From: Candidatus Latescibacterota bacterium
GTDB lineage: Bacteria > Latescibacterota > UBA2968 > GCA-2709665
Direction: 5' to 3'
Length of the DNA: 64,000 nt
NCBI GenBank assembly: GCA_965203805.1
Contig: OZ241917.1
Span: 1,600,001 to 1,664,000, forward strand
The notes under the pieces were generated by a model. That model did no database searches. It was given only the letters and a program-made list of their open reading frames with translations, and had not been told where the DNA came from. The position numbers and the translations under genes were made by a program. Shown here one piece after another: positions 1-64,000 of this stretch (positions are counted from its first letter, which is position 1; each line of letters starts with the position of its first letter).

Positions 1-510
1 CACACCCGCGTCAGGGCGGAGGCGATCATGGGTGTATAACCGCCTCATGGCTTCAGCAATTCCAGTCTCTTCCATACCCTCCAGAGTATTCCCCACCGGA
101 CAGAGAACGAGAGCCCTTTCGACTGAAAGTCGCGGAAACGGATAGGTCTCCCTCGCGAATTGGTATTCGTAGGCGTATCCGCAGACCCAAACCCGGTCGA
201 ACCATCCCTTCAGCTTTGCCGGACAATCGCTCCACCAGACGGGAAAGACAAAGGCCAGGCCGTCTGCCCTGCCGATCTTGCTGTGTTCCGCCTGCACCTC
301 CGATGGTACGGGGAGAGTGGAGCGATTGCCCTGAACGTTCATCTCGCGAATGTACTCATCCGGACTCATTTCGCATTTGAAGTCCATTTCATACAAATCG
401 CCGATCTCGTATGTATGCCCTCCGTCGTCGAGTCCTCGACACAACTCGCCCAGGACCTCTCCGGTAAAAGACGTCCTCGCAGGATGCGCGAAGACGACGT
501 ATGCATGCAT
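1..510 (-). CDS. NAD(P)H-dependent oxidoreductase, flavodoxin-like fold (runs off left edge; absent from ORF track)
   Basis: Manual translation MHAYVVFAHPARTSF...DLYEMDF...ADGLAFVFPVWWSDCPAKLKGWFDRVW; GGAGG RBS upstream; frame open to position 1. Confidence 0.9.
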   Translation of the reverse strand, partial: MHAYVVFAHPARTSFTGEVLGELCRGLDDGGHTYEIGDLYEMDFKCEMSPDEYIREMNVQGNRSTLPVPSEVQAEHSKIGRADGLAFVFPVWWSDCPAKLKGWFDRVWVCGYAYEYQFARETYPFPRLSVERALVLCPVGNTLEGMEETGIAEAMRRLYTHDRLRPDAGV

Positions 511-593
511 AAACGACCTCCGAAGGGGATGCCAATTCCAGGTCGCGACCACCGCCGCAACGCAAAACGCGCTGTTTTCGAAAGGAGATTCAA

Positions 594-1361
594 CTAAGCA
601 TGCGCCGTCACGATTGGCTGAAAAAAGCCAGACCTTTCAGGTTCATGCCAGGCGATTTTCGTAAATCCTGCGGACTCCAGGGCGAGAGTGACCTCTTTGC
701 GCCGAATTGCCCGGTAGCGAGTCCGAATCTCTCTTACCTGCCATCCACTCGGTGTCCGGGTCATTATGAAAAGCCTGACTAAATAGGTATCTGATTTCCT
801 GGACCAGTCCCAGACCTGAAACGTTATGACCTCGCGCTCCGATATACCCTGGACGTTCGCGCCCATAAACGACGGTCGTTCCGCGAGCAGCCGATCGTAA
901 TCGCGGATACTGGCAATGAACAGTCCATTACTCGTCAGTGTGCGCCCAATGCTCCGGAGACCGAGAGTCAAGTCTTCATCAGTCAAGAGGTGGGGTAATG
1001 AGTTGTCACAATTTATAACTACGTCGAATTTGTGTGCGAAGGCACATTCCACCTCGCGAACATCGGCGACGGCGAATTCAATCTTCAGCCCCCGGTCAGC
1101 TGCTTCTGATTTCGCCCTGGCAATCGCCTTCGGGCTTAGATCTGACGCGAAGACTTCGTATCCTCGCTGCGCCAGGCCAATTGCCTGAGTGCCTATTCCG
1201 CATGAGCAGTCCAGGACACGCGATGGATTTACTGACGATTCGTATCGAATTATCCGATCCAGTACACACGACTGCCGTTCGATTGCAGATTCCCACTTTG
1301 CGTAAACGTGATGGTAGTCAGCTGCTAACTCATCATAAAAACGTCTGACGTCGTCGCTCAA
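594..1361 (-). CDS. class I SAM-dependent methyltransferase
   Basis: VLDCSCGIGTQ motif I; DNSLPHL. Confidence 0.9.
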   Translation of the reverse strand: MSDDVRRFYDELAADYHHVYAKWESAIERQSCVLDRIIRYESSVNPSRVLDCSCGIGTQAIGLAQRGYEVFASDLSPKAIARAKSEAADRGLKIEFAVADVREVECAFAHKFDVVINCDNSLPHLLTDEDLTLGLRSIGRTLTSNGLFIASIRDYDRLLAERPSFMGANVQGISEREVITFQVWDWSRKSDTYLVRLFIMTRTPSGWQVREIRTRYRAIRRKEVTLALESAGFTKIAWHEPERSGFFQPIVTAHA

Positions 1362-1391
1362 CGTTAGTAACTCCCTTGAATGAGTCTATTT

Positions 1392-1480
1392 CCAAAACCG
1401 TCCCACGGGTTGCGAAACTGCCGTAGGTAAGTCACGTCGGAGGCGCGAACCCGCCGGAGCCGCAGTGTGGCGTGTTAGCA
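1392..1480 (-). repeat. attC-like site (degenerate)
   Basis: GGTTGCGAA..CCGGAGCCGCAG..CGTGTTAGCA matches family consensus; left core eroded (CAAAAC). Confidence 0.65.
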
Positions 1481-1527
1481 GAATACCGTTTTCACCAGCC
1501 TCTTTCGCTCGGCGACGATGGCGCGGA

Positions 1528-2352
1528 TCAACTGCGTCTCATACCTGACATGCCCTGCAGTTGATCTTCGATCCATTCCATCCACTCAACCAGATATGAC
1601 AGATATTCCTCTACTTCCCTCTCACTCGGTTTGATCGGATGAACATAGATTTCAGAAGTTCTCCTCAGAAATCCTCGCCAATCCGGTGAGGCTTCTTCCA
1701 GCAGCGGAAGAACCACGGACCCCTTGAGGGAATACCCTCCCCCGCTTGCCATGAGGAGATACCCGCCGCCCAGTACGGCCAGGCGTCCGAGCTTACGGAG
1801 GCGCAACGAGGGCTCGTCAGGAAGGGAGAAGTCGGTTGTATTCTCCTCCTGCAATCCCGCTGCATATCGGACAAGTTCCCGGGGGTCGCGGAACGCGCCG
1901 ACGGGATCGGGGGGTGGAATCTCCATCCCTTTGATCAGGTCCTCTCCCCAGACGAGCGTTGCGTCGTAGGAAAGACGCGTTGCGACCTCGGATATCCTGT
2001 CAACAGATCGCGGTCGCACAAGCCCATGAAGTGAGCGGAATTCCTCTCGAAGGGATGCCTCAGATTTCCGCAACCGGAACCTGTCCGCATCGGAGACGGC
2101 GTCCAGGATAAACGGATGCAGGTCAAGATCGGAAACTCCGGGTACAGCTTCATTCCGATGAACACTTCCCCACACATAGACCGAGACAAGCCGCTCTGCG
2201 AATACTTCGAAATACACCGAGACGTGGCCCACGACGGCGTCTCTGAAGAAGGCATCCGTGATGGAGTCGAGATTGATGTACCTGCTGTCGCCAGCGACAT
2301 TCATCTTCCCATCATGTCCGGTTGAGGAAGTCCAAGTTCCTGAATCGTCCAC
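1528..2352 (-). CDS. nucleotidyltransferase-domain protein (5' end uncertain)
   Basis: VYVWGSVHRNEAVPGVSDLDL GS..DxD motif. Confidence 0.75.
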   Translation of the reverse strand: MDDSGTWTSSTGHDGKMNVAGDSRYINLDSITDAFFRDAVVGHVSVYFEVFAERLVSVYVWGSVHRNEAVPGVSDLDLHPFILDAVSDADRFRLRKSEASLREEFRSLHGLVRPRSVDRISEVATRLSYDATLVWGEDLIKGMEIPPPDPVGAFRDPRELVRYAAGLQEENTTDFSLPDEPSLRLRKLGRLAVLGGGYLLMASGGGYSLKGSVVLPLLEEASPDWRGFLRRTSEIYVHPIKPSEREVEEYLSYLVEWMEWIEDQLQGMSGMRRS

Positions 2353-2909
2353 TCAAGACCTGTAATTAGCTGCGCCCTCTGCAGTTTGCGAACCAACGGT
2401 GTATGAGGCAGGTCCGGCAACCCTGCACGCGAAGCGAAATAACCCGTAACATACGACGCCATGTGACCCGCGTCCGCAAGGATATCCCGTGGCGGCGGTC
2501 CACCCTCGTGGCGAAGGCCCGGCAGCCAAAAGGCAATGTCGAGGTCAGGATTGCCGGAGCAGGCGTTGTTCCAGTCGATCAATACAGCCCGGTCGGCACG
2601 AAAGCAGATATTGTCGCTTCTCACGTCAAGATGGACAAGCGCCTTGCCTTCCGGTTCAACGCTATTGTGCGCCTCCAGGAGGGTGGGTAGACACTCTGTC
2701 AACCACGATTCGCTTGCAACGCGTGTCGACAGGAAGGCCTCGGGGTGCGCCGCAACGTCGTGCCAACCTCTATGGGCAAAGACCTCACGATATTCCGGCA
2801 CACTCGCATGGCTCCCATGTATCATTAACGGAGCGTTGACGAACAATTGCGTCACTTCCCGGACGGAGAGCGGCTGCCAATGGCTAAATGGAATCTCGGG
2901 AGTGGTCAT
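2301..2909 (-). pseudogene. in-frame chimera: N-terminus of the 14697-15305 nucleotidyltransferase fused to the C-terminal half of the 10373 APH-like kinase
   Basis: MTTPEIPFSHWQPLSVREVTQLF vs MTTPEIPFSQWQPLSVQELTQLF; then IHGSHASVPEY..HLDVRSDNICF as in the 10373 ORF. Confidence 0.85.
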
Positions 2910-2939
2910 ACAGTTCGCGTTCTGCGCACAAACGACGTC

Positions 2940-2991
2940 CGCTAACGGTCCGAAGGCCGGATGGCCGGAGTCGTGGTTGCTCGTGTTATGC
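2940..2991 (-). repeat. short attC-like site
   Basis: CGCTAAC...GGATGGCCGGAG..TCGTGTTATGC; stop codon of the 2986 gene lies in the core. Confidence 0.75.
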
Positions 2992-4029
2992 GAAGGTGAG
3001 TTTGCTGGATACGCTAGCAGGCTCCTTTGACATCACGTCACCCCAAATCGATGCTATTTGGTCCAACCAAACCTCCAAGTCCGACTTCGTCAGATTCTCA
3101 TTGAGAAGCCACGAAGCAGTCTCGCCTGCACGAACACCATACCACGTATACGCGTACAAGGCGTCGCGTTTATCATCGAGCTCGTTGACATCTTCACCCA
3201 CAGCCAAACGGGACGGATACGACATAAGGTGCCGCTCCACAACGTGAGTCGGGGCCTCCGAGAATCTTGTCTCAACCTGATCCGAGGCAAGAGAGAATAA
3301 ACCCACAAGTTCCTCCATAATTCGCTGCTCATGATACTCTTGAGCCAGTCTGCAGAACCGAGTGAACACCCTACCAAATGATCGGTCCCCCTGTCCCCAC
3401 CTCTCCATGAGAAAAGGAATGAACACACGTCCAAGTTCCTGAATGGTGATGCTCGCCCCGATAAGATCATCGGAGTCCAGTTCGGACTGGAATCTCCGGA
3501 CAAGCCGGGTCGTGCGTTTGGTGCGCTCGATTTGGCGCGCATGTACGACTCGTTCGTCAAATCGACCAGTCGTGAGCAGATCAGCAAGCGCCGAGGTATC
3601 GCAGCCCGCTGAGGCATACACTGGCTTTCCAAGATGGCTCTTGTCAGTTGCGTGAAAGGTCCTATCATCTGCCATCAGCTCTGCAAGATGGCGCTTGCCT
3701 TGAATCAGGTCTTCCGCCTCCGCCGCCGTAAAGTGAAGACGACCCGCGTCGACCGACGTTGCCCACCTGTCTCGTGACCACTCTCGCGTGATTGCCAGGG
3801 ACAGGTCGTCTATTCTGTTGGGAAGGTTTTCATCTGCATCTTTAGCTATCACATAAATCAGATCAATATCAGAGATCGGCCAGGCTGTTCCTCGTCCGAC
3901 GCTTCCTCCGAGTATCACACCCGCAAGGCCAGAAACAGAAGCGATCCGTTCGATTGCTTCGGAGGTTCTGTCTTGGAGAATCTGCTTCCAGTTCGCCAAG
4001 TACTCTTGAAAGAGATCAGCTTTGAACAA
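2986..4029 (-). CDS. nucleotidyltransferase-domain protein
   Basis: LGGSVGRGTAWPISDIDL. Confidence 0.8.
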   Translation of the reverse strand: MFKADLFQEYLANWKQILQDRTSEAIERIASVSGLAGVILGGSVGRGTAWPISDIDLIYVIAKDADENLPNRIDDLSLAITREWSRDRWATSVDAGRLHFTAAEAEDLIQGKRHLAELMADDRTFHATDKSHLGKPVYASAGCDTSALADLLTTGRFDERVVHARQIERTKRTTRLVRRFQSELDSDDLIGASITIQELGRVFIPFLMERWGQGDRSFGRVFTRFCRLAQEYHEQRIMEELVGLFSLASDQVETRFSEAPTHVVERHLMSYPSRLAVGEDVNELDDKRDALYAYTWYGVRAGETASWLLNENLTKSDLEVWLDQIASIWGDVMSKEPASVSSKLTFA

Positions 4030-4043
4030 ACGAACTCACTTTC

Positions 4044-4057
4044 GCATAACGTTTCCG
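4044..4057 (-). repeat. collapsed attC (both cores abutting, interior missing)
   Basis: GCATAAC directly followed by GTTTCCG; right flank homologous to the flank of the 26395 site. Confidence 0.6.
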
Positions 4058-4123
4058 GCAGGCGACCATTATTGGCGAAGCCAATCACGACTATCCGGCG
4101 CGGGGGCAACCTGGCCCGGGGTT

Positions 4124-4912
4124 CTATGTTCTCCTGAGTAAGATGATCGGACGGTTGATCTTCCCATCGCCGCTTAGTGGAGTTGAGAGATCCCATTCAT
4201 TCCACCATCCGAGAAACTTGAAGTCGGAGCGCGCAGAAATGAAGAATAGAAACTCTTGAGAGAAGATCACTCGCTTGACAGATGTTCCTTCAACTTTATT
4301 GACCTCTCCGTCCTTTAGAACCTCGAGGCATTCGGTATCCTCGTAGAGTTGCTCTACTCTGTCCAAAACTCGCGAAGCGAAACTGACCTTCACGACGACA
4401 CCATTCTTCTCGACTTCCCAGAAATTCTCACTGGAATCCTGATTATCGAACCTGACGCACCAATCAAGCAGATAAAGACCTCCTGGCCTCAATGTCCTGG
4501 CGACTGCGTCGAAATGTGAGACAAGCTCCTCGCTGCTCTTCACAAAAAGAGAGCCGAGCATCACGAAGGCGAAATCAACAGTCTGGTCGATCTGAAAGTC
4601 GACCAGGTTCGCCTTCAGAAACTGCGCGTAAGCTCCCCTTTTCCTGGCTTTCTCCTTCGAATACGTGAGCATCTCGTCATTGATGTCGATTCCTATGAAA
4701 TTGTAGCCTCTCCTTGTAAGCTCTTCCATGTGGGTGCTGTTGCCGCATCCGATTTCGAGGAAGGCTTTGACAGGGACCTCTGCAAAGCGACGGGCGGCCT
4801 CTTCCAGAACGTCTACCTCCCGCGGAATATCGCGGAAAGAGAACGCGATCTCATTGTACTCGGGAAGTTGGTAGATGTTATTCAAGGTTTTCCCCATATT
4901 GACTTGAGTCAC
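4124..4912 (-). CDS. class I SAM-dependent methyltransferase (paralog of 26515)
   Basis: FLEIGCGNS; near-identical to the 26515..27321 protein. Confidence 0.9.
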   Translation of the reverse strand: MTQVNMGKTLNNIYQLPEYNEIAFSFRDIPREVDVLEEAARRFAEVPVKAFLEIGCGNSTHMEELTRRGYNFIGIDINDEMLTYSKEKARKRGAYAQFLKANLVDFQIDQTVDFAFVMLGSLFVKSSEELVSHFDAVARTLRPGGLYLLDWCVRFDNQDSSENFWEVEKNGVVVKVSFASRVLDRVEQLYEDTECLEVLKDGEVNKVEGTSVKRVIFSQEFLFFISARSDFKFLGWWNEWDLSTPLSGDGKINRPIILLRRT

Positions 4913-4916
4913 TTGC

Positions 4917-5054
4917 GGGTAACGTTTGAATCTCTTGACTTCGGATTTCCATGATACATCAGGTCACTGGACGTGAAGGAAAAAAATGTCCTTTCGGGCG
5001 ACTTTTTCGGCTCGTTTCGGAAGGTCTCGTCGCAGCACCGCGTTGCTGTTATTG
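4917..5054 (-). repeat. attC-like site interrupted by a 71-bp foreign segment
   Basis: GGGTAACGTT ... CGCAGCACCGCGTTGCTGTTATTG. Confidence 0.5.
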
Positions 5055-5069
5055 TCGCATTGAGGTTAA

Positions 5070-6053
5070 TTATGAAACGGCTCTTGATGTCTCGGAGAGC
5101 TCATTTCTTCCAATCGTGCCTATCGAACCAAGCATCGAGCCGATCATCACCAGAAGGGCGCCTACCAGACTGAGGCTGTTGAGTCCTTCTGGCTTAAGGA
5201 TATCCGGAAGCATCGGGGCGAAAAAGGCCATACCTGCTACTGTGATAAGGGGCGTCGTAGCAAGGACAACGCCGACTCTGGATGCCTCGATGTGGTCAAG
5301 TGCTTCTGCAAAACTCAGATAGGATATGAGTGTAATCAGCGCGCAAAGAGTAAGCAATGCAGATTGGAACCGACTCAATTGGAACAACTCAGTGGGATGC
5401 GAAAATGAGAAAAAGATCAGTGAGCCTGCCAGATAGATGAGAAACAAAATTGACTCCGAAGGAACAGACTTCAGCAATTGCTTCTGAGATAGGGCGTATA
5501 CGGCCCAGGACGCGGCGGCGGCAATCGTGATCAGAATCCCGGGTAATAGTGAACCGGCGCCAGAGAAGATTTCTGAATACCGCTGATTAAAGAACAAAAT
5601 CAATCCGATGATCAATGTGACGAGTCCAAGACCTTGTAACGTGCTGAAAGATTCCCGGAAGATGGCAAGACTGCCTATCAACAGGAACATGGGCGCTGCT
5701 TGAATGACCACCTGAACCGTGCTGGGTGAGACAAATTCCAATCCCCATAGGTAGAGTGCGAAATTTCCACACAATCCTGTAACTGCAAGAAACAGAAGTA
5801 GAATCTTGAAACCTCGGAGTCTAAAAGCTTGAGCAAACCCATTCTTCCGGGCAACGACTATAGCCAACAATAGGGCGGCTACACCGAAGCGGAACCATGT
5901 AATCGTGATCACATCCAGACTGCTCAACAAGCCTTTCAGGACAATGGGCAATACTCCGAATAGAAGTGCTGTCAAGATGGACAGCATGAATCCAAATTGC
6001 CAGTGACCGGTAGGTGTATGGGTATTCATCCTACAGTTCCGATTTGGTGCCAT
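5070..6053 (-). CDS. DMT/EamA family transporter
   Basis: About 10 hydrophobic segments; ITITWFRF, two EamA repeats. Confidence 0.9.
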   Translation of the reverse strand: MAPNRNCRMNTHTPTGHWQFGFMLSILTALLFGVLPIVLKGLLSSLDVITITWFRFGVAALLLAIVVARKNGFAQAFRLRGFKILLLFLAVTGLCGNFALYLWGLEFVSPSTVQVVIQAAPMFLLIGSLAIFRESFSTLQGLGLVTLIIGLILFFNQRYSEIFSGAGSLLPGILITIAAAASWAVYALSQKQLLKSVPSESILFLIYLAGSLIFFSFSHPTELFQLSRFQSALLTLCALITLISYLSFAEALDHIEASRVGVVLATTPLITVAGMAFFAPMLPDILKPEGLNSLSLVGALLVMIGSMLGSIGTIGRNELSETSRAVS

Positions 6054-6115
6054 TGAGTTCTATGCCCGATTTGCCAGTGTGATGTAGTAAGGTTCTTGCG
6101 CCGCCGGCGTGTAAC

Positions 6116-7558
6116 TCACGTACCATTCAATCCCGCAAGATATTCGGCGATTTCCTTATGTCCCGCGTACCGTGCCCAGTCTTCCGGCGTGGCGTCGTGT
6201 CGATGATCTCTGATGTTCACGTCGATCCCTTTACGAACGAGATACACCACCTGTTCCATGCGGCCGGCGAAGGCGCATTCGTGCAGGATGCTGGCAGGCT
6301 CGTGGGTACTCCATCTCGTATTGATATTCGCGCCGTGATCCAGGAGATAGTCCGCGATTTGATAATTGCCGTTCTGCACCGCCCATGCCAACGCCCTGTC
6401 GACGATCTCCTGAACGCCGGCCAATGGTGTTTCTCCGGGTGGACAGACATACAGGGATGGATCACCCAACCGCGGATAGCCGTTGGTGAACCTCTTTGCG
6501 ACAGCGTCCATGTTGCCCAGACCGGCAGCGTGGGGCAGATCGTCAGGCACGGACCAGATCTGCGACAGGGCCGGAACATAGTCGGCATTCCCGTATTCGA
6601 TAGCATAGAGGATGGCGCGCGACGCCGGCGGTTCAGCCACCGTGGCGATGGCCGCGCCGCACGTGATCACGGCTTCGATCACCGGCAGCTTTCCATGGGA
6701 GCATGCCGCGACTGCAAGCAATTTCTCCTGCGTCTCGAGATATCGGGGTCCGAGTAGAAAGGGTTCGGTGGCGAGCAGATCGCGAATGGAATCCGCGTCT
6801 CCGTCGTCCAATGCAGCCAACAGCCGCAATTCCACGGCCCGGCGCCAGATCAGACCGGGATCGTCGTCCGCCTCCCTGTAGGAAAGCGTTTGTCTTCCCC
6901 CCTCAGGCCCCTTCTCCAGCAGGAAATCGATAAAGGCCGTTTTCCCCCGCCAGGCGTCCACGCGAGTTCCTAGATCGTCGTCGAACTGAAGGCAACGATC
7001 CATCAGGAAGTGCGCGACGTCGTGATGACCCAACCGGCAGGCATAGAGGAACGCATCGGCAACGATCAGCCGTTCATCCGCTGGATCGGGCCAATCCGCC
7101 TCAGCGCCGGTGTAACCGGTGCGCAGTTCCGGCTCCGGGCGTCCGACGTCGTGCAGGCCGCCGGCGGGGTCGAAACATTCCCGCACCCCATCGAGATCGC
7201 CCCTCGCGGTCAACGTTCGAAGGTTTTCCGGCAGTACGCCCTTCCCGTCAAACAGCGCCAGCATGCCGTGGGCGCCGGTGTCGATTGCCCTCAAGTACAC
7301 CCGGGGATGCATAACCGCGCCAGCGTCGAGCAGAAGGCGGGCACAGTCGGGCCGGTTGTAGACGCATTCATTCTCGGCGCCGGGAAAGTTGGCATACGAA
7401 ATGACGGCGTAGAGCAGAACGCCGCACTCGTCGTCCGGATTGTTCCACGTGAGCAGACCCGGGTGCTCCGCAACGAGACTCTCCAGGCGAGCGCTATCGT
7501 TGTCGTGGATGGCCTTCTCGGCTGCTTCTACAGCCCACTTCAACTCAGGAGCGGACAT
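6116..7558 (-). CDS. ankyrin repeat protein
   Basis: ALAWAVQNGNYQIADYLLDHGANIN; ILHECAFAGRMEQVVYLVRKGIDVN. Confidence 0.85.
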   Translation of the reverse strand: MSAPELKWAVEAAEKAIHDNDSARLESLVAEHPGLLTWNNPDDECGVLLYAVISYANFPGAENECVYNRPDCARLLLDAGAVMHPRVYLRAIDTGAHGMLALFDGKGVLPENLRTLTARGDLDGVRECFDPAGGLHDVGRPEPELRTGYTGAEADWPDPADERLIVADAFLYACRLGHHDVAHFLMDRCLQFDDDLGTRVDAWRGKTAFIDFLLEKGPEGGRQTLSYREADDDPGLIWRRAVELRLLAALDDGDADSIRDLLATEPFLLGPRYLETQEKLLAVAACSHGKLPVIEAVITCGAAIATVAEPPASRAILYAIEYGNADYVPALSQIWSVPDDLPHAAGLGNMDAVAKRFTNGYPRLGDPSLYVCPPGETPLAGVQEIVDRALAWAVQNGNYQIADYLLDHGANINTRWSTHEPASILHECAFAGRMEQVVYLVRKGIDVNIRDHRHDATPEDWARYAGHKEIAEYLAGLNGT

Positions 7559-7573
7559 CGGTATTTCTGTCTC

Positions 7574-8524
7574 CTACATGAGATGGCGAAACGCATCCCT
7601 GGCACGCTGGAGCCTGGTTGTATCATCAACCAGACGGGCCAACCTGTGGAAACCATAGAGCGTTTTAATCCGGTGAGTCAGCCTTGCGCGATCCCTCCTT
7701 AGAGTGCCGCATTCCCAATAGACGGGGGTGCAGGGATCTTCTTCAGCCGGCGCTTCCGTCCCCAGTTCGTCCTCGACGTTCGGCAGGGTTCTCCACAGGC
7801 GGACATGACGATGGTGGGCCTCAAGTCCTTTCTGCGCCAGGTCAGCGTAGCCACACTCAGACAGATCGATCAGCGAAGCGGCATGGTTGATAACGTGCCA
7901 CAATCCCCCGTATCCCTGTCTCCGTTCGGCAGCTGTCTCAAGAAGCTCATCCAACACCGCTTCGATCATGCCCTCCAGATTGGAATACGGCGGAAAATCC
8001 GAATGTTCCGGCAACGTGATCATGTCGCCGTCAATCCGACCTTTTTCCCTCCCGTAGTAGCCGCTTCCAGCAGATGCCCGGTCAAAGCCCCCGATCAATC
8101 TGCATATGCCATCGATGATAGACGATGTTGCGTGCATGGGGTATTCCTGGAGCGCCCTAATGGAAAGAGAGGCGAAGATCACGTTGTGACCTGAGGAGCG
8201 TGTTTCTCCGATGTTTCTAGAGAGGACATGGGCGATGCGGTCAATCTGATCTACCTGCACGGCTTCGTCCGGATACGGCAGAAACAGTTCCGACGTTGTG
8301 ATGGATCCGCCCTCGCCCGGGTCGAATACCGACTCACCATTGAGGACACGATCCAGTTCCTTCTCTATACCCGCATGAACCTTCCTGTCCAATTCACTGT
8401 GTACCTTACTGAAGAGATAGCCAGCGACGAGAGTTGCGCCCAAATGTCCTGTCATGGTATCCACAAGGTGGGCTCGGCTCAGTCCCAACAGCCCTTTTTC
8501 CAGATACTCAGGTCTAACCGCCAT
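7574..8524 (-). CDS. conserved hypothetical protein (His-rich motifs)
   Basis: 316-aa ORF with RBS; GHLGA, SGHNVIFAS, HVINHAA. Confidence 0.75.
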   Translation of the reverse strand: MAVRPEYLEKGLLGLSRAHLVDTMTGHLGATLVAGYLFSKVHSELDRKVHAGIEKELDRVLNGESVFDPGEGGSITTSELFLPYPDEAVQVDQIDRIAHVLSRNIGETRSSGHNVIFASLSIRALQEYPMHATSSIIDGICRLIGGFDRASAGSGYYGREKGRIDGDMITLPEHSDFPPYSNLEGMIEAVLDELLETAAERRQGYGGLWHVINHAASLIDLSECGYADLAQKGLEAHHRHVRLWRTLPNVEDELGTEAPAEEDPCTPVYWECGTLRRDRARLTHRIKTLYGFHRLARLVDDTTRLQRARDAFRHLM

Positions 8525-8628
8525 ATGTCTTCTCCACGCCTTGACTCAGTGAGTCAGGCAACTCCCAAATGGCTTTCCGTCGCATCTTGAAACAGATACC
8601 CATTGATAGCGAGACAGCGGGACGTCGG

Positions 8629-9381
8629 CTATTGCCGTTCGTAGAGGGAATCAATCGGGAGATAGCCGGAATTAACCGGCAGAGCGCGCTCGACGATCCG
8701 GCCTCGCTGAACCTGAAGCGACCAGGCTCCGGATTCGGCATCGGCGGAGATGACCCTGTACCCGTCAGGCGTGAACGCGACGGCGCAGTCATTGTCGATG
8801 GCGAGGCCGTTTCCACCCTTTCGCTTTAACATATCGTGGAAATCCTGCCTCCTGGGTACGCCAGCTGTATCTCCGTTGTAGTGAGGACACGCCAGACCGC
8901 GCAGAAGTCCCATGCCGGTGACGGCTATGTAGCGCCAGTCGTCGGGGCTGTAGAAGGATATCGAGTCGCTGTGCCCGCGGTCGAACCAGCAGATCGCTCC
9001 TGCGCTCACGCCGCAGAGGACCGCGCCGTCTGTATGAGCCGCCCTGAGCAAGGCGTCGACACCAAGCCGCCGCCATCGGCGCATCATCTTGAGCGTGTTT
9101 CCACCACCGACGTAGATGATGTCGGCCCAGGCGATCTTTTCGGCTATGGACTCCGTCGATGGCGGTTGGCCAAGCAGGTAGAGCACATCGGTGTCGCACC
9201 CGTAGCTCTCTCGATACGCTCTGTCGAATGCTTCCCAGTACTCGACCGAATCGCTGCTTGCCGTCGGGATGAACAGGGTGTTTGGGTTTGATGATCCCGA
9301 CAGCTTGATGATTTCCACGTCGATGGGCCGGGTTGCCAGGGTGCTGATGTCTCCGCCACCTATTGCGACGATGCTTCCCAT
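8629..9381 (-). CDS. peptidase E / S51 family (class I glutamine amidotransferase-like)
   Basis: IVAIGGG, FIPTAS, YVGGGNT, GVSAGA, CPHY. Confidence 0.9.
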   Translation of the reverse strand: MGSIVAIGGGDISTLATRPIDVEIIKLSGSSNPNTLFIPTASSDSVEYWEAFDRAYRESYGCDTDVLYLLGQPPSTESIAEKIAWADIIYVGGGNTLKMMRRWRRLGVDALLRAAHTDGAVLCGVSAGAICWFDRGHSDSISFYSPDDWRYIAVTGMGLLRGLACPHYNGDTAGVPRRQDFHDMLKRKGGNGLAIDNDCAVAFTPDGYRVISADAESGAWSLQVQRGRIVERALPVNSGYLPIDSLYERQ

Positions 9382-9436
9382 CACATGACCCCGTTGGTAG
9401 TCAATCTGTGAGCAGCGCGAGACCTGCGGACCACAT

Positions 9437-10207
9437 TTATGCGGCAAGCGAATCGTAATTCTCTTTCAGCCACGTGTTTTCTTCTTTCAGTTCCGCAAGA
9501 TCCCCACGTTGGTAGAAGATAGACCACGGGAGGAGTCCTCGGCTCCCCAGAGTCTCGGTCCTGCGGTACTCTTCCAATTGCAGATCGTTCAGGGTGTCCA
9601 GGATTGCGCTGGTATCCGTGCCGTATGTGTCAGAAAGTACAGCTAACCTGGACCTGAGATCCGGCTTATCGGAAAACCCGACTTTACTCCAGTGCGCTTC
9701 GCCTCGGAGAGGCACCGCATACCAGGCAAACTGACTGACATCGCTGAGGGGATCACCCGGCTCGGCAAAGTCCCAGTCGATTATTCCTTTCAATTTTCGC
9801 CCTTCCCAGACAGTATTCCAGGGTCCAAGATCCCCGTGCCGGATGATCATCCCGGGTCGCCAGGCTACATTGGGAACAACCCATTCGGCATCCCCGGACG
9901 GCTCGAAATCCCTCACTGCATTGTGATATCGGGACAGATAAAGCGCGACCTCGGCAAGGCCCTTTTTCTCGAGCATCACCTCCGGCCATGGTCGCCGGGC
10001 AACCTCTCCAGGGATAAACGAAAGCACCTCGCGTCCGAGTTCGTCGAATCCGAGGACACGAGGAACTCCTGAAAAGCCAACCGCCTCCAGGTAACGCAGC
10101 AGGGCATGCACGGCCGGCGTCCACCTGTGGACAGGTCTGCGCACGGTATCTCCAATCCGCACAACGGGATTGACACAACCCTGGTCGGATTCGCCCTCTT
10201 GCATCAT
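9437..10207 (-). CDS. aminoglycoside phosphotransferase-like kinase (paralog of 17563)
   Basis: HGDLGPWN, IIDWD. Confidence 0.9.
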   Translation of the reverse strand: MMQEGESDQGCVNPVVRIGDTVRRPVHRWTPAVHALLRYLEAVGFSGVPRVLGFDELGREVLSFIPGEVARRPWPEVMLEKKGLAEVALYLSRYHNAVRDFEPSGDAEWVVPNVAWRPGMIIRHGDLGPWNTVWEGRKLKGIIDWDFAEPGDPLSDVSQFAWYAVPLRGEAHWSKVGFSDKPDLRSRLAVLSDTYGTDTSAILDTLNDLQLEEYRRTETLGSRGLLPWSIFYQRGDLAELKEENTWLKENYDSLAA

Positions 10208-10259
10208 CGTCAGATTCTCCCAATCCTGATTTGATTGCCCTCTTGTTTGGCCTCATGTC

Positions 10260-10349
10260 TCGCTACGATATGCCAGTTTGCGAACCGCCAAGGTGGCTGC
10301 CGACAGCCTGATCGGCAACGGCGCCGCAGCGCAAGACGGGCTGTTAGCA
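10260..10349 (-). repeat. attC-like site
   Basis: GCCAGTTTGCGAACC..CGCAGCGCAA..CTGTTAGCA; left core eroded. Confidence 0.75.
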
Positions 10350-10372
10350 GACGTCGCCAGTAGCATTCATCG

Positions 10373-11239
10373 TCACATCAGATCCGGTTCAGGGAGTCCA
10401 AGTTCCTTGACCGTCCACTGAAGACCTGTAATGAGCTGCGCCTGCTGCAGTTTGCGAACCAACGGCGCGTGGGGCAGATCCGGCAACCCTGCACGCGAAG
10501 CGAAATACCCCGTAACGTACGACGCCAGGCGACCGGCGTCCGGAAGAATATCCTGTGGAGACGGTCCACCCTCGTGGCGAAGGCCGGGCAGCCAGAAAGC
10601 AATGTCGAGATCGGGATTGCCGGAGCAGGCGTTGTTCCAGTCGATTAGAACGGCCCGGTCGTCACGAAAGCAGATGTTGTCGCTTCTCACGTCAAGGTGG
10701 ACAAGCGCATTGCCTTCAGGTTCAACTCTATCGTGCGCCTCCAGGAGGGTGGGCAGACACTTTGTCAACCACGATTCGCTTGCGACGCGTATCGACAGGA
10801 AGGCCTCCGGGTGCGACGCGACTTCGTGCCATCCGCGATGCGTGAAGATGTCCTGATATTCGGGCACACTCGCCTGGCTCCCGTGTATCGCTGCCAGACT
10901 GTCAAGAACCCTATCGACGCGAGAAGCCGTCCAGGGCGGTGGCCACGCGTTCCCGGTCAGGTCCTCCAATATCAATAGAGGAGGTTCCTCCTCATCATAG
11001 GCCAATACGGCCGCCATGAAATCGCCGGAAAGCTGGCGGTAGACCAGAATCTCGGAATACAGCCACGCGCTGGTGCGCCGGTCCGTAGCGCACTTTGCAA
11101 ATGCCGTGTTGCCGTCCCGGAATCTTACGATTCTCCGGCAGGCGTTTGTGTAACCTCCCTGAACCGGTAACAGCCGGTCCACTTCCCGTCCGGTCAGGTC
11201 CGCTATTCGCGATTCAAGTACTTCGCAGCTATAATCCAT
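10373..11239 (-). CDS. APH-family phosphotransferase
   Basis: QGGYT, FAK, HLDVRSDN, LIDW; start chosen at MDYSCE. Confidence 0.85.
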   Translation of the reverse strand: MDYSCEVLESRIADLTGREVDRLLPVQGGYTNACRRIVRFRDGNTAFAKCATDRRTSAWLYSEILVYRQLSGDFMAAVLAYDEEEPPLLILEDLTGNAWPPPWTASRVDRVLDSLAAIHGSQASVPEYQDIFTHRGWHEVASHPEAFLSIRVASESWLTKCLPTLLEAHDRVEPEGNALVHLDVRSDNICFRDDRAVLIDWNNACSGNPDLDIAFWLPGLRHEGGPSPQDILPDAGRLASYVTGYFASRAGLPDLPHAPLVRKLQQAQLITGLQWTVKELGLPEPDLM

Positions 11240-11392
11240 GGCCCGCCTGAAGGAGATAACAGACAACGTCGCACCGTATTGCGTACCTCGAAGGCGATTG
11301 AAGAAGACCAGCGCGTCATCCGTCAAGCTGAGGACAGGTCTTACCGCAAAGCGGAAGCCGGTTGTCAGTCGGTAAACGGGTTTTCGCGGGGC

Positions 11393-12013
11393 CTACCGGC
11401 AGGTCTTCGATAGCGGCTGGTCCTCAGACACCGTGACATATCTCCACGGAATTGTGATCCCCTTGTCCTTTCTGATCGCCTGAATTCCCGGCGCGACGTG
11501 CCCGCCGCGGTAATCCGAAACAGGAACCAGGGAGTGGACAGTCGCACGTACGACTTCGTGCCCCGTTCGACAGTCGTATCCGAGATCCAACGCCGGACGC
11601 CGGCGCCTGGTTACATGCTTGCACTCGAAACCGTGAGCGTGGTCGACGACATACAGACCGGGAAAATCAGACGGCACCTCTATCCGAAGCAGGTAGTCGC
11701 CCACGACCTGTCGTACCATTTCAAGTGGCAGATCGCCGAAATGTGACCCGCTAAGCCATTTCGGGTCTGGCACCAGCAAGCCCTCAACAAAGAAACATCC
11801 CTCGAATTCCGGCGTCAGATCGGTCGCGAGAACCGGAAGCCTTGCCCGCAGGCCTCCCGAGTCCATAATCTCGTCGAGTTTGTTCCGGTGGGTGTAGTGA
11901 TAGAATACGACATTGCCCGTATCGGATTTCTCGATCCTGGCAGGATCTCCTCTGTACCCGAGGTCGGCCAGGAACATCCCCCTGCTCGTGAGAAAGGTCT
12001 CGCAGATTCTCAT
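11393..12013 (-). CDS. hypothetical protein
   Basis: 206-aa ORF, co-oriented; FYHYT..IMDSGGL. Confidence 0.65.
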   Translation of the reverse strand: MRICETFLTSRGMFLADLGYRGDPARIEKSDTGNVVFYHYTHRNKLDEIMDSGGLRARLPVLATDLTPEFEGCFFVEGLLVPDPKWLSGSHFGDLPLEMVRQVVGDYLLRIEVPSDFPGLYVVDHAHGFECKHVTRRRRPALDLGYDCRTGHEVVRATVHSLVPVSDYRGGHVAPGIQAIRKDKGITIPWRYVTVSEDQPLSKTCR

Positions 12014-12066
12014 GATGCCAAACCGGAATTTCAGAGTTACAAGAGATGGAAACGCCGGTGTATTGC

Positions 12067-12969
12067 TCAGTTCGGCGCTTGCGCAAAAGACGCAACGGAT
12101 GATGTGTACGCATGACCTCCCGCCAGCCTTCGTTTCTCAATACAACGACGAAGTTCGTCAGACTCCCAGTTCCCGCCCTCGGCCTCCTCACGCCACTTCA
12201 TATTGTATATTTCTCGCTTGCAGACGTCCAGGTGCTTTGGGGTCAGCGTGAGCCACGTCTTCCCTGAAGTGACACTTCCGAAGCCGTTGAAGCAAGGGGA
12301 GTGCATGTAGAGCAAGTTCTTCGCCAGGTACGTCAGATAGTCTTCCGAACTGTACCTGGCTCCATTGTAACTCAACTCGTCGTTGCAGAAAACGGGCTTA
12401 TGTCGGCAGAGTCGGTCCCTGGTCTCCCACGGGCTCAGGATCAGTCCTTCGGAGTCACAAAGAAACGCATTGTACGATGGGTCAACCATCACCCACTTCG
12501 AGAGAGAAGCACACCAGACCACGGTAACCAGATGATTGTCATAGTCGTATGGATTCAGGGGATTCAGAGATGCGATTCGGCTCCGCATTCCCAGAGACAG
12601 GCAGGCCTCAGTCAGCACAATAGACAGCATGAAGCAGTTGATGCCACAGTCCTCACCCTTTCCGAACGAATACCTCAAGAGTCCCAATGCGTTCATGGGC
12701 AGGGACTTGCAGACTTCGGGCCGCGATTTGGTGATGTCGCCTCGGTGGAATACGCCTTCAGACATCCACCGCATTAAATTAAGGACCCTGGACCATTCGT
12801 CTCCACTTCCGGCAACCTGGTCAAACCCGTATGCTTCGCGCAGCCGCTCGAGCTCAGGATGTGAGACCTCGTATTGGAAGCCTGGCGCCGACTCGTCCGG
12901 TAACGAATCAAACTCGTCAAACAAGCGTAAAAGCCCGCAGTTTAGCCTGAACTGGTAATTCATCGTCAC
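12067..12969 (-). CDS. transglutaminase-like domain protein
   Basis: INCFMLS..H(LVTVVW)..WVMVDP Cys-His-Asp pattern. Confidence 0.8.
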   Translation of the reverse strand: MTMNYQFRLNCGLLRLFDEFDSLPDESAPGFQYEVSHPELERLREAYGFDQVAGSGDEWSRVLNLMRWMSEGVFHRGDITKSRPEVCKSLPMNALGLLRYSFGKGEDCGINCFMLSIVLTEACLSLGMRSRIASLNPLNPYDYDNHLVTVVWCASLSKWVMVDPSYNAFLCDSEGLILSPWETRDRLCRHKPVFCNDELSYNGARYSSEDYLTYLAKNLLYMHSPCFNGFGSVTSGKTWLTLTPKHLDVCKREIYNMKWREEAEGGNWESDELRRCIEKRRLAGGHAYTSSVASFAQAPN

Positions 12970-13003
12970 TGCCTCAAGTTATGTTGATTCTCTCTTCCCA
13001 CTT

Positions 13004-13105
13004 TATAAATCGTTCATCCGTTACCGAACCCCGGGAGCACAGCGAAGTGGGTTGCCGGAGCCCAAGCCGCCACCGGCCCCGCAGCGCAACACCGTGCTTT
13101 TAGAC
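13004..13105 (-). repeat. attC-like site (degenerate)
   Basis: CGAACCCC..GGTTGCCGG..CCGCAGCGCAACACCGTGCTTTTAGAC; stop codon of the 13100 gene in the core. Confidence 0.7.
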
Positions 13106-14548
13106 GGTGTCGCCCCCTGCATTCAGATGCTGATCAGCAAATCTTTGGTAGACATCAGAGTCCGGTTTGCTCGCGCTGTGGAGCCAATTCACTGATGTCG
13201 CCATCATATAGGGACGCCACATTGGACTTACGATTCCGTAATTTTGGAATATCGCGACTGGGAACTTGTAGTCGTGTGCGTCAGGGTTGGCCTTTCTCTG
13301 GACAAGCTGACGCGATCTGCGCAAAAACGTGTCCAGGCCAAACGCCTTCTTGCCATATGTGAACGCCAACTTCTCCGCTTCTTCAATTCCAGACCTGTCC
13401 TCTATCTGTTGCCTCATCTCTCGACTTGGGAGCAGCGAGAACACTTCCTCCGTCGCGTCCTCACTCGATTCAATGCCTTCCTTCGGGGCAAGGTCCGTAA
13501 TCTTCCTGTCCCGCAAATTCCCGTGTTCGTGCTCAATGCCAATAAAGTTCGCGACCCATCCCACCGCTTGCAACAGAACGAAGAGCCGAGTCGTCTGACT
13601 CACAGTATCCTCGAACGCATAGTGCATCGCGTTGGCTACGGTATTCGAATGCAATGGACGCGTGTTAATGCCTCCGGATCCTGCGTATCCCCCCTGTTTA
13701 TGTCGGTGCATGAACTCACCAGCCGAAAGGAAGACTGCGTCCCAGACTGCTCCGGCAGGCACCCCAGAATCGACTATCTGACGGTACGCCATATCAGTGG
13801 CGCGATCCATCTCGCCAGCGCGAATCTCCGAAAGCAACTCCAAAGTCGAGGTCTCATCGAAGCCTGCTCTCACCCAATCTGGCGCCAAACTCGAAGCCCT
13901 CGTGGCTCGTTCCATGTTCTCTCGGTATGGTTGCGAATCCAAGTCCCCAACGCGAGACATCAGATCCGATACGATGAATCGAAGGATTGGCTCAGAGTAG
14001 TGCCATCCCACGGTTTGGAGACTTCGCCAACAATTAGCGACAGCTATGATCTTGTGGCCGATGAAGCCCCATTCCTTCGCCCCATAGTGCCAGAGTTCCT
14101 CGATAATGTCACGCGGGCTCCACGACCTACTCAGCCCAATCAGGGATCGCTCGGCTCGCCCTTGATCCCAGGAGTCCATCGCTTCTCTGAATTCCAGCAA
14201 TGCTTTATCGCCCGTTGGGTATACGCCTTCCAGAGCGTCACGTGGCGGCTTTGCGTAATTCTCTTGAGCCCTCTTCAGGCTGTCGAGACCCCAAAAGACA
14301 GGGATGAGTCGGTCTGCCCCAACTGAATCCAGGCTCATCTGATGAGCGGAATAAACCAGATACACTTCGTGATGCGTGCCTTCACAGGAACTGGCGGCAA
14401 CCAGTAGGGCTGCAAGTGCCTGCCTGTACGTGAGCCCCTTTCTGAATTCGTCGGCAAGCATCTCAACCGCTCCTTCACGCGGCACATCTATCATTCGCTT
14501 GACAATGGGCTGAAGAGCCTCGCTCAGCTCTGTATGTCGTAGCGTCAT
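13100..14548 (-). CDS. conserved hypothetical protein
   Basis: 482-aa ORF; FIGHKII, LHSNTVANA, DAHDYKF. Confidence 0.8.
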   Translation of the reverse strand: MTLRHTELSEALQPIVKRMIDVPREGAVEMLADEFRKGLTYRQALAALLVAASSCEGTHHEVYLVYSAHQMSLDSVGADRLIPVFWGLDSLKRAQENYAKPPRDALEGVYPTGDKALLEFREAMDSWDQGRAERSLIGLSRSWSPRDIIEELWHYGAKEWGFIGHKIIAVANCWRSLQTVGWHYSEPILRFIVSDLMSRVGDLDSQPYRENMERATRASSLAPDWVRAGFDETSTLELLSEIRAGEMDRATDMAYRQIVDSGVPAGAVWDAVFLSAGEFMHRHKQGGYAGSGGINTRPLHSNTVANAMHYAFEDTVSQTTRLFVLLQAVGWVANFIGIEHEHGNLRDRKITDLAPKEGIESSEDATEEVFSLLPSREMRQQIEDRSGIEEAEKLAFTYGKKAFGLDTFLRRSRQLVQRKANPDAHDYKFPVAIFQNYGIVSPMWRPYMMATSVNWLHSASKPDSDVYQRFADQHLNAGGDTV

Positions 14549-14578
14549 GGGTTCACCTCATACCTATTGGGCGATGCC

Positions 14579-14669
14579 GTCTAACGTTTCGCCGGTTTGC
14601 GAACCGTGAAGTTGGTTGCCCAAGGCAAAGGCGGCGGTAGCCGTCGCAGCACAGACCGTGCTGTTGCAT
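14579..14669 (-). repeat. attC-like site
   Basis: GTCTAACGTTTCGCCGGTTTGCGAACC..GGTTGCC..CGCAGCACAGACCGTGCTGTTGCAT. Confidence 0.85.
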
Positions 14670-14696
14670 CTCGGTCGGGCCTTACAATGCAGACCA

Positions 14697-15305
14697 CTAT
14701 TTCGACAGAAGCCTTTGCCAGCGATGACCTTCGGGATACAAGACCTCCAGCCCGGCTCCCAACCATCTCTTTGCCTCGGCGGACATCAGCGGCAGGCACG
14801 TCTGAAAGTCCAGGTCATCTTTCGAACGAGGGTTCCTGGCTTTGTACAGAAGTTGGACCTCGATCCGTATACAGGGAACACTCCTGTATGCAACGATCAA
14901 TTCTCGTCGTGGCCCGCCAATCCGTCTGCTGCGCTTGCTGAACCACCTGTCGCCTTCGCTTTCAGTCAACATGATCTGAAGCTGCCATGCCTGTATGCCG
15001 GTATGGCCCCAGATGTCATGTATCCCGTAAGGCAAGTATTCTGATTCGGCCCATGGTCGCAATGAACCGGGTGGATCGGCCGCGTACAGATGCCAATCCG
15101 AGAGCCAACGATGTACGTCGATTTGCTGATCGCGAAACACGATGACGTCGATATCACCGTGGTCCCGGACACGCTTTCCCACGAACTGCTCAACCGCATA
15201 GCCACCGGCGAGTCCCCACAGGAAAGGAGCGCCAGCGAACAATTGCGTCAGTTCCTGGACGGACAACGGTTGCCACTGGCTAAACGGAATCTCAGGAGTG
15301 GTCAT
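14697..15305 (-). CDS. aminoglycoside adenylyltransferase-like nucleotidyltransferase
   Basis: LAGGYAVE..RDHGDIDV; LLYKA..KDDLDF. Confidence 0.85.
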   Translation of the reverse strand: MTTPEIPFSQWQPLSVQELTQLFAGAPFLWGLAGGYAVEQFVGKRVRDHGDIDVIVFRDQQIDVHRWLSDWHLYAADPPGSLRPWAESEYLPYGIHDIWGHTGIQAWQLQIMLTESEGDRWFSKRSRRIGGPRRELIVAYRSVPCIRIEVQLLYKARNPRSKDDLDFQTCLPLMSAEAKRWLGAGLEVLYPEGHRWQRLLSK

Positions 15306-15335
15306 ACAGTTCGCATTCTGCGCACAAACGGCGTC

Positions 15336-15385
15336 CGCTAACGCGCGAGCATTGCGGACGCAGCACCTCGTCAATCAGTGTATGA
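15336..15385 (-). repeat. partial attC-like site (subtype shared with 50222)
   Basis: CGCTAAC..GAGCATTGC..TGTATGAG also at 50222-50272. Confidence 0.5.
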
Positions 15386-15453
15386 GATTCCAGGCACCCA
15401 GTCAACGAATCTCGCAGGGCCGTTTGGGTGAAGTGACGAAAAAGCTGAGAATC

Positions 15454-17268
15454 TTACAGATCTTCATTCGGCATCTGTGGATGTTGTGCAGGAAAGAGCA
15501 CATCCATTAGGGCTGCCGCGTCACCACTAAGCAACATGCCCGACCGTTCGGCAATTTCATCGGGTGCTTCTTTTCCAATGATGATTTGTGCGAACTCATG
15601 ACCACTTTCAATGGTGTGATCTGCTTTGCCGCCAGGCTGCACAGAGACTTCACTGTTGTCGATGGATAGAATTGCAGACTGATCCGGGATGGAAATCCGA
15701 AATGTGCCCATGAAATCTCTGAGATTCGATTTCCGTAAACGTCGGGATAATTCAGGCGCGATCTTACTCAGCGTCGTCTCAAGGTTGATGATGCGAATCT
15801 GGTTCCCCGTACGACCATTGTGGTTTTTTACTTGATAAAGATGAGGCAACTGCCGCACACGCTGTGCAAGCGCGCTGTGCCAGGGAAGCCGGACAAATGC
15901 CGCCCGGGGTGCGTCGTATTGCCGAGCAAGCTGTCCGACAACCCGCAAAACCATTCCTGGATCACCGGCTGAATCCGTATGACGCAATTCGCGCCCATTG
16001 TGTTCTTCCTTTTTATTCGGGCCATCGTAGAGATAACCCACCGTACGGCCGGTTTTGTCTTTGAAAATGTACGCTGTCCAGGGATCGTCGTCTTCCGGCG
16101 GGCATTTGCCTTTCCGATACGTCGGGCGGACGGTCGTGCCGGTCAATCCGTCGTGCCATCGATTGTGAAGTTCGGCCAGGTCTGTGCGCCCGTGAATCAC
16201 GTTGACATGTACTTCCTCCAGCTCTATTTCCGGTGCTGCTTCGGGCAGGTGCTCGGTGTCGATATAATACGTCTCCTCATCGGGCCAGGCAAGCACGTAG
16301 CCGAAACTCGCAAAGTGATCAAGCGGTTCGGTACGCGTACACGACATATCGTAGCCATGGGCATACAAGGCGTCCAGCGCCGCCTGAAGTGTTTCCGTAT
16401 AGATCCGCTCATCCCGAAAATCGGGATGTACGGTCGGCAGATTGATGCCCCCGGTCCGGACCGTTGCGCTGCCGATGCGCATCGACAGATCGTAAATGCC
16501 TGCGTGTGCGACGACCTCACCATCCATCGTTCCGACCCGCGACGTCCGCCAGTCGTAGTGACTGTGTGCGATGCGTCCGGCGCGACACTGACGGCCGATG
16601 GCGTTCCAGCGCTTGTCCAGCAACTTATAGATACCTTCGCTATGATTCGTTTTATCAGGCGCCAGGACTTCTCGCACTCGGTCAATGAACCGATTGTCCC
16701 GCGAAGGCCGGTTCACATACATATCGTCCTTCACCATATCGAATAGCCTTTCCTTGAGCCGTTTCCGCGCCGACCGCAGCCGGTTCTTCACGACGTCGAC
16801 TGACACGTCCAGAAACATGGCCACTTCCCGCTGTGAATAATCCGAGATGTAGAACAAAGACACGGCCTGACGCTCGGTTTCGGGCAACGTGTTGATTGCT
16901 TTTCGCATAAAATCCCGCATCTCGTTCTCTTCTGTTGTCCGATCCGGATGCTTGTCTTCCGATGCGATCTCGACAAGCCGCTCCATCGATACGATCTCGA
17001 CCTTCTTTCCCCGACGCGTCATCCGATCGCAATATTTGAACACGATCTTGCGCAACAGGGCAGGAAAAGCGAAGACATCGTACACGCGCTCCAGAATCAC
17101 CCAGGCCTCTGTAAACGCCTCCTGCGCCGCGTCCTGCGCCAGGTGAAAATCCCTCAACAACGCGAATCCGTATCCCACGGCGAGATCCTGGAAGTGCGCC
17201 ACAATCTGCTCGTATGCCTTCAGATCTCCTTGCTTTGCGCGCTCGAATATCGGCTTCAGTGTCTCCAT
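15454..17268 (-). CDS. ECF sigma-70 factor fused to an Eis-like GNAT acetyltransferase
   Basis: AQDAAQEAF, YSQREVA..VKNRLRSAR; then TGGINLPTVHPDFR..FGY and an SCP2-like tail. Confidence 0.85.
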   Translation of the reverse strand: METLKPIFERAKQGDLKAYEQIVAHFQDLAVGYGFALLRDFHLAQDAAQEAFTEAWVILERVYDVFAFPALLRKIVFKYCDRMTRRGKKVEIVSMERLVEIASEDKHPDRTTEENEMRDFMRKAINTLPETERQAVSLFYISDYSQREVAMFLDVSVDVVKNRLRSARKRLKERLFDMVKDDMYVNRPSRDNRFIDRVREVLAPDKTNHSEGIYKLLDKRWNAIGRQCRAGRIAHSHYDWRTSRVGTMDGEVVAHAGIYDLSMRIGSATVRTGGINLPTVHPDFRDERIYTETLQAALDALYAHGYDMSCTRTEPLDHFASFGYVLAWPDEETYYIDTEHLPEAAPEIELEEVHVNVIHGRTDLAELHNRWHDGLTGTTVRPTYRKGKCPPEDDDPWTAYIFKDKTGRTVGYLYDGPNKKEEHNGRELRHTDSAGDPGMVLRVVGQLARQYDAPRAAFVRLPWHSALAQRVRQLPHLYQVKNHNGRTGNQIRIINLETTLSKIAPELSRRLRKSNLRDFMGTFRISIPDQSAILSIDNSEVSVQPGGKADHTIESGHEFAQIIIGKEAPDEIAERSGMLLSGDAAALMDVLFPAQHPQMPNEDL

Positions 17269-17562
17269 CTCGCTCCTCTGATTATGAAGGCCTTCACCGA
17301 TAATATCCCAATTGAGGTGGATTTGGTGTACTCATTCTGAGTTTTTTATTTTCTTAGAGAAACAAGAACAACTCAAGATATTAATAAACAACGATTTATA
17401 AAATCCAAGACATGAATGCGAGAGCGCGAGACAGTCCTATACGAAGAAATTCGGCCTGCTTGTGAAAGTCTTGAGACGGGTAGTCGGAAAGGAATGAAAG
17501 GGGGGATTCTTGTAGGCTGGGTTATCGGGGATTATTGTCGGGGCCTGCTATGCATACTACAT

Positions 17563-18333
17563 TCATACGGCAAGCGAATCGTAATTCTCATTAAGCCACG
17601 TGTTTTCTTCTTCCAGTTGCGCAAGGTCCCCACGCTGGTAGAAGATCGACCAGGGGAGGAGTCCCTGCCTGCCCAGAGTCTCGGTCCTCCGGTACTCTTC
17701 CAGTTGCAGGTCGTTCAAGGTGTCCAGAATCGCGTTGGCGTCCGTGCCAAACGTGTCAGAAACGACTGCCAACCTGGACCTGAAATCAGGCTCTTCGGAA
17801 AATCCGGCCTCTCTCCAGTGGTCTTCACCTCGGAGAGGCACCGCGTACCAGGCAAACTGGCTGACATCGCAGAGAGGATCACCCGGTTCAGCGAAGTCCC
17901 AGTCGATTACTCCTTTAAGGGACCGCCCTTCCCAGACAGTATTCCAGGGTCCAAGATCCCCGTGTCGGATGGTCATCCCCGGTCGCCAGGTCACATTGGG
18001 AACAACCCATTCAGCATCCTCTGGCGGCTCGAAATCCCTCACTGCATCGTGATATCCGGACAGGAATCGTGCGACCTCAGCCAGGCCCTCTTCCTCAAGC
18101 ATCACGTCCGGCCATGGTCGCCGGGCAACCTCTCCAGGTACAAACGAAAGTACCTCGCGCCCGAGTTCGTCGAATCCGAGGACACGAGGTACTCCTGTAA
18201 AGCCAACCGACTCCAGGTAGCGCAGCAAGGAATGGACGGCCGGAGTCCACCGATGGACAGGTCGGCGCACGGTGTCCCCAATCCGAACAACGGGATTGAC
18301 ACAACCCTGGTCGGATTCGCCCTCTTGCATCAT
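17563..18333 (-). CDS. APH-like kinase (paralog of 9437)
   Basis: HGDLGPWN, VIDWD. Confidence 0.9.
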   Translation of the reverse strand: MMQEGESDQGCVNPVVRIGDTVRRPVHRWTPAVHSLLRYLESVGFTGVPRVLGFDELGREVLSFVPGEVARRPWPDVMLEEEGLAEVARFLSGYHDAVRDFEPPEDAEWVVPNVTWRPGMTIRHGDLGPWNTVWEGRSLKGVIDWDFAEPGDPLCDVSQFAWYAVPLRGEDHWREAGFSEEPDFRSRLAVVSDTFGTDANAILDTLNDLQLEEYRRTETLGRQGLLPWSIFYQRGDLAQLEEENTWLNENYDSLAV

Positions 18334-18372
18334 CGTCAGATCCTCCCGAGCCTGATAAGTGATTACCGCCCT

Positions 18373-19500
18373 TCAGACCGGTGTTCCGCGCCAGAAATCG
18401 TTGTACGCCGCCAGCGGCCCGTCCCCGTGCGGCCCGGTAGCCAGATCCAGCCCCCCGAAGAGATATACGGAATCGCCCCCCACTGCCATAACGGGGATTC
18501 GCCTGACACCGGGACGTTCGGCGCCGGCAGAGTAATCCTTCGCACCGTTGTGTGGATACAGACAGTCCCACCGGCCGGCACGAAGATCGTACTGCCACAG
18601 ATCGTTCAGCTGGGGGTGCTCCCCTTCCCCTCCTGCATATCCTCCGAACAGATACAGGTGATCTCCGATCACAGCGTATCCCAGCCCGTACCGGGGGGAA
18701 GGCCGCGCAACATCATCCGCCCGGTTCTCCTGAATGCAGGTCCAGGCGCCTCTGTCGGGATCGTATTCCCACAGATCGTTGAAGAACTCCGGCGCTCGCC
18801 CCTGACTATCCCGACCGCCCCACAGGTAGAGCCTGCCGTTCCAGCCGACAAGCACGGGACAGTATCGTTTCGGCGGCCAACCGTCGAGACCGTTCGATGC
18901 AGGCCCCAGGTACTCCCATTTCCCGGCCGGCGGTTTGCAGGTCCACAGCTGGGCGTGCGTCATCGCGCCATGTCCCCCCATCAGATACAGGGAATCACTC
19001 AGAGCGACCGCCCCCATGCCGCCCGACCCGGCGGGACGATGCCCATCCGCCGTTATCCCTGATGCGCGCCCGTCGTCGGGCTCTATCAGCTCCCACGAGG
19101 CTCTTTTCGGATCGTAGGCCCAGAGATCGTTCAGCTTGATCGCCCCCTTGCCGGGGCCCCGCACTGAGGACCCGCCGAAGAGATAAAGCCTGCCGTTCAC
19201 GGGCAGCCAGGTCGTGAGCTTCCGGGTGCACGGTCTGGTATCGGACGGTCTGAACCCGATCCGCCCATCGTGGTCTTCCAACCGCGTCCACCGGCCTCGA
19301 CCCGGGTCGTAGCGCCACAGGTCGTTCATCGAGCCCTGGACGGAGAGATCTCCAGGTCCTTTCGGCCGGCCGTACATCACTTTTATCCCCCCGAACAGGT
19401 AGACGCATCCATCGTAGCTCGACATGCCGCCGAACACCGCCCGCCTGCAGGGTACATCCTCCACCTGCTCCTGGTCGGGATGCAGCAGTTCCCACTTCAT
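18373..19500 (-). CDS. kelch repeat protein
   Basis: Repeated LYLFGG..NDLW.YD..W. Confidence 0.9.
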   Translation of the reverse strand: MKWELLHPDQEQVEDVPCRRAVFGGMSSYDGCVYLFGGIKVMYGRPKGPGDLSVQGSMNDLWRYDPGRGRWTRLEDHDGRIGFRPSDTRPCTRKLTTWLPVNGRLYLFGGSSVRGPGKGAIKLNDLWAYDPKRASWELIEPDDGRASGITADGHRPAGSGGMGAVALSDSLYLMGGHGAMTHAQLWTCKPPAGKWEYLGPASNGLDGWPPKRYCPVLVGWNGRLYLWGGRDSQGRAPEFFNDLWEYDPDRGAWTCIQENRADDVARPSPRYGLGYAVIGDHLYLFGGYAGGEGEHPQLNDLWQYDLRAGRWDCLYPHNGAKDYSAGAERPGVRRIPVMAVGGDSVYLFGGLDLATGPHGDGPLAAYNDFWRGTPV

Positions 19501-19624
19501 CGCGGACCTCCGAACGGCCTGACTTGCGATCCTGCGGAGAAAGTTCGGCAACTTCCATTCGTAGCCGATCCCCGAGTCGGCGAAGCGACGAATCCCGCAG
19601 ATAAGTCCCGCAACGGGCGCATGC

Positions 19625-21001
19625 CTACCTGCTGAACGCGTCGGGCCTGCTGGATTCCGAGGGCCAGTACCCGTCGCGGCTCGGGTGCCAGCGCTTGCCG
19701 CACAGGTCGGAGATCACGCTCCATTCGGGGGCGCTCAGATCAGGGTCCGGCTGGAACAGGAAGCGCTGCAGGCCGGCCCGCTCGGAGGCGGTCAGGATGC
19801 CGTGCAGGTCGCGGGCGGTCATGGGCTCGCCCCCGTGCGGACGGCGCCCCGTCGACACCCAGGCGATCACCTTGTTCACATCCCCGATGGCCTCCAGCGC
19901 TCGGCGCGTCTCGTTGTACACCAGCTCCGAGAAGAACTCCTCGGGGAACCCCAGTTCCATGTCCGCCAGGGTCTGCACCCCGGGAAGCTCCAGCCCCAGG
20001 AAGGCCTTGACCACGGCGAAGCCGTCTGCCTCCAACAGGGTCGGGTTCCAGTCCAGGACCTGCTGCACCCAGCGGGCCATGGTGCCGTAGAGGCCGTCAT
20101 TCCCGCGGTGCCAGAAGTAGTGCTTGGGGAAGACGTAGTCGAAGTACTCCGCCATCTCGCCAAATTCGTGCCCGGTCAGTGACGAGAAAGCGGCGGTGCG
20201 CGGAATGCCCCCCAGCTCCACCTTCCCTCCCACTCTCTGCACCTGCGCGTGCACGGCGCGCATGAACCCCCGCGCCGCTTCGCGGCGGGCGCGCAGCCAG
20301 TACAGGGCATCCTCGTTCAGGTCGAACAGGTTCAGTGCCCCCAGCATGCCGCCGGACGCGTGGTAGCGCACCAGATCCGGAGTCAGGTTGTGGAAACGCT
20401 CGTTCAGGTGCGCCATGCCGCGGGCGACGCGCTCCACATCGGCGCCGATGGCTTCCAGGCGGTGCCGCATGCGACCGTCCAGTTCCAGTAGGGCCTGACC
20501 CCGATGGAAGGCAAGTTCGTAGAAGGTCTCACCGGGCTGGTCCAGGATGACGCCGTGGGCCTGGGGATAGGCACTGGCCAGGTCGTGCACCCCGGCGGCC
20601 ACCTCGATGGCCCCGAAAGGGTCCTCCTCCTCGGCTAGGCCGCTGGTGGTACCCTGGCCCCGCTGGTAGAGCAGCCGGAGCCCGTCTCTGGAGTCGAAGA
20701 TCATGATGTGCCAGCCCCGGGAGGCGGCGTTGTCGAGGAGTGCGTGGAGCTGCTTCTCCCTCTCGGGGGTGCGGGCCGTTTCCGGGGGCGGCTTGATGCC
20801 GAACGCGGCGTACACCTTTGGGTCCGCCGCAAACGAGGGGGTGAGGGTGTCCCCCCACAACGGCATGCCGGCCTCGTTCCTGAGCCACATCCGTCCCACC
20901 ACGATGCCGCCCACCCCTCCCGCCTCCCACGCGTCGAAGATGCGCGGGTAGTCGTCCAGCCAGCGCTCCAGGGGATTGTGCACGAAGATCCAGGGTACCA
21001 T
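19625..21001 (-). CDS. conserved hypothetical protein (homolog of 29764), possible TIM-barrel
   Basis: YELAFH, FPKHYFWHRG.DG.YGT, WVSTGRRPHGG shared with 29764. Confidence 0.85.
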   Translation of the reverse strand: MVPWIFVHNPLERWLDDYPRIFDAWEAGGVGGIVVGRMWLRNEAGMPLWGDTLTPSFAADPKVYAAFGIKPPPETARTPEREKQLHALLDNAASRGWHIMIFDSRDGLRLLYQRGQGTTSGLAEEEDPFGAIEVAAGVHDLASAYPQAHGVILDQPGETFYELAFHRGQALLELDGRMRHRLEAIGADVERVARGMAHLNERFHNLTPDLVRYHASGGMLGALNLFDLNEDALYWLRARREAARGFMRAVHAQVQRVGGKVELGGIPRTAAFSSLTGHEFGEMAEYFDYVFPKHYFWHRGNDGLYGTMARWVQQVLDWNPTLLEADGFAVVKAFLGLELPGVQTLADMELGFPEEFFSELVYNETRRALEAIGDVNKVIAWVSTGRRPHGGEPMTARDLHGILTASERAGLQRFLFQPDPDLSAPEWSVISDLCGKRWHPSRDGYWPSESSRPDAFSR

Positions 21002-21126
21002 CGCGTCACCTCTCTCTGGGGTTACCCCAGTTTAGTGGACCGTTCCTTAACTGCACATTCAATGAGCATCCACAGCCACTTCGGTCTTCGCATGCAACTA
21101 CGGAATCTTCTTTAAGAAATGCCCTG

Positions 21127-22254
21127 TCAGGCCGGTGTACCGCGCCAGAAATCGTTGTACGCCGCCAGCGGCCCGTCCCCGTGCGGCCCGGTAGCCAGGT
21201 CCAGCCCACCGAAGAGATATACGGAATCGCCCCCCACTGTCATAACGGGGATTCGCTTGACACCGGGACGTTCGGCGCCGGCAGAGTAATCCTTCGCACC
21301 GTTGTGTGGATACAGACAGTCCCACCGGCCGGCACGAAGATCGTACTGCCACAGATCGTTCAGCTGGGGGTGCTCCCCTTCCCCTCCTGCATATCCTCCG
21401 AACAGATACAGGCAATCTCCGATCACAGCGTATCCCAGCCCGTACCGGGGGGAAGGCCGCGCAACATCATCCGCCCGGTTCTCCTGAATGCAGGTCCAGG
21501 CGCCTCCTTCGGGATCGTATTCCCACAGATCGTTGAAGAACTCCGGCGCTCGCCCCTGACTGTCCCGACCGCCCCACAGGTAGAGCCTGCCGTTCCAGGC
21601 GACAAGCACGGGACAGTATCGTTTCGGCGGCCAACCGTCGCGCCCGTTCGACGCAGGCCCCAGGTACTCCCATTTCCCGGCCGGCGCCTTGTAGGTCCAC
21701 AACTGGGCGTGCGTCATCGCGCCATGTCCCCCCATCAGATACAGGGAATCGCCCAGAGCGACCGCCCCCATCCCGCCGTACCCGGCGGGGCGATGCCCAT
21801 CCGCCACAATTCCTGATGCGCGCCCGTCGTCGGGCTCCAACAGCTCCCACGAGGCTGTCTTCGGATCGTAGGCCCAGAGATCGTTCAGCTTGATCTCCCC
21901 CTTGCCGGGGCCCCGCACCGAGGACCCGCCGAAAAGATAAAGCCTGCCGTTCGCGGGCAGCCAGGTCGTGAGCTTCCGGGTGCACGGTCTGGTATCGGAC
22001 GGTCTGAACCCGATCCGCCCGTTGTGGTCTTCCAACCGCGTCCACCGGCCTCGACCCGGGTCGTAGCGCCAAAGGTCGTTCAAAGAACCCTGGACGGAAA
22101 GATCTCCAGGTCCTTTCGGCCGGCCGTACATCACTTTTATCCCGCCGAACAGGTAGACGCATCCATCGTAGCTCAACATCCCGCCGAAGGCCGCCCGCCT
22201 GCAGGGTACATCCTCGGTTTGCTCCCGGTCCGGATGCAACAGTTCCCAATTCAT
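21127..22254 (-). CDS. kelch repeat protein (near-duplicate of 18373)
   Basis: Almost identical sequence. Confidence 0.9.
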   Translation of the reverse strand: MNWELLHPDREQTEDVPCRRAAFGGMLSYDGCVYLFGGIKVMYGRPKGPGDLSVQGSLNDLWRYDPGRGRWTRLEDHNGRIGFRPSDTRPCTRKLTTWLPANGRLYLFGGSSVRGPGKGEIKLNDLWAYDPKTASWELLEPDDGRASGIVADGHRPAGYGGMGAVALGDSLYLMGGHGAMTHAQLWTYKAPAGKWEYLGPASNGRDGWPPKRYCPVLVAWNGRLYLWGGRDSQGRAPEFFNDLWEYDPEGGAWTCIQENRADDVARPSPRYGLGYAVIGDCLYLFGGYAGGEGEHPQLNDLWQYDLRAGRWDCLYPHNGAKDYSAGAERPGVKRIPVMTVGGDSVYLFGGLDLATGPHGDGPLAAYNDFWRGTPA

Positions 22255-22375
22255 AGCGGACCTCCGTGCGGCATGACGTGCGATCCTGCGGAGAAAGTTC
22301 GGCGAATTCCATTGGTTGCAAGAAAATTCCGATACAGTTTATTCGCCGAGGATGATTGCTGCCCCCCAAACGGCT

Positions 22376-23833
22376 TCAGGACGCATAAAGAGCAAACAGC
22401 CTGGCGCGGTCCAGGTACACTTTGACCTTCATCCCTCCGCTTGCCTGTGAGACCATCTTCTCTTCGAGCCCACCCTCTCTATCCCCGACCGCGCCTGTCG
22501 GATCGCTTTTCCATTGTACCCGGTACTCTGTTTCGTTCGCCGAGAAGGGTATGCAGTCTTCTTTGCCAAAACCCGGCACGACCCGGTCAAACGGATCGAC
22601 GATCTCCACTCGCAGCGACCCGCCGGTCGCATCGGCGTTGATCCACAATGCATTGGGTTCGATACTCAGCGGGACCGTGGTCACGACCCCGTGCGCCTCC
22701 GTCTTCAGACAGACCAGCCGGTCCTTTTCGATCTTTGCCAGATTGATTCCCCGCCGGGATTCCTCGCCGTAGCGCGTCCCCTCGCCGTGCAGTTCGTTCG
22801 AGCAGCTGTGATAGATCCAAATCTCGTCGTCACGGACAAAGGGGGCATGAGACGGATAGACACTTCCACTGTCGTGGCTGCCGCGGGAGCCGCATACCAG
22901 AATCGGTTCGCGGTTGCCCGCCCGATGCCAGGTCCGGCCGTTCTTCGAGTAGGTCAGCTGAATGTCCATCCGGTTCATCCATTCGGGCATCCAATCTTCG
23001 ATCCGGTTCCGGGCGATCCACCCCTCGTGGAGCGTGTGAAACACGGACAGGAAGCCGATACGAAAGTCGCGATACGCCAGCGAACTCATGCCGTAAAACT
23101 CCTGGTCCTGCGGCGGGTCGTGCTCGTCGGGTGCGACGATGATCTTTCGCGGGGTCCAGTTTTCGAAATCATCGCTTTCGGCCATGCAAATGATGCGCAC
23201 GTTAGGCCGGCCCCGCAGATAAACGACGTAGCGGTGAATCTTCGCATCCCAATAAGCGACCAGGTGGGTATCCGAACCCTGTGGAATGACCGGGTTGAGC
23301 CAGCGCTGGGGCACGTCCCAATGAATCCCGTCGGCAGAATACGCCACACATACCGGCTGAACAATACCGGCGAATATCATGTCTCCGCTCTGGAACATGA
23401 AGAGCATCTTGTAGCGCCTGGCCGGGTCTGTTTCGATAGGGTCTTTCATGACCCCTGTCCCGGCCCCCCACCGCAGAAAGGGAAAGACCAGGTTATTCTC
23501 TTTGCTGCCGCCATCCTCAACGAGGTTGAGAACGGGTTTTTCCCAGTGGATGCCGTCCCTGGACACGGCGTAGGCCAGTCCGTCCGCCGCTTCGCCGCGC
23601 GCTTCGCTCAATCTTCGGCTCACGCCGTACCACATCTTGAAGGTATCTTCGTCGTCATCGTACAGGACGTTGACGTAGCCCCCGATCAGCCACTCCTCTT
23701 CCCAGGCCCGATCCTTCTCAATCAACGGTTGTTGCGAAACTTTCTTTGGGGGTACGACCCCTCGCACGACGCTGTCGAGACTTTCGACAAACGTATTGTC
23801 AATGAATAGGTAGGCCGCTTTCTCGTCCGTCAT
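22376..23833 (-). CDS. glycoside hydrolase-like beta-propeller protein
   Basis: YAVSRDGIHWEKP, YSADGIHW Asp-box repeats. Confidence 0.75.
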   Translation of the reverse strand: MTDEKAAYLFIDNTFVESLDSVVRGVVPPKKVSQQPLIEKDRAWEEEWLIGGYVNVLYDDDEDTFKMWYGVSRRLSEARGEAADGLAYAVSRDGIHWEKPVLNLVEDGGSKENNLVFPFLRWGAGTGVMKDPIETDPARRYKMLFMFQSGDMIFAGIVQPVCVAYSADGIHWDVPQRWLNPVIPQGSDTHLVAYWDAKIHRYVVYLRGRPNVRIICMAESDDFENWTPRKIIVAPDEHDPPQDQEFYGMSSLAYRDFRIGFLSVFHTLHEGWIARNRIEDWMPEWMNRMDIQLTYSKNGRTWHRAGNREPILVCGSRGSHDSGSVYPSHAPFVRDDEIWIYHSCSNELHGEGTRYGEESRRGINLAKIEKDRLVCLKTEAHGVVTTVPLSIEPNALWINADATGGSLRVEIVDPFDRVVPGFGKEDCIPFSANETEYRVQWKSDPTGAVGDREGGLEEKMVSQASGGMKVKVYLDRARLFALYAS

Positions 23834-24011
23834 TGGTCTCTCCGTGTATTGAATGACTCCCTGATCTGCGCGAACGAGCAAAGCTTACAATGAGACCGAG
23901 AGGTGAATCCATACGCCGTGAAGCGACCGGGATGGAGTGACTCTTGTCTCTTGTGCGCAATTTTCCGGGTGGGGGCGTTGGGTTGAGGCCGATTCCTCGC
24001 GCTTGCACAAC

Positions 24012-24887
24012 CTATATCTCAACAGTCGAAAGCTCGTCAGGACGCACAATACAACCGCTATATCCATTCCCTTGGTAGCCCCGGCGGAGCCTGCCGACGA
24101 TGTCCTCGCTGCGCGGCGAACCGCAGTGGATGACCACGATCCTAGATATTCCAGCTTCATTAGCGATGTCAACCACCTCTGAGATGTCCGCGCTGACGCC
24201 CCGGATCGGATGCGACGCATCTTCGTCATTCTCTTTGAAATTGCGCATAGAGAGCCCCGTAACGAATGTATCAACCCCCCTGGCCAATGGCCTCAGTTCG
24301 GGACAGTCCGCTGCATCGCACAGGAAGAGCACGCTGCCGCTATCCGTATCGATCCGGTACGCCAGCTCGGTCAGGTAAGGCTCGACATGAGGAACCTGTA
24401 CAGCCGTCGCCTTCCAACCTTTCCCCTCGACAACCGCTCCTGAACTGATGTCGGATACATCGACCTTCATGCCCGGCCGGGGAAGCGTTCCGCCCCTCCC
24501 CACGTGCCCGTGGTGGCTGATGTGGTGTTCTCGACGCGCAACGATGTCGGGAAGGAAGGCGCCGTCCTTGCCAAAAAGGCGATCGACGAATTCAACAGTC
24601 GGAGGCGGACCAAAGACTCTGAGGGGAGGAAGATCGCCGGGGTCGAGATCGAACCGTAACAAGGCAAAGCACGGGAAATCAACGATATGATCCGAATGAT
24701 GGTGAGTCAGGAAAATCGAATTCACCTGTGTAGGGCTCACTCCCATGCGTGCCATCTTGTAGGTTGTGGCGGGACCGCAATCAACCATGATACGATCGTC
24801 ACCGATCTCGAGAATGCAGGAACACCCGTAGCGTTCACCCATACGGCTGGGACGCGGACCACCGTTTCCGAGAATGTGTAGCTTCAT
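24012..24887 (-). CDS. MBL-fold metallohydrolase (RNase Z/AtsA-like)
   Basis: VDCG, THHHSDH. Confidence 0.9.
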   Translation of the reverse strand: MKLHILGNGGPRPSRMGERYGCSCILEIGDDRIMVDCGPATTYKMARMGVSPTQVNSIFLTHHHSDHIVDFPCFALLRFDLDPGDLPPLRVFGPPPTVEFVDRLFGKDGAFLPDIVARREHHISHHGHVGRGGTLPRPGMKVDVSDISSGAVVEGKGWKATAVQVPHVEPYLTELAYRIDTDSGSVLFLCDAADCPELRPLARGVDTFVTGLSMRNFKENDEDASHPIRGVSADISEVVDIANEAGISRIVVIHCGSPRSEDIVGRLRRGYQGNGYSGCIVRPDELSTVEI

Positions 24888-24988
24888 TTGACCGTCACCG
24901 GGTAGCCTTTCACTTATTGTGCACTCATATTGGTCTTCTGGCCGCCAACTCTTGCTTATGACGATCAAGTCTCCCCGTTTCCCGCCTC

Positions 24989-26329
24989 TCAGCCTGCTTC
25001 GCGACGTTGACCCAGACGTAGAGCCCAGGGATCACCCAGCCGGTCAATAACCGCTGTTTCGCTCAAGCCTGAATGCTTCACCACCCAATTCAATTCCTCC
25101 TCGAGTGTGATCTCGAATCCGCCAGGATCGTCCGTGCAGATCGCAAGATCCACCTCTGATTCAAGGAATCTGTGAATCGGGTGGGCGCCGGGGTGCGGGA
25201 TGCCACCGATACGAAGATTTGAGGTCGGGCAACACTCGATCGCCGTTCCCAACCGTGCCAATTCGTCCAGCACGTACTCCTGGCGCGCGTGAATATTGGA
25301 GATTCTCGGCCTGTCATAGTGTGAGCGCACGACTTCACCAGGATCCATCGTTTCCAGACAGCGCCTCTCGGATTTCAGTTCGTTTTCATTGACGACAACA
25401 CCGTATTTGGACAGTTCCTCGGCTCTCTCCAGGTCATAGGCAATCTGATCGAGACGTTCCTCTACCGATTCCCGTTCATGCGCACCAGGGCGCCTTGCAA
25501 GTGCTGTACGAGCGTCCAGGCCCAACGCGATCGCGTGACCCAATCTTCTGACGCCCAATTCGGCTACTTCGTGACACCACCGGATTGCGCCCTCAAGCGA
25601 CTTGTCAAAGTATTGTTCGCCAACGTGATATACGACATCAAGAGCCTGATCCGGTCGCGCTTTATTGTCAGCCTCCAGCTGAGTCAACAACGGGGCCACA
25701 TGCTTTGGTGGATTCCCTTCCTCAACGCTCGCGAAATCAACGCCCACGAGCGTATCCACCAGCTCCGGATGTTTCTCAAGCAAATCACGGGTGAGTCTAT
25801 ATGCATCCTCGGCAGCATGGCGCGGTATGCTCACAATGTACCTGGCCGTAAACGATGCGTCGCTGGCCGCTTGAAGAGCCCTGGCACAGAAGGGATGCCA
25901 GAACATGAACCCGTCCATTCCGCTGCCGCAACGATATTCGACGTATCGATAGCCTTCCGTCTTGTGGCGAGCGAGCATGTGCCGAAGGAGGTCACCCTCA
26001 CGATCAAGCTCGCGGAGATGACTCCACACCCGCAAAAAGAATCCGTTCTTCGCCTCCCACTTCCCGAAATCTCCACCATCCTCGACGGTGTACACGTAAG
26101 CCCGCCGGAGTTCTTCAAGTCCTGCGGCATCGTTTACAGCCCCATCGAATATCCCAATCGGATCCAATGAGGTCTCATACAGCTCATTATAGCGATCTAG
26201 AAAGCCTTCCTCGTTCCAATTGACATCGGTGTAAACGTCCTTCCCGAGATCAAAGAAGTCCTGCGTCGTGTATGCACCCAGTATGTGAAGATGTAGATCT
26301 GTTGTGCTCAGATCCTTCAAAGAGGGCAT
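24989..26329 (-). CDS. adenosine deaminase-like amidohydrolase
   Basis: DLHLHILGA, YHVGE, RLGHAI, CPTSN, CTDDP. Confidence 0.85.
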   Translation of the reverse strand: MPSLKDLSTTDLHLHILGAYTTQDFFDLGKDVYTDVNWNEEGFLDRYNELYETSLDPIGIFDGAVNDAAGLEELRRAYVYTVEDGGDFGKWEAKNGFFLRVWSHLRELDREGDLLRHMLARHKTEGYRYVEYRCGSGMDGFMFWHPFCARALQAASDASFTARYIVSIPRHAAEDAYRLTRDLLEKHPELVDTLVGVDFASVEEGNPPKHVAPLLTQLEADNKARPDQALDVVYHVGEQYFDKSLEGAIRWCHEVAELGVRRLGHAIALGLDARTALARRPGAHERESVEERLDQIAYDLERAEELSKYGVVVNENELKSERRCLETMDPGEVVRSHYDRPRISNIHARQEYVLDELARLGTAIECCPTSNLRIGGIPHPGAHPIHRFLESEVDLAICTDDPGGFEITLEEELNWVVKHSGLSETAVIDRLGDPWALRLGQRREAG

Positions 26330-26394
26330 CAGATGCCTCCTTGCCAGCGATGGGAATGGCGCGGAACGTCGTGAATCGAGCGAATTCCCCTGTC

Positions 26395-26481
26395 AGATGA
26401 CGTTCCCTGCACCCGCGAACCTGCCGCAGGCCGGCTGGGCGAAGGGCTGAATGGCCGGAACCGTGGGTGCTCGTATTACCG
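26395..26481 (-). repeat. attC-like site (degenerate cores)
   Basis: ATGACGTT..GCGAACCTGCCGCAGG..ATGGCCGGAACCGTGG..TCGTATTAC, similar to the 37099 and 2940 sites. Confidence 0.65.
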
Positions 26482-26514
26482 GCAGGCGATTATTGTCGGC
26501 GAAGCCAGTCACGG

Positions 26515-27321
26515 CTATCCACCGCCGGGGCAACCTGGCCCGGGTTTCTCTGTTCTTCTGAGCAAGATGATCGGACGGTTGATCTTCCCATCGCCGCTCA
26601 GTGGTGATGAGAAATCCCAGTCATTCCACCATCCGAGAAACTTGAAGTCGGAGCGCGCAGAAATGAAAGATAGAAACTCCTGAGGGAAGATCACTCGCCT
26701 GACAGACGCTCCCTGAACTTTCTCGACCTCTCCGTCCTTTAGGACCTCGAGGCATTCGGTATCCTCGTAGAGTTGTTCTAATTTGTCCAGAACCCGTGAA
26801 GCGAAACTGGCCTTCACGACGACACCGTTCTTTTCAACTTCCCAGTCGTCCACGCTGGAGTCCTGATTATCAAACTTGACGCACCAATCAAGCAGATAAA
26901 GACCGCCTGGCCTCAATGTTCTGGCGACGGCGTCGAAATGTGAGACAAGCTCATCGCTGCTCTTTACAAAAAGAGAGCCGAGCATCACGAAGGCGAAATC
27001 AACAGTCTTGTCGATCTGGAAGTCGACCATGTTCGCCTTCAAAAACTGCGCGTAAACTCCCCTCTTCCTGGCTTTCTCCTTCGAATACGTCAGCATCTCG
27101 TCACTGATGTCGATTCCTATAAAATCGTAGCCTCTGCCTGTCAGCTCTTCCATGTGGGGGCTGTTGCCGCATCCGATCTCAAGGAAGGTTTTGACAGGGA
27201 TCTCTGCAAAGCGACGGGCGGCCTCTTCCAGAACGTCTACCTCCCGCGGAATATCGCGGAAAGAGAACGCAATCTCGTAAACCTCGGGGAGTTGGTAGAT
27301 GCTATTCAAAGTTCTGCCCAC
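26515..27321 (-). CDS. class I SAM-dependent methyltransferase (paralog of 4124)
   Basis: FLEIGCGNS. Confidence 0.9.
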   Translation of the reverse strand: MGRTLNSIYQLPEVYEIAFSFRDIPREVDVLEEAARRFAEIPVKTFLEIGCGNSPHMEELTGRGYDFIGIDISDEMLTYSKEKARKRGVYAQFLKANMVDFQIDKTVDFAFVMLGSLFVKSSDELVSHFDAVARTLRPGGLYLLDWCVKFDNQDSSVDDWEVEKNGVVVKASFASRVLDKLEQLYEDTECLEVLKDGEVEKVQGASVRRVIFPQEFLSFISARSDFKFLGWWNDWDFSSPLSGDGKINRPIILLRRTEKPGPGCPGGG

Positions 27322-27324
27322 ACC

Positions 27325-28011
27325 TCAATCCTCTTTACTGCTTTCCGTTTGCATTTCTGCCAGCAAACGACCGAGATCGGGATACTCTCTGCGCGCGAAC
27401 TGTCGAATCTCTTCCAATGGAGGAATTGACGTGGGCTTCTCCTTTGGAAGTGCCTTTAAGGCCGGCGGAATCCGGTCGGGGAAGGTTGCCAGGTGAAACC
27501 CTGTTCGATTCTGCGCGAAATCAGTGAGAAGTTTACTGTCCTTAAACCTGGAATGTACAGGAAAGAGATACATGGCATCAACCCGGAATGGACCGAAAAT
27601 CCGTGCAACTGCTCCATCTGAAGGATCTACCGCCGATGATATTGAAAAAAGCCGCTGCAGGACTTCCTGTCCATGTTCACCTTGTACATAGACGCGTCTG
27701 AGCGGGACCTCAGAACTATCTTGCGAGATGGCTGTGACGACCAGGAGCCCATATCCATTCAAACGGTGAAACTCCTTACTATCCTTTGGAAACGCAATGT
27801 CGTGAAACCCGGCCCTCGCGGCCACAGCTCCATATTTCTTGTAACGTAGCGCGGATTCTTTAATGATTCTGTCCATCCGCGCACTACTCACAGGCTCAGA
27901 AGAGTACCGGGTCCGCTCTCGAACGTGGAAAAAGTCTTCAGCCTCTGTCCAGCCAAAGTCAGGGATAAACACCATCACGACTGCCAGTATTGCCAATGAT
28001 CGTCTCATCAA
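27325..28011 (-). CDS. hypothetical exported protein
   Basis: Signal-peptide-like MRRSLAILAVVMVF. Confidence 0.7.
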   Translation of the reverse strand: MMRRSLAILAVVMVFIPDFGWTEAEDFFHVRERTRYSSEPVSSARMDRIIKESALRYKKYGAVAARAGFHDIAFPKDSKEFHRLNGYGLLVVTAISQDSSEVPLRRVYVQGEHGQEVLQRLFSISSAVDPSDGAVARIFGPFRVDAMYLFPVHSRFKDSKLLTDFAQNRTGFHLATFPDRIPPALKALPKEKPTSIPPLEEIRQFARREYPDLGRLLAEMQTESSKED

Positions 28012-28144
28012 ATGTACCCTGCCTTATTGTCGAGTAACGTAGTCAGTTGGAGTGAGGAACTGGAGCCATCGATTCGTGCTTCCCACTCAAGCTTTTCGTC
28101 CGTAACGGGAGGAGTCGCGCGAAAGAAACTCAATTGAAACAGCA

Positions 28145-28795
28145 CTAAGTCTGCATCAGTTCATGGATCAGCGGCGGGACCTGGCGGATATCGGTCAGTT
28201 GCCGGAATGCGCCGGTAAAGTCCAGGCCGTGCGTGAGGCCCTGCGGTATGACGATGCAGCGCAGCCCGGCCGCCAGTGCGGCGCGCAGCCCGCGGTCCGA
28301 GTCTTCGACAACGACGCATTCTGCAGCGCTGAGCCCGTTCTTCCGCATGGCCGTGAGGTAGGGCTCGGGGTCCGGCTTGGAATGCCGGTAGTCTTCGCGC
28401 AGGAGCGTGAAATCAACGCAGTCCAGCAGGCCGGTGTCGGCGTGGATGATCTCAAAGTGCTCCCGCCGCGAGCTGGTGACAATGCCCATGCGTACCGTGC
28501 CGTGGAGTTGGCGAAGCACGTGGCGGGCGCCCTTGATGACGGGTACGCCGACGCGCAACAGTTCAGTGTAGCGGGCGTTGCGCCAGATGCGGGCGGCCTC
28601 CAGCGCCTGTTCGTCTATGCCGTGTTCGGCGGCAATTCTGGTAAGGCCATCGCTGGCCTTGAGGAAGAACTCGATGAAACGGGCTTCGCTCAGGCGCACG
28701 CCGAGGGGTTCCAGGGTTTCGCGGCAGGCCTGGAAGTACAGGCCTTCGGTGTCAACCAGGACGCCGTCGTTGTCCCAGAGAATGGCTTTCAGCAT
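28145..28795 (-). CDS. HAD family phosphatase
   Basis: WDNDGVLVDTE, KPDPEPY, VEDS. Confidence 0.92.
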   Translation of the reverse strand: MLKAILWDNDGVLVDTEGLYFQACRETLEPLGVRLSEARFIEFFLKASDGLTRIAAEHGIDEQALEAARIWRNARYTELLRVGVPVIKGARHVLRQLHGTVRMGIVTSSRREHFEIIHADTGLLDCVDFTLLREDYRHSKPDPEPYLTAMRKNGLSAAECVVVEDSDRGLRAALAAGLRCIVIPQGLTHGLDFTGAFRQLTDIRQVPPLIHELMQT

Positions 28796-28822
28796 CGCGC
28801 CTTATATCCTTTCCGCTGCTTC

Positions 28823-28847
28823 GCATAACGGCCAGTTTGCCGCCGGC
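28823..28847 (-). repeat. attC remnant
   Basis: GCATAAC followed by GCCAGTTTGC; remainder lost. Confidence 0.4.
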
Positions 28848-28910
28848 AGTCCCATCGCGTCGAAGCCTGTCACGGGCAGACGTAAAGCGCACACCATCTG
28901 GCCTCTGATT

Positions 28911-29672
28911 CTACATGACCGGCCTGAATCTGGTCTGAAGAATCCTTTGGGCCGACAACTCGCCAAATGGCGCACCACAACCCCTGACATCCTCCACAAC
29001 CTTGTGGTAGTCGTAACTCAATCTGTGATTCTCCACATGCCATTCCCGCCCGTCCCACCACACGCTGGCATATCCGACTCGATGATCCCCATCAAATGGA
29101 AACCCGACGGAATCAATGATGCTGTACCGCTGACCGCAAGGAACGCCATAGGCCGCATAGTGCAGGTGTCCCGCCAGAATCAGATTGGCCTTCGCATCCC
29201 CGAGCAGTGTCCTGGCTTCCTCTTCCGGCGTAACGGTCAGAATCCTGAACGGATCCTGATCAGGTTGAAGAACCAGGAAACCGGCCACATCAGCAGGCGT
29301 TGCGTGGACAATGAGAAGATCATCCTCCGGAGACTGCCCACCGGGCGGGGTTATCCGGTGCTCAAAGGGCAGATTCTTCAGATAGCTCAACCCATCTGTT
29401 CCCAGCTTCTCTCTTACCCAGTCCAGTCTTTCCTCGGAAACCTGTTCATCGAAGACCAACTGGTCCGCGTTCCCGTAAATCGTGGGAACGCCCAGATTTC
29501 GTATCGCGTCAAGACTCTCGGCCGGGTGGGGTCCGTTCAGCACCAGGTCGCCGGCGACCACCAGACGATCATAGGGTTGGCGTTGCAGATCCTCAAGAAC
29601 CGCGTTGAGTGCAGCGACGTTGCCGTGAATATCCGCAATGACCGCAACGGAATATGACAGGGGATCGTTCAT
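28911..29672 (-). CDS. metallophosphoesterase
   Basis: ADIHGN, GDLV, GNAD, GHLH. Confidence 0.9.
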   Translation of the reverse strand: MNDPLSYSVAVIADIHGNVAALNAVLEDLQRQPYDRLVVAGDLVLNGPHPAESLDAIRNLGVPTIYGNADQLVFDEQVSEERLDWVREKLGTDGLSYLKNLPFEHRITPPGGQSPEDDLLIVHATPADVAGFLVLQPDQDPFRILTVTPEEEARTLLGDAKANLILAGHLHYAAYGVPCGQRYSIIDSVGFPFDGDHRVGYASVWWDGREWHVENHRLSYDYHKVVEDVRGCGAPFGELSAQRILQTRFRPVM

Positions 29673-29763
29673 TTCACATCTCCAGGATGGGACAAGGCGC
29701 TGTCGAAGCAGGCCATCGTTCGCGCCCGCGGGAAACCCTCCCGCGACGAGTCGAGGTTCCCGC

Positions 29764-31077
29764 TCATATTCGGCCCCCTTCGGGTACCTCGCGTCCGCCG
29801 TCCCAGACGCCCGGCCCTTCGGTCGCCGACGGCCAGTACCCGTCGGCGTCTTCATCCCATTGATTTCCGCACATCGACGAGATGATGGTCCATTCCGCCG
29901 CCCCGAAATCCGGCTCGGGATGGTACAGGAAGCGCTTCAACCCCGCCTCCCGCGAAGCATTCAGGATGCCGTAGAGATCGCGCGCCTGCATCGGGTCGCC
30001 GCCGTGGGGACGGCGCCCGGTGGACACCCAGGCGATCACCTTGTCGGGATCACCTACGGCCGCCAGGGCCCGCCGGGTCTCGTTGTAGACCACCCTGGAG
30101 AAGAATTCGTCGGGGAAACCCATCTCCATGTCCATCAGCGAGTTGACGCCGGGCAGCTCGATGCCCAACAGCGCCTTCACGACGGCGAAACACTCCGCCT
30201 CGCTCAGGGACGGGTTCCACTTTCGCAACCGTCGTACCCAGCGGGATATGGTTCCGTACATGCCGTCCATACCGCGGTGCCAATAATAGTGTTTCGGAAA
30301 GATATAGTCGAAGTACTCCGCCATCTGACAGTAATTCTGTCCGGTGAGCGATGACCACGCCGGGGCCCGCGGGATACCGCCCAGCTCCACCTTGCGATCG
30401 ACGGCGTCGACCTGTTGCCGCATGTACTGCCAGTCGAAGCGAGAGCGCTCCTGCCGCTTGCGCAGCCAGTAGAGCACGTCCTCGTTGACGTCGAACAGGA
30501 GCATTGCCCCCAGCATCCCGCCGTCGGCGTGGTACCGCACCATTTCCGGCGTCAGATTGTGCAAACGCTCCCGGAAGTGGGTGATGCCGCGCTGGATTCG
30601 ATCCAACTCGGCGCCGACCTGGGCGAAGCGGGCCTCCTCGCCCGGACGGATCTCCAGGAGCTGGCCCCCATGGTGGAATGCCAGCTCGTAGTGGTTTTCG
30701 CCCGGACCGTCGACAATGACGCCGTGCACCTGTGGAAAGGCGTTCATCTGGTCCTGCACGTGAGCGGTCGGGCCGCCCCCGGCGAATATCAGTATTCGCC
30801 AGCCTCGTTCCGCGGCGTTGTCCAGCATTGCGTGCAGCTTCTTCTCTTTTAAGACGTCGCGCGGACGCTGCTCCGGGACTTCCGCCCCCAGGGCCTCGTA
30901 CACCTTCGGGTCGGGCGCCCACGCCGGAATGGTGGTGCCACCGTCCTGGAGGAACGTCATGCGGCCGACGGCCAGACCGCGCACGCCGCCATCCTCCCAG
31001 GCGTCGAACCGCTCCTCGAACCCGTCGAGCCAGTGTTCGAACGGGCTGTCACTGCAGGTGAATACCCAGAGTTTCAT
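29764..31077 (-). CDS. conserved hypothetical protein (homolog of 19625)
   Basis: Shared motifs; AAGGAGG RBS. Confidence 0.85.
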   Translation of the reverse strand: MKLWVFTCSDSPFEHWLDGFEERFDAWEDGGVRGLAVGRMTFLQDGGTTIPAWAPDPKVYEALGAEVPEQRPRDVLKEKKLHAMLDNAAERGWRILIFAGGGPTAHVQDQMNAFPQVHGVIVDGPGENHYELAFHHGGQLLEIRPGEEARFAQVGAELDRIQRGITHFRERLHNLTPEMVRYHADGGMLGAMLLFDVNEDVLYWLRKRQERSRFDWQYMRQQVDAVDRKVELGGIPRAPAWSSLTGQNYCQMAEYFDYIFPKHYYWHRGMDGMYGTISRWVRRLRKWNPSLSEAECFAVVKALLGIELPGVNSLMDMEMGFPDEFFSRVVYNETRRALAAVGDPDKVIAWVSTGRRPHGGDPMQARDLYGILNASREAGLKRFLYHPEPDFGAAEWTIISSMCGNQWDEDADGYWPSATEGPGVWDGGREVPEGGRI

Positions 31078-31110
31078 TTTCCCCTCCTTTGGGGTGGCAG
31101 CGGCGATTTC

Positions 31111-31193
31111 CGTTCACGGCCTCGTCGTGCACGAATCGCGAATGCGGTTGCGCGAAGGGCGCATGTCCGGAGCCGGGCACGGGCATGTCATCT
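31111..31193 (-). repeat. attC-like site (degenerate; subtype of 36045)
   Basis: GCGGTTGCGCGAAGGGCGCATG identical to the 36045 site. Confidence 0.6.
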
Positions 31194-31240
31194 GACTTGC
31201 CGGCCTCGGACTCTGTGGGGCTTCCCAGGCGCCAGGATAC

Positions 31241-32029
31241 CTAAACTTTCGTCTCCACGAGTGCGCCAACATCGTCGTCACCAAACAGCCATCCGGTGTC
31301 ATCGTTTCCAAAGCGCTCGTTGATCTCGTGCGCGTTGGGAAGCAATGCGTAGGTTTCGGGCGTATTTATCTTCGACTTGCGAGGGTCAAGGTGCCAGTCA
31401 AGCTTGTCAACATCAGGCAACTCTAGCCCCAGAAAGTTGAAGATACCTTTGGCAACGACGTGACTCTTCTTGATGTCTCCAGTGTACAGCTCCTCATAGG
31501 ACACCTTCAAGGTACTGCCTCGTGGACGCTGCTCTATCACGTTACTGTAATAGTCTCTGAGTTCCGTCGCGTATTCGAGACCGTCCGCGATCTTCTTCAA
31601 GGAAACTGGCTTCAGATTCCGGTAGATTCGCCTGGTTTTCTCGTTCAAGTCTGAAATCTGCCAGACCTTCGTTTGTTCGGCTATGCATCCGGAGACTTCG
31701 GCTCGCAGCAGATTAGCCCTTTGAAGGAAAAGGACCGTGGCGTCAGGAGAAAGCAACAGATGGGTGTATAACTTTTTTGGAAGTTGGTAGCTGAGGATCT
31801 TTATCCCGTTGTACCTGGCGAAGAGATCTTCAAGGGCTTTCTCAAGCGACGGAACGTCCTCCATGAAATCCACGTAGTTCCTCTCGCCGGGATTTTCCCT
31901 CGCATATCCATGCCAAAAGGGCTCGAGAGCGAAATTCAAGCGAGGATGTGTCTGAAGAACGCGATACAGCGTCGTACTGCCGCTTCGGCCGTGCGCAAAG
32001 AGAACAGTTCGTGTGGGAGGACTTTCCAT
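31241..32029 (-). CDS. sulfotransferase family protein
   Basis: GRSGSTTL PAPS-binding loop; LQR.NLLR..VS; SYEEL. Confidence 0.8.
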   Translation of the reverse strand: MESPPTRTVLFAHGRSGSTTLYRVLQTHPRLNFALEPFWHGYARENPGERNYVDFMEDVPSLEKALEDLFARYNGIKILSYQLPKKLYTHLLLSPDATVLFLQRANLLRAEVSGCIAEQTKVWQISDLNEKTRRIYRNLKPVSLKKIADGLEYATELRDYYSNVIEQRPRGSTLKVSYEELYTGDIKKSHVVAKGIFNFLGLELPDVDKLDWHLDPRKSKINTPETYALLPNAHEINERFGNDDTGWLFGDDDVGALVETKV

Positions 32030-32045
32030 CTAACCTCTGCCTGGT

Positions 32046-34181
32046 TCAGTCTCCGGCCTCCGTCCACTGGTACACGTGAACCTCCAGCGGCAGGAACAGA
32101 TCGATGAACTCACGGGACTCGCTCTGCGCCATGCGATCCTCGAACAGCACCCTGGGCTGAACCGGTCCGTCGAACCGCCACGTGCCCAGAACCAGGGCCG
32201 GTTCCACGTTGACCGCGATCAGGGTGTGGACCCCGTCGTGCCGCCGCTCGATGAAGTGAATGGCGTCGCCCTCCTGCTCGAGCTGCACGCTCCGTACCCG
32301 GGCACCCGCCGCCAGTGTGGGGGCCAGGTGTCGCACCTCGCTGGCGACCTTGAGCACCTCGGTCCATTGCCGCGGATAGATGGCCACGTCGTCGGTGTAC
32401 TCCGTGCCGGGGATCTCGCCCCCGGGCGCGTAGAACAGCAGCCCCTTGACACCCCTCGTCAGGGCGAGGTAGTTCATGGACCGGATCTCCTCGCGACTGG
32501 GCCGGAAACCCCCTTCGAGGGTTACGACCTCGCCGCGCTTGCTGTCGAGACGATAGTCGAAGGCCTGGGAGATGAACCACACATGCTTGCCCTTGCCCTC
32601 CACCCGCGCAGCCTCGAAGGCATCGTCGAGGACCAGCTCGTAGATCGAGGTGATCGAGTCGTCGGGCAGCAGCGGGTTCAGGATGGGGTAGCCGTAAACG
32701 AAGTACGCATCGCTGAGTCTCCCACCCCACGTGAGCATAAAGATGATCGGGTGGTCCGCGTCGTGCTGCCGGATGAGCTCGTAGGTCTCCGTCGCCAGGG
32801 GAGCCTGGTTGTCGCTGGCGTACTCGTTCCACCACCCAAGCGTGGCCGGGTGGTCCTTCGCCTGCTCCACCACCTCCGTGAGCTGCCCGGGCTCGCCTCT
32901 GCCCAGGGCCAGCGAGGCATAGTACACGTGCACCAGCCCCTTCATCCCGAGATCCAGCAGATCGTCCAGCATCTCCCCGGCGCCTTCGCCGATCAGCTTG
33001 TAGTTGATCCCGGCCTCGGCCGCCTGGGCGATATAGGGCATCCTGCTCGTGGGTGAGACGTTCGACGAGTAGATTCCCACCGGGAAAAAGGGCTCGCCGT
33101 TGACGCGAAACACGTCCCCGTCGAAACGCGACTCCGATGGCACCGGCACGTTGACGCCGAAGCGCCAGCGCAGGCGATTGCCGGCGTTGCCGGCGCGGTC
33201 GTTGACGACCACCTCCACCTGGTGGATGCCGTCCTCCAGGGCTCCGGTCTCCGAGAAGGTGAATCCGCCCTCCGTAACCGCGGCGCCGGCGGTGACGTCC
33301 TCGCCGTCCAGCAGGATCCGCGCGGAGGCGACGTCGATGCCCGAGCCCTCGTCATCGAAGACAGCCGAGATGACCGGCGAACCGCCGACCCTCGTGTCCG
33401 GCGCGGGGCTGGGGAGCACGAACGCCGGCGGCCTGGTGTCCTTCTCCACCACCGGCGTGGTCTGCGCCATCAGGCGATCCCGTATCGATATCCTCAGGTC
33501 CTTTTCGGCTTCGTATTGAGCGGCGATCTCCCGGTCTGACAGGGCGCGGTTGTACACCCGGACGTCGTCGATCTGACCCGTGAAGTGGCCGCCCAGGCCG
33601 GAGCCGTAGAAGCTGGCGCCGATGTACATCGGCGCCTCCAGGGTGCCGGTCACGAAGGGCTCACCGTACCGCCCTTTCAGGCCGCCGTTCACGTAGACCC
33701 TGATCCCGTCGCCGTCGTACGTGCCGGCCAGGTGAAACCAACTGTCCTGTTTGACGTCTCCGCCGGCGGCGCTCTTGCCGTGCTCGGGACACTCCACCAG
33801 GGAGAACCGGACCGCGTTCTGGCCGAGGCTGAGCCGGTAGTTCTGGCGCAGCGTGCTGCAGCCGTTCTTCGACAGCACGGTCTGCCCGGATATGACGGGC
33901 GTGTTCACCCAGCAGGTCACCGTGACCGCATCGGAGAGTCTCAGCATCTCCGAGTCCGGGATCTCCACGTAGTCATCCACCCCGTCGAAGCGGAGGGCGT
34001 AGCCCTGATCCAGTTCCACGTACTCGGCCCCGTGAATGGCGCCCTGGAGGCCGTGGCCAGAGGCATCGCCGGCCACGGAGCCGGCCCCCTCATCGAACAT
34101 ATAGTGCGCCACGAGGCCCTCCTCCGCCGCCGCGGCGCCGGCTGCGAGGGAGAGGATGATCAGCAATATCTTCGTTCCCAT
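32046..34181 (-). CDS. secreted LamG/ConA-like domain protein with Ig-like and glycosidase-like region
   Basis: Signal peptide; LVAHYMFDEG, WFHLAGTYDG, GQIDDVRVYNRALS; NGEPFFPVGIY. Confidence 0.85.
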   Translation of the reverse strand: MGTKILLIILSLAAGAAAAEEGLVAHYMFDEGAGSVAGDASGHGLQGAIHGAEYVELDQGYALRFDGVDDYVEIPDSEMLRLSDAVTVTCWVNTPVISGQTVLSKNGCSTLRQNYRLSLGQNAVRFSLVECPEHGKSAAGGDVKQDSWFHLAGTYDGDGIRVYVNGGLKGRYGEPFVTGTLEAPMYIGASFYGSGLGGHFTGQIDDVRVYNRALSDREIAAQYEAEKDLRISIRDRLMAQTTPVVEKDTRPPAFVLPSPAPDTRVGGSPVISAVFDDEGSGIDVASARILLDGEDVTAGAAVTEGGFTFSETGALEDGIHQVEVVVNDRAGNAGNRLRWRFGVNVPVPSESRFDGDVFRVNGEPFFPVGIYSSNVSPTSRMPYIAQAAEAGINYKLIGEGAGEMLDDLLDLGMKGLVHVYYASLALGRGEPGQLTEVVEQAKDHPATLGWWNEYASDNQAPLATETYELIRQHDADHPIIFMLTWGGRLSDAYFVYGYPILNPLLPDDSITSIYELVLDDAFEAARVEGKGKHVWFISQAFDYRLDSKRGEVVTLEGGFRPSREEIRSMNYLALTRGVKGLLFYAPGGEIPGTEYTDDVAIYPRQWTEVLKVASEVRHLAPTLAAGARVRSVQLEQEGDAIHFIERRHDGVHTLIAVNVEPALVLGTWRFDGPVQPRVLFEDRMAQSESREFIDLFLPLEVHVYQWTEAGD

Positions 34182-34334
34182 ATTGACACTCGCATCTCCG
34201 AAAGGTCTGACTTGCGTTCCGTGATGGTATTTACAACCCTGCATCCACACGTAAGGATCGTTCGATTGTGCCGAGCAGCGCCCCATGCAGGCGCGTGACA
34301 ACTCCGACGCCACAGCCATCTCAATTCGGCATTC

Positions 34335-34426
34335 GCCTGACGTTTCACCGGTTTGCGAACCCCGGGAGAGGGTTGCCCGAAGTGTCAGGGCGCGAACAGC
34401 GCACAGCACAAACCGTGCTGTTACAA
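34335..34426 (-). repeat. attC-like site
   Basis: GCCTGACGTTTCACCGGTTTGCGAACC..GGTTGCC..CACAAACCGTGCTGTTACAA. Confidence 0.8.
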
Positions 34427-34446
34427 GATGAGGAGGGAATTCCACC

Positions 34447-34475
34447 TTTACAAGTATCAGGTTATACCTTACACT
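34447..34475 (+). promoter_or_regulatory. sigma70-type promoter of higBA
   Basis: TTTACA-17 bp-TACACT, 6 nt before the toxin reading frame. Confidence 0.55.
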
Positions 34476-34481
34476 CCGTCC

Positions 34482-34926
34482 GTAATAAAGACAATTGCAG
34501 ACAAGGAAACCCAACGCATTTGCCGCACCGGCGAATCCAAGAAGTTGCCCGTTGACCTGGTGCGAAGAGCAATCCGCCGCTTAGAATACATCGACCTCGC
34601 CAACACGTTGAATGATCTGAGAGTTTCACCTGGTGTCCTGTCCCAAAAATACCTCACCATTCTTCCGCAGATTCATCCCGTCTCGCAGCGTTGACATCGC
34701 TCGCCGACCGTGCCAGGTCGCCTGCGCTCTGGCACCTTGCGAGCCGGGCGACTCTGCGGCCGAATTTTGGCAACTTATTTCCGGGACAGAACACTGCAAC
34801 CGCCTGCACCAGTTGAAGAAGGAACGAAAGGGACAACACGCCATCGCCATCAACGAACAATGGCGCATCTGTTTTCGGTTTGTTGACGGGGACGCATACG
34901 ACGTAGAATTCACGGACTATCACTGA
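34482..34926 (+). pseudogene. higB: HigB (RelE/ParE) toxin interrupted by a MITE
   Basis: IKTIADKET..LNDLRVSP // NRLHQLKKERKGQHAIAINEQWRICFRF..DVEFTDYH; start codon reads GTA. Confidence 0.88.
34630..34796. mobile_element. MITE (~167 bp)
   Basis: TIRs GTGTCCTGTCCCAAAAATA / TATTTCCGGGACAGAACAC; splits higB. Confidence 0.85.
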
Positions 34927-34938
34927 AAGGAACATCCC

Positions 34939-35253
34939 ATGGCCATCACAAATATACAGAAACGCGCCATCCCACCAACTCATCCTGGTGAGATGCTGCG
35001 TGAGGATTTCCTGCCGGACTACGCGCAAACAGTGACTTCCCTGGCGGAGGCATTGGGAGTATCCCGTCAAACGATAAATGAGCTTCTGCGGGAGCGGCGC
35101 GCCATCTCGCCCATCATGGCATTGAGACTTGCCCGCTTGTTTGGAAACTCTCCGGAATTTTGGATGAAGGCCCAACACAAACGAGATCTTTGGGAATCAG
35201 AGCAGCGACATCAAGGCGAGCTGGCGGACATCGAACCGCTCGCTATTCCGTAG
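34939..35253 (+). CDS. higA: HigA antitoxin
   Basis: PTHPGEMLREDFL..LAEALGVSRQTINEL..MALRLARLFGNSPEFW. Confidence 0.95.
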   Translation: MAITNIQKRAIPPTHPGEMLREDFLPDYAQTVTSLAEALGVSRQTINELLRERRAISPIMALRLARLFGNSPEFWMKAQHKRDLWESEQRHQGELADIEPLAIP

Positions 35254-35266
35254 ACACCTTCCCCTG

Positions 35267-35348
35267 CCCAAACCCCTTCCCTGCCCCCGAACCGCGTAGC
35301 GGTTGGGCGAAGGGGTTCTTGCCCAGAAGCCGGGGCACGGTGTTAGAG
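35267..35348 (-). repeat. attC-like site
   Basis: CCCAAAC..CGAACCGCGTAGCGGTTGGGCGAAGG..CACGGTGTTAGAG. Confidence 0.7.
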
Positions 35349-35381
35349 GGTGTGTGGCCAGATGTGAGTTTGGTTGGTTGC

Positions 35382-35672
35382 TCAAGCGCGCAACGACCGC
35401 GCCACGGCTTCGGGATTTTCCGATGCAATCTTCAGTAGAGCCCGAGCGGGACCCTCCGGACGGCGGCGTCCCTGCTCCCAATTCTGCAACGTAGAGACGC
35501 TGACGCCAATCATCAGGGCAAATTCAGATTGCGATCTATCCAGCTTTTTCCGGATCATTCGAATATCGGCGGGATCCATCTGGATCGTGCGTCCTGGTTT
35601 CAGCTTGCCGCGCTTGATCGCTCCGGCCTGCTTGACGCTGGTTGCAAGTTGGTCAAAGTCGCGCTCATTCAT
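35382..35672 (-). CDS. HTH antitoxin (HigA-2/NadS-like)
   Basis: SQSEFALMIGVSVSTLQNWEQGRRRPEGPARALL. Confidence 0.92.
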   Translation of the reverse strand: MNERDFDQLATSVKQAGAIKRGKLKPGRTIQMDPADIRMIRKKLDRSQSEFALMIGVSVSTLQNWEQGRRRPEGPARALLKIASENPEAVARSLRA

Positions 35673-35986
35673 GCCAGATACTCCTTTACGAGTTCACGAA
35701 GCAACTTACATTGCCGAGGGGTGAGATCGTCCTGGCGGCCCTTGCGAAACACCCACAGCATGTAAAGGACCTCGGCCGGCTTTTCCCAATAGTAGATCAC
35801 ACGAATACCGCCACGTTTGCCAGCATGCGGCGATTTCCATCTCAGTTTTCGCAATCCACCCGTACGCCTAATTACGTCCCCTGATTCTGGCCGGAATAGG
35901 AGCGCCAGCTGCATTGCCCGGTAGTCCTCATCCGATAGTAGGGTCGAGATCTCTTTTGTGAAGATGGGTGTTTCGACGAAGGTCAT
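35669..35986 (-). CDS. RelE/HigB-2-like toxin
   Basis: FVETPIF, TGGLRKLRW, GKRGGIRVIY; overlaps the antitoxin. Confidence 0.92.
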   Translation of the reverse strand: MTFVETPIFTKEISTLLSDEDYRAMQLALLFRPESGDVIRRTGGLRKLRWKSPHAGKRGGIRVIYYWEKPAEVLYMLWVFRKGRQDDLTPRQCKLLRELVKEYLA

Positions 35987-35992
35987 ACACCA

Positions 35993-36021
35993 ATTATACG
36001 CCAATGACGCATAGTGCGCAA
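35993..36021 (-). promoter_or_regulatory. sigma70 promoter of the TA operon (leaderless geometry)
   Basis: Minus strand TTGCGC-17 bp-TATAAT, 6 nt before ATG. Confidence 0.65.
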
Positions 36022-36044
36022 CGTCTTTGCTTTGGCCACATGGC

Positions 36045-36124
36045 CTCTAACTTTTCGCCGTGCCCGAACCTCGAAGCGGTTGCGCGAAGGGCGCATGCCC
36101 TAAGCCGGCCACGGGCGGCTAACG
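36045..36124 (-). repeat. attC-like site
   Basis: CTCTAAC..CGAACC..GCGGTTGCGCGAAGGGCGCATG..CACGGGCGGCTAACG. Confidence 0.7.
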
Positions 36125-36150
36125 CGCCCGTGGCCGAGAAGAACGACGGT

Positions 36151-37071
36151 TCAACAATCTTCAACGAGGTTTGCCGTCGAGCCTTCGTCCCATGTACCTG
36201 GATCGGGAGCTTTCCAGGCTAGCTCGACATCAATTGAGAATTCAACCATAGGAAACCCTTCCGCGTAGAGCTTATAGAAGAGTTGGTACTTTCCGTTGTC
36301 GCTCACGATGGCCGCTCTGGGCGTGTCCCTTGCACTGTGAAGAAATAACCCAGGTAGGTCTGCGTGGACCGAGAAAAGGTCAATTGCAGAGTGATCCATG
36401 GGGAGTATCGTCCTGCTGTACCCTCCCTGTCCTGTCCATTTGATGTGAGCTCGGTCCGGTGAATCCGTGCGGCCGTTTGGACCCTCGATATAATCGAGAA
36501 TACAAATGGCATTTACTGCCGCTTCATCAGGCCGCATGTTTCTGACCCAGACTTGGTAGACTCTCACATTATAGGTGCCTGTGTGATCCCTATAGTAGAA
36601 TGGATTGGTAAATTCGTGCTCTTCGATTACGAGATTTCTGGAGTAGGTCGGCTCCCACTTTCTCGCTTTCACTGTCGCGCGGAGCTTCGCAAGTAGCTCT
36701 TCCTCGTCCCTGAATGTATCCAGGTTGCTTAAGACATACTTGACAAACCCATCGAGTTGGCAACCCACCTGTTGAAACGCGATCATCTCTGGAAATCCCA
36801 AATGGTGGGCAAGTGCGAGCTCTTGATGTGTAAACAGCGAACAAGAAAGCTCGTTTGGCGAGCTCTGACGACGAAGAAAATCCACGAAAAGATAGTAATC
36901 TGAAGAGCGGAGTTCCTGAGTGATCTTCATGATGTCGTCGAGACTCTGAATATTGAAAGCCAGGTATGACTGGAGACCGAATTCATCAAGAAGTAGAGTA
37001 GCTATCTTGTCAGCGGTCTCTCTCTCATCCCGATGACGTTGGCCACAGCTAATGAATACTTTTCAAGGCAT
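36151..37071 (-). pseudogene. TIR-like domain protein with in-frame TGA at codon 3
   Basis: ATG CCT TGA AAA GTA TTC ATT AGC = MP*KVFISCGQ, in frame with the 36151..36930 ORF; SLFTHQELALA. Confidence 0.6.
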
Positions 37072-37098
37072 AAATAACTCCAGCTATTTGGGCATGGC

Positions 37099-37186
37099 GG
37101 CTAACGTTCCGCCGGTTTGCGAACCTGCCGCAGGCAGGTTTTCTGCGACGGCCGGATGGCCGGAGCCGCAGCCCGTCGTGTTATGT
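37099..37186 (-). repeat. attC-like site
   Basis: GGCTAACGTTCCGCCGGTTTGCGAACC..GGATGGCCGGAGCCGCAG..CGTGTTATGT. Confidence 0.88.
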
Positions 37187-37263
37187 GCAGTTGCAATCCC
37201 GGTTATCGCCGGCCTTGCCACGGATGGCAAAGTCGGAAATGGGCTGATACCACAGAACCTCAA

Positions 37264-38037
37264 TCAGGCCTTCTTCCTGCGAAATGCCAAAGCCGTTTCG
37301 TAGTGCTTGGTAATCGATCCTCCGTAGCTCCTGCCTATCAGGTCAGCGATACCGTCAAATAGGAGCGCGCGATTGTACTCGGGCAGCGCGATGTGGTCAG
37401 AGTAGGTTCCAAGGAGTTTGATGTACTCTTCCGCAGAGTAGTTTGCTGTCCACGGGTACACTCGGTGGATAGGATCGGCAAAAGCGCTGGTTCCTGGTTC
37501 TGGGGCATCGGAAGTGGCCGGAGTACTGGGATCCTGAGGGGAATCTGAGACTACATAGTGCTTGGCATAAACTTCCTGGACTTCCGCAAAGAAACCTTCG
37601 TCTCTTCTTACGTGTTGGTTGGAGAAGATGGCCAACGATCCCCTGGCCTTCAGGGTGTCACGGGCTCGAATGAATCTGACTCTCCGACTCACCCAGCGGA
37701 ACGCCGTTGCGGAGATCACAAGGTCAAACTTGCTAGCCGAGTCCCAATCTTCAAAAGAACACAGCACGAAGCGAACGTGCTTATAACCGCTAAGTCGCGC
37801 CCTCGAAACCTCTATCAAATCCTGGCCAATATCCAAGCAGGTCATTTCGCAACCGAGGGTCGCAAATAATCTCGAAGCCTGTCCGGTTCCACACCCGACT
37901 TCCAGGACTCTTCCGGATCTATCCATTCCGGACAGATCCAAGACATCTGTGACAAGTTCATCAGGGTATCCAGGCCTCACTTCGTCATAGAGCGAAGCAA
38001 CGGTATCGAAAGTAGTTTTGAGATCAGGACGGGACAT
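37264..38037 (-). CDS. class I SAM-dependent methyltransferase
   Basis: YDEVRPGYP, VLEVGCGTGQ, SATAFRW. Confidence 0.9.
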   Translation of the reverse strand: MSRPDLKTTFDTVASLYDEVRPGYPDELVTDVLDLSGMDRSGRVLEVGCGTGQASRLFATLGCEMTCLDIGQDLIEVSRARLSGYKHVRFVLCSFEDWDSASKFDLVISATAFRWVSRRVRFIRARDTLKARGSLAIFSNQHVRRDEGFFAEVQEVYAKHYVVSDSPQDPSTPATSDAPEPGTSAFADPIHRVYPWTANYSAEEYIKLLGTYSDHIALPEYNRALLFDGIADLIGRSYGGSITKHYETALAFRRKKA

Positions 38038-38099
38038 TAGAATTCCTAAGATTTGCGCGTAGGTGGCGCAGAGAGGCGTCGCTACGAGACCGCCATTGC

Positions 38100-38222
38100 C
38101 AATAACGTTCTCGCCACTTGCGAACCTGCCCGGCCTTTTCCGGCGGGTTGCCGTCAGGCCAAGGAGCCCTTCGACAAGCTCAGGATAAACTCCGCGACGC
38201 TGCGCAAGTGGATGTGTTATGC
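38100..38222 (-). repeat. attC-like site carrying a REP-like insert
   Basis: CAATAACGTT..TTGCGAACC..GGTTGCCGTCAGGCC..GCGCAAGTGGATGTGTTATGC. Confidence 0.88.
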
Positions 38223-38298
38223 GTCTGCAGAGGTTTTCGCAGATCAAGCGGCCAAACGGGCACCCTGTATGGGTTTTTCCGATTATTGACTTTCGGTC

Positions 38299-38871
38299 TC
38301 ATTCCCCCGAGCGAGCCAGATGCTGGAGCGTCAACGAAACTGTCGCAGCCCACGACAGGACTTTGAACTCCCCGGTCCTTAGAGCATCCTCCAGCTCTTC
38401 GCGAGCAAGATGCAGAAGCTCCTGGTCCTCGATGTCATCACTCGAAGGTTCTGCTACCAGTACAGCATCGCGGGCCAGGAATAGATACCGAACGCCAACG
38501 CCGCGATTGGGATCGACTTTGTAGCTGCCGAGGTCAATCCACTCGGTCGATTGAAATCCGGTCTCCTCCAGCAGTTCACGCTTGGCGGCGTCCAGAGGAT
38601 CTTCCCCAGGTTCGATCATTCCTCCTACTGGAGCCAGGGATGTTCCCTCCACTGCATACTTCGTCTGTCGAAAACAAAGGAACTTGCCGTCGCAAGTGGT
38701 GGCGAGGACAATCGCAGCGTCAGGCCCAACAATCCATGGCCAGTCAGAGATAACCTGCCCATCCGGCCATTCCACTGTATGACTCTCAACGGTCAGGTAC
38801 GGACCCCGATTGATGATAGTGCGACGGGAGAGGGTCTTGAACGGTCGCAGCTCGATACATTCTGGTCCCAT
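38299..38871 (-). CDS. NUDIX hydrolase
   Basis: GGMIEPGEDPLDAAKRELLEETG Nudix box. Confidence 0.93.
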   Translation of the reverse strand: MGPECIELRPFKTLSRRTIINRGPYLTVESHTVEWPDGQVISDWPWIVGPDAAIVLATTCDGKFLCFRQTKYAVEGTSLAPVGGMIEPGEDPLDAAKRELLEETGFQSTEWIDLGSYKVDPNRGVGVRYLFLARDAVLVAEPSSDDIEDQELLHLAREELEDALRTGEFKVLSWAATVSLTLQHLARSGE

Positions 38872-38932
38872 CTGTCCTCCGACGTTTACGTCCTGTTTAG
38901 GGATTTTTCATCACGACGCCCGGTTGCCGTTT

Positions 38933-39382
38933 TTATCGCAATGGGGCTAACTCTTTGAACAGGAAAAGCTCCCCCAGGTCGTCCTCAAACGGGAAACCCG
39001 CCAGAAACCCGCACTCGGCAAACCCCATGTGTCTATGCCACGTCTGCGGCTCGTATTCATCTACGACGCACGAACTCAACAGGATCCTGTGGCCTCGGCG
39101 CCGCAGATCATCTTCTACGAACGCCAACATAGCCTTCCCAACACCCTTTCGCTGGTGCTCACGCAATACGTTAATCAGGCTGATGAACGCGGTGCCGCCG
39201 TCATGTCCCGGCCACAGAAAGCACAGGTGAAGCATTCCCACGAGTTTACCCTGCAATTCCGCGACGATCACTTCGTTTATGCCCGAGATCTGCTCAGCAA
39301 ATCGATTCGAGTCCAATGTGGCAGTCTTTACGCACCACTCGACGTCTGCCTTGCCAGCAAGTCTCACCCGTATGTCTGCCAT
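38933..39382 (-). CDS. GNAT N-acetyltransferase
   Basis: VLREHQRKGVGKAML; HMGF. Confidence 0.88.
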   Translation of the reverse strand: MADIRVRLAGKADVEWCVKTATLDSNRFAEQISGINEVIVAELQGKLVGMLHLCFLWPGHDGGTAFISLINVLREHQRKGVGKAMLAFVEDDLRRRGHRILLSSCVVDEYEPQTWHRHMGFAECGFLAGFPFEDDLGELFLFKELAPLR

Positions 39383-39624
39383 GGTTCACCGTATACCGCA
39401 GGACAATCAACGCTTTCGCTCAACGGCCCGGCTGTTCCTGAACCGCGCAGCTGTTTTCTGCTCCGTCAAACGCAGCGGGACTTACGTCGCACGACGTAAG
39501 CCCCTTTCGTTTTACCTCCTCGATGAGGTCCAACCCAAGTTACCTTCATCGGCCCTCCCCTTCCGGCACGCCATCGCCCGGAAGGACGAGGAGAAGGGCA
39601 GTGTCGACCTGCTCCCGTTTCGGT

Positions 39625-40677
39625 CTATAGCAGATGGTCCAGAATGAGATTGGTTGATTCAACGATGCGTTGATCGCGAGGCCGTAGATCCGGCTCGAAC
39701 GCCGTGCCCGTCAGATGTTGCAGACCCTGAATGTAGCGGACAGCGATTTCTCCCGCCTGCTCGTCCGTGAACTGCTGGTCCTTCTCCGTAACCATCCCTC
39801 GCGCGAATTCTTTCGAAAACGAAACCGGTTTGCCATTCCGCGTCAGCGGCTGTCCGCCGTCGTCCATTCGCCAGAAGCGGCTCGAGTCCATCGTGTACAA
39901 TTCGTCTGCCGCCACGATCCGATCTTCTGTGTTGACCCCGTGTTCCGTTTTCGTGTCCACGAGGATCATTCCGCGCTCGGCGAGATACTGGGAGACCATC
40001 CCGAAAGCCATGATGGATGCGTTGCGGAGCTCGTTGTATTGGCCGGGCGTGCAGACATTGTTGTCAAAGAGATACTGCGGATCGATCGTACGGTCCACCT
40101 TGTCCTTGGTGCTCGGCGTATCCATTAGGTATGGCAGCACGCCATTGGCGGACAACTGGTCCACATCGATCTGATGGCCCGCATAGTCGAGCGTCGTCTC
40201 ACCCGCCTCTCTGGCTTGCAGCCAGTGCTGATAGAGGGACGTCGAGGTGCTGCTCTCGGCGTTATACATCCGAAGGACGTTTTCCACCATGATCAGCTTC
40301 AAATTCTCTGCCGGAATCACCGTCGAACTGGCCTTAAGACCAGGCACCTTGAACTGAGAACTGCCCAATACGTGTTCCACCAGACGCAGCATGTGGTCAT
40401 GATTGATCGCCAGCACCTGATCTTTGAACGGGATGGCTCCGCGATTCACATCGTGCGTCGATATCCGGTTGTTCCGGAACATCAGCCGGATCGGCTGGCC
40501 TTCGCTGGTCGCGAGGCTCTCGCCAAACACCGAGTCCGATACCTTCCCCTCCAGGATGGTGCAACCATCGAGACGCGGAAGATCACCATCGGCGATAATC
40601 TGCTTGATCGGACGCCCCTCATTGACGCGTGCACCGTTCTCGGCCACTAATACTCTGATCTGGGTATCATTTAGCAT
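39625..40677 (-). CDS. purC: SAICAR synthase (divergent)
   Basis: EGKVSD, IPFKDQVL, ILVDTKTEHG, ADELYTMDSSRFW, SKEFAR. Confidence 0.85.
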   Translation of the reverse strand: MLNDTQIRVLVAENGARVNEGRPIKQIIADGDLPRLDGCTILEGKVSDSVFGESLATSEGQPIRLMFRNNRISTHDVNRGAIPFKDQVLAINHDHMLRLVEHVLGSSQFKVPGLKASSTVIPAENLKLIMVENVLRMYNAESSTSTSLYQHWLQAREAGETTLDYAGHQIDVDQLSANGVLPYLMDTPSTKDKVDRTIDPQYLFDNNVCTPGQYNELRNASIMAFGMVSQYLAERGMILVDTKTEHGVNTEDRIVAADELYTMDSSRFWRMDDGGQPLTRNGKPVSFSKEFARGMVTEKDQQFTDEQAGEIAVRYIQGLQHLTGTAFEPDLRPRDQRIVESTNLILDHLL

Positions 40678-40979
40678 GGGTACAGTCCTGTTCAGGTGAA
40701 GGCCTCTCGGGGGAGACGCTCAAGGGAACAGCGATCGTCGTAGAGGCTGGCTTTAGGAAGCGGATCGTCGTCAGGCCAAAGCCGGCGGGATGCCATGCGG
40801 GGGGAGTATTTGGGCGTCGCAATAACCAGTCGGCTTGTTACAATATTTAAGATACATGGTGTGTCCGCTCAGAGCAAGAAAAACCGGCTCGGAGGTGGAT
40901 TGGGCGAGGTAAGTCCGAGCTTTCGGGTCTTGTGCACAATCAGCGGGGGTTGGGTGGCTGGGTATCCTCCGCCGCTTGC

Positions 40980-41119
40980 GTGTGACGTTCTGGGCATCCA
41001 CGAACCTGCCGACCCATCGCGAATGCGGTCAATGGCCCATTACTATTGCAGACCAATGACGCAGGAGGCAGGTTTCGGCGGAGGCCGCATAGCCCGAGCC
41101 GTGGGTCCTCGCGTTGAGT
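40980..41119 (-). repeat. attC-like site with expanded inner loop
   Basis: GTGACGTT..GAACCTGCC[insert]GGCAGGTTTC..GAGCCGTGGG..CGCGTTGAGT. Confidence 0.6.
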
Positions 41120-41195
41120 GCTGTCGTGGTCTGGAATGGGTGGAATTCCTTACAGGACAGCAAGGCCGCTGCGCGCGGCCGAGGCTACTTGGACC

Positions 41196-41224
41196 TTGAC
41201 AAGCCACACGTTTCTAGTTATAAC
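41196..41224 (+). promoter_or_regulatory. sigma70 promoter
   Basis: TTGACA-17 bp-TATAAC. Confidence 0.75.
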
Positions 41225-41365
41225 TGGAAACAGTGCGTTGCAGGACGCCTCCTGTCCGCGGCAAGGGCTTAGCTCACCTGCACCTTCCAAAGAGACACTC
41301 ATCACGGTTGCCTCTTTTCTACCCGATCAGAAGCGGACATCGGGATTTCTTAAAAGGAGGCTACC

Positions 41366-42334
41366 ATGCCGCAGCTACTTCCGTCCGACCCATCGCTGGA
41401 TCACCTCAGAGGACAGGCGAAAGAACTACAGAGGGCCTGTCATTCTGGCCAGCCTGATGCACTTGACCGTGTCTGTTCTTCACATCCCGCATATCTGAAT
41501 TCCGAGCAGTCAGATCAGCAACTGAGAAGTCTCTCGCTTCGGGACGCACAGTTGGTTATAGCCCGTGAGTACTTCTTCGACGACTGGTCCCGCATGAAGG
41601 AATACATCGATTGGGATTTACCGGTCCGCAGGCAGGAGATCGCGACAATTGCGTCACGGCTCCGTGAAAAACCAACCCGTGCAAAGCAGAGCGTAATGCA
41701 GTTCAGGCGAAACGGCACGACTTGGTCCAAGGCACCGATCCACTTTGCCAATAACAGCATCCCCATGTTGGAGCTATTACTAAAGCATGGTGCCGAACTG
41801 GACCCAACAGGGCATTCTGTCTTAGGGCCTGACAGCAGCCCTGAGTTTATTGACTATGCTCTCAGCAAAGGCGTGGATCTTGAGAATGAATACTACAATG
41901 GGAACGTGCTGGGACTTGCGGTCTACTTCGGGAATGCTGATACAGTTCGCCACTATCTCCTTCGGGGCGGAAATATGACCTCCAGAAACCAGGACGACGG
42001 GGCGGGGATGGCACTTCTCCATAACGCTGCATTCTGCTATTATCAAGAGGAGCGCTGGGAATCATACACTGAAATCGTCCGTCATCTTATTGAAGCTGGC
42101 GCAGACGTGAACGCCAGAACAAACGTGGATGAACCCTCTGAGGCTGGACGCCACATGATTGTCCAGGGCGAGGTCCCACTGCACTTCGCAGCCGCCTACG
42201 GTCAAGCAGAGATGATCGAGGTACTGCTCCAGGCAGGTGCAAACAAAGAAGCGAAAACTGCCCAGGGAGAGACGCCGCTGGACTATGCAATAAGGGAGGG
42301 ACGTCCGGAGTCAATTCTTGGACTCCTTAAGTGA
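41366..42334 (+). CDS. ankyrin repeat protein with N-terminal LDHLRGQAKEL..AQLVIAREY.F..W domain
   Basis: AAGGAGG RBS; PLHFAAAYGQAEMIEVLLQAGAN. Confidence 0.9.
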   Translation: MPQLLPSDPSLDHLRGQAKELQRACHSGQPDALDRVCSSHPAYLNSEQSDQQLRSLSLRDAQLVIAREYFFDDWSRMKEYIDWDLPVRRQEIATIASRLREKPTRAKQSVMQFRRNGTTWSKAPIHFANNSIPMLELLLKHGAELDPTGHSVLGPDSSPEFIDYALSKGVDLENEYYNGNVLGLAVYFGNADTVRHYLLRGGNMTSRNQDDGAGMALLHNAAFCYYQEERWESYTEIVRHLIEAGADVNARTNVDEPSEAGRHMIVQGEVPLHFAAAYGQAEMIEVLLQAGANKEAKTAQGETPLDYAIREGRPESILGLLK

Positions 42335-42376
42335 GCCCCAAGCACTATAGGTAAAACATCATCGGATGTGTTTACG

Positions 42377-42410
42377 GGCGGCTCCAGGTCGGGGCCGCCA
42401 TTCGAGTTTT
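42377..42410 (+). terminator. possible intrinsic terminator
   Basis: GGCGGCTCC/GGGGCCGCC stem, weak T tail. Confidence 0.35.
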
Positions 42411-42608
42411 GGGTCTGGACGCGATTGCACGTAACGATTATGATTCAAGAACCTGCCGGTGCTATTTCGGCAGGTTGTGAGTGGTTGGGTTCAGGTAGAG
42501 TGAGTGAATCTGGTGTTAAATGCTGGTGGCCCCTATCACGGCGAAGCCTCAAAGGGCATCCATAGCGGGTACAACGTCACCTATCGCCTTTCTGTTTATG
42601 TACGTCGC

Positions 42609-43376
42609 TCAATCCAACAGCGAGAAGACTTCATCAAGGGATCGCAAAGTCGGCCTGTAGCTGTTTGAAGATGTTTCAGTGGCTCGTAGCAACAACGCTG
42701 CGTCGAGTCCCGCCGCCCGCGCACCCAAGATATCCGATTCGTAATTGTCACCGATGTGCAGCACCCGATCTCGATTGACGGCGACCCGCTCAACCGCGTC
42801 ATCGAAGATCGCAGCCGCAGGTTTGGCGTACCCTTGCCGCAGGGAGTACACGAGAGTATTGAAGTACTGGATGAGGTTCAGATGGTCGAGTGTCAGCTCG
42901 AGTGTTGGCGGCCAGTTTGATACTACGGCGAGCTTCATTCCGTTCGCCCGGAGCGTGGTAAGTACGGACGCAACCTCTGGATATGGCGCCCAGATGTGGT
43001 AGAGCCAGACGTTCCACATGATCCGGACCGCGGCCTCAGTGTCACCCCTAAAGCCAGCGGCAGTGAGCGTCTGTCGATATATCCCCGACCACTCCGCTTG
43101 ATGGACCGCTAACGACTCTGGTTCGGCCGAAGGCGCTCGCCTTTCCCCAAGTACGTCCTCGAACGCTGCCGACAATGCATCTGCGGATGGTCCGCCAAAT
43201 CCCGATAGAGCATTAGCCCAACCAACCTCGCTTGGCTCGACGTACTCCAGCAGAGTGTGTCCTGCATCGAAGAATAGAGCGTCATATCGCGCGTTCACTA
43301 TCTCTTGGCAGCCAGGCTTCAGGGCGTGTGCCAAAGGGTCTCTGCGCGTCGCGTACTGCAGAAAATTCGCTGTCAT
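42609..43376 (-). CDS. HAD-IA hydrolase
   Basis: FFDAGHTL, VVSNW, KP..AIF, HIGDNYESDI. Confidence 0.9.
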   Translation of the reverse strand: MTANFLQYATRRDPLAHALKPGCQEIVNARYDALFFDAGHTLLEYVEPSEVGWANALSGFGGPSADALSAAFEDVLGERRAPSAEPESLAVHQAEWSGIYRQTLTAAGFRGDTEAAVRIMWNVWLYHIWAPYPEVASVLTTLRANGMKLAVVSNWPPTLELTLDHLNLIQYFNTLVYSLRQGYAKPAAAIFDDAVERVAVNRDRVLHIGDNYESDILGARAAGLDAALLLRATETSSNSYRPTLRSLDEVFSLLD

Positions 43377-43436
43377 ATTAACTCATTGAGCTTCCTTGTT
43401 TGGGCGACGGAGACAAGCAGGAATTTGGCAAGGCCA

Positions 43437-45494
43437 TCAATTCTGCTGATACGCAACCAGGCGTTGTTTCGCCGCTTCCATAAACTGCCCCACCCGCCAG
43501 ACGGCCTCGCCGATCTGGGTGAAGGTGTAGATGCCATTCTCACGTCGCATCAGGGCATGTCGTCCTTCCATCACCATCTGTCGCCGTGTTGTCGAGTAAT
43601 CTCCACACGCACTCGCGACAATCTTCGTCAGTTCCTCCTCTCTGTATTGCCTTATCTCCGGGAGGGCTCGGACTGCACCAATGGGATCAATGTGTTTCTT
43701 CGGCTGTGAATCTCCACGGATACGTCGGATGCGCTGCTCCTCAAGCTCCGTTCGCTGTCGTGGTCCGGTTCCCTCGTAGAGGACTCTTGCTGCTATCCTG
43801 ATGGTCTGGGAATCCCCGGTTTCAGTAATTTTCCGCAGACACACGTTCCGTTCAGCCTTTGAGGCCACTTTGCCGTAGGCTTTGATCGCGGCTTCTCGAA
43901 CCGCCGAGTCTTCGTCCGTTTCCAAGCGGTGGAGAATCTCGTCCTTGGCGGACGTGACCTCCAACTGCCCCAAAGCATTCAGGACCGCTGTTCTGACCCG
44001 GGCATCCGGGTCATTCACGTGAGTGATTATATCTGGAATCGCGTCTTCGCCCACTATGGATGCCAGCGCCCCGGCGGCACCGGCTCGAGGTCCAGGCCCA
44101 CCGGACTCCAACCGTTGATGTAGCAACGGCACAATGACCGAAAGGCGAAACCGAATGCACACGCCTCTGGCCTTACTCGCGATCTCCGGGTCGCGGGAAT
44201 CCATTAGATCGAGAAGAACGGGGTGCAATCTTTCCGGCAGGACCATGGCCTCCCCGAAAACAGACTGCGCCGGATGATACGGGACGAGACTCATCTCCCT
44301 GAGCAGGCGACCCACTCGATCGCTGTTACCGGACCTGACTTCATCGATCAGCGCATCGCTCAACGGTTCCACCAGATGGGCAATCGCCTTTCTGACCCCG
44401 CACTCGACCAAATCATCCTCATCAAGCTGCCACAGTGCCTCCCACAATACCGGGAAGGCCTCATCAGGATATCCGAGGAGCACCCGTGTGAGTTCCCAGA
44501 TCACGTGATGACCTCCCCCGCTTGCTGGATTCGAATCCTTCACCGCCTGAATGAGACGAACCAGGACAAGGACTTTCCTGTCGGTGGCTGCCGACGACGC
44601 GATCAGAGTATCGAGGAAGAGATTTGCGCCGCGAAGTCCATACCAGGGCCGCACGATCCAGTACTCAGCCATCCTGGTAGCGCGATCGATCAGCATCTCA
44701 TCGTCCGACAGGGTGCACGACGCCATCACGGGCATCGCCGCGTGCATCGAGAGCCTGGCCACGCCCGCGAGGTGGACCAGGTGTTGGTTCGAGTCGGCCA
44801 CCCGCAGAAGATCGACCAGGCTTGGGGGATGGGTTTCGAGCACTTGCCGCAGCCGGACCATCGGTTCACTGTGCTCATTGACCCTTTCGATACCGTCCAC
44901 GGCGTCAGATTCAGCCTTCAAGCCTTCCAACAGCTCGATCTCCATGCGGAATCGCCGTTCCAGTCCTGGTTGTTTTTCCATCGTGTTCTCCACGGGCGTC
45001 TCAACGATGTCTTTCAACGCGTTCCGCGCCCGGTGCATGCGGCTCATTACCGTCCCAATCGGAACTCCAATCTCGTCGGCCATCTCTTGATATGAAAGGC
45101 CAACCCGATAGTGTAGATCGAGAGCGCGTCGATGTGCAGCGCTCAGCAGATCCATTCCCAACATCATACGGTCCTCCTGAACCTCCTCTGCCTCAGGAAC
45201 AGGTGGATCGAAGGGAAGCGGCACAGTTTCCATTTTCGGTGCACGATACCAGGACCGGCAGAGATTGAGTGCAATACATCGTAGCCACGACCCAAATGAC
45301 TCAGGGGTGTGCAGCTGATAGAGCTTCAAATACGCCTCAACAAACGTCTCGAGAACGAGGTCCTCAGTGTCATCCGGATCCTTTGCAAACCTGCGACAGA
45401 TGAATCGCACCTCACTTTCGTGCGCTCTCATAAGGGCCGTGAAGGCTTCGTGGTCCCCGGTTTTTGCATGTGCAATGAGTTCAATCGTTGACAT
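43437..45494 (-). CDS. ECF sigma factor fused to HEAT repeats and a C-terminal DUF2087-like domain
   Basis: TEDLVLETFVEAY, LSYQEMA..IGTVMSRMHRAR; DPDARVRTAVLNALG; DYSTTRRQMV..LMRRENGIY. Confidence 0.82.
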   Translation of the reverse strand: MSTIELIAHAKTGDHEAFTALMRAHESEVRFICRRFAKDPDDTEDLVLETFVEAYLKLYQLHTPESFGSWLRCIALNLCRSWYRAPKMETVPLPFDPPVPEAEEVQEDRMMLGMDLLSAAHRRALDLHYRVGLSYQEMADEIGVPIGTVMSRMHRARNALKDIVETPVENTMEKQPGLERRFRMEIELLEGLKAESDAVDGIERVNEHSEPMVRLRQVLETHPPSLVDLLRVADSNQHLVHLAGVARLSMHAAMPVMASCTLSDDEMLIDRATRMAEYWIVRPWYGLRGANLFLDTLIASSAATDRKVLVLVRLIQAVKDSNPASGGGHHVIWELTRVLLGYPDEAFPVLWEALWQLDEDDLVECGVRKAIAHLVEPLSDALIDEVRSGNSDRVGRLLREMSLVPYHPAQSVFGEAMVLPERLHPVLLDLMDSRDPEIASKARGVCIRFRLSVIVPLLHQRLESGGPGPRAGAAGALASIVGEDAIPDIITHVNDPDARVRTAVLNALGQLEVTSAKDEILHRLETDEDSAVREAAIKAYGKVASKAERNVCLRKITETGDSQTIRIAARVLYEGTGPRQRTELEEQRIRRIRGDSQPKKHIDPIGAVRALPEIRQYREEELTKIVASACGDYSTTRRQMVMEGRHALMRRENGIYTFTQIGEAVWRVGQFMEAAKQRLVAYQQN

Positions 45495-45503
45495 TCTGCC
45501 CTA

Positions 45504-45530
45504 TAGACCCAAAATCAGAGCGATTATTCC
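45504..45530 (-). promoter_or_regulatory. candidate ECF autoregulatory promoter
   Basis: Minus strand GGAATA-16 bp-GTCTA just before the sigma ATG. Confidence 0.5.
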
Positions 45531-45648
45531 ATTAGAACTGATTTTTTTTCAAATTCTACTGCGATAATTCCGACTTCAAGTGTTGTATGCTTCTGTGCGT
45601 TATTTTTCGGGGTGGTGTTCTCGGGTTTTCGTTTTTGATACCAGATTT

Positions 45649-45732
45649 GCATAACGTCTCGCGCATCCCCGAAGCCGCGAAGCGGTTTGGGGGATGTGGG
45701 GTTGGGAGGTGTCTGGGGATGCACTGTCAGGT
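45649..45732 (-). repeat. attC-like site
   Basis: GCATAACGT..GCATCCCC..GGGGATGC..GTCAGGT inner stem. Confidence 0.75.
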
Positions 45733-45821
45733 GATGCTGGCGCGCTCCTCTAAGTCCAGGAGAATTAGGTGCGGTAACAGAGCGGGCGCATTCAGTGTCC
45801 TGGTGTTCGCCTTGTTTTCAG

Positions 45822-46446
45822 TCACACATCCTCAGTTCCATAAGGCGCTCGCTGAGCGAGTTTCCGCCATTCCTCCAACTGATCGACTAATCCTGGCGTG
45901 CTCTGATCTCCATAGGTAAGCTGGTTCAAGAACGCTGCAACATCGGACATTTTGCCACCAATCAGATTAGCTGTGCCTGGACCACCCAACGATCCTTCTA
46001 ATTCGTCATGGTAAATATGTAGCAAAGTATCAATTAGGATCATCTTTTGCTGATATGATTGAGCTTCTGTAAACCCTTCAAGAAACTCACGAAACTGCAC
46101 TTCAAGCCTGTAAGATCCGAGACGTTTCTTACGATAGGTACTGTGATACTCAGGCCAAGATAATTGCCACTCACAAGTGTGACATTGGAGTATTTCGATT
46201 GGATCCTTTCGGCGGCGAGGCTTCAGGTCGCGATGGATGATACTTCCGCAAATGGGACACGTGACTTCACCACGCATCGCCCCTGTCGCTACAAGGCAAC
46301 TCTCGACTCTCGCAAACAAGGCAACACCAACATCATCTGCGAGTTCCTCGTCTCCTATCCCTTTTGCATCCTTCGCATATAATTGAGCGATACGATGACG
46401 CGATACACGAGGTGCCCATTGAGGTAAAACCGAGGATTGTGTTCAT
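45822..46446 (-). pseudogene. Zn-ribbon-containing hypothetical protein, apparent 5' frameshift
   Basis: Frame open upstream of TTG 46319 (LPQWAPRVSRHRIAQLY..) but nearest ATG (46446) is one base out of frame; CPIC..CHTC. Confidence 0.55.
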
Positions 46447-46518
46447 GTGTCTTTCTTCCATTTTTGCCCGCTATATGGAGCTCTGGGGGAAATTGGGTTC
46501 CTTCTTTGCGCCAGTGTC

Positions 46519-46667
46519 ACCTAACGGTTCAGCATTTCAGACGCTTGCTGTCCCGAAGGGTTGGCGCGACGGTTGCCCTTCGCGTCTTCCAACAAGCAAC
46601 CGGCGTGACAGAGGCAAGGTTGCCGAAGGGAGCGAGCGCGACCGGAGCGCAAGGCCGCGTGTTACAC
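46519..46667 (-). repeat. long attC-like site
   Basis: ACCTAACGG..GGTTGCCGAAGG..GCGCAAGGCCGCGTGTTACAC. Confidence 0.75.
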
Positions 46668-46825
46668 GCTTGCGGCGCGCCCCTTCCACGGCGAAGCCCT
46701 CAACGGGGCTCAAATAACGTGGACACCATAAACAGATGGCTTCCTGCTTTTTCGTATTGTTTCTAATGAAAACCAGGTGCCCGTCAATAACACCCAGGAG
46801 AGAAACAGGGTCTGAACTTCGCCCG

Positions 46826-47320
46826 TTAGATGGGGTTCGCCTTGATGAGTCGGAAAAGGTCACCTTTACTGGGACGTTCGGATGTCAAAATCAGCATCAA
46901 CTTTGCCAGCAGGTCAGCCCGGTCGAAACGTTTGAATTCCGGGTACAGCCCGATACGCCAATGGAGATAAGCTTCAAGCTCGTTCACATCAGGGAAGATC
47001 TGTTTGGCCGCAAGGAATTCTGCTTGCAGGGCACGACGATGTGCGTAGGCATGCGAGCGTGAGGCCAGCTTATGTTGTATTTCCACCTGCTCGTGCAGTA
47101 CGAATAAGTGCGCGTACTGCTCATCGAATTCGATTAGATCCGCTGGGATGTAAATCGTTCCTGTTTCGTCGTAGAAAACGAGATCGGGTGTATCGCCTCT
47201 ATGGCGAAACACCGTATAGGAGAGGGCAAGGTCTGCCACGACTGCCTGCTCGGTGCGAATGACGTTTTGCTTAATCGCGTCGAGCAACTCAGTAGCTTCC
47301 GGGTGTGGCAATCGGAGCAT
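46826..47320 (-). CDS. hypothetical protein (HExxE motif)
   Basis: LHEQVE..YAHRRAL..E; bounded by attC sites. Confidence 0.7.
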   Translation of the reverse strand: MLRLPHPEATELLDAIKQNVIRTEQAVVADLALSYTVFRHRGDTPDLVFYDETGTIYIPADLIEFDEQYAHLFVLHEQVEIQHKLASRSHAYAHRRALQAEFLAAKQIFPDVNELEAYLHWRIGLYPEFKRFDRADLLAKLMLILTSERPSKGDLFRLIKANPI

Positions 47321-47417
47321 ACGTAATGTCTCTTCGGTGGGATGTGTTCTGAGTTTTTGCTCTTGTGCACGATTTGCATGGGTGGCCTGATTAGGGCGAT
47401 CCGTGACAGCCGCTTTC

Positions 47418-47502
47418 GCGTAACGTTCCCGCCACTTGCGAAACGCCGAGCGAAACGAGGTGGTTGCCGTCAGGCCAACGAGCGCAAGTGGACGTGTTAG
47501 CG
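47418..47502 (-). repeat. attC-like site
   Basis: GCGTAACGTTCCCGCCACTTGCGAA..GGTTGCCGTCAGGCC..GCGCAAGTGGACGTGTTAGCG. Confidence 0.9.
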
Positions 47503-47541
47503 GCCTGTCCGGTCGCCGGCAGGCTTAACCTTGATTCGTCA

Positions 47542-48332
47542 GTGCGCCGTGAAAAGGCGCGGATCTTCAGTGGGTGAAAGTCCCAACCCGACAAGGGTTG
47601 CTTCAGTCGGTAGCAATCGGAGCAGGGACGTAGGTAACGAAATCTCTGAAGCCTCCGGTGTAGAGGGTCGCAAGGCGACTCGGCGAGTATGCGGGCCGAA
47701 ACGTGAGTGAACGCTGAGCAGGCCTCGAAAAAGGTAATGCGGGAGCCGACCCGTCTGACGATCGGGGAAGGCCGCCGTCGCTGGAAAAAGACAGCAACGC
47801 GAGCATCCAGCGGTCCCGCCGGGGTAATGGCGGAGGCACGTATACAAGGAGATCCGACGCAACACCTGCCTGCGCCGAGTCCTGCTCGGCAGGCAGGCGG
47901 GAAGCCCCAGCGGTGGTGCAGGGACACCAACCGGACGCCCGTGAGGGACAGGCCGGGCCGCATGGGGTGGCGGACAGGCTCGTAGTACCCGTGAAGCCGG
48001 GTAACGCCGGTGGAGGGAAGGGGCCTGACTTCGGATGCGCTTGTGAAGGGGACAACGGTCGGGAGAGTGGCGCAAGCCTATAACCTCCTCCAAAAGTAGA
48101 CGAGGCGACTCCAGAACAAGCTTGGGTTTCAGGTGAAGCTGTCCGGGCAGCGCGGTCAGCGTGTGCCTGAAGGCGACGTCCGTCGGAGAGCCGGATGCGG
48201 GAAAACCGCACGTCCGGTTCGACGAGCGGGATGTGGAAACGGGGCACGGAGGGGCTATTGAGGCACCGCCAGACGAAAGGGGCGGAAACGGATAGGCCAC
48301 TCCTAAACTACCGCGCCACATCCCGACTCTAC
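47542..48332 (+). mobile_element. ORF-less group II intron (IIB-type domain V)
   Basis: 5' GTGCG; DV GAGCCGGATGCGGGAAAACCGCACGTCCGGTTC (48188-48220); ends CCCGACTCTAC; EBS1 TGACGA (47756-61) complements exon TCGTCA (47536-41). Confidence 0.92.
47865..47897. repeat. short palindromic insertion CCTGCCTGC..GCAGGCAGG
   Basis: Splits the usual intron segment AACA|CGGGAAGCCC; same ends at 63562-63580. Confidence 0.75.
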
Positions 48333-48580
48333 TTATTCCGGGACGTTAAATCGAATATACGCAAGTTGATAAAGGCGATTAAACATCTGATTTCCAGGAT
48401 GCTTCAGGTCACGGGACGTGGACGAAAAAAATGTGCTTCCGGACGACATTTTCGGCCCGGTGAGGAAATAACTGCAGGGTCACCGCGTTGCCACACACGC
48501 CGCTTTGCACGGATACATTTTGTGCCTTTTGTGCTTTCTGTGGCCGATTTTTCGGTTTTTTTCAAATTGAGGTTAAATCC

Positions 48581-49066
48581 CTATACACCGATCTCATCGT
48601 GTAGAATCTGATCAACGATGCAGCCAAGTTGCTGCACTTTCGCAAATTCGGCAGAGAGTTTCTCAATCAGGTCATCGTCGCCGAAGCGAACGTCTCGACT
48701 GAAGACCTTCATCGTACTGTTCGACACCTTGTATCCCTTCCATGTCTCAATCATACCGCGTGCTTCTTTCACAAAAGGCCGGCTGAAAGCAGCGCGCTTC
48801 AATCGAGTTCCCGGGAATGTGTCTTGATGAAGCACGTGCATGACAAGACGTGTCTTCTTCTGTTGCATTTCACGGTCAGTAATCCAGGTCTCGAAATGGA
48901 TACCCATTCCGTCTTGATTGAACCATAGGTCCCTGAACAGTTGAAGCCCTGATCCTCCACTTTTGGGAAACGTGTCGAGTCGCGTTTCCCACCCATCCGA
49001 AAACCAGTCTGCCGTACGCAAATTACCGTCCAGCCTCTCCATCAAGGACGAATAGTCACTCTCCAT
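48581..49066 (-). CDS. hypothetical protein
   Basis: 161-aa ORF overlapping the upstream gene; WFNQDGMGIHFETW. Confidence 0.7.
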   Translation of the reverse strand: MESDYSSLMERLDGNLRTADWFSDGWETRLDTFPKSGGSGLQLFRDLWFNQDGMGIHFETWITDREMQQKKTRLVMHVLHQDTFPGTRLKRAAFSRPFVKEARGMIETWKGYKVSNSTMKVFSRDVRFGDDDLIEKLSAEFAKVQQLGCIVDQILHDEIGV

Positions 49067-50174
49067 CGGCCTCTCCTCTGCTTTCTGAGGGGTGATCCAT
49101 CACTGCAGGCAAGACATGCCTCGTTAGGATGCGGAAGACCTGGTTGGCGACTGCGGATCCGTAATTTCCACCTGTGAAGACAATCACCATCTCAACATCG
49201 GGAATCACGAACAGGAACTGACCGCCATTTCCTTCGGCAACGAAGGTCTTGACAGGACGTCCGGCAACACTGAAGCGATCCAGCCACCAGCCAAACCCAT
49301 ATCGTTCGTTTCCAAACTGAGGGTTGACTGAATCTTCGATCCATTCCGCAGGCAGTACCTCAACTCCGTTCCACACCCCACGGTCCAGGTACAGTTGACC
49401 GATCTTGGCCAAATCACGGGGTCTGAGACGAAGTCCTGCATGTGTTTGCGGCAATCCTGTCTTTGTCCGCCACCAATCGCTCTGACGGATGCCCAGAGGT
49501 CCAAAGAGATATTCGTTGGCGAAAGCATCTGTGTGCAGGCCGGAAACCCTCTTGATAACCCCCGCAAGGAGAATTGCACATCCGCTATTGTAGTTGAATC
49601 GTGTTCCGGGTTCGTCAGACATGTCAGCTGACAGCACATATCCGATGAAGTCGTAACTGTTCTCCATCTGAGCTTCCGAGTTTGGAGAGCCAGGCTCAGA
49701 TTTATGCGCTCCCGATTGGTCCCACCTGAACCCGGAAGTCATCGTCAGCAGATGTCTCAAAGTGATCTGTTTTTTCTCTTCGGTTATGTGCGCGGAGTAA
49801 TCCGGGAAGAATTGATGCATTGGCACATCAACAGAATCGATAAAGCCCTTGTCAATGGCTATTCCAACGAGCGCGGACGTTACACTCTTTGAAACAGAGC
49901 GTGTGTCATGTAGCCGGTCCTTGTCGAATACGACCTGCCCCCTCCACCCATCGGTGCCCGCAAAGTACTCCTCCAGTACGAGAATGCCTCGCCGAGCAAT
50001 CAGAAAGCTGTGGAGATTCTTGTACTCCCCATCCCGGATCCTGGCCAGACACTCCGCTATCGCATCCGCATCCAGACCTTGCCCGGCCAGAGTACCAGTC
50101 CTCCAACCATCGGATGCATCAGCATGACCTGTGCTGCACAGCGTGAGGAACATTGACAAGAACAGTCGTATCAC
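49056..50174 (-). CDS. serine hydrolase, beta-lactamase-related (class C-like)
   Basis: SVSK, LRHLLTMTSG, FNYNS, AEGNGGQ; AGGAGG RBS before GTG. Confidence 0.9.
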   Translation of the reverse strand: MIRLFLSMFLTLCSTGHADASDGWRTGTLAGQGLDADAIAECLARIRDGEYKNLHSFLIARRGILVLEEYFAGTDGWRGQVVFDKDRLHDTRSVSKSVTSALVGIAIDKGFIDSVDVPMHQFFPDYSAHITEEKKQITLRHLLTMTSGFRWDQSGAHKSEPGSPNSEAQMENSYDFIGYVLSADMSDEPGTRFNYNSGCAILLAGVIKRVSGLHTDAFANEYLFGPLGIRQSDWWRTKTGLPQTHAGLRLRPRDLAKIGQLYLDRGVWNGVEVLPAEWIEDSVNPQFGNERYGFGWWLDRFSVAGRPVKTFVAEGNGGQFLFVIPDVEMVIVFTGGNYGSAVANQVFRILTRHVLPAVMDHPSESRGEADGE

Positions 50175-50221
50175 CGATCTGCCTCCTGTCCTTTCATGAC
50201 TGCGGGTTGCGACCGCCTGGC

Positions 50222-50272
50222 CACTAACGTTGAGCATTGCAGAAGCGGCCGCGCAACAGTCTAATGTATGAG
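50222..50272 (-). repeat. partial attC-like site
   Basis: CACTAACGTTGAGCATTGC..TGTATGAG, like 15336. Confidence 0.55.
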
Positions 50273-50477
50273 GGTAAGCTGAGCAACTTCGAGCGAAGCT
50301 CAGTAGGTCTGGAGGGAGCGGATGCTGGACGATTCAAAGTAAACATGCCATTACAAACGCAGACCATCCCTACGCTACTGATCAACGCGGGCTTTGAATC
50401 CGTCGAATGGACCCATGGAGAGGCCTGGGTTGTGACGGGAAAGAAGCCATAGCATATCCTCCCGGAACTACATTGAT

Positions 50478-51429
50478 CTAACCCGGAAACTCAGTCCTCA
50501 ACAGCGGTTGAACACGATACTTCCATTGGCTCTCAATCAAGGAATGGTCTGGTGATTTTGCGGCTGCTTCCAGGATATTCGTAGCTGCCCGACTGGCCAA
50601 GAGGGCAGGTATGTACTCTTCCAAATCCATGCTGAGTGAACGAACTTCACGATACCCCTTCAATAACGCATCAGACCTCTCCTGGAAACCAGGACGACCG
50701 TAAGGGCCGGCGAGGACCACAGCGACGTCATACAAGTAGTAGCCGAATCCGCAGTCGCCGAAATCAATCGCGATGGCGTGACCCGGTCGAAAGAGGACAT
50801 TTCCGAAACTGAGGTCTGCGTGAATGAGGCCGAACATCTCTGTGTCGCAGCCCATCTGTTGTTCCGCTTCTGTCAGCCGACCATAGACCGTTTCCAGATC
50901 GCGTCGAACAGGAGCCGGTCCGATCTCATCTAAAGGAAACTTCGAACGGGAACCAAAAAGACCCTCAGCGTCATACGTGGGGCGATCAAAACCCGTGGGT
51001 GGCGACCACGCTTCAGAGTGATTGTGCAACTCACCCGCAACGCGGCCAAGCAATTCGAAGTGCCGAGGCGATCGATGGTCCTGATCCAGGATACGTCCGT
51101 TGAGCCAGGAAGTGACGGATACCGGAAATGGTCCGGGTACGCCTGGAACATCTGCCACGATAACTCTTTTGCCGTCAGGCGATCTATAGGGCTGTGGAAC
51201 GGAGAGCGTGGCAGAGAGCCTCCAGCCAATCCAATTCCGATTCAATGATCCGGGGCGCCTTCCTGTCACGGTGAATCCGCACTCGATACTCGCCTGAATC
51301 GCAGGTCCACTTCGACTTGCGACAACGGCATTTTCCCAAACCCAGTTCGCGGAGCGCGGCCTCTGCCACCTTGCGTAACCGACGGATTCGCCCCTGGTGA
51401 GTTAGCTCGTCGAAGCTCCGTTTGGCCAT
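50478..51429 (-). pseudogene. phosphotransferase (homoserine kinase type II-like), frameshifted near 51210
   Basis: N-part ..RVRIHR..IESELDWLEAL in one frame, C-part VPQP..IHADLSFGN..IDFGDCG in another. Confidence 0.8.
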
Positions 51430-51495
51430 TCCGACCTCCACAAAAGCACCGTCACCATCGGTGGAGTACCGCCTCTCTCTTGTGCCGCAGGACCC

Positions 51496-51550
51496 AGTGT
51501 TCTGTCCCGGAAATAAGTCGCCTGAATTCGACCGTCGAGTCGCCCGGCTC
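51496..51550. mobile_element. truncated end of the 34630 MITE family, fused to an attC half
   Basis: Reverse complement of 34741-34796 with a few substitutions. Confidence 0.8.
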
Positions 51551-51554
51551 TATG

Positions 51555-51635
51555 GGCGGGTTGCCGTCAGGCCAAGGAGCCCTTCGACAAGCTCAGGATA
51601 AACTCCGCGACGCAGTGCGAGTGGACGTGTTAAAT
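51555..51635 (-). repeat. right half of attC-like site with REP-like insert
   Basis: Nearly identical to 38142-38222; ends GTGGACGTGTTAAAT. Confidence 0.85.
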
Positions 51636-51678
51636 GCTGGCAGCGGCCCTCTCTTCGCGAAGCACTATTGGGGCGGAG

Positions 51679-51846
51679 TTAACAGCCCGTTGGAAAAGTC
51701 CATCCGGGCTACGTCCGGCCCTTGTGGCCGAAATACGGCGTTGCGCTCCCTCCCCGAATCCAGGGATTCGCGTCGGTCGCGCGCCTTGTCTTCGGCCACA
51801 ATGACTCGGCCTCGCCTGCAGAGCGACTTTTTCAACGGACTGTTAA
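51679..51846. mobile_element. MITE (~165 bp) with IS5/IS1182-like ends
   Basis: TTAACAGCCCGTTGGAAAAGTC ... GACTTTTTCAACGGACTGTTAA. Confidence 0.85.
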
Positions 51847-51896
51847 TGCGCACACCAGAACCCCGGTTTGTGTCATGTGAATCCTATGTCGGCCTC

Positions 51897-52889
51897 TTAG
51901 CGTTCGTCAGGACGTTGTGGAGAGCATCCTTCCTCTGTCGCTGCCTGAATGCAACCGAGATTATCGTAGACCCACCAGGCGCATTCGAATGTCTCCTCAG
52001 CGTCGTCCCGCGGACCATACTCTTGGAAGTGATCGACCAGCGTTAACAAGAAGAACGGAATTCCCAATGAAAAGGCCGTTTCCTCTTCTGACCTGATTTC
52101 GGTGGCGCTGCCGTAGCCTTCAAGAAGGCGAGGAAGGTGGCGGAGCCATGGACGTGTTCGCCCGGTGCTGCAGTCCCGAGCAACCAGGTTGGCCGCGAAA
52201 TTCGCAAGATCGCAGATGCGTGGCCCGACACTGATATGGTCACAGTCAACAAAACCGCTAACTTGACCGTTATGGAGTAGCGTATTGCCTAAGTGGCAAT
52301 CCCAAAGCACGGGCTGCTGGACAAGTCGAGGCGAAACGTCAGCGATTGGGTCTTCCAGACCCGAAAGAATGACTTCAAGTCGTTCACGGCTCCTGCCGGT
52401 CATCCGCTCACGCATCCGCGGGACTTTAACCTCAAACAGCCGCGAATAGAGTTCGGTCTCCCAAGTATCAATCTGGCCATCATACATCGCAAGGACCTGA
52501 TGCAGGTTGGCGTAAGCTCGGCCAACGTTGTAGTAGATCGGCCCCGCGTCATCAGCGTACAGGTCCGTACTTTCGCGCTCTATGCGAGGCAAAAGGATGA
52601 ATGCATTTGATCCGTCGGATGCATGAAATCCACCACTCCGAGTTGTAAGCAGGTAAGCGACCCGAACACCGGAGCGATGCAGATACTGGGTCACACGGTG
52701 CTGTAACCCAAGCGGTGAGAATGTGTCGTCCAGGCCACCAACGTCCTTTAGAACGTAGCGTTCGCCAGTGCTTGCAGTGACATGGTGAATGTGGGGAAAT
52801 TGTGGATCGGTTTCTATGGTTTCGGCGTTGACAGGCCAGTCTTCCAGCAGATCACGAATCCTGGCGGTTGGTTTTTCCCGGGTTGTCAT
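51897..52889 (-). CDS. phosphotransferase (APH/homoserine kinase II fold)
   Basis: YVLK, LWDCHLGN, FVDCD. Confidence 0.8.
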   Translation of the reverse strand: MTTREKPTARIRDLLEDWPVNAETIETDPQFPHIHHVTASTGERYVLKDVGGLDDTFSPLGLQHRVTQYLHRSGVRVAYLLTTRSGGFHASDGSNAFILLPRIERESTDLYADDAGPIYYNVGRAYANLHQVLAMYDGQIDTWETELYSRLFEVKVPRMRERMTGRSRERLEVILSGLEDPIADVSPRLVQQPVLWDCHLGNTLLHNGQVSGFVDCDHISVGPRICDLANFAANLVARDCSTGRTRPWLRHLPRLLEGYGSATEIRSEEETAFSLGIPFFLLTLVDHFQEYGPRDDAEETFECAWWVYDNLGCIQAATEEGCSPQRPDER

Positions 52890-52974
52890 GGCTATAGACT
52901 TCGCGAAGCTCGCGACGAAGTTGTGTATTCTGGTTTCGTGCGCGACTGGGTTGGGCGGGGGCCCCGCTGCTTGC

Positions 52975-53030
52975 ATTTAACGTGCTTGATGTGCGAAGCC
53001 GCCGCAGGCGGTTTGGGCGAACGAACCCAG
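52975..53030 (-). repeat. left half of attC-like site
   Basis: ATTTAACGTG..GCGAAGCCGCCGCAGGCGGTTTGGGCGA. Confidence 0.6.
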
Positions 53031-53209
53031 CATTTGCCGCGGCCGATCTTCGGTTGCTCGGCAAGGCAACAATCCGGCGCGATCAGCGCGATTATGGCCA
53101 ATGCCAGAAGAGAAATTCGTTGGGTTGACGGAACTCTCATGTTCGGGACTTCCATTTGTTTTTTGTGAATTCGTCCAACCGGAAGCAGTTCCACACCATC
53201 ATCGATGAC

Positions 53210-54715
53210 CTACTTATCACCCTCGATTTCTAAGTCGCCGTTTTTTGTGATACGACCGACAGCGAACCTGAAGCTGAAAAGGTCCGCGTGTTTGAATTGG
53301 AACTTTAGGCGCGCGGACTTTCCGGCGTAATCCCCGGGAGTGAGTCCGGACTGCCACGTGACCGGGTGGTCGATTTCGTCACCCCTCAGTGGCTTGCAGT
53401 CGTTCAGCGTCAGGCCCTTCAGGGGCCGGCCGTTTGCATCCTGGATTTCGACCCGGATTTCCCCGGCAGGTCGGGGCCAGGCGATGTAGTTGAGCTCCAG
53501 TCGGCTGCCGTTGAGCACAAACGGTTTTGTCACGATCGTTCCGCCGTCCGGACCGGATCGGACGGAAACGAATCCGTCGACACGGAACGTAAAACGCCTG
53601 AGCCGCGTCCTCGGCACGAATGACTTCTTCTTCCACTCGGGGTCCTCATATCCGTACCCTTCGGTGGCGTAGACGAAGTACTCGCGCTCATTGCCACGAA
53701 CCAGACCGTGGGCCATGAAGTTGGCCCGGTTGCCATCGCGTTGCTGGGGCGCACTGCCGGGAATCAATGGTTCGCGGCGTCGCAGGAACGAGTGCCCGCC
53801 GTCGCGGCTGGTCATCAGGATGGGATGGACCTGGGCGACGGCAAACCGGTCCGTGTATTCGGTGGGAAAGGCGATCAGAATGTGTGGCGCGCGTTCATAT
53901 GGAAGGACGCCGTTGGTGTACATCTCCCGGTCGACCTTGTCCGAATACGTCAGCGGAACGGGTTCCGTCCAGTTCACAAAATCGTCCGACACGGCCATGT
54001 GCACATTGCGCAAATAACCTTTTAGCAGATCCCGCACGAATGCGACGTAGCGGCCGAGAACCGGATCCCGGAACGCCAGGTTCTGCGAATCGAATCGCCC
54101 CTTCGTAATCGCGGGCTTTTCGGTCATCAACGTCCAGTGAAGTCCGTCCGGCGACTTGAAGGGATACATGCCGTAATCGGTGTATTTTCCCGGAATCTGG
54201 TGCGCGCCGCGAGCCCCGCGGACCAGTGCCTTGTACCGAGCGTCGGGTCTTACAGTTGGGCTGGTGTCGATGAACGGGACCATGTCGCCGCGCCATCCCA
54301 GGCCAGTGTGGGTTCCCAGTTTGCCTTGCCATTTGGCGGTGGGAAGGTACTTTCTGCCATCCCCACCGAGGACGATGTTGTTGTCCGAGGATCCTCTGAA
54401 TTTGAATAGACCAAGGTTTGGCTTCGTCCACCGGATGCCGTCGCGGCTTTCCGCGTAACACATCGGTTCGCCGCGCGCGTCTTCGCCGCTGCCGTGATGA
54501 TAGCCGCGGTAGTACATGCGAAACAGATCTCCGTCCTTGAGTACCGAGACGTAGCCCAAAGAAGTGTCTTCCCAGGGCTTGTCGTTCATCAGCACGACCT
54601 CTTTGCCCAACGGCTCGTGCAGATGTTGCGCCGCGTCGCCCTCGAAGCGTTCCACAATCCAGTCATCAACGAACAATTCGCGCCGCAGCGGCGATGATGG
54701 ATTGATGTCTGTCAT
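53210..54715 (-). CDS. glycoside hydrolase-like beta-propeller protein (distant homolog of 22376)
   Basis: ELFVDD, YAESRDGIRWTKP, SPDGLHW, FDSQN, RVDGF. Confidence 0.78.
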   Translation of the reverse strand: MTDINPSSPLRRELFVDDWIVERFEGDAAQHLHEPLGKEVVLMNDKPWEDTSLGYVSVLKDGDLFRMYYRGYHHGSGEDARGEPMCYAESRDGIRWTKPNLGLFKFRGSSDNNIVLGGDGRKYLPTAKWQGKLGTHTGLGWRGDMVPFIDTSPTVRPDARYKALVRGARGAHQIPGKYTDYGMYPFKSPDGLHWTLMTEKPAITKGRFDSQNLAFRDPVLGRYVAFVRDLLKGYLRNVHMAVSDDFVNWTEPVPLTYSDKVDREMYTNGVLPYERAPHILIAFPTEYTDRFAVAQVHPILMTSRDGGHSFLRRREPLIPGSAPQQRDGNRANFMAHGLVRGNEREYFVYATEGYGYEDPEWKKKSFVPRTRLRRFTFRVDGFVSVRSGPDGGTIVTKPFVLNGSRLELNYIAWPRPAGEIRVEIQDANGRPLKGLTLNDCKPLRGDEIDHPVTWQSGLTPGDYAGKSARLKFQFKHADLFSFRFAVGRITKNGDLEIEGDK

Positions 54716-54811
54716 CGGTTTACACCTCGGGTGAAATGCCGGATCGACGTGTATCAGCGATTCTGTGCTTTTGGCGGCCAGGAATGGCCGCTGTGTCTTT
54801 GTGCCGCTTGC

Positions 54812-54878
54812 GCAAAACGTTCTCGCCGTGTGCGAACGAAGGTACGGATGCGCCGAGCCGCGCACGGTCGTGTTACAC
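54812..54878 (-). repeat. short attC-like site
   Basis: GCAAAACGTTCTCGCCGTGTGCGAAC..CGCACGGTCGTGTTACAC; NUDIX stop codon in the core. Confidence 0.8.
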
Positions 54879-55379
54879 GCTGCCGTGACTGGGTGGACGT
54901 GACCAGTCGTCCATAGCCGGAAGCTCGTCAATCTGGTCGGTATTCAGACGTTCGTTGAGTTCCCAGAGTGCGACTCGGTTGCTTTCCCATGTGAGCAGCC
55001 TCGTGGCTTCCCTGAAAGACAACCAGCTCACCTTGTCATGTTCATGGGACAAATCAAGTTCTTGACCGCTTACATCAACCGCAAATGAGTATTCAGGCAC
55101 GACAAAGATGTCCTTGGACCAGTGTTCAATTGGTGAGAATGCCGTCTTGGGGACGGATGCTCGGGAATCCAGCCGAAAGAAACGTGCCCCCTTTGGAATG
55201 CCCGCCTCCTCTTCTGCCTCGCGCCGTGCGGTTTGCTCTGCCGTCTCATCGTCTTCGGCACCACCTGCAATGAACTGCCACATAGAGTCATCCGCCCGAT
55301 GAAAGACGGCAAACTGGTATCCGACACTCCCACTCTCCCTGAACGGTATCACGATCACTTGTAGTGGTTGCCTTGCCAT
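54873..55379 (-). CDS. NUDIX hydrolase (NudB-like)
   Basis: WQFIAGGAEDDETAEQTARREAEEEAG; LSHEH; WESN. Confidence 0.92.
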   Translation of the reverse strand: MARQPLQVIVIPFRESGSVGYQFAVFHRADDSMWQFIAGGAEDDETAEQTARREAEEEAGIPKGARFFRLDSRASVPKTAFSPIEHWSKDIFVVPEYSFAVDVSGQELDLSHEHDKVSWLSFREATRLLTWESNRVALWELNERLNTDQIDELPAMDDWSRPPSHGSV

Positions 55380-55452
55380 GCTAACTATTCTCTCGGGTTG
55401 AGTCGCTCATACTCGTCCATCACAGCAGAAATATAGCCCCGCCACGGTTTTC

Positions 55453-55543
55453 GTGTAAAGTCTCACGGTTTGCGAACCCGCGAAGCGGCTTGCCGTCGGC
55501 CAAGGCGCCACCGGCCCCGCAGCGCAACACCGATGTGTTATGC
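55453..55543 (-). repeat. attC-like site
   Basis: GTGTAAA..CGGTTTGCGAACC..CCGCAGCGCAACACCGATGTGTTATGC. Confidence 0.85.
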
Positions 55544-55545
55544 GC

Positions 55546-55646
55546 CACTAACGGTTCCTGGCTTTACGACGTGGGCCGGTCCCAAAGGCCCATGTGCCCG
55601 CAGGGCCGAGGGGCGGATGCCCCGAAGCGTAAAGCCGGTGTCAGCC
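55546..55646 (-). repeat. second, tandem attC-like site
   Basis: CACTAAC..GGCTTTACG..CGTAAAGCC..GTCAGCC. Confidence 0.7.
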
Positions 55647-55725
55647 GTGTTTATTAATTCGTATCCGTTCATTGTCGGGGCCTTATGTATCAAAATGTAG
55701 CCGCTAACTCATTCAGGCAGACTTC

Positions 55726-56646
55726 TCATTCACCAAAAAACGGGTGCGGCTCGCCGGCTTCCACCAGCCTTTGTACCAGACTCGAGTACTTCAACACCTC
55801 CGTCAGCCGGGCGCGCCAATGCGGGGCGTAGAAGCCGACGAATTCCTGGAAGAACGCTCGCGCATCCTCACTGACGCCATCGAAGTATTGCGGCAGCAAA
55901 AACCATGGCTGGTCACTGGCGTAGTTCAGCCCCCGCCGGCGCATCGTGAACTCTGCTGCGGCCCGTTTTTTTACCGAGATCATCAACGAGCGCCTGAGCT
56001 TGTCGGTGTGATAGCGGCCCCGATGAATGCACAACTGGGTAAACAGCACCGCGTCACCGGGTTCCTGGTGGAGACGAACGGCGCCAGGCATATTGTTCGA
56101 ACGGTTGTGGATCCCATCATCGGCGACGCAGATCGCGTGCTCTTCGGGGGAGTAGTCACGCAGGTGAGACCCCGGTACCACTTCGAGATCGTCGGTAGGG
56201 ACCAATGCGATTTGCATCTGCAACCCGGCTCCGGTCTCCGGTCTCCGGGATACGTCTGCTTCTGCTCCGATCTTGTCCTTGTGCCAAAATCCGTCCTGGC
56301 TTTCTCCGGTCGGATTAAAGTAGAGACTGCTCAAGGCGAAGAGAAATTCTTCATCCAGGGCCGCGCTCAGCGATTCGACAACCTGGGGCGACCCCATGGC
56401 ATTGAGCAGAAAGGCGAGATCGTCGGGGTGATCGCGGTGATATTCCGGGTCGTTCAGGTGCCTCATGTAATTGGCCTGGGGCCCCACCGGTGGATTGTCA
56501 CAGCGAGGAGCGCGCCGCCACTGTTCCAGCACTCGCTCACAGATATCGCGCAGCCGTTTTGTCGTCGCTGCGTCGAACAAACCGCGCACCACGGCGTAAG
56601 AGTGTTGGCGTAGCCGCCCAGGGCTGGGTTCAGTAGCAATACTCAT
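55726..56646 (-). CDS. phytanoyl-CoA dioxygenase family protein
   Basis: WHKD, VVPGSH, PGDAVLF..IHRG. Confidence 0.88.
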   Translation of the reverse strand: MSIATEPSPGRLRQHSYAVVRGLFDAATTKRLRDICERVLEQWRRAPRCDNPPVGPQANYMRHLNDPEYHRDHPDDLAFLLNAMGSPQVVESLSAALDEEFLFALSSLYFNPTGESQDGFWHKDKIGAEADVSRRPETGAGLQMQIALVPTDDLEVVPGSHLRDYSPEEHAICVADDGIHNRSNNMPGAVRLHQEPGDAVLFTQLCIHRGRYHTDKLRRSLMISVKKRAAAEFTMRRRGLNYASDQPWFLLPQYFDGVSEDARAFFQEFVGFYAPHWRARLTEVLKYSSLVQRLVEAGEPHPFFGE

Positions 56647-56789
56647 TATATCCTCTTGGGTTGCTGTGGGAAGACTATCGACTTCCCCTCTACTCCGGGA
56701 TTCGACCTCTGTGGCTCTGTGGTGAGGCCTTACGATCCCGCTTCCGGGAAGGACGTTGGGATAACAGCCTGGCAAGGTCGATGATTCAA

Positions 56790-59048
56790 TCAGAACTCAG
56801 CGGCAATCATCGCGTACTGTCCAATGTTCGTTAATATGGTTTCCAGGTGGTTTCCGTCGAACGTGACCTCCAGGTCATCTCCCGTGCAAACGTCCCACAC
56901 GCGACGAGGAGCGCCCCGCTCCGTGAGCTGCCAGCGCAGGTTCACTTCGGGTATCGTGGTCACATAGTCAAACTGTGGGCTGAAGCGCGGCCAGATCCCC
57001 GGCAGATGCTCGACGCGCTCGCCGGTGTGATTGATCAGAAACAACACTTGGCTTCCCGGTTTTTCATTCGGAATCATCACGAGTTGGTTCGGGCCATCGG
57101 TCATCAGAGGCCGGCCCTCCGGGTAGAGCCAATCCACCACGGCGCCCAGAAGATCGCGGACCACCAGCAGGCGATATTCGAAATGAAGCTCCTCCACCGG
57201 CGCGGCCACATAGACGACGCGGCCCTTGCCAACCGTCCGGCAGGTGAGGGCGGGACACAGAGCGTCGTCCTCGCGCCCACCGAAGACGATGTTCGCCACC
57301 ACGTCGGTTCCCGGCCGGGCCTGGACGAACTCGAACCGATTGAGCGGCCACAGCTCATGCGAGCACCCCTCGGCCAGCCATTGACCCGGAACGCAGCGAC
57401 CGTACGTGTCGAACGTCCCCGCGGCCCAGAGGTGTTGTTCGTAATCTGCGAATTGGTCGGGGTTCGGGTCCACGCGGTCCACGCCCAGAAGGTCCGCCAA
57501 GGCGAAGTTGTCGCGCATCTCATCGGGCTCGGCGCCGTACAGGCTCGTCCGGTACGTCGCCAGGAGCCGCCCGCCCGCCTTCACATATTCCGTGATGCCT
57601 TCGACTTCCTCCCGCGTGAGATGGCCGACGTTGGGCAGAAACAGAACGGGATACTTTGCCAACGCCGCTGCATCGGAGAGAACCCGCTCCTCGATCACCG
57701 ATGTCGGCAAATGGTTGGCCAGCATGGCCGAGAAGGCCCCGCGACGGCAGGATTGCTGCGGGGGCGTGCGCACGAGATAGCCCGCCTCGGAGAGCGGGGC
57801 CTCGAGTTCCCCCGGGCGGTCGGCGAGGTCCTGCCTGGACTGGCCGATGACATCGCGCGGACGATCGCGCATCACCAGGGGCTCGGCGCGGAACCGCAAC
57901 CGCTCGAGCATCTCATACACCCGCACCGGCAAAACAAACGGAATAGCAACAAACGGTGACGGGTGGAGATCTTCGAAGAGTGATTCGTTCCTCTCCAGGA
58001 TCTCAAGGAGCGCCGCCAGCTCACGATTGGCTTTATGGGGAGGCGACAGCCAAAGGTTCACGCCGCACGCCACCAGGACGCCCCCTCCGGAAGCAAAGCT
58101 GGCTGCCGCCTCCTCGACGAGTTCCATGCCGAAGCACTGCGCCCGCGACCAGCCCGTCAAGGCGCCGACGTATTGCCACATGGCCCATCCCGACGACTCG
58201 GCCAGACTGGCCGCCTCGAGCCGATGAAGGAAGTCGCCCCCGGCCTCGTAGAGGAATCCATCGTGCACTTCCACGATCCTGCGTTCGGGCCAGTCGCCCA
58301 CACCCAGGCCGTGCGTCAGCACCGGGATGTCCTTCTTCTTTCGCGTCGCGGCGGCGAATTCGAGAAAGACATCGCCGACGATCCTGCCGTACTGCAGGCT
58401 CCACGCTTCCAGCATCTCCCGGTCTTCCCGAGGCAGGCTGTGCGGATCGGGTGCATACGGCATTGGGCAGCCGAATTGCCTCTCGAACTTCTCGAGGCAA
58501 TAGTCGCAGTAGCACAAGGGCGACTGCGGGGTGTGGTGCGAATGGTAAGGACAGGCGGAATCGGTGTAGATCGCGTCGACGTCGTGGTCCACCACTTGTG
58601 CGATGAAAGCGCAGATGGCCTCTCGGTACGGTGTGTTGAAGCAGACGTGCCGGTGAAATCCGCCGCCGTGGTGCCTCAGGACAGGAGCGTCGCCTTCGGG
58701 GCTGGGGCGGTACATCCACTCCGGATGATGGATCAGCATGTTGTCTTCGGGAATAATGTGCCCCACGGGAATGTACCCGATGACGCGGACGTCCCGCGCA
58801 TGGGCCTCGGCGATGGTCTCGGCGAGCAGGTCGCGCTCACCTAATTGAGGGTGCGGGGGAAAGAACTCATTGGGGAAGACCGCCCATTTGCCCGCGCTGC
58901 CGAACCAAATGGCGTTGGCGTGGTATTCCCGCACGACATCGACGAGCTGCTTCGCGTCAAAATCGATATCGGGCCAGAAGGGCGGGTGGTATTGCTCTAT
59001 CTGAAAGGTGCGCGCCCGCCGTACCCACTCGTGACTCGGCTTGATCAT
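56790..59048 (-). CDS. putative glycoside hydrolase with beta-galactosidase trimerisation-like domain
   Basis: DLLAETIAEAHARDVRVIGY, CFNTPYR, CYCDYC, EYVKAGGRL, VGKGRVVY. Confidence 0.8.
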   Translation of the reverse strand: MIKPSHEWVRRARTFQIEQYHPPFWPDIDFDAKQLVDVVREYHANAIWFGSAGKWAVFPNEFFPPHPQLGERDLLAETIAEAHARDVRVIGYIPVGHIIPEDNMLIHHPEWMYRPSPEGDAPVLRHHGGGFHRHVCFNTPYREAICAFIAQVVDHDVDAIYTDSACPYHSHHTPQSPLCYCDYCLEKFERQFGCPMPYAPDPHSLPREDREMLEAWSLQYGRIVGDVFLEFAAATRKKKDIPVLTHGLGVGDWPERRIVEVHDGFLYEAGGDFLHRLEAASLAESSGWAMWQYVGALTGWSRAQCFGMELVEEAAASFASGGGVLVACGVNLWLSPPHKANRELAALLEILERNESLFEDLHPSPFVAIPFVLPVRVYEMLERLRFRAEPLVMRDRPRDVIGQSRQDLADRPGELEAPLSEAGYLVRTPPQQSCRRGAFSAMLANHLPTSVIEERVLSDAAALAKYPVLFLPNVGHLTREEVEGITEYVKAGGRLLATYRTSLYGAEPDEMRDNFALADLLGVDRVDPNPDQFADYEQHLWAAGTFDTYGRCVPGQWLAEGCSHELWPLNRFEFVQARPGTDVVANIVFGGREDDALCPALTCRTVGKGRVVYVAAPVEELHFEYRLLVVRDLLGAVVDWLYPEGRPLMTDGPNQLVMIPNEKPGSQVLFLINHTGERVEHLPGIWPRFSPQFDYVTTIPEVNLRWQLTERGAPRRVWDVCTGDDLEVTFDGNHLETILTNIGQYAMIAAEF

Positions 59049-59410
59049 AGCGATGACCTCCAAAATCCGTACCGTCTCTTTTTTCCCGCAGAGCCCGCGG
59101 AGAACGCAGAGAACGGCCTCCCTTGATTCACGGCCGCTCATCATGATCGAGAAGCCGAGAACTATCAGGCTGAACCCAGCCAGCAGCAGGCCAAGCTCGG
59201 CTGTCGCCGTCAACTCAGGATCGTCCCAAGCAACAAGAGCAAAGTCAGAGAATGGACGATAAACGCTCTGGTTGCGAGAGCGCGCACGTTTAACCCGAGG
59301 ACCTCAACGACCCTCCCCGCTGTCATGAGGATGGAAGCAGTAGCGCAGGTAACGCCGCAACCAGAGCGGCACGGAGGTCATTCGCAGTCATTGGTTTCGA
59401 CTGGCATGGC

Positions 59411-59507
59411 TGCTAACGTTCCGCCGGTTTGCGAACCCCGACCTTGTCGAGGGGTTGCCGCAGGCCAAGCCGCCAGAGGCGGCGTAGCGCAAGTGGACGT
59501 GTTAGGT
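59411..59507 (-). repeat. attC-like site
   Basis: TGCTAACGTTCCGCCGGTTTGCGAACC..GGTTGCCG..GCGCAAGTGGACGTGTTAGGT. Confidence 0.9.
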
Positions 59508-59562
59508 GGCTGTGCCAGCCGGGGGTGGGGGGCATTGCCACGGACGGCAATGCCGCTGTCTT

Positions 59563-59736
59563 TCAGGTTGAATCTACAGGTTCAACTCGCTTAGGGGGAA
59601 GGGAAGTGAACTGCCTTCCACTCGCTTTTTCTTGCTCTTTTAGATCCTCATATATAGCCTGTAGATCATAGTTAAATTTCTTCGCATGTGCTTCGCGGAT
59701 CCTCCTGACTTCGTCTACAATCGGATCTTTCCACAT
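59563..59736 (-). CDS. small putative antitoxin
   Basis: MWKDPIVDEVRRIRE..FNYDL, typical partner downstream of this PIN family. Confidence 0.75.
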   Translation of the reverse strand: MWKDPIVDEVRRIREAHAKKFNYDLQAIYEDLKEQEKASGRQFTSLPPKRVEPVDST

Positions 59737-59740
59737 ATCA

Positions 59741-60214
59741 TTATTCCTCCAACAATTCTTCAGGTGTACAGATGACCGTTGGTTCATACCCGTTGGCCCG
59801 ACAGATCTGCTCGATTTTGCTCCGCATGGCGGCATTAGCCATATGACTGCAATTCCACGTCAGCAGATAATCCATGCCGTTGATTACAGCCACTGCGATA
59901 TGGATCGCATCTTCGGTAGCGTGCTGAGGAAGAGGACCTTTCTCTACCAGCTCTTTGGCAAGAGATAGGGCCTCTTCGGTTACTCCCAGCAATTCAACTG
60001 TTTCCAATGCTGCCAATCGTCTCCGACTCATCTCTTGGTCTCCTGCCTTCGCCTCATCCCAAACAAGCTGAGAAGCGAAAAGATCAAAGTCCTCCTTCCG
60101 CGTACTCCACCACTCATCCGTAATTTGTTGGTGTGCAGCAACGATCAGATCGCGACTCGGACGAGATGTCAGATAACTTATGAACGTCGTTTCAATATAG
60201 GCTTTGGGCTTCAT
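59741..60214 (-). CDS. PIN-domain (VapC-like) toxin
   Basis: YIETTFISYL, DAIHIAVA, LLTWNCSH. Confidence 0.9.
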   Translation of the reverse strand: MKPKAYIETTFISYLTSRPSRDLIVAAHQQITDEWWSTRKEDFDLFASQLVWDEAKAGDQEMSRRRLAALETVELLGVTEEALSLAKELVEKGPLPQHATEDAIHIAVAVINGMDYLLTWNCSHMANAAMRSKIEQICRANGYEPTVICTPEELLEE

Positions 60215-60326
60215 TTTGTATCCTCTGTCAACCGGCCTGTTGGACTCTGCATCGGGCCACCCCTATAATTCGCTTTTGCGTCGCCTTCATGTAACGGTCG
60301 GCGCACTCGCCAATTTCCTATCAGTT

Positions 60327-61301
60327 TCATTCCTCCCACGGCAGGAAACAGACTTTGACGGCCTGAAGGTTCTCCAACAGGTTGACGCCTTCAGCGTAGC
60401 GTTCGAGCGGCAGCTTGTGCGTGACGAGCGCGGCCAAGTCGAGCTTGCCGCGGCGGATGAGGTCGAGCGCATACTCGGCCGATTCGCGCGAGTGGCCCTT
60501 GTACCCGCACAGCCGCAGCCCGCGGTAATGCTGCGGGCTGAACGTGTAGTCTTCGCGCTGCACGCCGAACAGGGCCAGGGCGTCCTGAGTCCGGTCCATG
60601 AGGAACTCCACCGACGCCTTGGCGCCGACGCAGTCCACGGCCGACTCGAGTTTTGGCCATTCCGGCCGCGCCGGGAATTTCCCCGACAAGTCGGCCCGCG
60701 GGTCGTAGCAACCGGCCGCGCCGAGACGCTCGGCCATGGCGCGGCGGTCGGATACGAAGTCGAACCCGTACACTTCCCTGGCGCCCTCGGCTCTGGCCAT
60801 CTGCAGCGCCACCAGCCCGGCCCCGCCCAGGCCGCAGACGCCGAAACAACGGCCCAGGATTGCGTCCATATCGCGCAGCATCCGGAAGCAGGCGCCTACG
60901 CACATAGCAAGCTCGAGCGGCGCCAGCGCCTCGTCGGGCAATTCTCCGGGGACGCGTATTACTCTTGCCGCGTCAATCGCGACGTATTGCGCATAGCAAC
61001 CCTGATGCCCCTCGCCGGTATCGCGCCAGGCGCACACGCGGTCGCCTGCCTTCAAACCAGCCACACCTTCGCCAACAGCCTCGATGCGGCCTACGGCTTC
61101 GTGGCCGGGCTTGCCCGGCGTGAAGGGGTAGTGGAATGCGTGGCCGACAAACATCGGTTCGTTGTGACGCATGTGCAGGTCCCACTGCGGGCAAGTCGTG
61201 ACCGCCGTGATACGCATCAGCACCTCGTCCGGACCGGGCTCGGGAACGGGGACGTCGAGAATCTCGAACTCGCGCGGCGATGTGACCTGCAGGATCTTCA
61301 T
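60327..61301 (-). CDS. zinc-binding alcohol dehydrogenase family protein
   Basis: TTCPQWD, PGHEAVG, GLGGAG. Confidence 0.9.
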   Translation of the reverse strand: MKILQVTSPREFEILDVPVPEPGPDEVLMRITAVTTCPQWDLHMRHNEPMFVGHAFHYPFTPGKPGHEAVGRIEAVGEGVAGLKAGDRVCAWRDTGEGHQGCYAQYVAIDAARVIRVPGELPDEALAPLELAMCVGACFRMLRDMDAILGRCFGVCGLGGAGLVALQMARAEGAREVYGFDFVSDRRAMAERLGAAGCYDPRADLSGKFPARPEWPKLESAVDCVGAKASVEFLMDRTQDALALFGVQREDYTFSPQHYRGLRLCGYKGHSRESAEYALDLIRRGKLDLAALVTHKLPLERYAEGVNLLENLQAVKVCFLPWEE

Positions 61302-61353
61302 TGTCCGCGCTCCCTGCATGCCCGTGAAGTAGCAGAAGGCTTCATCATTCCGC

Positions 61354-62301
61354 CTATCTTACGTGGCGCTGAATTCGTCCGAAGCGTTCGCGCAGCTTCT
61401 CCACCCGCGGTGTATCGAGGTACGGCGGGTCAACCACCATCAGGTTCTCGCGAAACCGTTCCGGCCTGCGCGTCCCGACACAGCAAGTACTCACGTCCTG
61501 TGCGAGCACGAAGCGCAGCGCCGCCGCGGGCACACTGTAGGGCTTCAGGAAATCAAACAGGTCCGGATCGGTGTACGGCGGCTGGGACGGAAGATAGCCG
61601 GCCGCGACATGCCGCCGCACGCACTCAAGCGCCGCCGGCACACTGACCAGACCGGACTCCTGGTTCGCCTGGTTCAGCGGCATCATCACCGCCGTGCCGA
61701 CATCGTGCCGCGCACACAGCGGCAGCACCGATTCCACCGCGTTTTGCAGTAGAAAATTGATCGTGAGCATGATCACGTCCAGGGCGCCGGTAGGAACCGC
61801 GCGCTTCAGGATCTCGTGTGCTCCGTCAACCGTGGAGAGCTCGCTGATACCGATGAAACGGACCTTGCCCTGCTCACGCAGCCTGGCCATGGCCTCGTAA
61901 CAGCCATCGTTCATAAAACGGTCCAGAGAGTCGAGCGTGCGTATGCCGTGGCCGAGAAGAATATCAAGACGATCACGGCGCAAGCGGCGCAGGCTCTCCT
62001 CGGCTGAGGAGGTCAATGCCGCCGCTGAACCCGTGTATGCCGCATCGCCGCCCCAACCATCGTAAGGCTGATACTTGGTCTCTACTATGATATGGTCGTG
62101 GCCCCGCAACGCTTCGCCCAGTGCGCTCTCGCTGTCACCGTTGCCGTAGTCCGCGGCGGTGTCGACGAAGTTGACGCCGCTCTCGATTGCTGCGTGTACG
62201 GTGGCAATGAACTTCGCCCGGTCCTGCGACGCGCCCCGTGCTGCACCGTAACTGAGTTCCGAGACCTGCAGTTCTGTTCTTCCCAGGCGCCGATACCGCA
62301 T
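61354..62301 (-). CDS. aldo/keto reductase
   Basis: MRYRRLGRT, FVDTAADYG..SE, SLRRL. Confidence 0.92.
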   Translation of the reverse strand: MRYRRLGRTELQVSELSYGAARGASQDRAKFIATVHAAIESGVNFVDTAADYGNGDSESALGEALRGHDHIIVETKYQPYDGWGGDAAYTGSAAALTSSAEESLRRLRRDRLDILLGHGIRTLDSLDRFMNDGCYEAMARLREQGKVRFIGISELSTVDGAHEILKRAVPTGALDVIMLTINFLLQNAVESVLPLCARHDVGTAVMMPLNQANQESGLVSVPAALECVRRHVAAGYLPSQPPYTDPDLFDFLKPYSVPAAALRFVLAQDVSTCCVGTRRPERFRENLMVVDPPYLDTPRVEKLRERFGRIQRHVR

Positions 62302-62339
62302 GATCAGTTCCTCTGTTCCGCCGTCACTGCTGCTGAGCT

Positions 62340-62831
62340 CCCTCCGGGACAAGACACTAGCTGCGGTTTGACCAAATGCTGCCGCGCCCCTCTCTCCAGG
62401 AACGCCGGTTTCATCATCCTAACCGCTATACGCCGGTCCATCGACGCTTGCCGGGCCGAGTAGACAACCCCCCATCCCGCATTCGCCAAGTGCATCCAGC
62501 AGCTCGTAGTCGGCTTCGCCCCGGTCGTCCCCCGAGGGTCTGATGAATGACCGGGAGCAATGTACGGCCCCCGACTGCCGCGCACTTTCTGGGACGGCAT
62601 CTTGATGGTCGTCCCGGTGAGGATCGTCGGTGGAACAAGAGATGACCAGAGACTGTCTACTCGGTCTCGGATCGAGCTGGCGTCTACCACGCCGGACATC
62701 GGTACGTCGGGCAGTGTGTCCTCCCTGTCTGAACGGTCGTCAGTGGGCACCTCACTTCGTCCTGACAAGCCTGTCACTGGTGCTTCGTCCCGCGTCCCGC
62801 GAACTTTCTCCTGTTTAGTTTCTTCGCACAA
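62340..62831 (-). pseudogene. 5' relic of a Ser/Thr protein kinase
   Basis: DYELLDALGECGM(fs)GVVYSARQASMDRRIAVR: kinase subdomains I-II, frameshifted and truncated. Confidence 0.65.
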
Positions 62832-63000
62832 CTATTGCCTATACGGAAAAATCGCGGGATATCTCAGTCGTGGTCGCAGAAACTCCACACATCGAATTCG
62901 CAATGTGAAATATCCAACACGTAACAGAATTAAGAAAAAGTGTACGAAATTTGCCTGGCGGCCAGGACGGCCGCCGGTTTTGTCTTGGGCGCGTGCTTTC

Positions 63001-63087
63001 CGTTAACGTCTTAGCGCTTGCGACAGGCGCGTAGCGCCTGTGGGTTGGGTAGTGGTGAGGGGTGAGTTCGCAAGCGCGTTGTTACCT
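63001..63087 (-). repeat. attC-like site
   Basis: CGTTAACGT..GCGCTTGCGA..TCGCAAGCGC..GTTACCT. Confidence 0.8.
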
Positions 63088-63136
63088 GCTGTTGGACCCC
63101 AAGGCGGAGGCAGGAAGCCGACGCCGCGCTTGTCAG

Positions 63137-63343
63137 CTATTCAGACCCACCCTGAGATCTGGCATAATCTCTCTCAACAGCTTCGCCGATCGACCAGAAT
63201 CTGTTTGTCTTTATTTCGTCGATGGCCTTCATATACAGGAGCGGATTACAAACTGGATCACGACACGTTACGCCCACCGGTTTTCCATCCGCATCGGCCC
63301 AACCCTTTACGGCGACGATCTGAGCTTTCTTTACTTCGACTAG
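63137..63343 (-). pseudogene. 3' fragment of a cassette gene interrupted by IS630
   Basis: Open minus frame LVEVKKAQIVAV..NPLLY..FWSIG..* starting at the IS end. Confidence 0.5.
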
Positions 63344-64000
63344 TACCCAATGACGGCTAAAGAGCCTCGTGGTCTGGATACAGTTTTTTCAGTTTGATGC
63401 GAGCATCGTTGGTCGTGAACCGCCAATTGACAGCCTTGCTTTTGTTGTTGCGGTCGTTTGTCCAGGCGGAGACCTGCTCTTTGAGGGATTCGATATCGGG
63501 GATGCGTTCCTTCAAGCATTGGTTGCTCAAGACGCTCATTTCGATCTCGGCAATGTTGAGCCCTGCCTGCGGCAGGCAGGCGGGCGTGTGCGTGTTGAGG
63601 TTATCACACACCAACACGACGGTTTCAGCTTTTGGGTAGTCCGTATTCAGGAGATCCTTGATCTCCTGGGCCCAGTCCACTGCGGTCTTGCGTTGTCTTA
63701 CACACACCTTGCGCCAGCCCGAAAGCGGTTCGGTGAACATGAAGTTCACGGCGGTTCCGTTCCGTTCATACTCGTAGTCGTAGCGTTCAGGTTGGCCCCG
63801 ACGTGTTGTGAGGGGAACACGCGTCTCCTTGACCAACTGCACCGGGTGTTCGTCCATATTGACCACGGGCCTCAAGGCGTCGTAGGGCCGCTGATAGACG
63901 TCCAAAATATCCTCCATCGCGGCGACAAACGCGGCGTTCTGCTTGGGCGGAATCACCCAGCACCTTCTCAGGTGAGGCTTAAGTTGGTTTTTTTAGCGTC
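63341..64000 (-). mobile_element. IS630-family element (partial; internally deleted transposase at 63357-63956)
   Basis: MDE..QL, DYEYERNGT, DNLNTH, LNIAEIE, WRFTT.DAR.KL; CTAG at end; A7 run before NQLKPH. Confidence 0.92.
63562..63580. repeat. palindrome CCTGCCTGCGGCAGGCAGG at the transposase deletion point
   Basis: Encodes CLPQAG in place of the usual ~30 residues before LNxAE. Confidence 0.75.

Follow-up and report, generated by a model that had tools for sequence, protein, structure and literature searches.

The two short palindromes in the window, a stretch of 64,000 nucleotides from a Candidatus Latescibacterota bacterium, very probably belong to one family of mobile DNA hairpins which are ultra-small and non-autonomous and insert cleanly into their targets. 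The joint reading, in which this mobile family is combined with a deletion between two insertions in an IS630 transposase gene, is quite likely. A sequence-only reading of the window had reported both palindromes, each directly followed by CGGG, and they lie where it placed them, with the same next bases (Table 1). The genome containing the window is referred to as G000; the relatives compared with it by handle are G001, G002, G007, G008, G011, G013, G015, and G016.

Table 1. Hairpin elements, host features and empty target sites in the window.
Feature	Position	Strand	Description
ORF-less group II intron, host of the 33-mer	47542..48335	+	Rfam RF02003 at 47568-47706 and RF00029 at 48186-48332; copy alignment; 3′ end approximate
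Empty site ggtcccg|ccgggg in the intron	47818..47819	.	27-bp family member CCTGCCTGTCCGAGGGACGCAGGCAGG at this site in five other G000 copies
33-bp hairpin element	47865..47897	.	CCTGCCTGCGCCGAGTCCTGCTCGGCAGGCAGG; intron insertion at gcaaca|cggg
Empty target site acggcgttg|cgctccc in a dispersed host repeat copy	51743..51744	.	some paralogs filled, 20 empty
Second empty target site gcgtcggtcg|cgcgcc, same host repeat as 51743..51744	51779..51780	.	30-bp subfamily elsewhere; 25-26 empty paralogs
IS630-family transposase gene, host of the 19-mer	63357..64000	-	runs past the window end; disabled by deletion; translation, paralogs, homologs in relatives
19-bp perfect palindrome	63562..63580	.	CCTGCCTGCGGCAGGCAGG; between gttgagc| and |cgggcg in the IS630 transposase gene

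A hairpin family with common ends

The 33-mer is built from an outer stem of 7 bp, a bulge of 2 nt, an inner stem of 6 bp and a loop of 5 nt. Folded as single-stranded DNA it reaches -13.8 kcal/mol (z -4.0), and the 19-mer -8.0 kcal/mol (z -3.1). Counted over both strands, the window contains the 9-mer seven times where 0.58 would be expected, and 0 of 100 shuffles attained this number; the remaining three matches, at 17664, 37130, and 41628, have no partner arm.

A genome-wide count of the motif, as the sequence-only reading had proposed, yielded 268 elements in G000, 231 of them simple and the rest compound nested forms. Their ends, 5′-CCTG[C/T]CTG(C)...(G)CAG[G/A]CAGG-3′, form a conserved stem foot, while the interior is variable and mostly self-complementary. 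The element lengths are mostly between 19 and 37 bp with a mode of 33 bp, the counts being 12 (19 bp), 3 (20 bp), 9 (21 bp), 16 (27 bp), 27 (30 bp), 49 (31 bp), 78 (33 bp), 14 (36 bp), and 10 (37 bp). The earlier idea of an ultra-minimal mobile element is borne out, but not that of a fixed sequence, as there are many subfamilies with only the ends common to all. A fold closed at the termini is formed by 161 of the 231 simple elements, which as imperfect palindromes of 20-40 bp in high copy number resemble REPs. Nesting is frequent, i.e., elements are inserted into one another, and the spacing of end pairs reflects mostly single units and nested compounds.

Copy number varies widely among close relatives, ranging from 0 to 168 in the 15 genomes of the genus. 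Matches were obtained in 18 of 41 relatives, with a reversed-pattern control giving 0 in all of them, and in the phylum the 33-mer form is present in 18 of 168 genomes. Abundance is confined to the taxonomic family of the window, where matches were obtained in 13 of 21 genomes, six of these with at least 13 copies. Furthermore, an exact 20-mer was identified at 40 places in viral contigs, some of them inside tRNA genes, and the flanks are continuous across the insertions, tRNA genes included. In these contigs the 20-mer also occurs within short tandem repeats, a setting in which the small dispersed repeats of Nostoc are reportedly found as well.

Empty sites, target choice and genomic setting

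Of the 230 outermost elements, 102 have one or more exactly matching empty paralogous sites in G000, without target duplication. The comparison of filled and empty copies shows the elements to be discrete insertions with fixed ends which create no target-site duplication, in agreement with the earlier claim of a precisely inserted, ultra-small element which is unable to encode its own mobility and has to be moved in trans. No de novo insertion was seen in the assembled contigs compared.

The group II intron (97.8 bits for RF02003, 45.8 bits for RF00029) illustrates this. Three of its G000 copies are filled with the 33-mer and three are empty at exactly the same point (AACA / CGGG), which confirms the proposed insertion without target duplication, and the site is also empty in the intron homologs of G001, G008, G011, and G013. 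Logan contigs from the runs X15, X1, and X18 contain the intron sequence and skip exactly 47865-47897, although these may be paralogous copies. The second intron site, at 47818..47819, is likewise empty in the homologs of relatives; here two gains and a gain followed by a precise loss would be equally parsimonious.

The empty site at 51743..51744 is filled elsewhere in the genome by 33-bp or compound hairpins, and one contig from run X2 shows a hairpin-like insert of 31 nt at this position. Different subfamilies can use one site, since ...aatgtctg|ccccacc holds both 33-bp and 37-bp variants. In addition, an IS with an ORF of 563 aa has no fewer than 12 copies in G001 and 11 in G008, and the full-length matches there, with one exception, are 33-35 bp shorter than the stretch in G000, a difference in length which fits empty sites.

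One element lies in frame in an ordinary, GH20-like gene. It is present in G000, G001, and G002 and missing in G008, G011, and G013; this split in the gene tree is consistent with a single event (UFBoot 96), and the filled orthologous copies differ by substitutions.

CGGG, which had been taken as the target, is found at only 10 of 248 flank ends. Instead, the rule is G|C, which was observed at 38 of 55 independent sites (GC dinucleotide frequency 8.5%), with G at position -1 in 46/55 and C at position +1 in 44/55. The flank logos are variable at all other positions and contain no tetranucleotide tag. A duplication of the MITE type, read as a 2-bp 'GC', fails in 17 of the 55 sites, where the junction is not G|C, and three of these 17 junctions are A|T, which excludes even an overlap of 1 bp. 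Folding of empty target sites equals that of random G|C sites (mean -8.28 vs. -8.28 kcal/mol, p 0.48). No replichore bias in orientation was detected (37/30 vs. 16/11), so that targeting of the lagging strand finds no support here, although GC skew is weak.

Enrichment in selfish or repeated DNA, which was to be checked, is about 8-fold, with 102 of 230 elements in comparison to 105 of 2000 random positions. The mobile or repeated hosts are IS630, IS1380, an IS1182-like family, the group II intron, and REP-like repeats. Elements also occur between housekeeping genes, in intergenic mosaics of an ordinary kind, and the position is mostly extragenic.

The deletion in the IS630 transposase gene

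The frame of the IS630 gene bearing the 19-mer reads ...NLNTHTPACLPQAGLNIAEIEMS... and lacks 88 bp, which together with the palindrome amounts to a net in-frame change of -69 bp; a paralog retains the 88 bp, encoding AALYKAFPPEEARRLARRLEIHYTPKHGSW. The gap noticed at the 19-mer is real, but the notion that the hairpin replaced DNA fits less well than a loss between two hairpin insertion sites. At the left junction, gttgagc|cagctt, a diverged IS630-like gene at genome position 4551729 carries a solo 19-mer, and at the right junction, gtgccg|cgggcg, the G000 paralog at 4564458 and G001:C16 carry a solo 20-mer. Six copies in relatives (two in G008, three in G013, and G001:C4) have the 88 bp intact without any palindrome, whereas the deletion allele occurs twice in G000 and in G001:C2. 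G000 has three copies of this IS630, each of them disabled by a hairpin insertion.

As judged from these paralogous states, the 19-mer is probably the remnant of a deletion between two insertions. Two hairpins would have inserted 88 bp apart, at the left and right junctions, and the intervening DNA would then have been lost together with one hairpin, either because the 9-bp arms, being identical, recombined or allowed slippage, or by an enzyme-mediated joining of the two element ends. A parallel locus at 434584-434735 consists of a 33-mer, 100 bp and a 19-mer, and in its paralog at 1369844 the outer flanks are joined by a 33-mer alone. Against this reading, no IS630 copy carrying both hairpins was found among those of G000 and the relatives compared, so that the double-insertion intermediate is inferred, and the deletion alleles differ in their centre from the right-site hairpin.

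A single event, in which the right-site hairpin caused an adjacent deletion with its left end attacking gttgagc|cagctt intramolecularly, appears doubtful. It would agree with the occurrence of right-site-only copies in two species next to the missing both-hairpin copy, and hairpin insertion at its left end point is proven. However, the product has a 19-mer with the centre G (G000) or A (G001) while the right-site copies have a 20-mer with the centre CG, and the parallel locus at 434584 displays the double-insertion state.

Candidate movers and related systems

By analogy, an HUH-like single-strand mechanism can be put forward tentatively. A trans-acting enzyme would recognise the hairpin foot on folded single-stranded DNA, cut at the hairpin base and then paste the hairpin in, resembling the HUH/Y1 'peel-and-paste' of IS200/IS605 and the proposal made for REPs. 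No mobilising enzyme was found among the G000 candidates examined (RAYT, Y1_Tnp, GIY-YIG). The search for Y1_Tnp (E<=0.001) returned only two RAYT-like matches and no IS200-type TnpA; the one RAYT-like match which was scanned against NCBIfam is below the IS200/IS605 cut-off. G000 has no small free-standing GIY-YIG gene, as its two GIY-YIG matches fall within open frames that are 629 and 678 aa long, and five viral records with the 20-mer contain neither a Y1_Tnp domain nor GIY-YIG.

Only five long-range end pairs with shared extended ends were found at distances of 300-6000 bp. The inner ends of all five have the interiors of ordinary small family members, from which the pairs are read as separate small elements rather than a master element; no autonomous partner sharing the terminal inverted repeats, as expected for a MITE, was seen among them.

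Alternatively, the elements would be ordinary REPs of a REPtron, moved by the RAYT of the genome or by a RAYT domain fused into a DUF1156 methylase, which we regard as unlikely. Their size, the bulged imperfect palindrome and the mostly extragenic position are all REP-like. G000 encodes a RAYT above the NCBIfam cut-off (NF047646, 104 bits, cut-off 80) with a 33-mer 7 nt past its stop, and a 27-mer is located immediately upstream of the fused domain. As to the suggested correlation with candidate enzymes, the RAYT type of about 100 bits is present in 6 of 41 genomes, each with at least 11 elements, but it is lacking in two genomes rich in elements, G015 with 112 copies and G007 with 30. The 33-mer beside the RAYT, however, lies within that gene's own GTAG-tagged REP, and this one clear RAYT seems to serve a different REP, while the elements have no conserved GTAG or CGTC tag. 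In relatives, none of five orthologous RAYT loci has a CCTGCCTGC-type end placed as an adjoining element (1.5 kb flanks, one mismatch allowed), three of them showing only lone one-mismatch 9-mers 300-800 bp away. The fused-RAYT orthologs of G008, G011, and G016 have no exact-end hairpin inside the gene or at the 27-mer site; such hairpins were found nearby only between the two gene copies of G011. The viral records with the 20-mer but no Y1_Tnp domain likewise argue against this explanation.

Improbable to a higher degree is a route via an RNA copy, in which a transcript hairpin would be reverse-transcribed and pasted in, as has reportedly been proposed for the small dispersed repeats of Nostoc. 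Many elements lie within transcribed repeats and genes, and group II introns are numerous (about six copies of the window's intron in G000, dozens in relatives), so that reverse transcriptases are probably present in trans. Against this, both orientations are equally common, and it would be left unexplained why the ends at the hairpin foot are fixed and blunt.

The suggested repair or anti-MGE system writing a hairpin scar at breaks in selfish DNA is very improbable. It would account for the enrichment in repeated DNA and for the disabled IS630 copies, but enrichment in MGEs is expected regardless, from tolerance and hitch-hiking, and the same elements occur in the intergenic mosaics between housekeeping genes, inside one another, and in frame in the GH20-like gene, where one was inherited by three species. 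The view that the palindromes are not insertions at all, and instead belong natively to the structure of the intron and IS or arose in assembly, can practically be dismissed: apart from the palindromic nature itself nothing favours it, and against it stand the intact intron and IS homologs of relatives, which do not hold the motif natively, the substitutions between filled orthologous copies, the continuous flanks even in viral tRNA genes, and contigs from independent studies with hairpin-like inserts elsewhere in the stretch and with the intron form lacking the 33-mer.

The mobile hairpin family can be compared with several described systems. IS200/IS605 elements insert 3′ of a fixed target of 4-5 nt and possess two different sub-terminal hairpins. 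In contrast, the elements described here have one hairpin and only a G|C preference, upstream of the insertion only position -1 is conserved, with no fixed tetra- or pentanucleotide, and the genome has no IS200-type TnpA. The missing target duplication, the seamless boundaries and, as proposed here, hairpin recognition are features shared with IS200/IS605 and its palindrome-associated miniature derivatives (PMC3116915; PMC6006769).

Small GC-rich hairpins whose mover is likewise not known have also spread through intergenic DNA, and in frame into coding genes, in sponge mitochondria (PMC2800124) and as RPEs in Rickettsia (PMC3733652). The organelle hairpins and RPEs differ by their unrelated hosts, mostly greater length and other ends. 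RPEs are about 100-150 bp long, and the GC clusters of yeast are comparable small GC-rich hairpin elements.

REPs, BIMEs, and REPINs with their RAYT (TnpA-REP) are also imperfect and often bulged palindromes of 20-40 bp, high-copy and mostly extragenic, sometimes located in ORFs or within other palindromes, and a single-strand HUH enzyme is suspected in both cases (PMC3116915; PMC8266576; PMC3733652). REPs are described as carrying a conserved GTAG or CGTC tag, unpaired and placed at one end (PMC3733652), whereas the elements described here have no such tag, do not consistently flank a RAYT, and lie inside IS genes and an intron. Furthermore, REPINs are inverted doublets and the present elements appear to be mostly singlets, often nested, and next to its RAYT G000 has a classical REP with a GTAG tag, distinct from these elements.

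The small dispersed repeats SDR1-8 were reportedly described in Nostoc punctiforme and other Nostocaceae by Elhai et al. 2008 (Genome Res 18:1484). Like the present elements, they are hairpin-forming repeats of about 20-30 nt without coding capacity and with a mover likewise not known, they insert precisely into other repeats and into their own copies, for which nesting and clean empty sites were found here, and by description they fall into several families alike in structure and not in sequence. One account states that SDRs were not detected beyond the Nostocaceae (PMC5861425). The hosts differ, being cyanobacteria there and Candidatus Latescibacterota relatives here, and the family described here has conserved (CCTG)2C ends and the target G|C, not HIP1, which occurs only 286 times in G000, the host not being a cyanobacterium. 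These repeats of Nostoc and the REPs are the closest described analogues of the hairpin family.

Hairpin elements of the window and of the genome

The sequence-only reading had described two palindromes in the window, which were found at their positions with CGGG directly after each. The intron that hosts the 33-mer matches RF02003 and RF00029 (Rfam), and the transposase frame holding the 19-mer translates as NLNTHTPACLPQAGLNIAE. When folded in single-stranded form, the 33-mer has an outer stem of 7 bp and an inner stem of 6 bp, with a 2-nt bulge between them and a loop of 5 nt (-13.8 kcal/mol, z -4.0), and the 19-mer has a stem of 8 bp (-8.0 kcal/mol, z -3.1). Seven copies of the 9-mer lie in the window, where 0.58 would be expected; a count of seven was reached in 0 of 100 shuffles.

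Window palindromes, RAYT matches and hosts of the hairpin elements (L001 and L002, loci examined; NF, NCBIfam model)
Feature	Position	Sequence	Description
33-mer	window 47865-47897	CCTGCCTGCGCCGAGTCCTGCTCGGCAGGCAGG	inside ORF-less group II intron
19-mer	window 63562-63580	CCTGCCTGCGGCAGGCAGG	inside IS630-family transposase frame
RAYT	genome 4533512-4534117 (L001:2513-3118)		201 aa; NF047646, 104.2 bits (cut-off 80)
RAYT domain in DUF1156 methylase-like protein	genome 4546977-4550684 (L002:1978-5685)		in frame, aa ~245-440 of 1235
Hosts			IS630; two IS1380 lineages; group II intron; several REP-like families
Further hosts			IS1182-like gene (81 bits, far under cut-off); two unclassified multicopy ORFs

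Counted across the genome of the window (G000; a single contig of 5,865,457 bp, 59% GC, of which the window is positions 1600001-1664000), the motif forms a large dispersed family of 268 elements. On one strand 279 exact copies of CCTGCCTGC were counted and on the other 270. CCTGCCTGC..GCAGGCAGG pairs no more than 80 bp apart number 189, and their spacer lengths peak sharply at 15 nt (65 cases). Elements were called by their ends, CCTG[CT]CTG and CAG[GA]CAGG, which were parsed like brackets; 231 of them are simple, and the compound forms consist of one element within another. The lengths include 19 (12 elements), 20 (3), 21 (9), 27 (16), 30 (27), 31 (49), 33 (78), 36 (14) and 37 bp (10). Interior variants are numerous, and 161 of the 231 simple elements fold as a terminus-closed hairpin.

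In long open frames the elements are under-represented, as 35% lie in frames of at least 250 codons compared to 84% of 2000 random positions. The suggested enrichment in mobile elements was borne out: 102 of 230 elements lie in repeated DNA, whereas of 2000 random positions 105 do so and of 2000 random G|C junctions 121, and IS genes and the intron are among the hosts. An IS1380-family transposase frame (genome 433391-434824; L156:891-2324, minus strand) carries four hairpins of 21, 21, 33 and 19 bp. It stays open for 478 codons and is matched by the IS1380 model along its length, so that the three in-frame inserts are tolerated at the reading-frame level.

The region from 3.25 to 3.5 Mb holds 56 of 230 elements among ordinary genes with mosaic intergenic repeats. 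An integron-like array was rejected for this region, its genes being ordinary (Pup ligase, proteasomal ATPase, H+-PPase, L25). The genes for Pup ligase and the proteasomal AAA ATPase are located at genome 3300881-3305355 (locus L212); Pup-proteasome systems are generally unusual outside Actinobacteria and Nitrospirae. Elsewhere in the genome, a 37-nt repeat (GTTTCAATCCTTGTTCTGATGGAAGATTCTCTCTGAG, about 65-70 copies) looks like a large CRISPR array.

Filled and empty sites and target preference

Two 40-nt flanks of each outermost element (n = 230) were joined and searched in G000. For 102 of them an exact empty paralogous site was found, with contiguous flanks and boundaries at CCTG...CAGG. Copies of the intron at genome 1340xxx and 689xxx have the 33-mer too, and those at 134676, 5624622 and 5585699 are empty (gcaaca|cggg). 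The palindromes are not native to the intact homologs compared in related genomes: the intron homologs of G001, G008, G011 and G013 are without the 33-mer, and six IS630 copies are palindrome-free. Furthermore, window 47865-47897 is exactly skipped in intron contigs, possibly paralogs, of three public sequencing runs from three studies. This comparison used assembled contigs, in which uncovered parts are uninformative, as is the absence of contigs bridging filled sites.

In one contig of the public run X1 the intron and the adjacent repeat (window 47526-48584) are wholly skipped, with 11 other letters between; this is an intron-less allele of another population. In addition, 137 bp between two minus-strand ORFs (window 52940-53076) are missing from otherwise bridging contigs of X1 and a second run, X2, an indel polymorphism without CCTGCCTGC ends. 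Precise excision of a 27-mer from the intron copy of the window was at first favored and then dropped as the preferred reading, since the copy tree and the empty homologs of related genomes make two gains and a gain plus a loss equally parsimonious.

At least 12 matches in G001, and at least 11 in G008, were found for a multicopy IS whose ORF is 563 aa long. Judged by match lengths, all but one of the full-length ones fall short of the G000 stretch by 33-35 bp, which would fit empty sites. Within a GH20-like gene (weak Pfam match, below cut-off), a 33-mer close to the start adds 11 codons in frame. Orthologs of this gene contain diverged 33-mer copies in G001 and G002 and an empty site (ctgtG|Cgc) in G008, G011 and G013. 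The gene tree splits filled and empty groups (UFBoot 96), so one insertion event suffices.

The target was analyzed at 55 independent sites, each backed by an empty paralog. Of these, 46 have G at position -1 and 44 have C at position +1, and the G|C junction is present in 38, compared to a GC dinucleotide frequency of 8.5%. CGGG, which had been proposed as the target, was found at 10 of 248 flank ends (background 0.76%); G|C is preferred instead. A 2-bp duplication of GC, with the element running C...G, is readable at the G|C sites but fails at 17 of the 55. The terminal C and G are therefore part of the element itself, and the target is not duplicated, as the first inspection of the intron had indicated. 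In a REP-like repeat, the site ...aatgtctg|ccccacc holds the 33-bp subfamily in some copies and the 37-bp subfamily in others, and thus one site was used repeatedly. Empty sites are no better folded than random G|C sites.

Loss of DNA in the IS630 gene

It had been suggested that the hairpin sometimes replaces DNA, as in the IS630 gene. The missing stretch is real and comprises 88 bp; loss of the DNA between two insertion sites is the better explanation than replacement in one step. The 88 bp between gttgagc and cgggcg are intact and palindrome-free in six copies of relatives (two in G008, three in G013 and one on contig C4 of G001). They are also kept in the copies at genome 4564458 and on contig C16 of G001, where a 20-mer (CCTGCCTGCCGGCAGGCAGG) at gtgccg|cgggcg puts the gene out of frame. 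At 4551729, a diverged IS630-like gene (NF033545, 82.5 bits, under the cut-off of 100) contains a 19-mer exactly at gttgagc|cagctt, within the codons for SW|LN. With solo hairpins at both positions, both ends of the deletion are proven insertion sites. Three copies, namely that of the window, its twin at 2176237 and one on contig C2 of G001, have lost the 88 bp, and in each a single 19-mer joins the outer flanks (net -69 bp, in frame). All three G000 copies of this IS630 are hairpin-disabled.

A second locus was found in both states. At genome 434584-434735, within an IS1380-family gene, a 33-mer is separated by 100 bp from a 19-mer, and in the paralog at 1369844 identical outer flanks are joined by the 33-mer alone. 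On the basis of this locus and of the two insertion sites, the 19-mer of IS630 is read as the presumable survivor of two hairpins. These would have inserted 88 bp apart, and the intervening DNA would then have been lost, either by recombination or slippage between identical arms or by an enzyme joining two element ends. A single hairpin deleting adjacent DNA is a possible explanation as well, as an IS630 copy carrying both hairpins was not found. The centre base differs among the IS630 hairpins (G, A or CG).

In the same IS630 gene, an X1 contig has at window 63513, 49 bp from the 19-mer, an extra 32-nt hairpin-like insert ending ...GCACGCAGACAGG, the first base of which is readable as the target's own C. 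In the second G000 copy with the deletion allele, about 290 bp are additionally inserted on the downstream side of the palindrome (genome 2176317-2176607).

Candidates for the mover and spread of the family

No gene-bearing element with hairpin-family ends was found in G000. Five end pairs at long range were seen; the interiors at their inner ends are those of ordinary small elements, and on this ground the pairs are read as probable separate small elements. HUH matches in G000 amount to two, both with RAYT character. The 201-aa RAYT is flanked by the GTAG-tagged hairpin GTAGGGCAGGGATGCCCTCG, with a 33-mer in the loop of the downstream copy, and forms a classical REPtron with these hairpins. 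GTAG-tagged GTAGGGCAGGGATGCCCTCG hairpins also form a 120-250-bp repeat beside the window intron (window 48334-48584), with dozens of copies. At five orthologous RAYT loci (G011, G001, G013, G008, G016), no element with a CCTGCCTGC-type end lies next to the gene, even if one mismatch is permitted; three of them have just lone one-mismatch 9-mers, 300-800 bp off. The DUF1156-RAYT fusion has small hairpins on its flanks. Full-length orthologs, 73-76% identical, are present in G008, in G016 and, as two copies, in G011. A 27-mer just upstream of the fused RAYT domain in G000 is absent in these orthologs. G006 and G002 have a different RAYT type, on whose flanks lies GGCAGACAGGAATGTCTGCCCCACC, a repeat that hosts hairpins in G000.

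The proposed correlation with candidate enzymes did not emerge for RAYT, as copy numbers across relatives (G001 168, G000 115, G015 112, G016 106, G011 71, G007 30, down to 0) track no single RAYT type. By the flanks of the RAYT genes and by phyletic pattern the link is weak, and a RAYT is an unlikely mover. A small GIY-YIG gene was not found in G000, the frames of its two matches being 629 and 678 aa long, and neither GIY-YIG nor Y1_Tnp domains were found in five viral records with copies, which are possibly fragments. No orientation bias by replichore was detected.

The closest described things, which work similarly, are the small dispersed repeats of Nostoc and REPs, the latter as described in PMC3733652 and PMC8266576. 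The Nostoc repeats are cited in PMC5861425 and PMC3116915. Unlike REPs, the hairpin family lacks the defining tag and flanking RAYT. Identity with MITEs was rejected, as target duplication is missing and no partner was found in G000. Keyword and literal 9-mer searches of the literature gave no description of the family among the papers listed. The mover may be a new activity.

Within the phylum, the 33-mer form was found in 18 of 168 genomes (reversed control 0) and is abundant in the window's own family alone, with a match in 13 of 21 genomes, six of them having at least 13 copies. A scan of 185,579 species with a loose pattern yielded at least 119 stretches, of which we estimate about 60 to be due to chance. 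By eye, most of the listed cross-phylum 33-mers have the asymmetric GC-bulge architecture of the family, and several interiors are identical or near-identical to G000 variants. Their MAG labels, subject to possible mis-binning, are Latescibacterota, Verrucomicrobiota, Planctomycetota, Lentisphaerae, Acidobacteria and others. Among the listed matches, the G000-like interiors alone are suggestive of cross-phylum spread. Records labelled Candidatus Latescibacterota (L053, L094) have host-repeat flanks in common with G000, which points to this phylum.

In viral contigs the exact 20-mer forms 40 stretches on about 30 contigs, with at most 7 copies per record, where by our rough estimate well below one would be expected by chance. 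Some copies lie inside tRNA genes (loci L252, L218, L244; D-loop and just before the T-arm), with the tRNA sequence continuous on both sides, and some inside short tandem repeats (L219, L226, L241). The viral junctions are mostly purine|pyrimidine. The 33-mer form was found at 11 viral loci.

A joint reading, which we put forward tentatively and judge rather unlikely, is that few known mobile DNAs are smaller than these hairpins, and that identical sequences of 19-33 nt recur in many bacterial phyla and their phages. A widespread activity acting in trans, different from RAYTs, IS200-type transposases and GIY-YIG nucleases, would move them. It would amount to a new way of moving DNA, in which the DNA between neighbouring copies is also deleted, so that transposons, introns and tRNA genes are eroded. 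If true, precise cut-and-paste of a 19-33 bp hairpin would set a lower size limit for mobile DNA, point to an enzyme recognising a 9-bp stem, and be relevant to genome evolution and possibly as a tool for scar-free insertion. With more than 100 pairs of filled and empty sites and a complete chromosome, G000 is a good place to hunt for the mover. As they disable transposases, probably promote small deletions and insert peptides into proteins, the hairpins shape both selfish and host genes.
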